Part shown: piece by piece, positions 1 through 46,083 of the stretch
How the letters are laid out: the number at the start of each line of letters is the position of its first letter
Numbering within the stretch: the first letter of the stretch is position 1
Source of the DNA: Rhizaria sp. SCN 62-66
Taxonomy: Eukaryota
Length of the DNA: 46,083 nt
Assembly (NCBI GenBank): GCA_001724265.1
Contig: MEDY01000242.1
Location: 1-46,083, forward strand
Direction: 5' to 3'
Translations under genes and position numbers: made by a program
Notes under the pieces: generated by a model
Told to the model about the DNA's origin: nothing
The model's input: the letters and a program-made list of their open reading frames with translations, nothing else
Databases searched by the model: none

Positions 1-187
1 TGGAGTTGACACGCGTATGAAACCTGTGCCATTTTGCTGATTGATCTGGATTCTTAAACGTTGTTAATATTTTGTTTATAATTTGTTTATTTTTAAGGAG
101 GTGATTAAGACATTCGTACTTTTCATTGTTGGAGATTTATTTTATAGTTATGCGTTTACCATGGTTAGTGATATTTTTGCAATACTA

Positions 188-213
188 GTCGTAGGTTACG
201 GTCGTAGGTTACG
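188..213. repeat. Perfect 13-bp tandem duplication (GTCGTAGGTTACG x2)
   Basis: Read directly from the sequence. Confidence 0.8.
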
Positions 214-1141
214 GACAGAGTATTTTATGGAATGAAGCTTGTGCGACTGTCAATACAGATGGCCGTTTCACTCTTAATGTGTGTTCGTGAGTATTTTATT
301 TGTTTTATATACTACTACGTACTTATTAATATGTATTGTAAATTTAACTTGAATCCAGCTTTCAAACGCACATTTGAACAATCTTATTGGATGGTTGTGG
401 CCGTTCACAGAAGTACGTGACGTACATACGGACACGTAGCTTATATTTCAAACGTTTTCAAATTGTTTTCTAACAGTATCCGTACGTCTTTGAGCCTTAA
501 GATTCTTTAAAGTGTTCTTGGTTTGAACAATTTGCTGCAAACATAGCCAATTTTTTTTTTTTGTTGTTAGAAACAAATTCGTATATGAAAATAAAATATC
601 GGCCTAGATGGCCCGGGCGTTGTGTACACAATTGATACAAGATAATGAGCATCTACATGATGAATGAACTATAAAATTGCAATTTTTCGATCGAATCCGC
701 TTCTTCATTTGCATACATAATAATGGGCATTTCTGTTATCATGCGGTTGTGTTGGGGGGGCTTTTCCTGTTACTTCCCGGTGTGTTGGTCGATCAAATAT
801 GTCTGTATTTGTCCGGTTAGACTTATGTTGGTTTCTTACCCCTTTGTAAGGTCTCTTGCAAGATTTACTACGAGCACATGCAAATGGATATCATCGTTAA
901 AGTAGAGTTCCAACGGGACAGGTCTTGATAACAACGATACCCGCTGTGAGTTACGCGGATAAACCTTCAGCAAGGATGTGCTTGCGTGTCGAACAAACCT
1001 CGGGAAGTATGATTTCACTGAGCGGGGATTCGCCCTTCTTCTGCACAAAAGTCGTCGAGTCTTGATTGGTCATGGTGTTGCAAAAGTGGTTCAGGTCGGA
1101 GTAGTTATCAATTTGGCCGCATGCAGCCTTTGAATCTTCGG

Positions 1142-1198
1142 GTCACGAGTCCCTGGTCACGCATCAACAGTCACCATGGTCACAACTGTCACCGTCAC
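1142..1198. promoter_or_regulatory. Cluster of six GTCAC motifs in intergenic DNA
   Basis: GTCAC starts at 1142, 1156, 1170, 1179, 1188 and 1194. A regulatory role is inferred only. Confidence 0.3.
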
Positions 1199-1443
1199 CA
1201 TATTTGTTGACGGAGGATGCATGCTTCACAAAACAATACTTTCTTCAAAAAAATGACAAACTAGAGGCGCCTTTTGGTATTACGTACATTGTCGTTCGTC
1301 TTTATGTGATGCTAATAATCTTTCGATCGATAGTCAGTTTCTTCAAGTCGCAGGGTTGTAGCGTTTGTGTGGTTTTCAAGCTTACACGTGTATTTTTCGT
1401 CAATAATATCCCGAGTTTATGTAATTTTTATAAGATTAAATTA

Positions 1444-4400
1444 TTAAGTATAAGAAGCAGCACAAGTGGACTCAGCTACCGCGGGTACTTCCGTCCCTAT
1501 GGACTCACTCCTCGTCGCTGTCTCTTCAGCAACTGCGGAGTCAGCGGCAGGGGATGCAGAGCCAGCGGCATCTGCGGCGGCAGAGTCAGCGGCAGTGGCG
1601 GTGGCAGTGGCAGCGGCGGACGGCTGGTCCTGCTGCCTAGCCCTGCGCGGCGCCAGCCTCAGCACGCGCGGCGTCGCGGGCGCGGACCGCGGCGCGTCCG
1701 GCGGCGACGGCGCCGGCGTGTGCTCCGGCCCCAACTCCTGTCCGCTGTCAGTCGCAGCTTTGTCGGTCTCGGCGTCCGCTTTTGTCTTCGGCACTTGTCC
1801 AGCGATATTCGCGGCAATACCTGCGCTTAAACTCGCACTAGCGCCTGAGACAAAACTCGTCACCGTCTGATCGCTCGCGACCATCGCCGCAGAAGCAGCA
1901 GCAGCAGCGGCAGCTGTGGGACTGGGCGTCGGTGTGGGAAATCGGTCCGGCAGCAGCAGGTGCACGCGCGACCGCGGCCGCTGCGAGCCCCCGAGCGGCT
2001 GCGCCTGTGCCGGCGCCGTCGGCGGCGTGGGCACGAGCGCTGCAGTCGGAGCCGCTGCAGCCGGGACTGAAGCCGTCGCAGTTGCCGCGGCGCTGGCCTC
2101 AGTGGCGTGTGGGGACGGCGTCGGGCGTACGTTGAACTCAGAGGAGTCGACCGCGACAGACGCGGCGTCCTCAGTCAGTGCGGAGTCTTCGGCCGAAGAC
2201 GCGGCCGCCGTGGGCGAGGGGTCGACTGCGAGCGAGGCGTCCGCCGACGCAGACGGCAGAACCACAGTGATGCCGGCCGGCGCAGCGAGAGCAACGGGGG
2301 CCGCAGCAGGAGCACTGTCGCGGCCGGTGGCGCCCGCAGCCACAGCCGCAGGTGCGGCCCTCAGCGACTCCGGCACAGGCGCAAGAACTGACACGGGCAC
2401 ATAAGCTGCGTCAATCATAGTCTGCGTACCAGGGTTAGGCTGGGGCGGTGCAGAAGCGCTGTCGACAGGAGCGTCGGTCCAGGGCTCTTTCAAAAGGGAC
2501 AGGTCTAGCGCTGAAGCTGAGTTAAACACGGAGGCAGACGCTGTCGCGGCGTTTGCAGACTCTGGAGAGGCACTCAGCAAACAGATGTGATCCGCGGCCG
2601 CTGTCTCCGGCGCACTTGCGCCGGCGTCATAAGCGCTCTTGGCAGTTGCACTGCTGTCACCGCCGGGAGCGTCCGGGTCAGAAATAGCTGTTGCAGGTGC
2701 GACATTGTCTCTCTTATTGTCTTTAAGAGGCGACGCCTTGGGCACCGGCACGTCCCGCCACCCGCTGCCACGCAAGCCCGCCAACGAAGTCGTGGAGCTG
2801 CCACTCGCGCCCGCGCCCGCACCCGCGCTCGAGTTCGCGGTCGAGTACGCGGTCGAGCCGGCTCCGCTAGAACTACCGGGGCGTGTGCCCTTGCGCGGCA
2901 ACTGTGCTGCAGCGGAGCCAGAGCTAGCCTTCCGGGGACTGGCGCTCCCGCCGTTTGCAGCAGCACCGGCGGCAGTCGCGGCTGCCGCGTTCGCAGGCCC
3001 AGATGCAACCTTCGGGTTCGACCTCAGCGCTGCCGCAAGCGACACGTTGCTCTGTGACCGCGAGAACATGCTCCCACGGGACTGTCGCCGAGGACTGCTT
3101 GCGTCGGCGCCTCCGTAGAGCGCCGCCGCGGCCCCCAGGCTCGAGGCGCCGATCGTCGCAGCCGCTGCCGGCGGGGCCGGGGAGGCGGCGCGGCCGCCGC
3201 CGACCGTGGCGTGCCGCCGCAGCGACTGCTGCAGCGACGCTGCGGGCGCTGCCACGCGCCTCTGCGGGCCTGCAGCTGTCGTAGCCGTTGTACTTGTCGG
3301 CGTCGGCGTCGTCGTGGTCGCTGTCGTCACAACAGCGGCAGCATCAGCAGGAGAAGGCGCTTCAGTGGCAGTGCTGTTGCTTGCGGCCACAGCGGGGGGT
3401 TTCTGCTGTGCGCCGCCCGCTGCGGGTACGAGAGCGGTAGGCGGCAGCGAGAACCCCGTCTTGAGCCTCCTCAGCGTCGACATCAGGCCACCCTTCACGG
3501 GCCCAGCACCGAGCCCAGCGCCGGCGCTGTTGCCGCTCGCGTTGCCACCCGCCCCGCCCTTGCTGTGCGTCTGCGCGGCATGAGTGGCAGCGGGGGCGGC
3601 GGTCGACGGCGACGGCTGCAGCAGCAGCGTGCTGGGCTTGGTCAAGCTGCGCCGCCGGTCAGCCGTCTTCTCTGCAGCCATCGCCGCAGCCTTACCGTCC
3701 TTCTCTGAGGAAGCAGAGTCGGCCTCCGCAGCAGCAGCGGCCCTGGCTGCCTTGGCCGCCCTCGCCGCCGCGACCGCAGTGGCGGCAGCGCGCGCCTTCT
3801 CCGCGGCCGCGAACGCGCTCTCATAGACGGTCTTGACGGCCACGGCCTCGGGCAGCGTCAGCGGTAGCGCGCGCGCGCGGTGGTAGAAGAGCAGCGGCGC
3901 GTCGGGGTCCACGCCCGCCGCGAACGACGCCAGCGCTGCGCGCGCCTCGGCCGCCGCGCCGGCCTGCGCGAGTGCGTCGGCCGCGGCGGCCAGCGCGGTG
4001 CCGGCCGGCACGGAGCCCGCGGCTGCGGCGGCGCGCGCGACGACTTTGACCATGACGCGAAAGCGCGCGGCCGTCAGCGCGTTCGAGTTGGCCGCGGCCG
4101 CGAGGTCGAGCACGGGCACCGGGGCGCTCAGAGTCGCAGGGACCATCGCGGCCGGCGCAAGGAACGCTGTACCATCGCAAATTTTGGCACATGTTTCAGT
4201 GTTTGCCTTGCCGGTGTGGGCGTGAGTGCCATTGTGAGCATTACTGACCGTGCTGTTGCTGCTGTTGTTACCGTTACCGCCGGCGGCGATGTACGCCGCG
4301 GCGGCAGCTCTGGGCACTGGAGGCGTGTTGGCGAGGCGCGCCAGCGCCGCGTCGCTGAGCACCGGGTAGGGGCAGGGGAAGCTCGCCGTGTCGCGCGCGC

Positions 4401-7400
4401 TCACTGCCACGGTCACGCAGCGTCGCTGCCATTGGCCGGGGCTGGGCTTGCTCCCGCTACGAGCACTCGCACTCGTGGTGTTGAGATCAGCGTTTGGGCT
4501 AGAGTTCGTGATCGTGAACGTCGAATCTGCGTCTGCGTCCGCATCAGTGTCAGTGGCGAGAGGTGCGCGCGCGCGTGCAAGCAGCAGTGCGACGTGGGAG
4601 GGCGGCCAGAAGCCCGGCACCGGCATAGGCAGCTGCACCAGCGGCACGTGCGCCGGCATCCGGCTCTGTGCAGCAGCTGGGCTGTGGGCGCAACCGTGAC
4701 TGCGCGCAGCAGCGGGGGCGAAGCGGCCAACGGTGATGTGCGCGACCTTAGCCCAGACGGACTGCGCGCCCGTGCCGGGGCCAGACACGGTCACGCTCGC
4801 AGCCGCGGCGGCTGCGGCAGCGGCAGCGGCAGCTGCAGCGGCAGAGGAGGAGTAGACGGCCGCGGTCTGAGTGCGCGCTAAGGGGCGCCGCAGCGCAGGC
4901 GCCGCAGCAGCAGCTGAGTCGACGGTAACAGCACTCGCAGTGGGCGCACTCGTCGTAGCGGTCGTCATTGCTGTTTTCGCGTCATCAATATCGCCGACGC
5001 GCGCTTGGGAAAGCGACCTCTGCGCAGTCTGCTGCTGCAGCTGCGGTTGTTGCTGCTGCTGCTGCTGCTGCAGGTGTTGCTGCTCTTTGAGTGCGGGTAG
5101 CGGCGGGCGCTCCGCGAGAACCGTGTCAAGTGTGGCATCAAGCAGCCCGCGCATGAAGGGCATCTTGTAGGCCTGAACCCAGTAGCGGTGCACGCTCTCC
5201 GCCTCCGACGGCGACATGCCCTGCGGCGTCAGAGTGTCTGCGCGCACGATGCCCTGGCCCAGGTTGGTGTTGATCTCCAGCAACACCGCCTGCAGCAGAG
5301 AAAGAAAGGCGAAATCAAGGGAAGTAGATAACGTTTGGGATGATGAGGGTATGAAAATAGCGTGTTCGTACAAAAAATAATAATTTGAATAATACAAAAA
5401 TTGAACTCGTTCATCTCAATACTCGTACCTTGTTTGCGTCAGTGTCGTAGAGAAAGTCGTAGCCGAGCATCTGAAAGCTCACACGCGCGAGACCATACGG
5501 GATCAGCGCGCCGTTTTCCAGCGCCAAGGCGACTGCGACACGAGTGAGAAAATAAAAATAGAGTTAAAACAAATAAAGTGGGTAAAATATGGTCGGTATA
5601 TGTGTGAGGATTTGGTCAGTAATACGGATTAGCAGATAAAGATTTCGTTTTCGTCAGGTCCAATGAACGTACCAGTGTCCCTGATGATGGGGACGAACTC
5701 TGCAAAACAGGCGTCGACGAAGGCGGGCGCCAGCACCTGGTTGCCAAGCCGGTGCGCGAGGTACTTGCTCACGGTCGCGTCGAACCCCGTCCCCGCGGGC
5801 TCGTAGGGCGCCTTGCTGTGGTACAGCTTGAACAGCCGGCACACGTGCAGCGAGTAGCCGCCGCCTAAGGCGACCGCGCTGCTCTCACCGCCGGCGCTCG
5901 CGCTATCGTGCAGACCATTGGTTGCGCTCGCGCTCGGAGCGTTGCCCGTGTTCACAGAGTTGTTGTTGTTGTTTGTAGCGACAGCGTCATACACAACTGT
6001 AGCGTAGACACGGAAGTGGACCTTGTAGAGCTTCCCGCGCATGAGCGGCGCGCCCGAGTCCGAGGGAAAAGCGGACCGCGCGCGCGCCGACACGTCCGCC
6101 GCAAGCCGCGCCGCGACCGCGGGCCCGTAAGTCTGCACCGCCAGCGCCGCGGGCGGCGGCAGCTGGCCCAAAGCGGCCGCAGTCGGCGACGGGGCCGCGC
6201 TGGACGCGGCGGAGCCCGTGGCGGAGCTCGGGGCCAAGCTGCCGAGGCCTGCAGTCTGCCGCCGGGGGCTATGAGAGCCAGAGCCAGCGTTGCGCGGGCT
6301 CGGGGCGGGAGCTGGGGCAGCAATGCTCTCGCTCACATGCGCTTCAGTCGCCGACGCACTCGCCGCCGTCGTTGTCGATGTTGTCGTCTAAGGCACAGAA
6401 GTCATCGTCTTGCTGCCATCAGACGCAGAAGTCAACGGCTTGTTGCCATCAGACGCAGGTTCCTTACTCTCAGGTGTGGGCGCTTTGCCTTGCGATGCGA
6501 ACGCCTCCGCAGGCGTGTTGACATCCAATCCGCGCAGCGGCGGGATGTAAAAAGGCTGCTGCTGTTGCTGTTGCAAGCCAAAAGCTCCGCCCTTGCCATT
6601 AGTCTTCTTGACCGCCCCAGCAGCAGCAGTAGCCGCAGCAGCACCACCAGCGACCTGCTGCTTCCCCGCTGCGCCGTTGGCATTGCCACCGCTGCCCGCG
6701 CTGCTTGTGTCCGCCGCAGCGGTGTCGACGAGCGCTGGCCGCAGCACGCCGTCGAGCGCGGTGTCGCCCGCGCCACCGCAGCGAGCGGGCACGCTCTCGG
6801 CCTTGGCCGTGGCGCCCAGGAGCTCGCCGGGCACCGAGAGTGGCGCCGCGACGTACTCCTGGACGACCCAGGCGGCGTAAGGCCCGCCAGGAATGGCGTC
6901 GGCGCCCGCGCGGCAATGCGCCAGCACTGACAGCGCCAGCCGCGGGTCGCGCGGAACGACCAGCACGCCGCGCTGCTGCTGGCCCAGCGAGGGCTTCAGC
7001 AGCACAAAGCCGCGGGACGGGCAGCCCCAGTCGCCGCAGCACGCGGTCGCCGCCGCTGTCGCCGTCGCCGCTGATACCGCCGCTGGTGCTGGTGCAGCTG
7101 TTGTGGAGTGACTGTGCACGGGGCAGTGCGCGGGCCTGTAACTGCGGCCGCGGCAATGCGCGGCGGGCATGGGCCGGAGCCCGAAGCGCTTGGGCACAGC
7201 GGCCTGGTTGGCGGCGCCGGGGTGCGTCAGCCACTGGCGCACCGTGCAGCCGTCGGCGTCGGTGTTCGCGCAAGCGCACTCGGCTGCAGCGGACGCAACC
7301 GATGCGGGCTGGGCAGCCGCGGCGGCGTCAGGCCTCGGGGAGGAGTCGGTGTTGTTGCTGTTGCTGTCATTGCTATGGTCGTTGCCAGTCTTGCCATCGC

Positions 7401-9533
7401 TGTCACCCTGTTGCTGCTGCTGCTGCTGTAGTTTAGAACCTTGCTTTGCACTCTGCTTAGCAGGATCTTCCCCATTCTTGCCACTCGCACTCGAATTTGT
7501 CGTCGCCGCGTTGCTGTGGCACGGGGACCCCGCGTCGAGGCGCACGCGCGGCGGCCGGCGCGGCGCGTAGTCGCAGTCGATACCCCTGCCGCTGGCGCCG
7601 AGCGGGCCCGTCGAGGCCAGCAGCCGCAGCAGCGTCGCCAGCGCCGCCGGGTCGTCGGTGAACTCGGACAGCGGCGTGCCTCCGCGCGCGCCGGGACTAA
7701 CACCAGCGCCTGCTGTGCTGACAGTGACAGTCGTTGTTGTCGTCGTCGCAGCCGCTGTCTTGTTGCCACTCGCACTGTTCACACTCGCGCTGCCGTTGCC
7801 GTTGCCGGCACTGCTGTGCGCAGCCGAAAGCGCCTGGGGCGGCAGCGGCGGCGGCGGAGGCTTGACCGTGAGCGCGCGCGTCCAGGGGATGTAGGCGCGG
7901 CCGTGGCGGCGCAGCAGCGCGTCCATCTTGACCTTGTCGCCGAGGATCGTGGTGTTGGCGAGCCCGTAGGAGCCGCCCATCGCGAGCGCCAGCCACGGGT
8001 GCGCGCCCAAGCCCAGCGCCGCTGGAGCCGGAGCCTGGGACTGCTGCTGCTGCTGCTGCTGCTGTAGCTGCGCCGACGGCTGCTGTTGGCTTTGCTGCGG
8101 CTGCGGCTGCGCGGCCGCGTTTGACGCAGCCGCAGCAAAGGCGGCGTTGCCGCCCGCGGCCACCAATGCGATCGGCGGCGGCAGTCGGCCGGTAAGCGCG
8201 GGCGTAGTGCGCAGGCCGCCCGTGGGCGGGGAGAAGAACTGCTGCGAGGCCAGCGCCGTCGCGGGCGCGGGCACTGCGAAGGGCTGCGGGTGCCGCCCGA
8301 ACGCCAGCAGGGGGTTGCGGCTGGCTTCCACTGAGGCTGAGGCCGAGGCTTCAGTCGCAGCACGGCCGCCTGGCCCGCCGCCGTCGGGGGCAGCCGCAGC
8401 GCTGAGAGTCCGGTCGGCGTCCTCGACGTCGCCGTCGTCGTCGCTGCTGCTGTCGCCGCTGCTCGCATCGTCGTCGTCGTCGTCATCGTTGTTCTCTTCG
8501 TCGCCGGAGTCGGCGTCCTTGTCCCTGACTCTGCCCAGGTACGCGGCCGCCGCGCCCGCCGCCGCGTGGTCCCACACGCCCGTGAACGGTAGCCCCACCG
8601 CGGCGGCGCCCGCAGCGCTGCTGGCCGCGCTCGCGCCGCCACCGCCCGCCGACTGAGACTGAGGTTGCGGCTGGGACTGCGGTCCTGGGGGGGCGGACAC
8701 GGACCTGTAGGCGTTGGCGCCCGTGAGCGCAACGGCGGCGGCCGCCAGCGCGTGCCCCGCTGCCGCCACCGCCACACTCAGGCCCGTGCCGGCCTTTGCA
8801 GTCATGGACTCGCCGGAGCTTGAGGTGGGAGCAGACGGGGCACTGGAGCCGGAGGGCGACGGCGGGGGCAGCGGCGGCGCAGCGACTCGACTGCCGTGGC
8901 TGCTTTCGTCGCCGTCGTCGTTGTCAACAAGCACAACCACAGCCCCCGTCGCAGTCGCGTCGGACTGAGCGCTGACGTGGGCGTGTGCGCTCCCGTTCGC
9001 CGCTTTCCCTTTCACAGCCGCCGCCGCCGCAGCTGTCGCTGCAATCGATGCAATCGGCGCGACTCCAGCGGCGTGGCTGCCACTGCCGCTACCGCCGCCC
9101 GTCGCACCCGCGGCCCGAGGCGCGACAAGCGCGCCGAGCCTGGCCCCCAGCGCGGCGGCGTCGAACGCGGCGGCCGCGCGCTCGCCGGCGCGCAGCGCAC
9201 GCTGCCGGTGGACCTCGGCCAGCAGGCGCATGGCGCCCTTGCGCGGCCCGCCGTCGGTGTACACCAACAGCAGCGGCGCGCGGACCACGGCGGGCGCGCG
9301 CGTAACGGCAAGCAGCACGCGGCCGAGCGCGTCGAGCGTCTGCAGCGGCGCCGAGTTGGGCCGCGGGGTCAGGCGGCGCAGGCTGAGCCCGCGCGCGGCG
9401 AGCGCCGCGGGCCGCCGCGACTCGAGCAGCGCGGCGTCGATCTCGGCCGCGAAGTAGAACGATGCGGGCAGGTAGAACACGTGCGGGTCTGCGGCGACGG
9501 TGGAGACGAGCGCGCCCACATTACTGCCGCCGC

Positions 9534-9564
<31 letters not shown>

Positions 9565-9822
9565 ACTGCTGGTTGGCGTAGCTGTCGTGCTGTTGAGGTG
9601 ATTGTTGCTGTTGTTGTTTGTGGGGCGGGGGGTCGCGGCAACGGGAACAGCATAAACGGCTAGCGGGGCAGCGGCAAAGGCCGCTGTGGACGCAGTCGCA
9701 GCCGATAAGCCGGTCGTCGTCGCGGCCGTCGCCACTGCTGCCGCGGCGGCGTGCGTTACTCCTCTCACGGCCACGGGGGCAGCTGCCCGGGGCTGCGAGG
9801 GCGCAGGGGCAGGCTGAGACAT
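1444..9822 (-). CDS. Tubulin-tyrosine ligase-like (TTL/TTLL, ATP-grasp) protein, ~2699 aa; exons 9822-5673, 5532-5429, 5289-1444; one in-frame TAG at 6390-6388
   Basis: TTL motifs occur in the expected order: LGDKVKM...YIPWT, LLKPSLGQQQRGVLVV, WVVQEYVAAPL, KVHFRVY, SFQMLGYDFLYD, LLEINTN. ORFs 10062-6388 and 6336-5629 are in the same frame across a TAG. Two GTACG..CAG introns (5672-5533, 5428-5290) join the last motifs in frame. Ends in TAA TAA. The start at ATG 9822 is inferred from where GC-rich coding begins; subfamily not assigned. Confidence 0.85.
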
Positions 9823-11316
9823 CGCTGCGTGGCTGAGGCTCAGTGAGGAAAAAAGAAAACACAAGGGCCAAGTCAAGCGACTGGCGTGGGGGAGCGCGCG
9901 GGCGGGCGAGGGGCACCGCCAAGGAGCAGCCTGTAGGGGTGATATCATAGCGGAATTGTTAATCGGGCGTCCCGAACGATGGTGTGAGTGTAATAGAGAA
10001 TAAACAAGGGAATAAATAGACTTACACGCCAGATATACAAGGTACATCACAAGTATTGACATGAGTAGCCGTTATGCGTTGCTGGAAGTGGGTTTTCACA
10101 GCATTGTGAGATGCTGTTTAAAAGCAGGGCATCCCACGATGCAGTTATGTATCTACTGATGCACAGAAGATGTTACAGACATAGGAATAGTAATTCGTAA
10201 AAGAAAAACTCAATTTGTTCAAGATAACCCAGCCATAGTGTCAGTGACGGAGCATGCATTGATATTTCGAACTCTCAAAACAGCCGTTCTGGTGAGCCAG
10301 TCTTGCCACACAACGGTCATGAGGTACAAGATTTCAGGAAACAGCGTGTAACATAGGATTTTTAACTTTTAATGGTTTCAAAACAACCGTTAACACACCT
10401 AAGCTTACAGTTTAAAGCATGCAGATCTATTAATTCCCAAACCCTGTTGTTGAATGGCGAGATATTCACTGTACGTGTGACGGAATGCCACTGTGTCAAT
10501 GGACAATATCAGCAGATTCGACCACATACTCGCAACAATACGGCCAAGATAACAGTATTGAGAAAGGCACATAGTGCCACGTTATTGTTATTTAACGGTA
10601 CTTGTTAATTAAGTTGAATAAGCCTTGTTTGATACTACAGGTAATATGAGAGCATCATTAGTCCATTTCGCTCAGTTTTACTATTCATGTTGCGATGCAA
10701 TCACAGTTAAAGCTTTTCAAGATAAAAAGGACTACGTGCCGCAAGAAATTTACATGAAATAAACTATGCGCGCTCAATTTCTTCAGATGCATTAGTATAC
10801 ACCCTTAGAGCCTGGTTATGCACTCACTTACACATCGTGTCACGTTGCGACTTCCGGTTCAAATAGAGTGCAGTTCATTGTAACAAGTGCTAACCAATAT
10901 GGAATATCGATTTTTATTCATATTCAGAGTACATGTTTAACAAAATAGACGAATTTAAGACAGAGAAAAATATGTCTTCAAAATATCGTGGTAACAGAGC
11001 AGAAGTGAACGGCGGTTGAGTAATCCTTTTAGTCGACCGACGGGCTGAGGGTTGTCACCGACCGTGGTGGTGTTGGGGGGTGGGCGACGTGGCTCTATAA
11101 TTGGCCATCAAGCTTCATGTGCGTGCTGCTCTAAAGAATGAAACTTTGCATGCAGCAGCTATAATGTAGAATTTTCTTTCTTTTCACTGACTTTTGTGAC
11201 TTTATCTCGATGAAATCAAAGTGAAATCCCTCATTTTAATCTCACGTGCGCCCTTCCTTCTGCTCCCTTACCTCGTCCACCTCTTCCCGTTCGTGCGCGC
11301 ACCAGAAAGAGCCCCG

Positions 11317-13434
11317 ATGCGCCTGTTCCTGCGCTACGTTGCTCTGGCCCTTCTGGCTGCGGCTGGCCTGGCGTCCGCCGCGCCTGGCTCGCACGTCGTG
11401 GACCACAGCGACGTCTTCGACGCCGACAACTACTTCTCCGACACCCCTGTCGTCCGCGAGTGCGGCACCGAGATGTCCATCACGGACGTCAACCCGGCCT
11501 TCGCGTACGCCACCGTGCCGACCGAGGTTGTGGTCACCGGCTGCAACCTCGGCGGCGGCGACTGGACGTCGACCGTGCACATGCTCAACGTCGCGTGCAC
11601 GGTGACCGAGGCCACCGAGACGCAGATCAAGTGCAAGACGGGCGTCACTGACACCGCGGCGGGCCTCGGCGCCGTCCAGGTCACGCGCGCCAACGACGAC
11701 ACGGGCGCGTCTGAGTCGGTCTCGCGCCGCAACATGTTCATGTACTATCAGCCCAAGGTGGAGTCTGTCCACCCCGCCACCGTCGACGCCAAGGCCGGCG
11801 CGACGATCCGCCTCGTCGTCTCGGGCATGTACTTCGACGACTACGAGGTCTCGTTCGCGGGCGCCAAGGCCACCAAGGTTGAGATGAGCGAGACGTTCAT
11901 GCTCGTCACGCTGCCCGAGGCCGGGCTCACCGTTGGCTCGCTCGACATCACCATTTCCAACGCTATGCTCACCACGCCCGTGCTCGTCAAGAGCCGCGCG
12001 CTCGCCGTCACGGACTCCGGCGCCGAGCCCTTCGTCAAGTCGCTGCTGCCGACCTGGGCCGTGGGCCCCGTGCCCGCGCCCACGTTCAAGCTCGTCCTGG
12101 GCCAGGTCCCCGCTGACGTTGCCGCAGTGTCCGTCACCTTCGCGGGCATCAAGGCCAAGAACGTCAAGCTCGACGCCGCGACTGGCGTCATCACCGGCGC
12201 CACCCCCGCGTGTACCGCGGACACGTGCCTCGGCACGCGCCTCGTGCTAGTCTCGCTCGACGGCAAGGAGGTCGGCTCCTGGACCTTCACCTACCTCGCC
12301 GGCCCCGTCACGGGCACGGCCAACGTCTACCCCGGCCCCGCGCTGCCGTGCAACTACAACCACGACATGCTCGTCACCTTCGCCGGCTTCGACGGCAACG
12401 TCCCCGCGCTCATCAAGCTTGGCGCCTGGGAGCCCGAGGGCGAGCACAACCTCGTCGTCGTCTCCAACGGCTTCCGCTTCGACCTGGCCGCCGCCGACGC
12501 GCCCTACGCCTCGGGCGCGGTGCAGCTCATCGACGACGCCGGCAACGTCGTTTACGACGGCGGCAAGTTCACGCACGGCCCCGCCGTCGACGGCGTCGCC
12601 ATCACGCGCGTCATCTCGAAGCCCATGGAGATCGGCGCCGAGACGGCCGTGACCTTCTACGGCTACGGCTTCACCGAGCACGACGTCAAGTCCTTTGTCG
12701 CCGTCGGCGCGCGCACCGCCGCCGCGGCCGCCGGGGGCAGCGCCGACGTGACCCTGGACCTCACCACTGCGGGCGTGACGCAGTCGCGCGCGACGGGCTA
12801 CCTGACCGACTGCTCGGACTTCGAGGACCGCTGCCAGGCGGGCTCCTTCGACGTGGCGCTCTTCAACTCCAAGAACGAGCGCGTCGCCGTCGTCCCGGGT
12901 GCCGTCGTGCTCCAGTACAACAACAACTTCGGCATCCTTGCGTCCTACACCTTCCTCGCCTCGGCCAAGGACAAGACTCTCAAGGCCGTCGCCGCCTTCG
13001 CCGCGGCCGCCGCCGAGCTGACTGCTGTGCCCGCCGCGCGCGTCGCCGCGGGCACAGTCGCGGGCGACACGTTCACGGTGCAGGTGCTTCCCGCGCACGG
13101 CTCCATCCAGCCTGACGCCGAGACTCTGGCCGACAGCATCGAGGTCCTGGTCGCGGACGAGCTCTCGGACCTGCACAAGAAGGTTGCCGGCGTGGCCACG
13201 GTCGTGGGCGAGCGCCAGACGCTGCGCCGCTGCGGCGCCAACGACTACCGCGTCAAGTGCGGCAACGACGACGGCGGCAGCGGCGGCGACGACCACACGT
13301 GGATCTACGTCTGCGTCGGCATGGTTTGCGCCGCCATCGTCGCCGGCTTCGCCATCTACGTCTGCAAGAAGCGCGCTGACCAGCGCCGCGCCGTCGGTAT
13401 CCTCGACGATCACTACTCGCAGATCAACGAGTAA
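11317..13434 (+). CDS. Type I membrane protein with tandem IPT/TIG (Ig-like) domains, 705 aa
   Basis: Signal peptide MRLFLRYVALALLAAAGLASA. Repeated IPT-like starts (ITDVNP..EVVVTGCNL; VESVHP..IRLVVSG; VKSLLP; ITRVIS..VTFYGYGF). One hydrophobic helix WIYVCVGMVCAAIVAGFAIYVC followed by KKR, then a short tail ending YSQINE. Strong C/G-ending codon bias; TAA stop; no introns seen. Confidence 0.85.
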   Translation: MRLFLRYVALALLAAAGLASAAPGSHVVDHSDVFDADNYFSDTPVVRECGTEMSITDVNPAFAYATVPTEVVVTGCNLGGGDWTSTVHMLNVACTVTEATETQIKCKTGVTDTAAGLGAVQVTRANDDTGASESVSRRNMFMYYQPKVESVHPATVDAKAGATIRLVVSGMYFDDYEVSFAGAKATKVEMSETFMLVTLPEAGLTVGSLDITISNAMLTTPVLVKSRALAVTDSGAEPFVKSLLPTWAVGPVPAPTFKLVLGQVPADVAAVSVTFAGIKAKNVKLDAATGVITGATPACTADTCLGTRLVLVSLDGKEVGSWTFTYLAGPVTGTANVYPGPALPCNYNHDMLVTFAGFDGNVPALIKLGAWEPEGEHNLVVVSNGFRFDLAAADAPYASGAVQLIDDAGNVVYDGGKFTHGPAVDGVAITRVISKPMEIGAETAVTFYGYGFTEHDVKSFVAVGARTAAAAAGGSADVTLDLTTAGVTQSRATGYLTDCSDFEDRCQAGSFDVALFNSKNERVAVVPGAVVLQYNNNFGILASYTFLASAKDKTLKAVAAFAAAAAELTAVPAARVAAGTVAGDTFTVQVLPAHGSIQPDAETLADSIEVLVADELSDLHKKVAGVATVVGERQTLRRCGANDYRVKCGNDDGGSGGDDHTWIYVCVGMVCAAIVAGFAIYVCKKRADQRRAVGILDDHYSQINE

Positions 13435-13779
13435 GTCTGCTGCCGTGCGTGTGTCATGTACTTTTAAGGACTTTCAATTTAAATAAATACAGCTTTTGCT
13501 ATTTCACTTTGATGATAGGCAATCAGTAGAGCTATGCTTTGGTCTATGAATATGGTTGTGTGTATAAATATGACTCGCAACAAATACAATCGAATGTGTT
13601 GTTTGTCTGGGGGGTTGTGTTTTGCTTGACTCCGGCCATCATCACGAGTAAAGCTCGTTTTAAATACGTCTATGCGATGCGACGTCACTTACTTGTTCAC
13701 AGTCTATAATTCTTCTTCATAGATTCACAATTATCGGTTACTCTCAATAAACTCACCAAACACACCGTCGCGTTCACCT

Positions 13780-16700
13780 TCACCGCTTGCGGTAGTAGAA
13801 GATCTGCCCCAGCACGGCGACGTTGAGAGCGATGCTGGACCAGTACCCCGCGAGGATATTCACGTCGTTCTGCCCCTCCTTGGCCGAGGTCCAGAGGCGG
13901 ATGAGCGAGCCGCAGAGGTTGACCGCAAACGACGTTGGGTTCAGCATGGCCGGGTCCTTGCTGCGGTAGAGCTTGGCCATCTGCGGCACGCGCGAGAAGC
14001 AATAGAGCGCGACTCTAGCCATCTGCAGCGCCCCCAGCACGCGCGGGAAGCGTAGCAGCGGCAGCAACGCCACGGGCAACGCGAGGGTCCCCGCGGCGGC
14101 CAGACGGCCGCGCACACCCTTGCCGAAGAGCAGGAAGGCGACGGCGATGGCGAGGTTGCCCGCGCCCAGCGAGAGGTTCTCGCCGTAGGTGCCAAGCGGG
14201 TGGCCGAGGCGCCACGAGTAGAGCGCGGCGACGACCTGCGTCGCGAGCTCCATGGCAAACATCGGCAGCGACAGCCCCGCCACGGAGCGGTGCGCGAAGA
14301 CCTCCGCGATCTGCGGCGCCTTGGAGAGCAAAGAGCCCAGCGAGATGGCCAGGCCGAGCAGCTTCGCTACGAGCTTGCTTTTGCCGCCGCCGCTGCTCGC
14401 AGCCACAGCGGTGTCAGCGGCGCTCTTGACTGCGTTCGCGTCCTTGCTGCCGGCGACAGCGACCGAGGCGTTGGCGCCAGCGAGCGCAACGGCAGGCTGC
14501 GGCTGCACGGGAACGGCCAGTGACGACGACGACTCGGCCACAGCAGCCGCCGCGGGCGCAGCACTGTGCGCAGCAGCAGCACTGAGAGCGCTGGCACTGC
14601 GAGCGGGCGAGACGCCCGCCGATGCCTGGCGCGCGGCGGCGGCCGCGGCGGCCTTGGTCTTGACCGCGACCGCGACTGGAGACATGCCGCCGAGCCGCGC
14701 AGCCGCCCCAGCAGCGGCAGCGGCGGCGGCGGCAGCGCTCGAGTCGGCGCTGGGGTCGGCCGTGGCGAGCGCCATGTCGGAGATGGCCATCGTGACAAAC
14801 TCGCTCTTGGTGGGCGCGCTCGCAGTGCTGCTCTTTGCGCTGTTGGTATTGTTGTTGCTGAAGCCGGCGGCGGCGAAGGTGGCAGTGGCGGCCGCGGCGG
14901 CAGCGGCGGCGGCGGTCTCCGCATCCGCAGCGGCGGCAGCGGCGGCAGCGGCGGCAACGGCGGCTGCAGCGGCGACGGCGGCGGCCGACACGGACGCCGA
15001 CGCCGACGCCGAGTGCTGCTGCGACGTAGAGAGCTGTGCCCCATGCTGCGAGGCGGGAGCAGCGCCCGCGGCGGCGGCAGCGACGGCGATCGAAGACGCC
15101 GCCGAGGGCACGCGCGCCGGCGCGGGGGGGTTCGGGGACCGCAGGCCGGCGCCGACGCCGACGCCGGCGCCCACGCCAGGAGCAGTGGCCGCCGCGGGAG
15201 TCGCGGCCGAGACGGAGCCGGGCTTGTTGCCCGCGGCGGGCTGCTGTGACTTTACGGCGGGCGCAGGCGTGCGCTGCTGCGAAAACGACTTGAGCGCCTT
15301 GGCGTTTTTCGGCCCCTTGACGGCGGCCTTGTTGCGTCTGCCGCTGCCCTGCCGGCCGCTGACATTGTCAGCCGCTGTCACAGTTGCCTTGCTGCTACTG
15401 GTGTCCGGATTGGCTCTCGAATTCTGGTTTTTGTTGTTCGTATCGGCATCAGCCTTCGCATCAATCTTCACACCGTCAACACTGTCGCCGTTGTCGTTGC
15501 TGCCAATGTCGTCACCGAACGCGCCAGCGCCATCGTCGTCGTCGACGTCAACGCCGTCGTCGCCGTCGCCGTCGACGTCGCCGTCGTCCCCGTTGTCATC
15601 GCAGTCGTCGTCGCCGTCGCCGTCGCTGGCCGCCGCTGCCGCAGCAGCCGCCGCCGCCGCCGCGGCTGCCGCCGCCGCCGCGCCTCCGGAACCGGCACCC
15701 GTGCCTGCGCCCGCAGCAGCAGCGGCGCCAGCACCAGCGACGGTAATCCCGCCGTGGGAGCGACGCGCGCGGCGCCCGCTGCCGCCGCCGTGGAGACCGT
15801 GGCCGTGGCCGTGGTGCACACGAGGGTGGCCGTGAGCAGAGTAACCGTTCGCGGCGCTGGCGGCCGTCGCGCCGACAGCGGGCTCGCCGCTAGCAGAAGA
15901 CACAGCTCCAGCGCCTGCGCCTGCGCCAGTGCCAGTGTCAGAGCTGGCGCCAGCGGCAGCGGCCGCGGCAGCGGCAGCGGCCGACTTGCCCGCGGCGCCC
16001 ATGGCTGTCACGGACCGCCCCGCGCCGCCGCTGGCCGCGCCGAGCCCAGCGCCGCCCTGCATCCCATGTGTTCCGTGGGCGCCGCTGCCGCCCGCGATGG
16101 CCTTGACGCGGGCTGCGGCACCGGACCGCGAGCTGGGGAGGTCCTTGGCGAGCGTGAGCGTGTGCGAGTGGGAGAACGAAGTCAGGTCGCTGCGAGCGAG
16201 CTCGCTGCGGCACGCGCCGCCGGTCGCGCTCGAGTCGCGCCGACTGCCCAGGCTGCCGCAGTCGTCGTCGTTGTCGTTGTCTTCGGCGCCAGCGACGTTG
16301 TGCCCCCGGTCGCGGTCTTGCTCATGCTCACGGTCATGCTCGCAGTCCCGGTCGCGGGCGAGGTCGCCAATGCTCGCACAAGCCCCAAGACCCGCACTGA
16401 CAGCGTTGTTGAGGTGGTGAAGATGGTGATGGTCGTCGTCTCCGTTGCTGTTGCTGTGTGTATTGCTGCTGGTGTGGCGATTGTTGGCCCCCGCGCGCTG
16501 GTGGTTGCTGCTGCGCGGGCTGCCGCTGTGCACGCTGTTGCTCGCGCTATTGACGCTGTTGGCGGTGTGGTTGAGGTTGCGCAGCGCCGCCGCGGCCGGG
16601 GGCAGCCGGTGCGCCGCGGCGACGCTGCCCGCGACCGGGACGGACACGGGCATTGCGAGCGCGGCATCGCTGTGCGTGTCGTTGTTGTTGGCGTTGTTGG

Positions 16701-17706
16701 AGGCGTTGGCCGCTCTGAGCAGGCTGGCGAGCGCGGTGGCCGCGTCAGCGCCGGAGCCCACCGCGACGCTCACTGGACCCATCACACTCGCGGTGCCAGG
16801 GCCAGTGCCAGCGCCAGCGCCAGCACCAGTGCCGTAGCCATAGCCGTAGCCGGAGCCGGCGGCGTTGTTGTGGCCGGGGCCGGCGACCGAGGCGGCGCCG
16901 GAGGTGGAGCCCGAGGCCGAGTGCGACGAGTGCGGCGGCGCCATGGACGGCGCGGCCGACTGCGCGGCCGACGGGGCGACCGACGGGGCAACCGAGGGGG
17001 CGAGCGAGGGCGTCGGCGTGGGCAGAACAGTCGGCGGGGGCAGCCCCGGGAGATGCGGGCTCGCGGGCGTGGGCACGCTGCCCAGCGCCGCGCGCAGCGC
17101 CATCGCGGCAGTCATCGCGCCGTGAACAGAGGCGGCCGCGGCAGCGGCGGTGGGAGCCGTGTTGTCAGCGGTGTTCGCGGCGTGGCTGGTGGTAGTGGTG
17201 TTGTTGCTGTTGGCGAGGGCTGAGAGCGAGGCTGCGGAGGACACTGGGGGCAGGCCGCGGGAGTGCGCGGGCGCGGAGCCAGGAACGACAGCAGCAGCGG
17301 GCGCGGCGGCGAGCGCGGATGCGAGCGCGGAGGTAGCGTTGGCACTGGTGACGAGGGCGGGGCTCGGGGGCGGCAGCGGGGGTCGCGGGGAGCCGGCGCC
17401 GGCGTTCGCGTTGTTGCTGCCAGCGCCAAAGGCAGTGGAGGAGTCAGCAAGCGCGTGCGCGGCAGCGTCTGCCGCGGCGGCGAGCGCAGCCGCCGCAGAC
17501 GCCGAGAGCGATGCCGAGGGCAGCACCGATGACGAGACCGAGCGGCTCTGGCGCGCCTGGCCGCCCGCGTCCGCGCCCGCCGCCGCGGCCGGGAACAGCG
17601 GCGTGCGCGCGGGCTGCGGGGCCGGCGCCTCGGGGGCCGGCGGCGGGGGCGCGGCGACCGCGTCCAGGGCCGCACCCGGGGCCGCGGAGAGCGGGAGCGA
17701 CGCCAT
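13780..17706 (-). CDS. MPDU1: MPDU1-like double PQ-loop membrane protein with a ~1100-aa low-complexity N-terminal extension, 1308 aa
   Basis: The last ~200 aa (about 14375-13780) carry the MPDU1/Lec35 pattern: KLLGLAISLGSLLSKAPQI, SVAGLS, LYSWRLGHPLGTYGE, RVPQM, GSLIRLWTS, LNVAVLGQIFYY. Single open frame from ATG 17706 to TGA. Confidence 0.85.
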   Translation of the reverse strand: MASLPLSAAPGAALDAVAAPPPPAPEAPAPQPARTPLFPAAAAGADAGGQARQSRSVSSSVLPSASLSASAAAALAAAADAAAHALADSSTAFGAGSNNANAGAGSPRPPLPPPSPALVTSANATSALASALAAAPAAAVVPGSAPAHSRGLPPVSSAASLSALANSNNTTTTSHAANTADNTAPTAAAAAASVHGAMTAAMALRAALGSVPTPASPHLPGLPPPTVLPTPTPSLAPSVAPSVAPSAAQSAAPSMAPPHSSHSASGSTSGAASVAGPGHNNAAGSGYGYGYGTGAGAGAGTGPGTASVMGPVSVAVGSGADAATALASLLRAANASNNANNNDTHSDAALAMPVSVPVAGSVAAAHRLPPAAAALRNLNHTANSVNSASNSVHSGSPRSSNHQRAGANNRHTSSNTHSNSNGDDDHHHLHHLNNAVSAGLGACASIGDLARDRDCEHDREHEQDRDRGHNVAGAEDNDNDDDCGSLGSRRDSSATGGACRSELARSDLTSFSHSHTLTLAKDLPSSRSGAAARVKAIAGGSGAHGTHGMQGGAGLGAASGGAGRSVTAMGAAGKSAAAAAAAAAAGASSDTGTGAGAGAGAVSSASGEPAVGATAASAANGYSAHGHPRVHHGHGHGLHGGGSGRRARRSHGGITVAGAGAAAAAGAGTGAGSGGAAAAAAAAAAAAAAAAAASDGDGDDDCDDNGDDGDVDGDGDDGVDVDDDDGAGAFGDDIGSNDNGDSVDGVKIDAKADADTNNKNQNSRANPDTSSSKATVTAADNVSGRQGSGRRNKAAVKGPKNAKALKSFSQQRTPAPAVKSQQPAAGNKPGSVSAATPAAATAPGVGAGVGVGAGLRSPNPPAPARVPSAASSIAVAAAAAGAAPASQHGAQLSTSQQHSASASASVSAAAVAAAAAVAAAAAAAAAADAETAAAAAAAAATATFAAAGFSNNNTNSAKSSTASAPTKSEFVTMAISDMALATADPSADSSAAAAAAAAAGAAARLGGMSPVAVAVKTKAAAAAAARQASAGVSPARSASALSAAAAHSAAPAAAAVAESSSSLAVPVQPQPAVALAGANASVAVAGSKDANAVKSAADTAVAASSGGGKSKLVAKLLGLAISLGSLLSKAPQIAEVFAHRSVAGLSLPMFAMELATQVVAALYSWRLGHPLGTYGENLSLGAGNLAIAVAFLLFGKGVRGRLAAAGTLALPVALLPLLRFPRVLGALQMARVALYCFSRVPQMAKLYRSKDPAMLNPTSFAVNLCGSLIRLWTSAKEGQNDVNILAGYWSSIALNVAVLGQIFYYRKR

Positions 17707-18174
17707 CGGGAAGGAGACGGGTGCTCAACGGCTGCGGGCGCGACACGGACAAGGAGGAAAAACGGATGCCGAGCAGGGAGGATGCGAGATATAGACGTAA
17801 TATCAAGATATTAGGTAGCATTGTGATAAAAGAATGACATATTTGAGAATTTCTGCCGTGGGGGTTGATATCAGGCGGCCGACCGGAGCGGAATCGACTG
17901 TTCTGATGAGGTGTCAAGCCGTGAGGAAAAGTACTCCGGCATCAGTCTTAACGCACGGTTCTAGCAAAGGAATATTACATAAAGAGTGAAACGCACTAAT
18001 ACTAATCGAAAACAAAGTCACACTTCACGACTCACGAATATATGCCCGAGATATTGACCCGCAGAGTTATAACCACCGGACGCAGGGTTCTTCAGCTACA
18101 GCCCCGACCGCCTGTCAGTTGGTGGAGTCATTGCTTCATCCTTTCGTGTCCCAATCTGACCTGTAATCTCCGTC

Positions 18175-19599
18175 ATGGCCACTGACAGCGGACCACAGGG
18201 TCAATCAGTGTATGACTTTGGACAATCCAAATTTGCACTCGAAGGAGATGCTTTTCTGAGCAGTCTGTCCGATGAATTGTCTGGCAGGGGCATCTCGTCA
18301 ACAGCTCTGGCTTCCACCGCTCCCAACCCTTACAGGAGGGAGTCCTGGCTTCAGGTACGATTTTTTTCAAATTTCAACGACTATCCACACTATTCAAAGC
18401 TGCACACCCGCGTCACATCGCTTAGACCTCCAAATATCCCTCGGATCACCCCTCCACCTCGCTCACGTCCGTTACCACTTGCCTCCATTGCCTCCCTTGC
18501 TTCCCCAGGCTCAAATCTCGCGCCTGCTCGCGCTGCCCACCGTCGCCGCGCGCCGCCAACGCATGCTCTCGCTCTTCTTGCTTCCCGCTTTGTCGTCTTT
18601 GGCGTCCTCCCCCGCGCTCTGCGCCTTCGAGGTCGACGCCGCGCTCCGCGACCTTTCCTTCGCAACGTCCGCCGGGTTCTCGCCTGAACAGTCCGTGCTT
18701 GTGCTCTACATCGCCGCGCGCCTCCGCGCCGCGCTCGCGACGGGTGGCGGCAGCTCCGCGCCCGACGCCGCCGCGCTGGCGTTGCTGTTCAAGCGCATGG
18801 TCGCCGCCGCCACCGCCGTCCCCGCGCGCTACGTCGTCTCCCCCAGCAGCAGCAGCACCACCACCACCACCACAAGCAGCAGCGGTAGTCACAGTACTCA
18901 CAGTATTCACTCGCAGTCGCACGCGCTTGCGCTGGGCGCAGACCAGCATGGCGCGCACGGGCACTCGCACGCGTTCGCCGGCGGCGTCGGCCACGGCCAC
19001 GGCCACGGCCATGCCTCTGACTCGTCACACCCCGACCACCATCACCTACACAGTGACGCTGACGCGGCGTACACGTCTGCCGCGGCCGTGGCCGCCGCCG
19101 CCGCCGCCTCTGCCGCGGCCGCCGCGGACGCCGCGAGCGGGTTCCCTCCGTCGCAGCCGCACGCTCACCCGCGGTCGCTGGCCGCCGCGGTCGCCGCCGC
19201 CGCCGCCGCCGCCCGGTCCTTCCGGGCCGCGGCGGCCGCCACGGCTTCGGCCGAGGCTCTGAGCGCGCGCGCCAGCGCGGGCGGCAGCGGCGGCGGGCGC
19301 GCGTCGGCGCGCCTGCCCGCGCACCTGCTGTCGCTCACGGTGCCGCCCGTCGCTGCGCCCCGCAGCGGCAGCGCGCGCGCCGACACGAGCTCTGCGGGCG
19401 TTGGCGGCGCAAACGCGAGCGCAACCGCGGGGGAGAGCGCTGCGAGTGGTGTTGCGACGGCGGCCGCTGAGACCGCGCTGCCGCCGACGCTTACTCTGAT
19501 CGGTCCGCCCGCTCCCGGCTCGATCAGCAGCTCGAGCTCTCGTGGCTACAGCACATCCAGCAGTTCGCGCTCTGCATCATCATCGTCAGCGTCGTCGTT

Positions 19600-19635
<36 letters not shown>

Positions 19636-20905
19636 GTATATCTCTGCGACCTCTGCGTCCGTCTCCGCCGCCTCCGCGGCCACCGCGTCCGCCGCCACCG
19701 CTGCGCAGCAGGAGCGCTCGCGGCGCGCCGCCGCGGCCGCGCGCGCGCTGCACGTGCCAACCTTCGCCTGTCTCATGACGCCGGCTCAGGCGCGCGGACT
19801 GGTCGACCACGTAGCGGGCACCATCTTTGCCCGGCTCGCGCTGCTCAGGGCGCTCTACTCGCCGCGCTTCCGCCGACTCGCCTGCAGCAGTAGCATTATC
19901 GGCAACGGCAACAGCGCTGCGGTGAGTGCAGATAGCAAGCTTAACACGCCTGCGAACGGCAACAGCCCCGGGCTGAGCTCGGCACTGCTGCCGCCGGTTG
20001 AGACGGCGTCCTCCGCCGCCGGTCCCGGCCCGCGCGGGTGGCAGCCGCTCGCCGTCGCGCGAATGGTGCCGCAGCCCCCCGCCGACGCCAACGGCGCTGC
20101 GCGGAGCGCGGGCGCGCACTGCGACGCGACTGGCAGCGCTGCGCAGACCGCGGCTGCGGCTGCGAGTGGTCGTGCTATTAGTGTTGCCGGCACCACGGGC
20201 GGCTTGGCGGCGGCGCGTCGCGGCTTCGTCACTCCGTCAACAGTTCCCTCAAACGCCAACGCTCTGATCAATAACATCAACAGCAACAACCGCACTGCCG
20301 CCCGTGCGACGACTGCGGCTCTGGCGCAGACGGCGGCGCAGGGCCCGCAGCCGTGGTGTTCCCCCGCTGCGGCCGCCGTCGTGGCCCTGACCGTGGGGTC
20401 TGACCCCGCGGCGGCGGCGGAGGCCGACGTCTTCGCGTTCGAGGCCGCGTTCGCCATGCGCGCGCTGTCGGCTACTGCGCTGTACAACGCCGCCGTGCGC
20501 GACGCCTCCGCCCCCGCCCTCTCACTAGCGCAGCCATAGTCGCAGTCGTCCGCGTCTGACTCGGTGGACGCTGCGGCGCGCGCGCTGTCCGCGCAGCTGC
20601 TGCGGCGCGTGGCCTCCCGCGGCGACCCGCTGGCGGCGCCCGTGGCGCAGCTGCTGGGTGTGGGCGCAGCAGTGCACGGCACCGTCGCCGCCACGGCCGC
20701 CGCGGCGCACGCGGCCGCGCAGCGCGCGCTCGATGCGCGGGCCGCGGCGCTCGAGGCGCGGCTCGCCGCCGCCGCGGCTGCACTGGCGCAGGTGCAGGCG
20801 GAGCTCGCGCGCGCGCCGCCGCCCGCACCCGCGCCGGGGGCCGGAGGCAGGCGTGCGGCGGCGGCCGCGGCGGCTGCGGCGGCTGCGGCGGCGGAGGGAC
20901 GCTGA
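18175..20905 (+). CDS. CFAP119: CFAP119/CCDC189-like flagellar central-pair C1a-32 family protein, ~858 aa; exons 18175-18354 and 18509-20905; in-frame TAG at 20537-20539
   Basis: Family-like motifs recognised from memory: DLSFATSAGFSPEQSVLVL, LFKRMV, and TPAQARGLVDHVAGTIFARLALLRALY. Phase-0 intron 18355-18508 (GTACGA..CAG). The frame continues past the TAG into a coiled-coil-like tail (ALDARAAALEARL) ending at TGA. Confidence 0.65.
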
Positions 20906-21396
20906 AGGTAACGAAGATCAGTTCCCACAGTCTTATTTGCAATATATATCGCGGCAGTCCCTCTGCGTGTATAACTGATGTGATGAGAAAAATGCCGGCG
21001 AATGGCCATTTGAAGACGTACGGACCTCCAAAGTCTCGCTTGGCGACTTCCTTAAAGAAAGATATGCCATCTGGATGTTAGAAAACTTACTCAACGTTAT
21101 GTATTCAATAAATTCCCCAAATCCTTGCTGTGGACTATGATTTCCCTGCTTTATATTGATGTTGCCTATGACATGTATTAGTACATGTAAATACAGTAAG
21201 CCTACAATGTTTCATCCTACAATGTTTCTTGAAATTCTTGTTGTTTCAAGTTCATCGAAGGGAAAAAGATATTTAGGACAATGAAAACGCTATAAAACAT
21301 GTATTTTTATGATTACGAGGCAAATACAGCTGCTAACTAAGTAACATCTTTCCTATTGTCAACAAATATCTCCGGGAATATAACTTAAAGTTGATT

Positions 21397-24300
21397 TTAA
21401 CAGTGTTTGTAATATGTGTCTGACAGCGGCGCCGTGACAGTGGGACATTGCATGTTTAAGCTAGTGTCATTCGTGCTGTTGCTCAAGTCAGAGAACGCAC
21501 AGTTAAAATCCCACTCTAGCTCGCCCCAACCTCCTGCCAACACCACTGCGGTCGCTGCTGCAGCGGACTCTGCTTCCGGACCAGCATGGGCCGAGAGTGG
21601 CGGCGACGGCGACGACAGCGGTGACTGCAGCGGCGCCATTGACGGCTGTGGCGACGACGAAGAGACAATAGAAGTAATTGAAACTGCTTTGCTGCTCGCG
21701 CCAATGCCGGTCGCAGCCCTGGCGCTAAGACCAGTGACGCTCAAATTAGCGTTGCCTCCGGCTAGAGTGACTTTGTTCACACCCCTCGCTGTCATCGCAC
21801 CAGATACAGAGCTGGCAGTCAGCGCCGCAGCACTCGAGTCGATCGAATGCAGGTTAACGCCGTGGTCGTCAGACACTGCATGCAGCGGCGGCCTGGCGAG
21901 CAACACGCCGCTGGCGACGGCGGGGAGAGGGCGCCAGCTGTCAACGCCACCCCAAGCCCATCGCACAGCGCCAGTGCCCATATTCGAAGACGTGCTGCTC
22001 GTTGAGGATACCACGCCAAAGCTAGCGAGCTCGTACGCAGTGGCCGTTAGGGCGTCTCCGTCAGCGTCAGGCGCGTTATAAGTCGCGCTAGCTTTCGCTC
22101 CGTTTGTGGCTGCGCGTGGCGGCGGCGGGGCGTACAGCGCGTGCCCACCGGCCCAGTCGTCGTACACTGCGGTAATGAACGCAAAGGGACACTCGCCGCC
22201 GTCATGCAAGTGGCCGTGAACGCTCAGTCCGCCGTCGTTGTCATCGCCAAGAGCTCTTGCGCCGCCATTGCGGCCGTGGCGCCCGCAGTCACCGGTGGTG
22301 TTGCTCCACTCCCAGTGCTCACTGTCATTCGCGTAGTCACTGGTTGTGACCGAGTCAGACATCGTGCTACTGTTGCTTGGGACCGCGTTCCCACCATTGC
22401 TTATAGCGGCGTGTGGCGAGTCGTGGCCACAGTCAAGCAGCCCGTAGCTGCCAAGCTCACGGTCGCTCGACTCGCACGCGCGCCCAGGCTCAGGCCACGC
22501 CACACTGCTCCCGGCGCTGTTGTTCGCATTGATGTCTACATTGCCCCACAGTGAGCCCGCAGTGGTCTCGCACCGGTCCACGCGCACCAGCAGCCGCGCG
22601 CGCGCCCCCACAGCCCGCGCCGCCGCCGCCGCCAGCGCAGCCCGTAGTCCGCCTGCGCTCACGGACACGCCGGCCGCCGCCACAGCGGCGACTGCGCCAG
22701 CCGCGTTTCCGCCCGCCGCAGCCGCCGCGGCGCGGATTTCGTCAAGCGAGGGCCCGAGGCTCATTTCGACTGCAATGGCGTCTTCCTGGGCCTCGCGCCA
22801 GAGCCGCCGGCGCCGAGCTTGTTGCACCCACTGCGGCACGCCTAACGCGCCCAGCGCCGCCTCGGCCTCGGCAGCCGCGCCGCGGGCCTCAGCGCCGTCG
22901 CGACCGGCAGCCGCCGCGAACGCTGCTGTCGCGCGGCGACTCGCGTCGTCCGCGTCGCTGTCGCTTTCGCTGCTGTCAGCGTCGTCGCCGGCAGGAGGGC
23001 TGTGAGCGGCCGTTGCTGCTGAAACGTTGTCAGACTGACTGAGCGGCTCCACATGCGCGACATTGCGAGTGTTAGTGCGCGAGCGGCGAGCCCAGGTTTT
23101 GGACGCGGATGCTAGAGCGCTACGCACTTGCAATAGCTCCCGCGCTGCATCTGGCGCTGACCCGGTCACAATGGATGCCCCATTAGCACCGCTCGCACCC
23201 GTAACAGTGCTCGCAATGCCGTTATCGGAATAGCTAGTCGCAGACTGTGTTTCACGCATGCGTCGCAGCGTTGCACGGGCCCATTTTGCGCCCGCAGCAA
23301 ACGCTGCCTTGCGCCGCTGCAGCGCTGTGGCGAGCACCAGTGCGCCGTGCGCCGTCACGCCGCAGCGCCGCAGCCAGAGCCCGCGCAGCCGTGGCGCGCC
23401 GAGCGCCGGCCGCACGCGCGGGGGCCGAACTGCGCCGGCGCCCACAGTCCCCGCGCCCGCTGCCGCCACCGCCGCCGCTGCTGCTGCTGCTGTGGCTGCG
23501 GAGGCCGGCGCGTGGTCAGCGGAGGAGTGGCCGGGCGTCAGCGCGGCCGCGAGCGCGGCGAGCCCGGCGTTGCGGACGTCGTGGCCGTCGAGCCACAGCT
23601 GCTGCAGCGAGCCGTTGGCGATCAAACCGCACGCCAGCGCCGCGGCGCCGGCGGGACCAAGCACCACGGAGTCGGTCACGGTGACGCTGGGGGCCAGGCG
23701 CGCTTGGGTCGCGCTCACGGTCACACTCGCGCTCGCGCTATGACTGTTCGCGTTAGCAGAGGGGCGGTTGAGGTCGAGCCGGTGTAACGAGCACTCTGGC
23801 CGCGCGAGCCAGGACGCGAACAGGCGCGCGGCTACGGGGCCTGTGTTGTTGCCGCCGGCTGCGAGCGCGCGCAGACGCGGCGCGTGCGCTAAAGCGGGCG
23901 CCAGAGTCGCCCACGCGCTCTAGGGCAGCGCGTTGCCGCGCAAAGTGATCGTACGCAGCGCAGGCGCGCTCTGCAGCGCGAATGACATGGCGTGCAGCAG
24001 CGGCGGGGGCGGCTGCTGCGCGTTCGCTGCAGCTGACGAGACATCCGACAAGGCTTCGTTCGGCACTGCACTAGCAGGGCCAGCGCCGTTCGCATCAGAA
24101 TTTGACTGGGGAATAGAGCAGAGCAGCGCACCGAGCAACATGCGGTCGAGCCTGAGCTCAGTCAGCGACGCGCTGGTGACGACGCCGCGCCAGAGCCCGC
24201 GCAAGCGGTGCGCCGAAGCGCCGTAAAACGCTGTCATTACGGTCGCCACAGTCACCGGCGCTGTCGCGCTCGGACCAACAGCAGAGTCCGCGTTGCTGGA

Positions 24301-27300
24301 CGCAGTCGCATTAGAGCTGGTACCGCTGTTGATTGCGGCGTAAATGTCGGCGTCGCAGCCGAACATGTTGCCGCTCAACACCAGCGTCCGCAGCCGCGGC
24401 GCGCACGCAACCAGGTTGTGGAGCGACTTCGACAGCGCTGACAGCGACGGAGGCGGCGGCGACACTGCTGCGGTAGCCGCGCCACTCGCACCGCCAGCTG
24501 CGATGCCGGCGGCTGCGACAGATGTCCCCGCTCCAGCTGCTGCTGTCGCCACTGCCGCAGCCGCTGCCGCGTGCGCGCGCGCAATGACCGCGGTGACTTC
24601 AGGGGTGTTGTCCGCGAGATCGAGCGTTTCGAGCGCGAACGTCGGTCCGCGCCTGCGCGCGGCGTCGCCGAGCGCCGCGACCACAAGCGCAGCGCCCGCG
24701 GCCGAGAGGCGGCAGCGCGCGGCGCGCAGCGCGGCCAGCCCGGGCAGCGCGGCAAGGGCCGCGGCGGCCGCGGCGGGCAGCGCGTCGAGCGCGCAGTCGG
24801 AGAGCAGCAGCCGGCGCAGGCCGCGGGAGGGCGGCGACGGGGACAGCGGCAGCGCGGAAGGCGAGAGGAGGGCGCGGAGGAGGGCGTCCGCCGGCGCAAG
24901 AGTTGCGGAACTTAAGGTAGAGCCAGCAGCAACAACTGCCGAGCCTGATGCTGCAGAAGGAGGCAAATCTCGCGCTGTAATAGTGAGACCGCCATGGTCA
25001 CTATCAAGCTCACAGTCGCTAGCATCATCGCTGCCACAGTCGCCATCGCCAGTATCATCATCATCATCGTCATTAGTACACTGAGAGCGAGAGCGGCTGC
25101 CGCCCCATTTCGTCTTGCTTTCATGCGCATGCGAGAGAGCTAAAGCGGTGACGACGCCGAACAGAGGCTCGGTGCCCGCGGTGGCCACGGTCACCCTGCG
25201 GCCCGCGGCGGTAGTGACCGTGAGCACGCTGCCTGCGGTGCCAGAGCCGCCGCTGGCGCCGCAGCCGCTGAGGGCGCCCAGGGCGGCTGCGGCCGCGTCC
25301 AAGTCAGCGATGGCGCCAGTGTCGCCCACAGCCACTCCACCAATTTGCGACTGTTTATGTGACTGTGTGAGAGCAAGGGCACGTGCAATAGCGGCCGAAG
25401 TTGAGCCAAACAAAGAGGCCGGCTGCGTGGGGCTGCTGTCAGACACGCTATTCAATGTTGCGCTCGCGACAGTGTTACTTGCACTGTTGGTCTCACTTCC
25501 ATCTTCAAGCAGAGAGGATAATGTTGCAGAAGCAGCAACATCAGCGATGCTTGATGCCGACCTCGGTGAGGGCAAAGGGGCGCACGCGGGGTCAGCCGCT
25601 GCGCCCGCCGCCATGGCCGCTGCTGCTAGCGCCGCGGTGACCGAGCTCAGCACCGCTGGGGACACGTGGGACCCGCGCAGGTCGAGCGTGCTGACACGCA
25701 CTCCGGCGGGACCTACGTTTGCGACCCGCACTTGCTGATGCTGTTGCTGCTGATGCCGCTGATGTAGCGGCGCATGTGCAAGGAATGTCGTTGCGGTGTC
25801 CGTGATGTCTTGGAAGCTCAGCCGGTCCGCCGCGAACGCGCTCTGCACAGCCTTCGCGTTTGCAGCGACCGCTGTACTGCTGCTGTTGCTGCTGGAAACA
25901 GAGGGCTGGATGAGCTTCGGTCGCTCACCAAAGTCAAGCCGCGTGACTCCGGGAAGCAGCGCCAAGACTTCCCTCGCCCATTGCCGCGGCAGCGCTGGGG
26001 ACCGGGGCAGCATCACTGCGGGCAGCGACGGCGGCAGCACGTGGCGTTGCCGCGTTACAGTGCTCGCGGTGGGGCTAGACACAGCGATGATGGGTGTCGC
26101 AGCGGCTGCAGCAAGCGCTGTCACAGCGGTGATGAGCTTGTGCTTAAGCTGCAACAGCGCGGCCTCGGCGCGCCGGCGCTCTGCCTCGTTGCCGCTGGCC
26201 ACGCTAGCGTTGCTATTGCTCGAGCGAGAAGGACCGAACGCGGCCACGTGCAGCGCAGTGGCCTCGGCCTGCGCGCGCGCGACTGCTGCAGTAAGCCCGC
26301 CACCACCAAACATTCCGCCTTGCGTCGCGCCCGCGGCAGAGTTGGGGGTGGAAGATCCGTCGACTGCGGGCGTCAAGGCAAGCAGCGCGGCGGTCGTGGC
26401 GGCTGCGGCGGAGGCAGTGACAGCAAGCGTGTGCGTCAAATAGGCGCGGGCGGCGAGAGCGCGCGCGTGCGGCACTGCACGTGTAAGCACGCTGTTATCT
26501 ATCATTGCCAAAGCAATGGTTGTGCTATGATAGGCAATCGCGTTGCAGTCTGGCTTGAAAATCCACAAAAGCGGGTTATCAGCCTGTGCGACAGACTTTG
26601 CGCTCGTCGCAGTGTTGTTTGCGTCTGCGCGGGCGTTGCTATTGTTCGCAGCAACACTCGGTGCATACGCCCACGCGCGCAGTCGCAATAACCACCTTTT
26701 GTTGCCGTCATAATTGGCGCACCGCTTTGAAGCGACAGACACTGCACTGCACACGCGCGCGGCCGCCAGAAGCCAATAGCGCGCAGCTGCAGCCTCACAC
26801 AGCGGCGCACGATCAACAAGAGTAGTAATATTGCTACTTTGTGGAGCGGCGGCGCGTTCTAATGCTGCAACCACAGTCGGCGGAGCGCAGGGAAAGCATA
26901 ACGCAGTCGCGGCATCTCCTGCTGTGGAGAGCAGCAGCGCGCATGCACGCGGCAGGGTGAGCGCAGTTGCGCTTGTGTTTGATGTTGCCGTTGAGTTAAA
27001 AGCTGTATACTGGAGCGTTGTGAGGAGAGAAACGGCGGCACATGCGATGGCAGCGGTTGCGCCCCAGGCTCCAAGGTACGCACAGTCACGCATCACCTCC
27101 GCAAGCAACACAAGGGCGCGCTCACGGTCCCGGTCCGGGTCGCGGTCGCCGCCGCCGCTGCTGCTGCTCACGGTCGCAGAGGGCGGCGCGCGCTCACGGC
27201 TGTTGCTGCCGCTGATGCTGCTCACCTCCGCTGCGGGGTCGAGGAGGGCGCGGGCACAAAGCCAGTGCGGTAGCAGCGCACGACACGCAGCGCCGACAGT

Positions 27301-29760
27301 CGTCGTGCTTGTGTTCGCGCTACTATTGGCGTTGGGGTTAGTAAGTGTGACAATAGGGCCATTGCTGATGCTGTTGGTGGTAGTAAGAGGATCCCTACTG
27401 TTACGCAGTCCCCACAGCAGCGCGGTCCAAAGGGCACGGCTAGACACACCAGGCAACACCGACTGCGATGGCGGCGGTGCGTGCGCGTTTGACTGTGCCT
27501 GTGAATGTGACTGCAGGTGCAAGGGCCCAAGGTTCACAGTGCAGGCAGCGGCACTCTCACGCTCAGCGTTCGCACTCGCGGTGACACTGGCAGTGCTGCC
27601 GCTGCGCACGCCCGTCACCGCGGCGGCAATGGCGGCCGCGGCAGACATCGCTGGAGGCGGGGCGACCGCGGTGTTGGACAGAGCAACGGAAACAAGACGC
27701 TCGAGCAAGCCCATAGGCGCATTGCTAACTGATGTTGACCCGGGCTGCGCGGAAGCCAAGCCGCTGAGCGGAGATGTTAGGCCGCCACTAGGAGAAGGGG
27801 ATAACCAGCCTGGAGCCAAGCTGCCGCTGTTTCTCCGGGAGTCGCTCACGAGAGAGCTTCCACGCGCATTGTCACAGGCAGTGTACGCTTGCGTGTCTGT
27901 GTCTGTGAGAGATTCGACCGGAGAGCGCCGCACGCGCGCGAGCGAGCGCACGAGCACCGCGGCTTGCAGCGGGCTGATAGACACGCAAAGCGCCTCCGGG
28001 AGCGAGAAATCACGGTTGAGGCTCGTGCTACTCGTAAAACTGTTCGTGCCAGCGTCAGCCTCAGGCTGCACGACGCGACTGCAGCCGCGACTGCCTGTGC
28101 CGCCGCTGGCCGCGGCTTTCTTGCTGTTGTTCGCACCCGATGCTGCCGCTGCGTCAGCCGTGGCCTTGGCCTGCAGCTGCTGCGTCAGGATCATTTCCAC
28201 AGGCACGATCGCAGGCACCGCGGATACAGCGGGGAGCGGCGGTGCGGCTACGCCACCGCGAGAGCGCAGCGCTGTCGCAGCTGACGACACGACAGGCACG
28301 GTTGACAGCACGACGGGCCGTTCTTTGACAGTGGACGACAGCATAGATGCGGCTTTCGACGAGGCGCTGGAGCTAGACTCGGACGTGTACGGTGCATGTT
28401 TTTGCGCGAAGCTGTTGCTAAAACCATCTGGATTGGCTGGGTTGTTATTGATATCGAAGCTGGGCTCAGATGTGACCCATCCCCACGCGCCCGCATTGCC
28501 GCCCGCACCAGGCCCGATCTCGCCCGCACTGGCGGTGTACGACTCATTCAGCCCACTGCCCGCACCGGCTGCAGCGGCGGCAGAGTCGGCGCCCTCAGCA
28601 GCAGTGCTTGCGATGGCGTTAACGGGTCGGTACGTGCGCGCCGCCCGCTGCGGTTGAGGGTTGTACACGGACGCGTCGTACACCACCGTCAACGGCGCGT
28701 TATCACTGTTGCCCCAGCCGCCGCTGGCGCCGGTACCGCCGCTTGCAGTATTGGTGCTGGCATTTGCGACGGCGGGGCGGGCGCGGCGGCCGGCGGTCGG
28801 CGTCGCGCTCACGGAGGACGCGCCTGAGCTCGTGCCTGCATAGGCGCCCAAGTCAGGAAGCCCCAGGGCTTGACTGCCGGCGAGGGCGGCCTGACTTCCG
28901 TGGAAGACGAGCGACGCGGACGCTGCCGCGCTCGCAGCTGTGTTGTACAGAGGAACGTGGTTGCGCACACGGGGAGTCGTCGACGGCTCACGGTCACGGT
29001 CGCGGTCACGGTCAGGGTCGCGGCTACGGGGTGTCGCAAGCGTGGCTGAAGCAGCAGCGCGCGCAGTCGCAGCGCCGGTGCTGTAGACGCTGCCGTTGTA
29101 CTACGTACCGTCATACGGAGCGCAACTGCTGCTGCTGCTGCTGGATATGACTTGCGATGTAGCGCTTTGAGGAGTCGCGGCCGAGACGTATTGCATGCCA
29201 CTGTACTGAAAAACGCTACCCAGCGCCACCGGGCCGTAGTGCTGCTGTTGAGGCTGCGCCAGAGGCCGCCGGGGCGTCACCGCGGCGCCGCCCGCGTGTA
29301 CAGCGTAAGCTTGCTGTAACTGTAAGTGCTGCTGCGAGGGGGTCAGCGTGAGCGCCGCCATCGAGACGAGCGGCGACGCGCCCGGAGCAGCGGCAGGTGT
29401 GGATGATGGGAAAGATGACGACTGCACCAGCGAGCTGGAGCTGGCGCTCGAGCTCAAACTGGCGCTCGAGCTCGAGCTTGTGCTGGAGAGTAGCAGGGGC
29501 TTAGCGGGGGTCTTGTACCGCGGTGTGAAGCCCAGTCCGCCCGCGCCGGTCCCATACGGCAGCGCGGGGCCCACCGGGAGCGCAAACCGCGGGACAGCAG
29601 GCAGCGCTGCTGATGCCGCTGCTGACGAGGCTGACGATGAAGTTGGTATTGATGAGCCGAACGCGCTGTGCTGGGACGGGGCTGTGCCGTGCCTGTGCGG
29701 GGTCGTTGCAGTGTTACCAGGCGCAGGGGCAAGGTGAGCGGAGCGACCGGAGCCCTGCAT
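21397..29760 (-). CDS. Giant leucine-rich-repeat (ribonuclease-inhibitor-like) protein, ~2787 aa, apparently intronless; in-frame TAGs at 29103-29101 and 23922-23920
   Basis: Three co-framed ORFs (29910-29101, 28968-23920, 23724-21397) are separated only by TAG. LRR units: VSTLDLRGSHV, LRRLLLSDCAL, LETLDLADN, LRTLVLSGNMF, LTELRLDR, LRTITLRGNAL, LHRLDLNR, LQQLWLDGHDV, LRGLWLRRCGV. TAA stop. Start at ATG 29760 is inferred. Confidence 0.8.
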
Positions 29761-30198
29761 GTCGTGAGGCGGCAGCGACACGCGTGCGCAAGGTTTCGCA
29801 GAGCTGTGAGAGCGGGAGTGGCAGTCAAGGGAGTAACAGCAGCAACGGTTAGAAGTGTGAATTTGTAACGTAGCGCGAACGTCAAAAGGGGATTCAATGA
29901 GATTTAGCACAGTTAATGAAATTTCCCTAACTTAGTGAATATGATTCAGTCCTTGTACTTCAAACAATGCATATATGCGAGGCCTATGCCTCGAAATGTG
30001 GAGTCGAAGCAGGTTGTGGTTGTGCCAGGACAGGCTTAGCGCGGATTGGAATTGTCTATGGTTCTTTAGGACGTCCGTCAGTAGAGCTATCATTTAGCTT
30101 CCAAACACAAATTATTAAACATAGGATATTGTGAAAATTGTATCACGCAAATACTCAATATTCATACAAATCTCCATCTTTTTCTTTTCACTCTCAGC

Positions 30199-30887
30199 AT
30201 GAGCATCACCTTCACGGTCGAGTTCGGGTACGTCATCATCTATCACCCTAATATCACATCAATATGGCATATGCACTGATTCAACCGATCTAACCATTTC
30301 GTTTCTTTGCTCCCCTCTACAGCGGCGGCCTCGAGCTCCTCTTCGGCCGCGTCAAGTCCCACACCGTGACCCTGCCCCTGTGCGCCGCCTCGGCCGACGC
30401 CGCCGACGCTGCTGCGGATGCTGCGGGCGCGGCCGACGGGCTCCCGCTCTCAGTCGTGCTCGCGCACATGCGCGACAAGATGCTTACCGAGCGCGCTGAG
30501 CTCTTCATGCAGGAAGAGACTGTGTACGTTGCCGCAGTCGCTATATCGCGCAGCTTCTACAAACATGGCTTGCGAGATTCTTTGACATTGTGTTTAGGCG
30601 CATTGACCAGCCCTATGACGTTTTAGATCGCTACATGTCTATATTTTATTGAGTCGGGCAACGAGTGAGTTTTATACGGATTAACCTTGCTACCTCCCGT
30701 CCACTCACCTTACTCTTCTTCCATTTCAACTTGGTCAACTTTTATCTCAATATATGCGCGCGCCTGCAGTCGCCCCGGCATCCTTGTGCTGATCAACGAC
30801 ACGGACTGGGAGCTGGAGGGTGGCATTGCGGCCCGCATTCGCGACGGAGACAACCTTGTCTTCATTTCTACGCTGCACGGCGGCTGA
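30199..30887 (+). CDS. URM1: Ubiquitin-related modifier 1, 115 aa; exons 30199-30227, 30323-30523, 30770-30887
   Basis: Spliced product [18 protein letters not shown]...[31 protein letters not shown]...FISTLHGG matches the URM1 signature with a C-terminal GG. Two phase-2 GTACGT..CAG introns; TGA stop. Confidence 0.97.
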
Positions 30888-31654
30888 AGCGGCCACATGG
30901 GCGTGACATGAATCCCTTCAGAGTGGCTAATGGAGCAATGCATTGACAGTGCAGTGCAGTTCGGGTCAAGTGTGGGAACAATTGAAGTTTTGTATAACCA
31001 TTTCATTTCATACATTGAACTTTTCATCTTTGTAGTTCTTAGCACAATTTGACACCCAACCAATAAATCGATGCAACAGTACTTGCGATTCACTACGAGG
31101 ATTCGTATGATTTGATTCTTTGTTGATCAGTATTATCGTTGTATTAAATCAGATTATGAAATCAATGTATGGTATCTTATATTGTTGAACAGTACGTTTT
31201 GCGGGATGTCGAAGCGATGCTTTGAAGCACTACGTTGCCATCATTGTAAGCGTGTGACAAAGACTCGAAGTGTAAAAGACAACGAATGTGACACGGTGCT
31301 TGAGAGGAGATAAGAGATGAACACACACAGAGACATACAAGAACCAAAGGTTAGACTGAGGCAGCGAGGACAAACAGAAGAAGTGCGTGTGCAGTTAAAT
31401 AGCAACGACAACCCGCGGGTGGGACATACTGTCACGTGCTTTAAGCTATCGTAAAGGGATAAAGTAATGAGGCAGCAGCATCAACAATACAACCCCAAAA
31501 AAGAAAACAGGTAAACACAATTTACAGATAAAACATCGATTTGGCGGGGTATACCTATTATAGAGGCATTGTAATTACAATTAGGTTTCGTTACAACATC
31601 TTACCCGCGTTAAAAAGAAAAGATGAACGTGTTTAAACCAAAAATAAAGAGGGC

Positions 31655-34600
31655 TTAGTGGCCATGGCCGATGTGATCATGACCGTGACCGTGACCGTGG
31701 TTGTGGCCGTGGCCGTGGTGGTGATGGATATGGTGCCAGTGCATCACGCCAGCGCCGGCACCCACGTCAGCCCCAGTGCTGGAGTCGCTGATCACGCTGC
31801 CGCTCGGAGCAGGGTCGTCCAGGAGCGGGAAATGGCCGCCGCCATGACTGTGACCGTGACCGAGGCTGTGACCGGGAGCGTGCGCGTGGCCGCCGCCGGG
31901 GGGCGCCAGCAGCGGTGACAGCGCCGTTCTACCGTGCCCGTGCCCGTGCCCGTGCCCGTGGCCGTGGCCGTGGCTGATAGTGGGCACGCCGCCGCTGGGA
32001 ATTGGGATGGGGAAGCCGCAGATGTCAACCTCGCACTCGCTGTGACCGCAGGCGTTGCGGCGGGACGCCTCCAGCCCCAGCCCCAGGCCCAGGCACGCGC
32101 CCAGGCCCAGGCCCTCGTCCGCTGCCGCGGAGTGATCGTGGATAGGGTGATCGTGAGCGGAGTGACCCTGAGCGGAGTGACCGTGGGCCGTGTCGGGCGT
32201 GAGGGAGTGCGCCAGCGGCAGCGCCAGAGGCAGCGGCAGAGAGCTCGCCGTGCTTAAGCTGCTGTTATGGCTGTTATGACTGTGAATGTTGTGGCTGTGG
32301 CCGAATGCCAATGCTGCGGCGGCCGCGGGCGGGTGGCGGCCACAGGCGGCGTGCGAGCAGTTGGGCCCGTGCACGTGACCGTGAGCAGAGTGACTGTGGG
32401 CAAGTGCAGAGTGGCCGTGCGCAGCGTGCACGTGCGAGTGACCGCGCGCAGCCGCATGACCGTGAGCGTGTCCGTGGTGGGTGTGGCTGTGGGAGTGGCC
32501 GAGCACAGGCGCCGAGCCGGCTGCGTGACTGTGGGCAGCGTGCAAGTGGCCATGGCCGTGGCTGTGCGCATGGCTGTGTCCGTGCAGGTGACCGTGGGCG
32601 GCCGCGTGACCGTAGGCAGAGGCGTGACCGTGAGCAGCGTTCACAGCGTGGCTGTGCGCACCGTGCCCGTGGCCCTGCGCGTGCGCGTGCACGCAGTGCG
32701 CCACGCCCCCAGCAGCGCTATCGGCGTTGCTGCTGCCGTTCGCAGGCAGCGGGTGGATGCGCGGGCGGCCGCGGGGCCTGCGCAACACACCGTTCTCGTC
32801 GATGTACCCAGGCTGCGGCCGCGGCTTCGGGGGGCGGCCGCGCTTGCGCTTCACAGGGCCATCCACAGCAGGCGCAGCGCTCGAAGAGTCAGCGTCGGCG
32901 TCGGCCATGATCTGAGACGGGAGCGAAGGCTCGATGGCGTCCCCAGCTTCGTCATCATCGTCATCATCGTTGTTGACGCTGCTCTTAGCGTTGGCAACGA
33001 CGATTGCATCAGACGACGAGTTGACAGAGGGGGCAGCAACGGCGGCTTCAGATTCAGCCTTAACGACAGTAGTCTTGGCCTTATTCTCATAGTGGTTGTT
33101 GCCACTGCCTTCGTCCTCATCTTCGTCCTCGTCCTCGTCGTAATCGCCGTTCGCAGCGGCGGCCGCGGCTACAGCCACCGGACACCCGGGCGGGCAGCAT
33201 TCCAGGCATTCGGCAGCAGCGCCAGCGCTAGAAACTTGCGAGCTTTGCCCGGCAATGTTGCCCCAACGCGCGCGACCCGCGGCGGCCCCCGCGGCGGCGG
33301 CCGTGGCCAGGGCGACGGCGGTGGCAACTGCGGGCGGCAGAGGCAGCGGCGCGGCGGCTGGCGGCGCCCATTTCTGCGGCGCCGCCTGCAGCGCGCCGCG
33401 CAGGGCCCTGTTTTCGCTCTGCAGCTGCGCCGCGTGGGCCAGCAGCTGCAGCGCCAGAGACTGCCACGGCGCCTGCGACTGAGTCTGAGTCTGAGTCTGA
33501 GTCTGCGGCTGCAACGGCGACTGCTGCTCCTCAGTCTCAGTTTTGATCTCGGCCTTTGCCGCCTCGAGTTTGACCGGGACCGTGTTTACGCCACCACTGT
33601 TTGCGTTGTTATTGGCGTTGTTGCTGCCGGCGTTGTTGCTCGCGGTGGCGTGGCGGCCCCGCTTCGCAGGCCGCAGCAAGTCAAACTCGGCGATTACGCT
33701 GCCGCCGCTGCTTCTCCGCGTCGCGGCCGCACTCACACTCGCAGCGACGGCGCTGCTGGGATCGGCCTTCGCGCTCTTGAGTGCGCTGGCGCTGGTGGCG
33801 GCGCTGGCGGCGCCGGCGGCACAGCGCTTGCGGCTCCCACTTGCAGTTGCAGCAGCAGCAGCAGCATCAGTAAAATCAACATCAGCAGCAGCAGTGGCTG
33901 AGAGCGAGGGAGGCGGTGACGGCAATGTCACAATGTCGCCCGCCTTCTCAGCACTGATATGCAACCTGCCACTGCTCGTGCCGCTGGTGTCGCCATCGAG
34001 CAGAGCAACTGCGAGCTGCAGCGCGCTGGCGACGGCGCTGTCCGAGTCGGTTGCGACGCAGATGTGCGCACATAGGTCGCAGCAAATGACGCAGTCATCA
34101 CCGTTGGCGGATGCAGTCGCAGAGCTTGCTGTTGCGTGGGTCGCGTTGGTCACACAGGCGGGGTCGGCGCAGTCGGTCTTGCTGCCGCAAATGCTGACGG
34201 CACAGTCTTCGACAGCGCAGTCGTTGGCCGCGCAGTCGTTGGCCGCGCAGGCTGGAACAGCACAGTCAGGGACGGCGCAAACCAAGACGGTACACGCGGG
34301 GTCAGCGCAGGCGTTGGCGGCGCAGTCCTGGACACCGCAGTCAGTGACACCGCAGTCGGCAACAGCGCAGTCAGTGACAGCGCAGTCGGTGACGATGCAG
34401 TTGGCGACGCCGCAATCGCTCATTACAGCGCCGACACTGACGCTAGCCTTACCCCCCAAACTCGCACTCGAGCCGTCGCCACCGCCGCTTGCGCTCGCTT
34501 CGTCACTCGACGTAGCGCTAGCGCTGACGCCGTCGCTGTTAACACTCTTGCTTGCAGTGGCAGCGCCGCTGATGTTCGCAGAGACGGCAGAGGGAGCGCA

Positions 34601-36864
34601 GGCAGGATCAGCGCACACGCGCGTCTCGCACACCGTGATCTCGCAGTTGCTGTCATCGCACTGCAGCCAGTCGCACGGCACGATCGAGCACGCGCGAGAG
34701 CCGGCGCTAGAGCTTGCGCTAGAGCCAGAGGCCGCCGTGCTATCGTCGCTGTTTGAAAGACTATGGCTGTGGCTTTGAGCGGAAGCGAGGACCGTGGCCA
34801 GCGGCCGAGTGAAGCGACCGCAGACGGTCACGGTGGGCGCGGCGGCTGACTGGGATGAACGGGACACGATGTAATGAGCGCCCCCGTACACGACGCCAGT
34901 CGCTCTGCCGCTGCCACCGGCATCGCTGCGGTTCACAGCGCCAGACCGGTGACTGTGGACCGAGGCTAGGGAGGCTGCGGCTGCGGTCGCGAGAGGAGCG
35001 GGGAGAGAGCGGGCCCACTCACTGCTGAGGCGAGAGTCACCACTCGCGCGAGCACTTGCGTTCCTGTGAGCATCGACATCGTCGTCGGTGCTCCCGATAG
35101 TGCTGCCATGGGTCTCCTTATGAGAGCGCGTAAACGCGGTGACGATGGAGACGGCGGCAGACAGCGACAAGAACGAAGACGCAGAAGCTGCTTCATCGTT
35201 GTAGTTAGCAGTAGCAGTAGCACTGGCACATACTCTGGCACGGGAGCTACTCGTTGCCTCGCCAGCCTCATCGCTCATGACCTCACTGTCAGCACCAGCG
35301 CCAGTGCCAGTGACCGTGGTACGCACAGGTACCTTGGGAACCGCCGGTGCCACGGGGGCGGTGCGCGAGTGCAGCGACGTCAGGATAACCGCGATCGCAC
35401 GACAAAGCTCAGCCACACTTGGCGAGTCGCCAGAAGACGCAATAGCACTGGCATTGGCGCTGGCATTGGCACTCGATGATGATGACTGCGCATGTGACTC
35501 CGCCTGGGACTGCGCGTTATCGCCGTTGTTGTTAGCGAATAGAAGCGCGAGCAGTGCGTGCGGCGCCGGGGTAGGCTGTGCGCACAGGGCGTCCCCGCAC
35601 TGCGGCCCGCAGTCACTGCTGCAGTCGCTAGTATTCGAGTTGGAGCGAGAGTTCGTGTTTCCGTTGCCGTGTCCGTTACGCAGGGCAGCGGTGGCGCGGG
35701 ATACGAGCTCCAGCACTACACCGTTGTCGCTTTCACGTTTGGCGTACTGGGCGCTGGCGCTGGCGCTGTTGCAGAGAGCAGAGAGCGCGGCGGAGGCGGG
35801 GAGCGGCGGGGCGAGCGAGTCTACCAAGCTATCGCTCTCGCTGTCAACAGTGACAGCAGAGTTGCTCACGTCAGCGTCGGTGGCAACGGAAACGGCAGCG
35901 CTGTCGTCATGGCCATCACTCATGCTCGCACTTGCATTGGTATTGTTTACCTTGTTGCTGTTGCTGTTGGAGGACATTGTGGCCGACACTTGACACGCGA
36001 GCAACCCGCAGGCGTCGCAGCCCAGCTCGATCCCACTGCACAGCCCACAGTCACCGTTCTGCTCACAGTCACCTTGCTGCTCACAGTCACTCCCTTGCTC
36101 CCCACAGTCGCTGTCGCTGCCTTTGCCCTGGCCCTTGCCCTGACCCTGAGCGAGCGCGAGCGCAAGCGCGGCCGAGACGGCGGCCAGCACCGCGCGCCCG
36201 GGGCGGCCGCTGGCGCGCCAGACTGCAGCGTGCGCATCGCAGACGGGGAAACCAGCGCTGGAGTCCGCCGCGATGCTGGAGCAGGGCTGGCCACAGGGGC
36301 GGCCGCGGTGGGGGCCGGAGGCGCGGGGCCACAGGCAGCAAGGACTGGAACAACGAGTGACATTCGCACTGGCACTTGTATTGGCACTGGCACTAGAGCT
36401 GGAGCCCACGCCTGCACTTGCACTGTCACTTGCATTCTCGCTACCGCTGACACTGCTGGAAACAGCGTTGGTGCCATTGCTCTCGGCAGGGAAGCGAGCC
36501 GCAAGCGCGACGACGGCATCCGCGAGCGCCAACAGTGTCGCAGCCGCGTGTGGGCTCGCAGTCGTCTCACGGGCCTCGGCGTCCGTGTCGCTGTGAGCGC
36601 TGGTGTTGTTCACCGAGGGGCCCGCCACAGAAGCGATTAGAGCCGCGGCGTCAAGCACAAGAGGAGACGCTACAGCGTCGTCGACACTGGGACGGCTGGG
36701 GGCAGTCGTAGCATTTCCGCTGGGGCGACTGTGGGCTTCGAGCCAGCGCGCCAGAGAACTGGGCGCGGCAGAGCAACAGACCAGTCTCCGCGGCCCCCGC
36801 ACTTGACTCGCACTCAAACCCGCGCTCGCACTCGCGCTAGAACCAGCGCAAGGGTTTCCACTGT

Positions 36865-36925
<61 letters not shown>

Positions 36926-38449
36926 CCACTGCGATGCTGGTTGGAACAGCCCCGTGAGGGCCCCGGCTCTGGCGCCGAGTGACGCCCCCACCAGGTCGCC
37001 GGCCGAAGCGTAGCCCGCGAGCGCGGCCAGCTGGGCGAGCGCGGCAAGGTCGGCCTCCGAGATCTCGGATATGGCGGCGCCAGAGCCAGTCCCGGTGTCA
37101 GCGTCAGTGCCGGGGCCAGGGCCAGAGTGCCCTGCATGTGCGTTAGCGTGTTCGCCGCTTGTGCCAGTGTCAGTGCCAGTGTCAGGGTCAGTGTCGAGAT
37201 GAGAAAGTGTTGATGTATGCGCTGGTGTGTCTGCCGCCGCGACGAGGCCCATGCTGCGCGCGACCTCGAGCAGCTCGCGCTTCTTCACATCGAGCGCGGC
37301 CAGGCGCGCGCCCAGCGCTGCTGCGGCCGCCGCAGGGGAGAGAACTAGTGTAAAGGAGTCGTAGGGTGAGTCTTCGCAACTGCTGACGCTCTGCGCATCG
37401 CCGTCGTCGTCATCATTGTCGTCATTGCAGTTGGCGTTGCCGCTGCAGGCACCGTTGTCATCGCAGTTGTCGGTCATCATGGTCTTGTCGGTCTTGGTGT
37501 TGTCATCGGTCCGCCCGTTCGCCTAATTCACTGTGATGTCGTCATTGCCGCCGTTGCTACTGTCATTGCCGTTGTCGTTGGCGTTGGCGTTGCCGGTGGA
37601 ATTGCTCGTATTGCCACTCTCACTGCTCCGCGCCTACCGCGCGCCAGTGTCCGCAGCAGCATCAGCGCCAGCGCCAGTACCAGCGCCAGCTCCAGCGCCA
37701 GCGCCAGTGTCAGCGCCAGCGCCCGCGCCAGCGCCAGCAGCGCCCGCAGTGTGGCTGTAGCCGACAGAGCCGGTGAACGACCCAATGGCGGCGGCAGCGG
37801 CAGCCGCGGCAGCAGCGGCGGCAGCGGCAGCGGTGGCAGCAGAGTTGGCGTCAGAGGTGGTAGAGATGGTCGTGGTGCTGCTAACACTCTACAGCGCCTG
37901 CGCCTGCGGCTGCTCCTGGCCTGAAGTCGGCGTCTGCGTCTGCGTCTGAGACTGGGGCTGAGGCTGAGTGGACGGCTGCTGCTGTTGCTGCTGCTTGGCC
38001 GCCATCAGAATCGCCTGCGTCTGCGCCTCCGCTTGGGCGAGCGCCTGCACCTGCTGCTGCTGCAGCTTCTGCTGGTAGTCATACTGGCGCATCTGCGGTA
38101 GCGCTGGCACTAGCGCGCTCACGCCCGCGCTCCCGCCGGTCACGCCGCTCGGCGCAGCGCCACTGAGGCTGCCGACAGCGCTGCTGTGGCCGCCGCTGGC
38201 GCCGGGGCCGAAGCTGCTGCCGCTCAGTAGAGCGCCGTTGGTACCGACGACTCTGCCCGGGCCCAAGCCGGTACCCACGCCCGCTCCGGCACCCGAGACC
38301 CCGACGCCCGCGCCAGAGCCGGTGACCGTGGAGGCCGAGGACAGCGACATGGTGAGCGCGGGCGACGCCGTCGGCAGCGAGGGGTAGGGGTATGCGGCGC
38401 CGTAGGTTCCAGTCGCATGCGTCTGCGGACCGGTGGCTGAGGCGCCCGA

Positions 38450-38481
<32 letters not shown>

Positions 38482-41104
38482 CGCCATAGGTAGCGGCGGC
38501 GGCAGCGGCGGCGGCGGCGGCGGCGACGGCGGACGCGGTCGAGGTGTTGGCAGCGGAGCCGTAGCCAGAGCCGGCGCCGTAGCTTCCGCCGCCGTAGCCT
38601 CCGCTGCCGTAGCCGCCGCCATTGGCGCCGCCATAGTCCGACATCTCGGTGCCCGCGGCCGCGCTGCCGCCGCTCGAGGAGGAGTGCATGAGCGCGGGCG
38701 CGGCGCCCGAGTGCGAGGTGTGGCTGACAGGCCCGCCGGTCATGGAGCTGTAGCGGCCGGCCAGGTCCGCCTTGTCCATGATGCCGCGGTTGATCATCGA
38801 CTCCATCTCAGCCGTGAGCGGGATCGTGAAGAGCCCGCAGTGTACCTTGGTGCGGTCGATCGTCGGCAGGTGGCGCTTGTTGTAGATGCGCGACGTCGCC
38901 GTGCACGTGCTCCAGCGGCCGCTGTTGTTATTGCACATGAAGAGCGTGCCCTCCTGGATCGCCTTGGCGCCCGACAACAGCTCCGTGGCCGTCGACGAGC
39001 CCTCCTTGAGCCAGTGCTGGTAATGGCGCCGGCATACGGGCGAGTTGCGGTGGCGCGGCGCATCGCGGCACAGCTCTCCGGGCCGGTCGCGGCGGCAGAT
39101 CCACAGACAAGTGAGGTCGTCGTCGATGAGCACCGTCGTGTAGCCCGTCGCGATGGCGTGCGCGACGGCCGGGGAGACGTAGTGGCCCGACTGTGAGGTC
39201 AGCGGCAGCGTCAGCGCGGTGCTCATGCCCGAGTGGCCGCCGCCGTGCCCGCCCATGCCCATGCCCATCCCCACGGCACCGCCCATGCCCATCCCCATAC
39301 TCATGGCGCTGTTGTACTGGCTCTGATGGTGACTCTGCGCGGCCGCGGCGCCGGAGGTGTTGGAGGCCATGGCGAGCTGGTGGTGCAGCGGCACTCTGGC
39401 GCTGCCGACCTGGGACCCGGGGTGACCGTGGGCCCCGGGGTGGCCGTGGGCAAGGGCCGCGGTGAGGGAGCCGACGCCGCCCACGGCACCCATGCCCACG
39501 TGTCCCCCCATGCTGGGGGCGCCTATGCGGTTCGCGAGCCCGCCCGGCGCACCAGGGTGACCGTGGGCCTGACCGTGGGCCTGGACGTGGAGGCCGCTGC
39601 CGCCGGCGGCGCGCGGCAGGGCCGCCTGTTTGGCCGAAGCGCGGGCACCAACCGCTGCGTTGACGGCGTTGGCCGAGGCGATGAGGTACTGCGTGTTCTG
39701 ATACGCGATCGCGGCGGGGCTCTTGCTGTCGGCGCCGCCGAGCCCGCCGGCGGCGCTGACGTTCATGGTCATGCTGTTGGTGCTGGGGTTGTAGCTCATC
39801 GACGCCGCGCCAGGAGCCGCCCCCGCCGCTGCCGCCGCCGCAGCAGCATCGGCGTTGGCATTGAGACCAGCGGGATTCGAGTTCTTGCTGATGGTTGCAT
39901 TCACCAACGCAGCAAAGGCATTCTTGTAGTCCGCGTCAGCGCCAGCGCCAGCGCCAGGTGTCAGCTGCTGCTGCTGGCCCTGGGGGAATTGCATCGCCAT
40001 AGCCTGCTGCAGCAGCATCTGCTGCGCAAGAATCACTTGCGCCTGCTGCTGCTGCTGTTGTTGCTGCTGCTGCTGCGCCATCGCGATCATGTTGGCCAGC
40101 GCTGGGTTGCCCGCGGCGGCCACGGCGGCGGCGGCGGCGGCCCAGCTCGAGCCCGCGGTCCCAGTCGCCGCGCCGGTGCCGGCAAGCGCGTTGGAGAGCG
40201 CGGAGGCGTTGGCGACGTCGGCGGGGGTGGCGGCGGCGCCGGCGAGCGCACTGGCCAGGGCCTGGTTCGGCTGCGGCTGCTGCTGCTGTGGCGTGGGACC
40301 GGGACCTGCAGCGGCGGCGGCCGAGGAGATGCTAGCGCCGCCGGTGGCGCCCGCGGCGGAGGCGCGCTGCAGCAGCAGCTGGAGCTGCGCGACGGCGGCC
40401 GCCGCAGCCTCGGCGGCGGTCATCGGCGCGGCGTCAGTGGCACGGGGCGCGGTCGCATTGAACGCAGTCAGCTGCTGCGGCTGCTGGGGCGGGGCCTGGG
40501 TCTTGACAACCGGGGTCGCTTCAGCGGCGGCAGCGGCCGTAGCGACGGCGGGCTTTGCGGCAGCAATGCCGGAGGTTTGTGCGAGGATTGATGCGACCAG
40601 CGACACCGACTGTTGCAGCGATGACGCCGCCGCGGCCGCTAACATGGGCGCTGCCGCAGGCGCCGCAGCGGGCGCCGCGGCAGAGGTGCCGGGGCCGGCG
40701 GCGGCGGCGGAGGCGGCGCCGAGAAGCAGCGACGAGAGGGCGGCCTGACGGGCCGAGGCCGAGGCGCCAGCGGGGGCAACTGTGACAGCGGGAGCTGCGA
40801 CAGCGGGGGCTGCAGCAAGAACATTAACAAGAGTCGGTGCAGCGGGGGCAGCAACGGGGGCAGGCGAGGCAGCGACGGCGGGGTCAGACTGAGCGACAGG
40901 GGCATTGTATACAGGCGCAGCGGCAGCCGCAAATTCAGGAGCTGCGGCAGCAGCCGCAGGGGCAGCAGCAACATGGGCAGTGTATCCAGGCGCAGCAGCA
41001 GCATCAGGGGCAGCGTCGGGTGCAGCGGGGTCGGCCGCGGCTGCGACAGGGGCAGCAAGAGCAGTCATATCATGGCCGGGGGCGGCCTCTGTGGCGGAAT
41101 TCAT
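31655..41104 (-). CDS. Giant (~3149 aa) probable nuclear regulator: two CCCH-like motifs, Cys-pentad repeats, two AT-hooks, His-rich C-terminus; in-frame TAGs at 37891-37889, 37636-37634, 37525-37523
   Basis: ORFs 41104-37889 and 37480-31655 are in the same frame. The GC-rich gap between them reads as typical low-complexity protein with three TAGs and no TAA/TGA. AT-hooks KRKRGRPPK and RRPRGRPR; polyQ and polyA tracts; TAA stop. Function is inferred only. Confidence 0.75.
34150..34420 (-). repeat. Coding degenerate 15-nt repeat giving Cys every fifth residue (DCAVT/DCGVQ/DCAAN...)
   Basis: GCGCAGTC/CCGCAGTC recurs on the + strand at roughly 15-nt spacing; translation on the - strand is DCGVANCIVTDCAVTDCAVADCGVTDCGVQDCAANACADPAC... 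Confidence 0.85.
36866..36924. repeat. Perfect hexanucleotide microsatellite (CGACGC) x ~10 encoding a Ser-Ala run
   Basis: Read directly from the sequence; lies within the 31655-41104 gene. Confidence 0.9.
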
Positions 41105-42300
41105 GATTTAGAGGCGAGGGGAGCGCGGGCGGAGGCGGACGCGGGGACGGCAGAGCAGCCGCGGTGGGCTGGGAAGCGTGGGACAGACCGGCGCGGCAGC
41201 GGGGGGGAAAGTGCTGCGGAACCGGGGGACGGTTTATCGAGGCGCTAACGGGGCAAGGAGAGGGACGAAAAGGATGAGAAGTGAGTCGTGATGTGAGTAC
41301 GCGTGTTAGAAAAAAATTTAGCAGCGCTGGGGCAGTGTACATGAGACGCAGAACTCGCGTCGAGGAGGTTTGCCGCTCGCTGTTTGGGGCGCAACTTGAT
41401 TCGCTCACAATGATGCATACATGACTCATGCATGCATACAAAGCAGCACCAGCACGAGAGTGAGGCAACAAATTTGAGAATGTCCAAAACATTTACAAAC
41501 GGCGGAACGTAGACATGGAACCGTGCCCGATTAGTCCGAGGTCCACGGTTCCCTTGGTCAGGTGGCTCGTCCTCGGTGATCGACCCGTTGGCCATTGTCT
41601 TTAACTACTGAAGTAGCATCATAGTTATACCGAAGAAATAACGCGACATTAGAAGTAAAAGCACAGAGGCCGGAAATATGTGGATACACAGTACATTTTC
41701 AAATCCGAGGCCGGACATTTGACTCTTACCGCACTTTTTCAAACTTCGCGAGAGAAGTTCGCGGCTGGGCTTAGGTCTCGCGAGGGCGCTCCTACTCGCC
41801 AACCCGCGGTTCGCGAAAACCATGGGTCGCTCACGGTCATCTCCGAGATGAGCGAGAGATCGCGGGGAGTCGAGTGATATGAGTCAGGAATGAACGTTTT
41901 GTGCACTGCGCCTTTAATGAAACGGAGTGCTTTTATTATGTCTAGTTAGAAAAATGACTTCTTGTTGTTGGGGCTTAATTATGTAGCAACTGACGTTGAA
42001 ATGAGCTCGCAATGAGTACTTTTCGATGCGCTACTACGCACCGTGCCGCGTCACCCAACGTCACTCGCTCTTTCTGTCTCTGCACTCTCCGTTTGCCTTT
42101 ATGACATTGCAGCAATATCCACTGAGCCCATTCGTTTTCAAACTTGGCTGGTGTTTGCACTGCTTCCACATACCTGTCACTCTTGTGTTTTATTGCCCCT
42201 TAACTTTGTCTCACCCCCGTCAATCGTTGCACATCCCGACTCGCTCCTATCGTTCTCCGTCTACGATTACTGCTCTCTCTTACTTAGCGTAGGAACCACC

Positions 42301-43602
42301 ATGATGAGTCTTCGCAAGGCTATCGCTGGCGCTGCCCGCGTTGCGTCCAAGGCAGGCGTCACCGCCGTTCCTGTTCCCGCCCGCGCCCTGTCGTCGAGCA
42401 CCGCCGGCCTCACCACGGCCGAGATCATCGCCGACCTCCCCAAGGAGGTACGTTCAAGCCCACGCAAGCGTCACTACTTTGCAATGACATATTATTAGGC
42501 TACCGCACGCAATATATTCACTATTTCACTTATTTTATCTCCCTATGCCGCTCATTCTCCTCCTCTCCGTAATCTTGGCCTTCGCTCTATATGTCCGCTT
42601 GTTTGCTTGCTTTCTCACTCCCGATAACAGAAGATGAACCTCGTGACCGCGATCAACAGCGCCATCGACGTCGCGATGAAGACGGACCCCACTGCCTGCA
42701 TCTTTGGCGAGGACGTCGCGTTCGGCGGCGTTTTCCGCGCCTCGGTCGACCTCCGCGAGAAGCACGGCAAGGACCGCGTGTTCAATACCCCGCTGTGCGA
42801 GCAGGGCATCATGGGCTTCGCCGTCGGGCTCGCCGCCGAGGGCGCCACGGCCATCGCCGAGATCCAGTTCGCGGATTACATTTTCCCCGCGTTCGACCAG
42901 ATCGTCAACGAGGCTGCCAAGTTCCGCTACCGCAGCGGCAACCAGTGGAACGTGGGTCGCCTCACCATCCGCACGCCCTACGGCGCCGTCGGCCACGGCG
43001 GGCACTACCACTCGCAGTCGCCCGAGGCCTACTTCACGCACACGCCCGGACTCAAGGTCGTGGTGCCCCGCGACCCCGTTCAGGCTAAGGGCCTGCTGCT
43101 GGCGTCGATCCGCGACCCGAACCCCGTGGTGTTCCTGGAGCCCAAGGTGATTTACCGCGCGGCGTCGGCCGAGGTGCCCGTCGGCGACTACATGCTGCCG
43201 CTGTCGCAGGCCGAGGTGATGCAGGAGGGCACCGACATCACGCTCGTCGGCTGGGGCACCGAGCTGCGCGTGATCCAAAAGGCCGCCGACAAGGCCAAGG
43301 CGGAGCACGGCATCAGCTGCGAGATCATTGATCTGCGTACGCTGCTGCCCTGGGACTATAAGACCGTCTGCGACTCGGTCCTCAAGACCGGCCGCATGGT
43401 CGTCGCCCACGAGGCCCCCGTCACGTCCGGTTTTGGCGCCGAGATCCTCGCCACCGTGCAGCAGAAGTGCTTCTACTCGCTCGAGGCGCCGCTGCGCCGC
43501 GTCTGCGGCTACGATGTCCCGTTCCCGCTCGCGTTCGAGCCCGTGTACATGCCCGACTACCTCCGCGTTTACGACGCCATCATTGAGACCGTCAAGCCGT
43601 AA
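42301..43602 (+). CDS. BCKDHB: Mitochondrial branched-chain 2-oxoacid dehydrogenase E1 beta subunit, 372 aa; exons 42301-42447 and 42631-43602
   Basis: Motifs [69 protein letters not shown]. The N-terminus resembles a mitochondrial presequence (Arg/Lys/Ala/Ser-rich, RALSS). Phase-0 intron GTACGT..CAG; TAA stop. Confidence 0.97.
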
Positions 43603-44355
43603 GTAGGCTAACCTGCAACAGCAACTGCTGCAATAACAAACAGCAGGCTTGACAATGAGGACAACAAATTATGACGACAACAAGTGACATTGTTGTTTTT
43701 ATTTTGTTGTTTTTCTTGTCTGCTCGATGAGATCATAGCTTATTATCTTGACAAATTGGGTATTTATATCAGTATTTTTTGCGAGTTGCAATCAGGCTGT
43801 TTTTAAGAACAAACAGTTCACGTGTTGTTGCTTTTGAGTCAGTCCTGTTTTGCAATGATACCTTTTTGTCGCTTTGTGTTCTTAGTAATGTATCTATTCT
43901 TTTTCTTTTTAGTTTTTAGTTTTCCGACGACAGCAGCAAGCAAACAAGCTGACGCCCACAAACATGAACAGTGCAATTTTATCTGATCATGCATTGGTAC
44001 TTGTTTGTTTGATTGAATGTTTAACTTATGAGCTGCGTGGCCCCCGTTGCTTTATATATACCCCCGCACCCGCAACGCGCACCGCTTTCTACAAACTCGC
44101 TTTGTCTTTGCTTCTGTCTCTCTCGTTCAGTCGTGCTGTTTGCATAGTGACTGACTGGGAAAGAGTCACATGGCGAAGTGAGACTTATAAACTCAGGGTT
44201 GTGGTTTCAACCTAGAATACATCAAAAACAAATTTATTAAACATTATTCGTATCAAGCGAAGTGTATTTCGACTAAGTAAGGATCATTCATTGAAGTAGC
44301 TATTATTACTAGGTAGATAAGGTGAGAACGTTTTGTCTTGCGTTCTGGAAGCGTT

Positions 44356-45684
44356 TTACAGTGTGCGAAACAGTTCCGCAGGCACACCGGGCACCCCAAT
44401 GCGCACAGTCACCCCGCTGTCGCTGCTCGCAGTCAGGGCCGCCACCGCGTTGAGCCACGAGCCCAGTTTGCGCACCGCCGCCGCCGCCGCCGCCGCGGTC
44501 ACTGAGCGGCTATCGATGCTCACAGTCACTTGCTGGCAATTGCTGCCGCCCACAGCCGCTTTGTTGTGATCGCCGTCAACCGCGAGCGGAGCCAGCAGTT
44601 TGCGACCGCCACAGGGGTGTAAAGCAACGCACAGTGTCTCTGTGACCGGGTGGGGCAGCACGGACAGAGGCGGAAACGTATGTGAATGCGCCGATAAAGA
44701 CTGTGAAGATTGTGCCTCTGCCGACGACTGTGTAATCTCATTCTGCAGTCCTAACCATAAGTCCTGCTGTGACGCCGCTGTGACAGACTGCGGCTGTGAG
44801 ATATTGTTGTTTTTGAGCTGCGGATTGCGGTTTGCTAGCGCAGCACACAGTACTGCCGGGAGGACAGGGACTGCGGTGCCGGCGCCAGCAGCAGTGGCGC
44901 CAGCGGCGGTGGCGGCGGAGAGACACAGCATGGGGGCCTGGTGCGCGGCGCTGTAGACGACGTGACACGTCAGCATGTGCTGCTCAGGGCCGCTAGTGTC
45001 ATTGTCGCGCAGTTGTGGCGCGCCGCCGTCATCGTTCGTGGCACTGTTGATTGAGGTAACTATAATCGCGTCTGGGTCTCCTTGGGCGAGCTCAGCGGGA
45101 AAGAAATCGATGTCATCGCCAAGCTCAAAGTCAGCCAAGGCTGCTGTAGCGGCAGATGAGGCGGCTGCAGAGTCTGTAGGGAGCCACGAGATGGGGACAG
45201 TGGCTGCCAGGTAGTTAGTCTGAGGAAGGAATAAATGATAAGATATCGATGTGATATGTAAGTCAATGAAACAGAAAAAACGTTATATAAGAGAGAAGTC
45301 CATGTAACCAATAATCAGAGACGCAATCCTTTGTCTGGTTCTGACGATTGTTGTCAATTCGGCATGGCTTGGTGGCATATGGTGACGACTCAATTCTACC
45401 CAGGGGTGATGAAGATAAATGGCTGAAGAGCAAGTGTCAGAGACGTACGGGGGGCTGCAACAGTAAACCAAACCCACTAGGGATGTCAGTATGGGGCGTC
45501 ACCCAGCGCCAATGCACACTGGCTTGCGCAATCACCTGCGCAGCTTGACAGAACTGAGACGAACATCACGGAGGCGGATTGACATTATGAGACAGATATT
45601 TTAAGACACAGTATGAAACAATAGATGCATAATTTTGATCCAACGTACTTCTTGATACGAAAGTCCCTAAGAAGCGATATCCAT
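44356..45684 (-). CDS. ATG10: Autophagy E2-like conjugating enzyme ATG10, ~334 aa; exons 45684-45649, 45553-45449, 45219-44356; probable in-frame TAG at 45669-45667
   Basis: Motifs CHVVYSAAHQAPMLCL, HPVT..VALHPC (catalytic Cys) and LGSWL. Splicing two phase-0 GTACGT..CAG introns gives the N-terminus MDIAS*GLSYQEFCQAAQ..HWRW, which resembles ATG10 N-termini. The 5' exons are less certain than the main exon. Confidence 0.8.
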
Positions 45685-45990
45685 GCTATTAACGAACATC
45701 TCACGCAGGTACATCAGTTCAAAAATCAACGCGATGACGATGCACAGCTAGGAGATTCGATTGGCGGCTCTTAATAGTAGGCATGTGATAGGATAAAGCA
45801 GCTTGTTTGTGGGTTTAAACTCTCTTTGATTTGTATTACGGATATTGGTGTTATCTCGAGGAGACTAAATAGCTGGTGTGATCATCATCGTCGTATTAAC
45901 AACAACAAAACGCCTTGGATTCTTCAACTGAAAGTTAAAAGCCACGCCACTGCAGAGGCGCAGTCTTTGAACTCTGAGCGGTACAGTTGC

Positions 45991-46083
45991 TTAGTAGACG
46001 AAGCCGAGGATCTTGCCACCGACGTGCTTGCGGCGGGCCTCGTTGTGGTCCATGATGCCCTTGGAGGTGGTCATGATGACGAG
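45991..46083 (-). CDS. RPS15A: 40S ribosomal protein S15a (uS8), 3' end only; gene continues beyond the window
   Basis: Translates [30 protein letters not shown] then TAA, the conserved C-terminus of eukaryotic uS8. Too short to appear in the ORF track. Confidence 0.95.

Follow-up and report, generated by a model that had tools for sequence, protein, structure and literature searches.

The question raised by this locus is whether UAG is read as an amino acid in the organism from which it derives. The stretch of DNA analyzed here in full, which we refer to as the window, is a metagenome contig of 46,083 nucleotides whose source is an uncultured eukaryote sampled from bioreactors or wastewater. 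A first-pass annotation of the same DNA had proposed eight in-frame TAGs in five genes, with UAG as a sense codon and UAA and UGA as stops. When only TAA and TGA are taken as stops, seven of these TAGs (CTA on the plus strand for the minus-strand genes) fall inside four open reading frames (ORFs), as follows:

5629..10071, minus strand: ORF of 1480 codons with one TAG at codon 1228 and a TAA end; low-complexity, Ala/Ser/Gln-rich, without a Pfam family
6388..6390, minus strand: TAG no. 1; GC of 0.69 in the next 150 nt, with 252 codons open beyond
18260..20905, plus strand: ORF of 881 codons with one TAG at codon 760 and a TGA end
20537..20539, plus strand: TAG no. 2, followed by 121 Ala-rich codons; the weakest of the seven
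21397..29931, minus strand: ORF of 2844 codons with TAGs at codons 277 and 2004 and a TAA end; RNI-type leucine-rich repeats (LRRs)
23920..23922, minus strand: TAG no. 3, within one LRR unit
29101..29103, minus strand: TAG no. 4, sharing letters with the hexamer GTACGT (GGTACGTAG)
31655..41107, minus strand: ORF of 3150 codons with three TAGs at codons 1073, 1158 and 1195 and a TAA end
37523..37525, minus strand: TAG no. 5
37634..37636, minus strand: TAG no. 6
37889..37891, minus strand: TAG no. 7

A sense reading of UAG is the best explanation for these seven of the eight reported sites, while one site and one of the five proposed genes proved wrong. UAG is probably decoded as an amino acid, with UAA (preferred) and UGA terminating, because composition, reading frame and codon usage continue past each TAG, an LRR repeat contains one of the TAGs, and independent assemblies show the same codons.

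The four ORFs are intronless, GC-rich and very long, and over their 8,355 codons (25 kb in total) they hold seven in-frame TAGs and neither a TAA, a TGA nor a frameshift. The two alternative frames of the same coding strand contain 274 TGA, 85 TAG and 65 TAA (339 TAA and TGA together). Across the nine long ORFs of the window, each read in its own frame, there are 7 TAG, 0 TAA and 0 TGA in 12,368 non-terminal codons, in agreement with the earlier statement that no gene model contains an internal TAA or TGA, and UAG usage is sparse at 0.57 per 1000 codons. As the four TAG-containing ORFs show no frameshift and set 0 TAA/TGA against 7 TAG, the signature of pseudogenes is absent. All window counts come from a sample of 46 kb and 11 genes.

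The eighth TAG (45667..45669, minus strand) was rejected. It lies in AT-rich non-coding DNA (GC 0.43 downstream), located downstream of the uS8 gene, between the uS8 TAA at 45991 and the next gene, and the frame that holds it is 48 codons long and matches no family convincingly (best Pfam E = 0.098). Pfam searches of the four TAG-containing proteins, and of the pieces flanking the TAGs, return no family at E<=0.01, with sub-threshold LRR matches only at E<=1. We also considered the C-terminus of the 5629-10071 protein as a tubulin-tyrosine-ligase-like domain split by its TAG and rejected it, as Pfam gives no support and the ESM Atlas no usable match. A search for internal paralogues of the TAG neighborhoods returned low-complexity matches only.

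The remaining genes of the window, with their introns and ends, are the following:

1444..5415, minus strand: TAG-free ORF of 1323 codons, with a TAA end at a drop in GC
11200..13434, plus strand: TAG-free gene with an IPT/TIG domain, GC3 0.92, TAA end
13780..17724, minus strand: TAG-free PQ-loop gene of 1314 codons, TGA end
30323..30887, plus strand: URM1 gene with two exons visible, ending ...HGG-TGA
30524-30769, plus strand: AT-rich URM1 intron of 246 nt, GTACGT...CAG
42301..43602, plus strand: BCKDH E1-beta gene, TAA end
42448-42630, plus strand: AT-rich BCKDH E1-beta intron of 183 nt, GTACGT...CAG
44356..45282, minus strand: TAG-free ORF with an Autophagy_act_C match, TAA end
45991..46083, minus strand: ribosomal protein uS8, last 30 codons, TAA end (Pfam Ribosomal_S8, profile 98-126 of 126)

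Recognizable gene ends in the window number 11, eight of them TAA and three TGA. The first-pass annotation had counted ten (seven TAA and three TGA), and its remark that TAG never ends a gene stands at 0/11, an observation that carries little information by itself. Two of the ends are fixed by homology to the end of a Pfam profile, namely Urm1 at ...HGG-TGA (profile 96/96) and uS8 at ...GFVY-TAA (profile 126/126). The exons of this organism are 65–80% GC, and its introns and spacers 31–47% GC. At all 11 TAA/TGA ends GC falls to 0.31–0.47 over the next 150 nt, compared with 0.57–0.79 over the same distance after the seven TAGs (p = 3e-4). Additionally, the next in-frame TAA or TGA lies 121–2567 codons beyond the seven TAGs and 0–129 codons beyond the 11 ends (Mann-Whitney p = 4e-4). 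A codon-usage model trained on the TAG-free genes was applied to the segments that precede, separate and follow the TAGs, and in 11 of 11 the coding strand's frame 0 had the top score. The least distinctive site is 20537, where the codon score hardly tells the strands apart (−4.80 vs −4.83); GC downstream of this TAG is 0.79–0.86 and drops to 0.41 only past the TGA. It had been claimed that GC-rich or family-like coding follows each TAG; the GC-rich part is upheld at all seven sites, and family-like sequence is found at 23920 (LRR) only.

The site at 23920 is the one TAG with homologues, the other six lying in low-complexity sequence that has none. Here the TAG stands inside a single LRR unit, LRTITLRGNALP-TAG-SAWATLAPALAHAPRL. 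The LRR stretch is matched by 125 proteins at E<=1e-3, most of them in a single stretch (query positions of about 382–535) that spans position 405, the TAG itself, and more than 100 homologues align unbroken over it. The gene calls made under the standard code, P0136 and P0137, are interrupted here, ending at 404 and restarting at 471. Every homologue stretch that covers the TAG has a sense residue there, most often D (61), followed by E (49), S (38), A (27) and P (19), with Q at 6, as befits a variable LRR position. A representative-protein search gave LRR matches at the level of paralogues only, and a search for an orthologue of 50–90% identity from which the residue at the TAGs could be read returned only the window's own fragments. 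An AlphaFold2 model of a 321-residue LRR stretch, predicted from a single sequence, shows a visible alternation of strands and helices and is too poor to use (mean pLDDT of 41).

To compare the TAGs across sequencing runs, we used Logan assemblies of four runs and five TAGs (23920, 29101, 37523, 37634 and 37889), counting uncovered stretches as no evidence. Contigs of one run from a separate study (X3) span 23920, 29101, 37523 and 37634 with 0 differences, so that four of the five TAGs are matched, and a contig of another run (X4) covers 29101 as well. Among the contig pieces listed from other runs none covers 37889, and no differing letter is seen at any of the five TAGs across the four runs. 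The TAGs are identical between assemblies of different studies dated 2015–2025. For a poly(A) run (X5), whose library may also contain DNA, none of the eight RNA contig pieces listed crosses a TAG.

Among the alternatives to a sense reading, the one that survives best is that UAG is still a terminator that these genes usefully read through. A natural suppressor could bring this about, or termination that depends on context or position, as it does in Condylostoma, the karyorelicts or the UAA of Blastocrithidia, and long proteins would be made alongside truncated ones. Full and partial decoding look alike in the present data, the nearest retrievable relative terminates ERO1 at KKDEL-TAG, and TAG is rare and limited to disordered proteins that might tolerate truncation. 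Programmed readthrough goes with a common stimulatory context behind the stop, such as a CARYYA-type motif or a +4 C. The +4 bases of the seven TAGs are, however, A, T, A, T, G, G and A, with C in 0/7 and no common motif; one gene would require three readthroughs in succession, and no gene end of the window is a TAG. We therefore consider partial readthrough unlikely.

It is also possible to retain the standard code, in which case the TAGs would be true stops, either produced by recent nonsense mutation in low-complexity genes that are dispensable, or forming the borders of neighbors in the same frame. The 31655-41107 gene could, for example, be two genes parted by a TAG cluster, as its three TAGs are bunched within 122 codons (369 nt) and are followed by ATG-ATG. 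This explanation also draws on the absence of a known family in all four TAG-containing proteins and on the fact that standard gene callers split these genes. Furthermore, TAG is the commonest nonsense product here: from the in-frame codon content, TAG would make up 55–65% of newly arising nonsense mutations, and the probability that seven of seven in-frame stops are TAG under this model is 0.016–0.047. The TAG-only pattern is therefore statistically weaker than it looks at first sight. At an equal rate, about 3.4 TAGs would be expected in the 4,013 codons of the five ORFs that are TAG-free, which contain 0 (P of about 0.035). Against true stops stand the clean frames of the 8,355 codons, the persistence of coding composition and codon usage beyond every TAG, and the AT-rich spacer that follows all 11 true ends and no TAG. 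True termination at 23920 would cut an LRR repeat mid-unit, and the same TAGs recur in assemblies of different studies dated 2015–2025. Taken together, we judge the standard code an improbable account of these genes.

A third alternative is that the TAGs are removed at the RNA level, whether spliced out as short, in-frame, GC-rich introns or edited, for example A-to-I from UAG to UGG. Filamentous ascomycetes carry out stop-correcting A-to-I mRNA editing of this kind, UAG to UGG, at a level far below the 4/11 genes that would be affected here, and the BCKDH tree, a weak guide as a single gene, shows no fungal affinity. Splicing finds its best case at 29101, where the TAG is part of GGTACGTAG and GTACGT, the 5′ splice-site motif of this genome, occurs only three times in about 36 kb of coding strand. 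However, an intron reaching to the nearest CAG past 29101 would be 28 nt long and would disrupt the frame. The first-pass annotation had given introns of 95–250 nt, a range into which the two verified ones (183 and 246 nt, GC 0.45–0.46) fall. Against introns at the TAGs, both verified introns are AT-rich and begin with GTACGT, and no AT-rich intron-like DNA is seen around any of the seven, 29101 included. Moreover, the LRR unit at 23920 is whole only when its TAG codon is kept. Removal at the RNA level is accordingly very improbable. Lastly, assembly or sequencing error (such as CAG misread as TAG), a concern for any metagenome contig, is largely refuted, as independent Logan assemblies repeat four of the five compared TAGs and leave the fifth uncontradicted.

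If UAG is indeed read as sense, a tRNA whose anticodon is CUA would pair with UAG and not with UAA, and eRF1 would recognize UAG poorly, in line with the mechanism put forward for other UAG-only codes. The window itself contains no tRNA gene by ARAGORN and Rfam, and no gene for eRF1. The mitochondrial BCKDH noted earlier is present as the E1-beta gene, and it identifies the nearest retrievable relative, whose BCKDH-beta is 82% identical and whose GC is 52%. As this relative ends ERO1 at KKDEL-TAG, TAG being a real stop there, any change in UAG would be confined to the lineage of the window, and a separate origin, as first suggested, is plausible. The data fit a recent, thinly populated reassignment, because the codon is rare (7/12,368), its occurrences are restricted to fast-evolving, largely disordered proteins, and the relative still terminates at UAG. 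More tentatively, and with somewhat less than even confidence, we propose that the contig captures an early-stage shift of UAG from stop to sense in an unsampled non-ciliate lineage after its split from the UAG-terminating relative, perhaps together with a strong increase in the GC of its exons, and so far manifest only in such proteins.

A tree of BCKDH-beta places the window in a clade without a named member that comprises at least 9–10 environmental sequences, and the window groups with the alveolate Colponema vietnamica with an SH-aLRT of 90 at an unresolved fork, a weak placement from one gene. None of the named sequences in this comparison is known to be from Iotanema or exLh. An exact 40-mer search of genome contigs, aimed at further DNA from the organism or from its relatives, gave 0 matches, and a BCKDH scan of genome contigs returned bacterial matches only, at <=68% identity.

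The closest known systems are Iotanema spirale (Fornicata), in which UAG encodes Gln, and the sainouroid rhizarian exLh, in which it encodes Leu, by a proposed mechanism of a tRNA(CUA) and a subtle change in eRF1 (Panek et al. 2017, PMC5304391). As these are described there, the window would share with them a non-ciliate setting, UAG alone as sense and UAA as the dominant stop. It differs in that UGA is kept as a stop (3/11), the exons are strongly GC-rich and a mitochondrial BCKDH is present; furthermore, both of those cases are transcriptome-wide with an amino acid assigned, whereas this one is known from 46 kb of DNA alone (PMC5304391). Precedents are more numerous than had been supposed. 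Three UAG-only reassignment events are described in phyllopharyngean ciliates, with UAG as Leu in three TARA taxa and as Gln in Hartmannula and Trochilia, and since close relatives use the standard code these changes appear recent and repeated (McGowan et al. 2024, PMC11687900). Those cases resemble ours in being UAG-only changes from metagenome mining with UAA preferred, but there the proteome uses UAG widely, and genes for suppressor tRNA(CUA) were detected (PMC11687900). GC-rich genes of several kilobases, carried on a contig of at least 46 kb, also seem unlike a ciliate macronuclear genome.

Context-dependent stop/sense codes (Condylostoma, karyorelicts, Plagiopyla, and Blastocrithidia for UAA) likewise have a standard stop codon in-frame within genes; in those codes, as described, the same codon also terminates, whereas here only one stop out of three is involved and TAG ends none of the 11 genes (PMC11687900). 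Amoebophrya sp. ex Karlodinium veneficum, a non-ciliate alveolate and in this respect comparable to a window whose BCKDH-beta sits weakly with Colponema, uses all three stops as sense, while here TAG alone is involved (PMC6394959). Our search of the literature, supplements aside, brought up no case of UAG as a sense codon in a GC-rich eukaryote outside the ciliates or in a eukaryote from wastewater.

Nuclear codes that split UAG from UAA are rare and are relevant to the question of why these codons usually shift jointly. If the sense reading is correct, the organism would join Iotanema, exLh and the phyllopharyngean ciliates as one more member of this group; under the more tentative early-stage proposal, its lineage would be a natural system in which to follow the capture of a freed stop codon. 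Another independent case would be useful if, as is suggested here, it lay outside the ciliates, had a near relative that keeps the standard code and used its new sense codon very sparsely, as it would allow a direct before-and-after comparison of tRNA sets and eRF1 and a test of the ambiguous-intermediate and codon-capture routes. A practical consequence is that standard gene callers, by cutting these genes at their TAGs (as in P0136 and P0137), leave truncated fragments in public metagenome protein catalogues. The fragment that ends at TAG 23920 is also present on a JGI contig, and the fragment that restarts after it on six contigs.

The window alternates between blocks of 60-80% GC, which are long open reading frames (ORFs), and spacers of 31-47% GC. 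Both the spacers and the two introns that can be verified are AT-rich. The contrast in composition is extreme, with exons at 65-80% GC (GC3 reaching 0.92 for the TIG gene) and introns and spacers at 31-47%. Taking TAA and TGA as the only stops gives nine long ORFs, shown here with the other features.

Features of the window, with TAA and TGA as the only stops
1444-5415, minus strand: long ORF without TAG
5629-10071, minus strand: long ORF, 1480 codons, one in-frame TAG (codon 1228)
11200-13434, plus strand: long ORF with IPT/TIG domain, without TAG
13780-17724, minus strand: long ORF with PQ-loop, without TAG
18260-20905, plus strand: long ORF, 881 codons, one in-frame TAG (codon 760)
21397-29931, minus strand: long ORF, 2844 codons, two in-frame TAGs (codons 277, 2004)
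30323-30887, plus strand: URM1 gene, two exons
30524-30769, plus strand: URM1 intron, 246 nt, GC 0.46, GTACGT...CAG
31655-41107, minus strand: long ORF, 3150 codons, three in-frame TAGs (codons 1073, 1158, 1195)
42448-42630, plus strand: BCKDH intron, 183 nt, GC 0.45, GTACGT...CAG
42628-43602, plus strand: BCKDH E1-beta exon 2, long ORF without TAG
44356-45282, minus strand: long ORF with Autophagy_act_C, without TAG
45991-46083, minus strand: ribosomal protein uS8, last 30 codons

Seven TAGs lie inside continuing protein-coding frames, and TAA and TGA are the only terminators seen. The first-pass annotation had claimed eight in-frame TAGs in five genes, with UAG as a sense codon and UAA and UGA as stops; each of the eight coordinates does hold a TAG, and seven of these (6388, 20537, 23920, 29101, 37523, 37634 and 37889) are in frame, in four ORFs, while the eighth, at 45667, lies outside any gene and takes one gene from the claim. 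Its statements that the genes have no internal TAA, TGA or frameshift and never end in TAG are borne out, as the nine ORFs hold 7 TAG, 0 TAA and 0 TGA among 12,368 in-frame non-terminal codons, and all 11 recognisable ends are TAA or TGA. In the four genes with TAGs, the other two frames of the coding strand contain 274 TGA, 85 TAG and 65 TAA. At each of the 11 true ends, GC drops from exon to spacer (0.31-0.47 over the next 150 nt) and another TAA or TGA follows within 0-129 codons, whereas downstream of the seven TAGs GC is 0.57-0.79 and the frame stays open for 121-2567 further codons (Mann-Whitney p=4e-4 for open codons, 3e-4 for GC of the next 150 nt). When the genes are cut at the TAGs into 11 segments, a codon-usage model trained on TAG-free genes only gives its top score every time to frame 0 of the coding strand, with one near-tie with the opposite strand over the 121 Ala-rich codons after 20537. 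This continuity of GC, frame and codon usage, the lack of AT-rich, intron-like DNA flanking any of the seven, a leucine-rich repeat (LRR) and independent contigs together place the TAGs within coding sequence, and the reading that best fits the whole set is that the organism probably decodes UAG as sense.

The LRR holds TAG 23920, the only one of the seven sites that can be aligned to homologues, mid-way in a single RNI-type repeat (LRTITLRGNALP-TAG-SAWATLAPALAHAPRL). Searched exhaustively with HMMER, the 801-residue read-through stretch finds 125 proteins at E<=1e-3. Most match one stretch (query about 382-535) that spans position 405 unbroken; of the standard-code gene calls on either side of the TAG, P0136 stops at 404 and P0137 restarts at 471. 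Homologues show a variable LRR position here, with D in 61, E in 49, S in 38, A in 27, P in 19 and, among others, Q in 6. A single-sequence AlphaFold model of the LRR stretch is too poor to use (pLDDT 41), and at the other six TAGs we found no close orthologues or internal paralogues from which to read the residue.

Four other explanations have been considered, and none accounts for all the sites as well as translation of UAG does. UAG could be leaky or ambiguous, which we regard as unlikely; the 11 gene ends fit partial and full decoding of UAG alike. It is improbable that the TAGs are genuine stops in pseudogenes or between adjacent genes. Several observations do weaken the case for sense decoding: low-complexity sequence occurs at six of the seven sites, no Pfam family is found in the four TAG proteins, three of the seven TAGs cluster in a 122-codon span of the 3150-codon ORF (37523-37891, minus strand), and among the 4,013 codons of the five ORFs without TAG there is none, against about 3.4 expected at an equal rate (P about 0.035). 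Under a pure nonsense-mutation model, TAG at seven of seven has P = 0.016-0.047, because the codons of the TAG ORFs (including CAG 238, TCG 196 and GAG 124) make TAG 55-65% of possible new nonsense mutations; the pseudogene reading is opposed more by 25 kb without a frameshift, TAA or TGA and by coding signal that carries on past the TAGs. The TAG density at 37523-37891 also exceeds that out of frame (85 in 16,710 codon positions).

Removal of the TAGs by splicing or editing seems less probable still. TAG 29101 (29101-29109, minus strand), embedded in GGTACGTAG, does overlap GTACGT, a coincidence that also weakens the case for sense decoding: both verified introns have this hexamer as their 5' splice motif, and some 36 kb of coding strand contain it just 3 times. 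The nearest acceptor-like CAG past this TAG would make a frame-shifting 28-nt intron, and no intron-like AT-rich DNA follows the TAG. The verified introns are AT-rich, a composition seen beside none of the TAGs. Nor are the TAGs assembly errors, a reading of negligible probability, since contigs of a sequencing run from another study (X3) carry four of them with 0 differences. This comparison took in five TAGs (23920, 29101, 37523, 37634 and 37889) and four runs, with no alternative base reported; among the pieces listed, X3 covers 23920, 29101, 37523 and 37634, a further run (X4) also covers 29101, and 37889 is uncovered. In the two large genes, contig pieces from a poly(A) RNA run (X5) lie before as well as after the TAGs, and one (31559-31829) crosses the terminal TAA of 31655-41107; none of the eight pieces listed crosses a TAG, which likewise weakens the case for sense decoding, and libraries of this kind may contain DNA.

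The window's BCKDH E1-beta is on record from metagenome assemblies only, in an ENA contig (46,526 nt) and, as a near-identical copy, in a contig of 220,695 nt that carries the same genes. Several studies dated 2015-2025 have runs from bioreactors, wastewater and activated sludge that contain near-identical DNA. Among named organisms, the closest BCKDH-beta proteins each share about 70% identity with the window's and are spread over several supergroups. In the BCKDH-beta tree, the window falls within a well-supported clade (SH-aLRT 96-98) of 9-10 environmental sequences, whose sole link to a named organism is a weak one, to a GILI01-prefix sequence from the alveolate Colponema vietnamica (SH-aLRT 90, with the fork unresolved). 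The nearest retrievable lineage is represented by two loci, L001 and L002, which are 99.99% identical and come from two samples of one organism; in BCKDH-beta they share 81-82% identity with the window. At only 52% GC overall, against 65-80% in the window's exons, they show that GC has shifted strongly between related lineages. Their ERO1 (Pfam ERO1, E=1.3e-93) ends ...AVKKDEL-TAG (L001 7310-7312, minus strand), and this TAG is a genuine terminator because a KDEL-type ER-retrieval signal directly precedes it; their other long ORFs, an mTERF (1189 codons) and a CKK-domain protein, have no internal TAG. The standard meaning of UAG is thus kept in this lineage, so the change, if real, is specific to the window's sub-lineage, which in the tree comprises the window and a 90%-identical JGI sequence.

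Sense decoding would involve a tRNA with anticodon CUA, able to read UAG and unable to read UAA, and an eRF1 with weakened recognition of UAG; the window itself contains no tRNA or other Rfam match. Both changes are argued for the rhizarian exLh and Iotanema (PMC5304391), and suppressor tRNA(CUA) genes support such a mechanism in phyllopharyngean ciliates (PMC11687900). UAG-only stop-to-sense codes are known in Iotanema spirale (UAG = Gln) and exLh (UAG = Leu) (PMC5304391) and from three independent events in phyllopharyngean ciliates, to Leu once and to Gln twice (PMC11687900), with UAA the preferred stop in all of these. The window's organism would be a further case, distinguished by strongly GC-rich exons, very sparse use of UAG and a relative still on the standard code and, unlike the phyllopharyngeans, apparently outside the ciliates, judging by genome architecture. 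Our literature searches found no published report of a GC-rich non-ciliate or wastewater eukaryote with UAG as sense.

Some details of the gene models deserve mention. The terminal TAAs of the TIG gene (gaGTAAGTc, 13430-13437, plus strand) and BCKDH (ccGTAAGTa, 43598-43605, plus strand) lie within sequence resembling a 5' splice site, and these two stops are not fully certain because GTAAGT might mean a further short exon. A GTACGT 44 nt ahead of the TAA of ORF 5629-10071 (5629-5680, minus strand) may make its last few codons intronic, with the real C-terminus elsewhere. TAG 45667 was rejected as coding: the DNA around it, downstream of the uS8 TAA, is AT-rich, and its frame is 48 codons long and matches no credible family. 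Straight after that TAA, 45604-45990 (minus strand) runs for 129 codons in the same frame with 0 TAA/TGA, three TAGs, GC of about 0.43 and no family match, probably by chance, though this is unusual at such composition. Finally, deletions of 1 and 2 bases at 36073-36076 in X4 and X5 contigs, at very high summed depth, probably reflect a low-complexity repeat common to other organisms and not a frameshift allele.

Follow-up and report, generated by a model that had tools for sequence, protein, structure and literature searches.

Does the TAG at positions 6388-6390 on the minus strand end a TTL/TTLL-like gene, or is it read as an amino acid? The question is posed by a 46,083-nucleotide stretch of DNA, hereafter the window, in which this triplet lies between motifs of what looks like one enzyme. 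The original prediction took the interruption as the best single argument that UAG is translated, reasoning that termination here would bisect a conserved enzyme. Following the gene, its relatives, the available RNA and the behavior of all three stop codons across the window, we consider it likely that one TTL-like protein is encoded across the TAG at 6388-6390, under a code in which UAG alone has become a sense codon.

Gene model and family of the TTL/TTLL-like protein

The TTL/TTLL-like gene lies at 1444-9948 (minus strand) and is modeled in three exons from open reading frames, a profile match and motif coordinates. Exon 1 runs from the first ATG at ~9948, which sits at a GC-rich boundary (a second ATG is at 9822), to 5673; exon 2 (5532-5429) encodes (V)ALALENGALIPYGLARVSFQMLGYDFLYDTDANK and carries LGYDF; and exon 3 (5289-1447) carries LLEINTN (5263-5283), which matches the EVN motif of TTL in a profile alignment with PDB chains, and is followed by a TAA stop codon at 1446-1444, all on the minus strand. 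The exons are separated by intron 1 (5533-5672, minus strand; 140 nt, GC 0.36, GTACGT...CGCAG), over whose junction the profile alignment is seamless, and intron 2 (5290-5428, minus strand; 139 nt, GC 0.35, GTACGA...TGCAG); the downstream GYDF and EIN motifs and their introns had rightly been called intact. Counted from the start of the stop-to-stop frame at 10071, upstream of the first ATG, the spliced product comprises 2782 codons, and from the first ATG the protein has ~2740, with very long low-complexity N- and C-terminal extensions.

The TAG is codon 1228 when the exon-1 frame is counted from 10071. On its 5′ side, the conserved N-terminal and central part closes with WVVQEYVAAPL (6838-6870, minus strand) and then SVPGELLG (6837-6814); on its 3′ side, FPSDSG...KLYKVHFRVY (6004-6069, minus strand) opens the conserved C-terminal half, and its Y, K, H, F, R, Y and A are invariant columns in our alignment of relatives (A1). 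Between SVPGELLG and FPSDSG lies a low-complexity linker (6070-6813, minus strand), and the TAG stands inside it in the context KTMTSVP*TTTSTTTAAS, where GC rises from 0.59 in the preceding 150 nt to 0.69 in the following 150 nt. Reading the minus strand confirms that the WVVQEYVAAPL motif, the TAG and the KVHFRVY motif share one frame; KVHFRVY had been placed one base off and occupies 6024-6004.

For this subfamily, the starting premise that these two motifs are normally adjacent did not survive comparison with relatives. All five relatives carrying both motifs are single chains with a low-complexity linker between them, of 85-243 residues against 275 in the window (WVVQEY to YKVHFR), so the gap of ~270 codons is a family trait and not odd in itself. 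In the AlphaFold2 model of one relative, P0009, the equivalent residues 321-421 have pLDDT <40 and are predicted to be disordered. Alignment A1 marks the linker as a family-specific insertion of variable length, and the TAG of this gene lies in that unalignable stretch.

Several lines of comparison define the family. A phmmer search with the translation of 5674-7065 returned 16 proteins with E up to 0.001, and their cluster records list metagenome proteins throughout, unnamed or called 'hypothetical protein'. The Pfam TTL model (PF03133) matched 7 of the 15 relatives scanned, four of them above its 20.1-bit cut-off (P0017, 32.9; P0008, 29.9; P0014, 24.7; P0013, 21.0). The same model, which had been suggested as a check on the window gene, found no TTL match in the raw 1480-aa and 1323-aa ORFs or in five unspliced pieces; the TTL assignment of the window gene rests instead on relatives, profile and fold. 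A profile of six relatives aligned with the spliced window product at 373 bits (E 2.3e-115), one aligned stretch of 112 bits spanning the TAG and another of 228 bits crossing both exon junctions. Searched against the PDB, the A1 profile matched TTL chains only (14 of 14 matches, best E 0.01), the C-terminal motif of the window protein aligning with TTL residues 273-336. The P0009 model (pTM 0.66, core pLDDT >85) had TTLL6 (8u3z, 6vzq), TTL (chain F of tubulin-stathmin-TTL complexes) and yeast Pby1 (6y3p) as its best Foldseek matches in the PDB (E 4.6e-10 to ~1e-8, probability 1.00). A TTL-type ATP-grasp fold is thus predicted for P0009, on which it was tested, and the window protein is tied to it by the 373-bit profile alignment.

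Like the solved TTL/TTLL enzymes, the window protein has KPS.G..QRG, WV.Q.Y, HFR, GYDF and LLE.N; unlike them, its subfamily has a disordered linker of 85-275 residues separating the hinge motif from the HFR strand, the protein itself carries the long low-complexity extensions, and Pfam scores are weak. Motif residues stand in frame on both sides of the TAG, namely the K of KPS.G, the Q.Y hinge, the R of HFR, the D of GYDF and the E and N of LLE.N, which we take to be nucleotide- or Mg-binding by their known roles in TTL. The window protein is co-linear with the metagenome-only relatives P0007-P0012 and with the more distant P0014, P0015, P0017 and P0019 through YTDG.PRK, ILGDK...PWT, KPS.GQQQRG, WV.Q.Y, the linker, PSDSG, YKVHFR.YA, C.LFK.YHS, SKYL, GYDFLYD, LLE.N.N.GQG and YW. 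Scanning metagenome DNA with alignment A1 yielded two contigs, L001 and L002; a metagenome scan with a single protein query and scans of genome-contig and viral-contig collections returned no relative. The subfamily with an obligatory disordered linker is undescribed, and the members found all come from metagenomes. The gene is best read as encoding one long TTL/TTLL-like ATP-grasp protein of this subfamily, whose members always carry the linker after the WVxQxY hinge motif and before the YKVHFRxY strand.

As the original prediction argued, a stop at 6388-6390 would split a conserved enzyme in two, judged by the single-chain relatives and the 373-bit match. It could nevertheless be a true stop, in which case the gene has either decayed recently into a pseudogene or yields only an N-terminal fragment. 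The triplet is real in all assemblies seen, including the separately assembled L001, which is 100% identical to the window over 2081 bases (4949-7029) with the TAG included; it sits in a linker that evolves fast and could easily gain it by a change from CAG or a similar codon; and none of the listed RNA contigs bridges it. Against this, the best-conserved region of the family follows the TAG (228 bits; 78% identity to P0006, a fragment encoded on an 18.5-kb contig of a related organism), the frame stays open past the TAG for 238 + 34 + 1281 codons, and both splice sites are preserved.

In-frame TAGs and gene ends across the window

The case does not stand alone. In 11,465 codons of seven genes there are seven in-frame TAGs, distributed over four genes, and no in-frame TAA or TGA, whereas off-frame stops in the big ORFs of the window number 394 TGA, 120 TAG and 81 TAA. 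Beyond the TTL-like gene, one TAG (20537-20539, plus strand) falls in the gene at 18260-20905 (plus strand), where reading through extends the ORF from 759 to 881 aa, to a TGA at a GC/AT boundary. Two fall in the gene at 21397-29931 (minus strand): one at 23920-23922, in its leucine-rich-repeat part, and one at 29101-29103, within GGTACGTAG. The last three (37523-37525, 37634-37636 and 37889-37891, together spanning 37523-37891, minus strand) belong to the gene at 31655-41107 (minus strand). The TAG at 29101 overlaps a donor-like word, GTACGT, and the frame score upstream of it is weakly positive; its surroundings resemble the 5′ splice-site consensus found locally, which makes it the least certain TAG of the set. 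At 23920, the boundary recurs in the databases, where protein P0024, from another contig, stops exactly before the TAG and P0025 begins after it; a homologue search with the repeat region around this TAG returned only the organism's own fragments. In the protein collection, P0025 and P0023 are recorded on a contig of 220,695 bases from this organism.

Gene ends behave differently from these triplets. All eight genes end in TAA (six) or TGA (two) and none in TAG, and GC drops to 0.31-0.47 at each end, whereas after each of the seven TAGs it holds at 0.57-0.79. The codon-usage frame score is positive in frame 0 past every TAG. Reading TAG as sense merges ORFs into products of 1480, 881, 2844 and 3150 aa; if TAA or TGA is made the sense codon instead, the same coding-frame ORFs gain between 0 and ~130 codons and none are joined. 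With a sample of eight gene ends, and given a typical share of TAG stops, zero TAG ends is only mildly unlikely.

This pattern also bears on the true-stop reading. Three other genes hold six further in-frame TAGs, yet neither TAA nor TGA occurs in frame and frameshifts are absent; this is unlike random decay, and the probability that all seven stops are TAG by chance would be ~0.2^7 if stops arose in off-frame proportions. We therefore regard a pseudogene or an N-terminal fragment as highly improbable. The favored account remains that UAG, and UAG alone, would be a sense codon in this organism, with UAA and UGA terminating; the TAG at 6388-6390 would then be read as an amino acid for the same reason. 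Ribosomes would insert an amino acid at UAG, presumably with a tRNA carrying the anticodon CUA and with an eRF1 blind to UAG. Within the 46-kb window ARAGORN detected no tRNA, no Rfam family reached its gathering score, and eRF1 is not encoded.

An ambiguous or partly read-through UAG, acting as a leaky or context-dependent stop, could leave a similar trace. TAG is rare (7 in 11,465 codons), the TAGs are confined to disordered regions where occasional truncation or any residue might be tolerated, and ambiguous codes exist in other eukaryotes. Yet TAG ends none of the eight genes, the +4 bases (A, T, A, T, G, G, A) have no known read-through motif in common, and four very long genes would lose most of their product, which makes partial read-through distinctly improbable. 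As to the residue that a fully reassigned UAG might carry, all seven sites lie in low-complexity or poorly conserved stretches, and none is anchored to a conserved residue. A crude and weak likelihood from flanking context places S first, followed by V, N and T, and Gln twelfth of 20. Translation of UAG, as originally proposed, gains from the behavior of TAG window-wide; the accompanying use of translation table 15, in which UAG means Gln, is unsupported.

Splicing and RNA evidence

The TAG could also be removed or changed in RNA, by an atypical GC-rich in-frame linker intron or by RNA editing, with the code remaining standard. The linker holds material for such an intron, since 81 in-frame GT..AG pairs span the TAG, one of which joins a fair donor, GTAAGG at 6467, to an acceptor at 6342 for a length of 126 nt, and partial loss of the unconserved linker would be tolerable. 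These candidates are unlike the other introns here. All four that are recognizable in the window begin with GTACG, finish with CAG, are 139-229 nt long and have a GC of 0.35-0.45, whereas every one of the 81 pairs has a GC of at least 0.55 and none starts with GTACG; the linker upstream of the TAG contains no GTACG donor, in line with the earlier observation that no AT-rich GTACG..CAG intron spans the stop. Two particular arrangements were considered and rejected. A cryptic intron that starts with the GTAAGG at 6467 and takes the TAG's own AG as acceptor would be 80 nt, which is no multiple of three, and runs into a TGA. A GTACGT within the E-Y-V codons of WVVQEYV is no donor, because the AAPLSVPGELLG that follows it fits the family consensus.

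Assembled polyA-RNA contigs of run X7 lie on the TTL-like gene on both sides of the TAG, upstream at 8179-8651 and 8842-9086 and downstream at 4612-4996. X7 cover is thin in the bin 5068-5734, which holds both introns of the gene, and the uncovered part is not evidence. The comparison used assembled contigs, in which low-complexity repeats gave hundreds of spurious joints and loose ends. Of the other runs, X4 behaves as DNA because introns and spacers are covered, X5 and X8 were matched by short pieces only, and the small shares of X5-X8 are uninformative on habitat.

In another gene, an X7 polyA-RNA contig at 20368-20788 bridges the TAG at 20537 and retains its surroundings without a gap, which argues against an intron there. 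It differs from the window in three letters, of which one (20504) is listed and the other two are not, so editing at this TAG is possible. Removal or editing at the RNA level would, however, require an atypical intron or an editing event at each of seven places, always at TAG alone, and we judge it improbable. The sequences directly show the structure of the gene, the family to which its relatives belong, the linker as a shared trait of that family, and the codon counts; translation of UAG is well supported by them, albeit indirectly.

Origin of the window and comparison with other UAG-only codes

We take the window to be nuclear DNA from a eukaryote, not in culture, that occurs in bioreactor and wastewater metagenomes, with GC-rich exons (~70%) and AT-rich introns and spacers. 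One of its genes, going by its translation, we take to be a mitochondrial-type BCKDH E1-beta, which would imply aerobic mitochondria. Other cellular genes in the window encode an ATG3-like protein and a PQ-loop protein, and there is also a TIG-domain protein, for which the atlas gave no usable taxonomy; a homologue search with the ATG3-like protein returned only fragments of the same organism. Most atlas neighbors of the TTL part are clusters of Nucleocytoviricota. A giant-virus origin, raised by these neighbors, was rejected on the four GTACG...CAG introns, the limitation of polyA-RNA cover to genes, and the cellular BCKDH E1-beta, ATG3-like and PQ-loop genes. The UAG-reassigned Iotanema is anaerobic, whereas the window organism, with its BCKDH E1-beta, is probably aerobic. 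The usual explanation of a reassignment is that AT pressure first removes the codon, which is then captured.

Few nuclear genomes have reassigned UAG alone; the sources consulted name one rhizarian, one fornicate and one green alga besides some ciliates. According to PMC5304391, the rhizarian exLh reads UAG as Leu, with 56 UAA and 15 UGA ends and no UAG end, and Iotanema spirale reads it as Gln; PMC11687900 adds Scotinosphaera (UAG as Ser), phyllopharyngean ciliates and Protocruzia. As far as these sources describe them, the window resembles exLh, Iotanema, Scotinosphaera and the others in having in-frame UAG and, as sole terminators, UAA and UGA (6 TAA, 2 TGA). It differs from the known cases in that its coding DNA is ~70% GC and TAG is rare, at 0.6 per 1000 codons. 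A literature survey, with most subscription journals outside its scope, returned no description of a GC-rich wastewater eukaryote with reassigned UAG.

This is probably a new case of UAG-only reassignment. More tentatively, at a little short of an even chance, it may represent an undescribed aerobic GC-rich lineage of wastewater and bioreactors in which UAG alone is reassigned, possibly not to Gln, and to which the AT-pressure route does not obviously apply. A further UAG-only case would be an independent data point on stop-codon capture, and the value of this one lies in its strongly GC-rich coding DNA and in unusually clean boundaries between GC-rich genes and AT-rich spacers. A third point of value is the still very low usage of TAG, which may mark an early stage of reassignment.

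The relative in contig L002, a more distant one that has the TTL-like gene as well, offers a point of comparison. Its uninterrupted ORF of 1264 codons has no introns and no internal stop and still ends in TAG, unlike the window gene with its two introns and in-frame TAG, and it probably uses the standard code. Gene callers set to the standard or bacterial code cut the proteins of the window organism at every TAG, and P0005, P0024 and P0025 are such TAG-cut fragments in public protein collections.

Layout of the window

Blocks of ~70% GC alternate with AT-rich spacers of ~40% GC over the 46 kb of the window. The blocks are genes, found on both strands and very long, with much low-complexity protein sequence, and they are interrupted by four short AT-rich introns, all of one type with a GTACG start and a CAG end: 5533-5672 (-), 5290-5428 (-), 42448-42630 (+) and 45220-45448 (-). 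These introns are 139-229 nt long with 35-45% GC, compared to ~70% in the exons; the contrast is unusually sharp and the donor uniform across the four recognisable introns. The same DNA is present in bioreactor, wastewater and activated-sludge runs, and the window comes from the nuclear genome of a eukaryote that has not been cultured. Its genes include those for a TIG-domain protein (11200-13434, +), a PQ-loop protein (13780-17724, -) and an ATG3-like protein (44356-45448, -), as well as a well-conserved gene with one intron and a TAA stop (42302-43602, +) that, from its translation, is presumably a mitochondrial-type branched-chain keto-acid dehydrogenase E1-beta. A 377-aa ORF antisense to the latter (42535-43668) was rejected as an artefact of high GC. 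The C-terminal end of a 3150-codon ORF (31655-32600, -) carries a long His/Gly-rich run (HGHGHG..., HSHSH...).

The TTL-like gene and its linker

The original prediction placed a TAG in frame between two TTL motifs, and this is borne out on the reverse strand: WVVQEYVAAPL (6870-6838), the TAG (6390-6388) and KVHFRVY (6024-6004) share one frame. This frame has no stop for 1227 codons, from 10071 to 6391, and after the TAG it continues from 6387 as far as the first intron. Exon 1 ends at 5673 and is followed by intron 1 (5672-5533), exon 2 with LGYDF (5532-5429), intron 2 (5428-5290) and exon 3, which runs from 5289 with LLEINTN to a TAA stop (1446-1444). A separately assembled contig is identical to the window over 2081 bases, the TAG included.

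When 1.84 billion representative proteins were searched by phmmer with positions 5674-7065 as the query, 16 matched with an E of up to 0.001. One is the organism's own fragment, which begins downstream of the TAG, where gene calling under the standard code splits the gene, and another is a fragment from a related organism (78% identity) that runs into an intron at the identical site; the others are 34-62% identical to the window protein. The proposed Pfam check gave a divided answer, as no TTL match was found in the window's raw ORFs or unspliced pieces, whereas 7 of the 15 relatives scanned match Pfam TTL, four of them above the cut-off. With a profile of the aligned relatives, all 14 PDB matches were TTL chains (E 0.01), located at the ...Q.LG.DF..D....LLE.N motif. 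Protein-language-model neighbours of one relative (P0007) are TTL clusters (scores 0.93-0.95), and the AlphaFold model of another (P0009; pTM 0.66, core pLDDT >85) has TTLL6, TTL and Pby1 as its best PDB fold matches (E 5e-10 to 1e-8). The spliced three-exon product, with X at the TAG, scored 373 bits (E 2.3e-115) against a profile of six relatives from which the window sequence was left out. A 228-bit stretch crosses both exon junctions unbroken, which confirms the introns and the earlier claim that they and the GYDF and EIN motifs are intact downstream of the TAG; a 112-bit stretch extends from KPSLGQQQRG over the X to YKVHFRVYA. Profile score, relatives and fold together indicate that the gene encodes a predicted divergent TTL/TTLL-like ATP-grasp protein.

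For this subfamily it does not hold that the two motifs are normally adjacent. WVxQxY and YKVHFR lie 85-243 residues apart in all five relatives that hold both, versus 275 in the window, and four more distant TTL-like members have the same layout; the long gap is thus a family trait. The linker is predicted to be disordered because pLDDT is below 40 over P0009 residues 321-421. Every relative is one chain over this region. In a more distant relative, on a metagenome contig of ~311 kb and ~52% GC, a single TTL-like ORF (4333-8127, +; 1264 codons) has neither intron nor internal stop and terminates in TAG; its organism probably uses the standard code.

Near the TAG, two imperfect 11-residue copies, ASDGNKPLTS(A) and ASDGSKTMTS(V), are found just upstream (6391-6456, -), which suggests that repeats have recently expanded within the linker. 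Downstream, X4, a run that behaves like DNA, has bases other than those of the window at 5885 and 5981, from which we infer that a closely related strain exists; both changes are non-synonymous and affect a low-complexity insertion flanked by VVYD and GGYSLHVC.

Evidence for probable translation of UAG

Seven TAGs (6388, 20537, 23920, 29101, 37523, 37634, 37889) are the only in-frame stops in 11,465 codons, with no TAA or TGA, while off-frame the same DNA holds 394 TGA, 120 TAG and 81 TAA. Reading TAG as sense fuses adjoining ORFs to 1480, 881, 2844 and 3150 aa; in the control, with TAA or TGA as sense, the same coding-frame ORFs gain 0 to ~130 codons and none are joined. Real gene ends are TAA in six of eight cases and TGA in two, never TAG (for the dehydrogenase gene the real end was used, the antisense ORF being left out as it shows no GC fall). 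At all eight ends GC drops from 0.51-0.88 to 0.31-0.47; in the 150 bases after each of the seven TAGs it stays at 0.57-0.79. Codon usage was also scored, with training on parts that do not depend on TAG; every post-TAG segment scores above zero in frame 0 and below zero in both alternative frames. TAG 23920 is reproduced on other contigs, where one protein stops exactly before it (P0024) and another, 99.87% identical and encoded on a 220,695-base contig, begins after it (P0025). A true stop or a pseudogene is most improbable, given an intact and conserved downstream half, a TAG-only pattern over four genes, and random damage that would mostly have yielded TGA.

Removal of the TAG by an atypical intron or RNA editing is unlikely, as seven occurrences would be required, all at TAG only. 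As originally predicted, no GTACG..CAG intron crosses TAG 6388-6390, the linker having no GTACG donor, and all 81 GT..AG pairs that span it in frame have a GC of at least 0.55 (0.35-0.45 in local introns). The local donor consensus GTACGT is spelled by the E-Y-V codons of WVVQEYV (6851-6856, -); its use as a donor is ruled out by the family-conserved residues that follow. Of the seven TAGs, 29101 is the weakest case: it lies within GGTACGTAG (29101-29109, -), which contains the same donor word, though an ordinary intron is improbable there because an AT-rich stretch downstream is absent. In polyA RNA run X7, which has next to no depth in spacers (~6 in X4), a contig at 20368-20788 spans TAG 20537 without a gap; it carries three differing letters, two without a listed position, which leaves some room for editing. 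On the TTL-like gene, X7 contigs lie on either side of TAG 6388, at 8179-8651 and 8842-9086 upstream and at 4612-4996 downstream, and none of those listed bridges it.

Considered together, the window-wide stop statistics, the frame signal and the single-chain relatives, indirect evidence that agrees throughout, make it very likely that UAG is translated in this organism, as originally predicted, although not on the strength of adjacent motifs. Ambiguous decoding or partial read-through would look the same as full reassignment in the window data; we consider it quite unlikely. Within the 46 kb, no tRNA or Rfam family was found and eRF1 is absent.

Lineage and possible identity of the residue at UAG

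Nuclear reassignments of UAG alone have been described in a rhizarian, with UAG as Leu, and in Iotanema, with UAG as Gln (PMC5304391), as well as in Scotinosphaera (Ser), phyllopharyngean ciliates and Protocruzia (PMC11687900). As in those accounts, the window has in-frame UAG and only UAA and UGA as terminators; unlike the cases as described there, its coding DNA is strongly GC-rich and TAG usage very low (0.6 per 1000 codons). The organism is a probable further case. The change is probably limited to its lineage, since the distant relative ends its TTL-like ORF in TAG. No description of a GC-rich wastewater eukaryote with reassigned UAG was found in the literature covered; the organism may nevertheless be one already described.

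All seven TAGs fall in poorly conserved sequence. A naive likelihood over four flanking residues per side at the seven sites, whose positions are non-independent, gives Ser the top score (+2.0), followed by Val, Asn and Thr; Gln scores -4.6. This is a hint that the flanks may resemble those of Ser more than those of Gln; table 15 (UAG = Gln) is therefore not to be assumed. A Ser codon directly follows the TAG at three of the seven sites.

What the first reader, a model, noticed from the sequence alone, without database searches (positions are those of the whole stretch)
20531..20563. Context of the TAG codons points to glutamine
Seen: here the frame reads A-Q-P-[TAG]-S-Q-S-S, and PQSQ occurs with ordinary Gln codons elsewhere in the window (PQSQPQPQSQS in the TTL gene, PQPQSQTQ in the large regulator). 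Other sites read QEQPQAQAL*SV, DGT*YNG (just after FQYSG and GMQYV), VN*ANG, AR*AR and VP*TTT. Inference: polar, Gln-rich, disordered contexts suit Gln better than Leu, Trp or Tyr. TAG is also one transition from CAG, the dominant Gln codon here. No site lies at an invariant residue, so the identity is not proven.
Basis: partly seen in the sequence, partly recalled or inferred. Interest (0 to 1): 0.8.

Follow-up and report, generated by a model that had tools for sequence, protein, structure and literature searches.

The report
In-frame TAG codons, amino acid unresolved

Summary
There are 7 in-frame TAGs in 4 of 9 genes. There is no in-frame TAA or TGA in 11,882 codons of 8 genes. All 9 genes end in TAA (7) or TGA (2).

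GC falls to 0.31-0.47 after every terminal stop but stays at 0.57-0.79 after every internal TAG. Independent assemblies reproduce the TAGs, and a polyA-RNA contig crosses 20537 unspliced. TAG is therefore a sense codon (about 0.9).

The argument that context points to glutamine is not supported:
- Five of 7 sites have no Gln within 10 residues.
- A composition classifier ranks Gln last of 20.

Two new pieces of evidence point in different directions:
- A sister strain has TAG where the window has CAG, which favours Gln.
- The only TAG in a structured domain, an RNI-type leucine-rich repeat, aligns in 102 homologues with D31, E17, S11, A10, Q1 and no L, W, Y or F.

My estimates are Gln about 0.5, Glu about 0.2, and Leu/Tyr/Trp unlikely. 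This is a new member of the known UAG-only reassignments.

The parts
20537..20539 (+). In-frame TAG of the finding (codon 756 of 877), context AQP-TAG-SQSS
   Evidence: GC is 0.75 before and 0.79 after it. It is unchanged in DNA contigs of X2 and X3 and is crossed by polyA-RNA contig 20368-20788 of X6 without a joint. Two strain variants of the upstream fragment, P0121 and P0122, both end here.
18272..20905 (+). Gene holding the finding's TAG. It is 877 codons long, ends in TGA and has no Pfam family.
   Evidence: GC falls from 0.88 to 0.47 only after the TGA at 20905. There is an Atlas lead to CLAMP (PF14769) at score 0.81, below the tool's bar.
6388..6390 (-). In-frame TAG (codon 1225 of 1477) in gene 5629-10062, context SVP-TAG-TTT
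   Evidence: It was not covered by the read-laying.
29101..29103 (-). In-frame TAG (codon 220 of 2787) in gene 21397-29760, context DGT-TAG-YNG
   Evidence: It is unchanged in X2, X3 and X4. Database fragment P0126 ends here.
23920..23922 (-). In-frame TAG (codon 1947 of 2787) inside an RNI-type leucine-rich repeat, context RGNALP-TAG-SAWATLAPAL.
   Evidence: Ribonuclease inhibitor structures match at E 1.6e-12. The column aligned to it in 102 homologues is D31 E17 S11 A10 G6 P5 T5 V3 K3 H3 N3 and one each of Q, I, C, M, R. JGI fragment P0124 ends here.
37889..37891 (-). In-frame TAG (codon 1072 of 3149) in gene 31655-41104, context QAQAL-TAG-SVSS
   Evidence: No listed contig piece covers it.
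37634..37636 (-). In-frame TAG (codon 1157 of 3149), context GAR-TAG-ARSS
   Evidence: It is covered without change by the X2/X3 piece 36896-37781.
37523..37525 (-). In-frame TAG (codon 1194 of 3149), context TVN-TAG-ANGR
   Evidence: It is covered without change by the X2/X3 piece 36896-37781.
25363..25365 (-). CAG (Gln) codon 1466 of gene 21397-29760 that is TAG in a sister strain
   Evidence: G>A at 25365 in X4 (DNA, 6.2 of 6.2 depth, 55 nt from the contig end) and in X6 (polyA RNA, 8.6 of 8.6, 2 contigs, 6 nt from the end). It is absent from X2 and X3. The codon effect was worked out.
42448..42630 (+). The one recognisable spliceosomal intron (GTACGT...ACAG, 183 nt, GC 0.44) in the 2-oxoisovalerate dehydrogenase beta gene. 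It served as the yardstick for the intron hypothesis.
   Evidence: An intron sits at the same place in the relative L001.

Best explanation
The window is nuclear DNA of an uncultured, GC-rich, intron-poor eukaryote found in bioreactor, wastewater and activated-sludge samples. Its cytoplasmic translation reads UAG as a rare sense codon, while UAA (preferred) and UGA end genes.

Shown: TAG lies inside coding sequence, is stable across strains and assemblies, is never seen at a gene end here, and is present in polyA RNA contigs.

Inferred: the residue inserted is most likely glutamine. It would be delivered either by a tRNA-Gln-derived tRNA with anticodon CUA or by the ordinary tRNA-Gln(CUG) reading UAG as a near-cognate. 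Alongside this, eRF1 would no longer recognise UAG. Neither the tRNA nor eRF1 is in the window.

The change looks young. TAG makes up only 0.58 per 1000 codons, which would be 1.7% of Gln codons. It is absent from the two genes with the strongest codon bias. A relative still ends a gene with TAG.
For: TAG is a sense codon:
- Frame 0 holds 7 TAG, 0 TAA and 0 TGA in 11,882 codons, against 16-216 of each stop in the other frames.
- Open frames of 2787 and 3149 codons are broken only by TAG.
- 9 of 9 terminal stops are TAA or TGA.
- GC drops only after TAA or TGA, never after TAG.
- The flanks are unlike the known intron, GC 0.50-0.84 against 0.44.
- The frame is kept across all 7 TAGs.
- The TAGs recur in independent assemblies, and RNA contig 20368-20788 crosses one unspliced.

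The residue is Gln:
- In a sister strain, CAG codon 1466 of the 2787-codon gene is TAG in both a DNA run and a polyA-RNA run.
- The other 36 coding differences listed are 20 synonymous and 16 not, so a silent change is the likelier kind. My rough estimate is a likelihood ratio of about 3 for Gln over any other residue.
- Local motifs favour Q at 2 sites.
- The leucine-rich-repeat column takes polar or small residues and never L, W, Y or F in 102 homologues.
- UAR or UAG to Gln is the commonest nuclear reassignment (PMC11687900, Introduction read).
- tRNA-Gln mediates near-cognate readthrough in standard-code organisms (PMC13192750, only the start of the abstract seen in the listing).

The change is young:
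- In relative L001, an ERO1 gene (Pfam E 1.5e-93) ends ...KKDEL followed by TAG.
Against: - No tRNA lies in the window, so nothing shows what decodes TAG.
- The only semi-conserved column has Q in 1 of 102 homologues, against E in 17 and D in 31.
- TAG contexts are significantly less Gln-rich than real Gln sites (P 0.036), and a composition classifier ranks Q last.
- The polymorphism is a single event, and CAG>TAG is also the commonest mutational route to TAG whatever TAG means.
- In X6 the changed base lies 6 nt from the contig ends.
- Nine gene ends are too few to exclude TAG also serving as a stop.
- Eleven differences were not shown. Two unseen differences lie in the RNA contig that crosses 20537. 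From the per-run tallies none of them is T>C, but an A>T, G>C or G>T at the TAG cannot be excluded.
Confidence: 0.5

Rival explanations
1. TAG is a sense codon as above, but it encodes glutamate, read by a tRNA-Glu-derived CUA tRNA. This would resemble UAR=Glu in peritrich ciliates and Blastocrithidia, and UAG=Glu in the ciliate PL0344.
For: The one TAG in a structured domain sits at the position after L-G/T in RNI-type repeats. There 102 homologues have D31 and E17 against Q1, and ribonuclease inhibitor repeats show S, A, E or G. The composition classifier puts E 7th and Q 20th. Precedents are named in PMC11687900 (Introduction), PMC12153298 (abstract start in the listing) and PMC10553269 (title in that listing; the UAG=Glu detail is recalled).
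Against: This rests on one column of a repeat whose register is ambiguous and which is variable in this protein's own repeats. By my reading of the translation, not computed, those repeats show A, A, E, C, P, P, N, A. The strain polymorphism is CAG/TAG, not GAG/TAG. Glu is not among the residues I recall being inserted by near-cognate tRNAs at UAG, which were Gln, Tyr and Lys in yeast. That matters if the change is young.
Confidence: 0.2
2. TAG is a sense codon for some other residue: Ser, Asp, Ala, Tyr, Lys or Leu.
For: S and A are common in the repeat column, 11 and 10 of 102. N, T and S top the composition classifier. UAG=Leu occurs in the rhizarian exLh and in three phyllopharyngean genome bins (PMC5304391 section 6; PMC11687900 abstract). 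UAR=Tyr occurs in Mesodinium.
Against: L, Y, W and F occur in 0 of 102 at the repeat column. All 7 sites lie in polar, mostly disordered sequence. The searches listed no nuclear precedent for Ser, Asp or Ala. The CAG/TAG polymorphism would be a radical change for most of these residues.
Confidence: 0.12
3. TAG keeps a stop function. The sites are either leaky stops read through at some frequency, or the codon has a dual, context-dependent meaning.
For: TAG is rare at 7 in about 12,000 codons. Only 9 gene ends were seen. A relative uses TAG as a stop. Dual-meaning codes exist in some ciliates.
Against: As many as 2,567 coding-like codons follow a TAG in the same frame, as do the C-terminal parts of 4 long genes. 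0 of 9 genes end in TAG. Three TAGs lie within 123 codons of one gene, so partial readthrough would multiply to very little full-length product. A new TAG in the middle of a 2787-codon gene is carried by a sister strain and appears in its RNA.
Confidence: 0.08
4. The TAGs are not translated at all. They would be assembly errors, nonsense mutations in decaying genes, or introns.
For: An intron does exist in the window (42448-42630). The TAG at 29101 is embedded in GTACGTAG, which matches the 5' splice motif of the intron in L001. By my own hand count from the codon table, about 63% of random single-base nonsense changes would give TAG, so 7 of 7 has a probability of about 0.04.
Against: The TAGs are reproduced in independent assemblies and strains. 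There are no frameshifts and no TAA or TGA. The flanks are GC-rich and coding-like, unlike the intron. The frame is kept across every site. An RNA contig crosses 20537 unspliced. GTACGT occurs only 3 times in about 36 kb of coding sequence, fewer than my hand estimate of about 6 expected by chance.
Confidence: 0.03

Closest known systems
Iotanema spirale (Fornicata): UAG=Gln, with UAA and UGA as stops (PMC5304391; abstract and sections 6 and 8 read)
   Same: Only UAG is reassigned. UAA is the main terminator. UAG is a minor codon, about 8% of Gln codons there and at most 1.7% here. The nearest relatives appear to keep the standard code.
   Different: Iotanema's assignment rests on many conserved columns and a likelihood test. 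Here there are 7 sites and one semi-conserved column that does not favour Gln. This organism is aerobic (it has a mitochondrial branched-chain keto-acid dehydrogenase), is 65% GC, and is not placed in any named group.
Phyllopharyngean ciliates Hartmannula sinica and Trochilia petrani (UAG=Gln) and three TARA genome bins (UAG=Leu) (PMC11687900; abstract, Introduction and the codon-usage section read)
   Same: UAG alone is reassigned and UAA is the strongly preferred stop. Here 7 of 9 stops are TAA despite a GC3 of 0.77. There are repeated, recent changes next to standard-code relatives.
   Different: In those ciliates 78-91% of genes carry internal UAG and it makes up 6.5-32% of its codon family. 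Here 4 of 9 genes carry it, at 1.7% or less. CUA suppressor tRNAs were found there and none can be looked for here. This is not a ciliate-like genome: genes are long and GC-rich, and coding runs to 3149 codons.
Rhizarian exLh (Sainouroidea): UAG=Leu (PMC5304391 sections 6 and 8)
   Same: In-frame stops are all UAG. Terminators are only UAA (56) or UGA (15). UAG is rare in highly expressed genes. Relatives still use UAG as a stop.
   Different: There, 82 of 86 hyperconserved UAG positions are Leu. Here Leu is disfavoured, with 0 of 102 at the repeat column and all sites in polar contexts.
TAG=Gln ('code 15') in recoded phages
   Same: The same codon and the same proposed residue.
   Different: This is a different biology. 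The window is eukaryotic nuclear DNA, with a spliceosomal intron, polyA RNA and eukaryote-type families. The earlier notes of this scan on TAG recoding all concern phages.

Membership tests
Nuclear code variant with UAG as sense and UAA/UGA as stops | In-frame UAG inside real coding sequence | tested here: met
   There are 7 TAGs in 4 genes. Frame, codon-position GC and regional GC all continue across them. They recur in other assemblies and in RNA contigs.
Nuclear code variant with UAG as sense and UAA/UGA as stops | UAA and UGA never in frame; genes end in UAA or UGA and not in UAG | tested here: met
   There are 0 in-frame TAA or TGA in 11,882 codons. Terminal stops are 7 TAA, 2 TGA and 0 TAG of 9. 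The sample is small.
Nuclear code variant with UAG as sense and UAA/UGA as stops | A tRNA with anticodon CUA | not testable with these tools
   ARAGORN and Rfam find no tRNA in the window. No whole genome is held. A 220,695-base contig holding these genes exists in public assemblies but could not be fetched.
Nuclear code variant with UAG as sense and UAA/UGA as stops | eRF1 changed so that UAG is no longer recognised | not testable with these tools
   eRF1 is not in the window.
UAG = glutamine (NCBI table 15 type) | UAG positions align with conserved Gln in homologues | tested here: inconclusive
   Only one site (23920) lies in an alignable domain. Its column is D31 E17 S11 A10 ... Q1 of 102. 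It is variable and not Gln-like, but polar. The other 6 sites have no alignable homologues.
UAG = glutamine (NCBI table 15 type) | UAG interchanges with CAG/CAA between close relatives | tested here: met
   There is one case: CAG in the window, X2 and X3, against TAG in X4 and X6, at 25363-25365. A single event gives weak support.
   Q ranks 20th of 20 by composition within 10 residues, and 5 of 7 sites have no Q within 10 residues. Motif support exists at only 2 sites.
UAG = leucine (exLh / TARA ciliate type) | UAG at conserved hydrophobic Leu positions | tested here: not met
   Leu is 0 of 102 at the repeat column. All sites are in polar Thr/Ser/Asn/Asp-rich sequence.

The most novel reading that the evidence does not exclude
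This may be a reassignment caught early. After eRF1 stopped recognising UAG, the codon would be read without any dedicated CUA tRNA, by near-cognate tRNAs. The inserted residue would then be mixed (mostly Gln, some Tyr or Lys), and UAG would be tolerated only at permissive, disordered or surface positions. This fits four things: the very low TAG frequency, its absence from the two most biased genes, its placement in polar low-complexity sequence and at a variable repeat position, and a relative that still ends ERO1 with KDEL-TAG. Nothing here tests it directly.
Probability: 0.1. Interest if true: 0.85.

Novelty: new member of a known kind. Interest (0 to 1): 0.6.

Why it matters
Codes in which UAG and UAA have different meanings are rare. 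The papers read here name one rhizarian, one fornicate and a few phyllopharyngean ciliates. They matter because they show that the two codons can be separated mechanistically.

This would add an unplaced, GC-rich lineage. It groups only with unnamed environmental sequences in the one conserved gene available. It occurs in several wastewater data sets, including polyA RNA, so its tRNAs, its eRF1 and spanning peptides could be recovered from existing data.

The low TAG usage and a relative that keeps TAG as a stop make it a candidate for studying an early stage of reassignment. On the practical side, gene callers cut these genes at TAG. Every database protein found for them is such a fragment.

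Tried and rejected
- **Whole genome.** None is held.
- **Earlier notes of this scan.** There are none on this genome or its look-alikes. The word hits were all recoded phages.
- **Relatives' DNA.**
  - The metagenome scan gave only L001 and L002. These are one organism, 81-82% identical in the dehydrogenase, 52% GC and not syntenic.
  - The prokaryote-genome scan gave only bacteria at 68% identity or less.
  - The viral-contig scan gave nothing.
  - There are no tRNAs in L001 or L002.
- **Protein searches for sister-species orthologues spanning a TAG.**
  - For the 877-residue protein, 1 hit among 8000 scored candidates, a self fragment.
  - For the 2787-residue protein with shorter lengths, 3 hits, all self fragments.
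  - Both searches were capped at 8000 candidates in low-complexity sequence, so misses are possible.
  - Exact look-ups of 10 guessed fragments found 2, with no read-through variant. Cluster members of 9 more gave no read-through variant either.
- **Paralogous copies of the TAG contexts in the window.** There are none within 6 mismatches of 24 flanking bases.
- **Pfam.**
  - No family was found for any of the 4 TAG-bearing proteins.
  - The CLAMP lead got no support at E<=10.
- **Intron hypothesis for 29101 (GTACGTAG).** Rejected. The nearest acceptor-like site gives a 28-nt interval that breaks the frame, and the downstream sequence is GC-rich coding that repeats an RDPDRDR motif found elsewhere in the protein.
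- **Taxonomic placement from the one conserved gene.** The window clade holds only unnamed sequences.
- **Uncovered sites.** The parts that show no cover of 37889, or of 23920 in X4, say nothing either way.

Full report
**What the window is.** The window has 46,083 bases with GC alternating between about 0.70 in long open frames and 0.45 between them. It carries 9 recognisable genes on both strands.
- Most encode very long, Ala/Ser/Thr/Gln-rich, low-complexity proteins.
- Recognisable families:
  - an IPT/TIG-domain protein and a PQ-loop protein;
  - an Atg3/Atg10-type E2 domain at Pfam's threshold;
  - a 2-oxoisovalerate dehydrogenase E1 beta subunit;
  - an RNI-type leucine-rich repeat.
- The dehydrogenase gene has a 49-codon upstream exon that, by my reading, looks like a mitochondrial presequence. 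It also has a 183-nt GTACGT...ACAG intron at 42448-42630. An intron sits at the same place in the nearest fetched relative.
- Near-identical DNA occurs in bioreactor, wastewater, microbial-fuel-cell and activated-sludge data sets from 7 studies, including a polyA RNA library.
- In a tree of the dehydrogenase (119 rows), the window groups only with unnamed environmental sequences. It does not group with the named oomycetes, labyrinthulid, amoebozoans, opisthokonts or chromerid. I therefore call it an unplaced, uncultured eukaryote.

**The observation.**
- The frame that starts at 18272 reads A-Q-P-TAG-S-Q-S-S at 20528-20551.
- In all there are 7 in-frame TAGs in 4 genes: 6388, 20537, 23920, 29101, 37523, 37634 and 37889.
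- Frame 0 of 8 genes (11,882 codons) holds 0 TAA, 7 TAG and 0 TGA. The other frames hold 16-59 TAA, 32-95 TAG and 87-216 TGA.
- Reading TAG through fuses pieces into frames of 877, 1477, 2787 and 3149 codons.
- All 9 genes end in TAA (7) or TGA (2).
- The 150 nt after each terminal stop have GC 0.31-0.47. The 150 nt after each internal TAG have GC 0.57-0.79.

**The TAGs are not an artefact, introns or decay.**
- Contigs of two other DNA runs cover 5 of the 6 TAGs in the laid stretch with no difference. A run from another study covers 29101 unchanged.
- A polyA-RNA contig runs from 20368 to 20788 across the finding's TAG without a joint.
- RNA depth is zero only in the one wholly intergenic bin, 30673-31339.
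- Database protein fragments from ENA and JGI assemblies stop exactly at 20537, 23920 and 29101. Two strain variants of the 755-residue fragment differ at one residue and end at the same TAG.
- TAG flanks have GC 0.50-0.84, against 0.44 for the known intron. The frame is kept across every site.
- The TAG at 29101 is embedded in GTACGTAG, the motif that opens the intron of L001. However, GTACGT is not enriched in coding sequence, and no in-frame intron fits.

I put TAG as a sense codon at about 0.9.

- P?SQ has Q in 3 of its 10 other occurrences.
- ?Y[S/N/V][G/S] has Q in 3 of 6.

The claim fails as a general statement.
- The number of Gln residues within 10 residues of the 7 sites is 0, 2, 0, 0, 4, 0, 0.
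- Seven true Gln sites are this poor in Gln in only 3.6% of draws. Any other residue class reaches that count in 10-44% of draws.
- A naive-Bayes classifier on the composition within 10 residues identifies 7 true Gln sites as Gln in 81% of trials. It ranks Gln last of 20 for the TAG sites, with Asn, Thr and Ser first.
- Nearest-neighbour likelihoods have no resolving power.
- Gln in these proteins sits mostly in polyQ runs that grow by CAG slippage, so this result does not exclude Gln.

**New evidence on the residue.**
- *Strain polymorphism.* A sister strain, present in both a DNA run and a polyA-RNA run of another study, has A for G at 25365. This turns CAG codon 1466 of the 2787-codon gene into TAG.
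  - Of the other 36 coding differences listed, 20 are synonymous and 16 are not. There are 27 transitions and 10 transversions among the 37.
  - With those rates, I estimate a CAG/TAG difference is about three times as likely if TAG is Gln as if it is any other residue.
  - This is one event, and CAG>TAG is the easiest path to TAG in any case.
- *The repeat column.* The TAG at 23920 lies in an RNI-type leucine-rich repeat (ribonuclease inhibitor, E 1.6e-12).
  - An exhaustive search found 123 proteins at E<=0.001, two of them self fragments.
  - Of the other 121, 102 gave an alignment covering the TAG. The aligned residue is D31, E17, S11, A10, G6, P5, T5, V3, K3, H3, N3 and one each of Q, I, C, M and R. 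There is no L, W, Y or F.
  - This speaks against Leu, Tyr and Trp. Taken at face value it favours Glu over Gln.
  - The column is variable and the repeat register is ambiguous.
- *Weighing.* Gln is the commonest reassignment. Weighing that prior, the polymorphism and the column, I arrive at Gln about 0.5, Glu about 0.2, other residues about 0.12, a retained or dual stop function about 0.08, and not translated about 0.03.

**How recent is the change?**
- The nearest relative whose DNA I could fetch is L001/L002. It is 81-82% identical in the dehydrogenase and has 52% GC.
- It has an ERO1 gene (Pfam E 1.5e-93) whose frame ends ...KKDEL-TAG and then runs into two more TAGs. TAG is a stop there.
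- Here TAG is 0.58 per 1000 codons (7 in 12,088), at most 1.7% of Gln codons.
- TAG is absent from the two genes with GC3 of 0.93-0.94.
- TAA is the terminator in 7 of 9 genes despite a GC3 of 0.77. The same preference for UAA is reported for exLh, Iotanema and the phyllopharyngean ciliates.

**Comparison with what is known.**
- UAG-only reassignments are described for the rhizarian exLh (Leu) and Iotanema spirale (Gln) in PMC5304391.
- They are also described for phyllopharyngean ciliates (Leu three times in one clade, Gln twice) in PMC11687900.
- Three full-text searches listed no paper on such a code in a GC-rich wastewater eukaryote. Supplementary tables were not available.
- I file this as a new member of that known kind. 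The defining tRNA and eRF1 features are untested, and the residue is open.

**What would settle it.** The same genes lie on a 220,695-base contig in public assemblies that I could not fetch. The tRNA set, eRF1, terminal-stop usage and a conserved-column logo from that genome would decide among the readings. So would peptides spanning the TAGs.

Noticed in passing
window 42301-43602 (+); L001 258-1703: The 2-oxoisovalerate dehydrogenase beta gene has an upstream exon (42301-42447, [14 protein letters not shown]..., which looks like a mitochondrial presequence) and a 183-nt GTACGT...ACAG intron. An intron sits at the same place in relative L001. Database gene calls (319-322 residues) miss the first exon.
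   Followed up: partly
window, all 9 gene ends: TAA ends 7 of 9 genes although third-position GC is 0.77. This suggests selection for TAA as terminator once TAG was lost, as reported for other UAG-reassigned lineages.
   Followed up: partly
L001 7109-8932 (-): The ERO1 homologue of the 52%-GC relative ends in KKDEL followed by TAG. This is an ER-retention-type C-terminus and marks TAG as a true stop in that organism.
   Followed up: yes
ATP-grasp/TTL-like strings are visible by eye only, so the label is unverified. Its annotated first 40 codons are low-GC, so the true start may lie further down.
   Followed up: partly
window 18272-20536 (+): The protein-atlas feature search puts the 755-residue fragment nearest to clusters carrying PF14769 (CLAMP, a flagellar C1a complex subunit) at 0.79-0.81, below the tool's bar. 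Pfam gives nothing at E<=10.
   Followed up: partly
window 31655-33000 (-), C-terminal part of the 3149-residue protein: There are two GRP-containing basic motifs (KRKRGRPPKPRP, RRPRGRPRIHP) that resemble AT-hooks; that name is recalled, not tested. They are followed by several hundred residues rich in His-Gly and His-Ser repeats.
   Followed up: no
window 22515 and 38598: The strain in runs X4 and X6 differs by in-frame indels: 12 nt inserted behind 22515 (X4 only) and 3 nt missing at 38598 (both runs). This fits coding constraint on these low-complexity genes.
   Followed up: no
window 11317-13434 (+): The TIG-domain protein has a hydrophobic N-terminus and a C-terminal hydrophobic stretch (my reading of the sequence, untested), and GC3 of 0.94. 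It is found letter for letter on 6 contigs from three sources, the longest of 220,695 bases. A much longer assembly of this locus therefore exists.
   Followed up: partly
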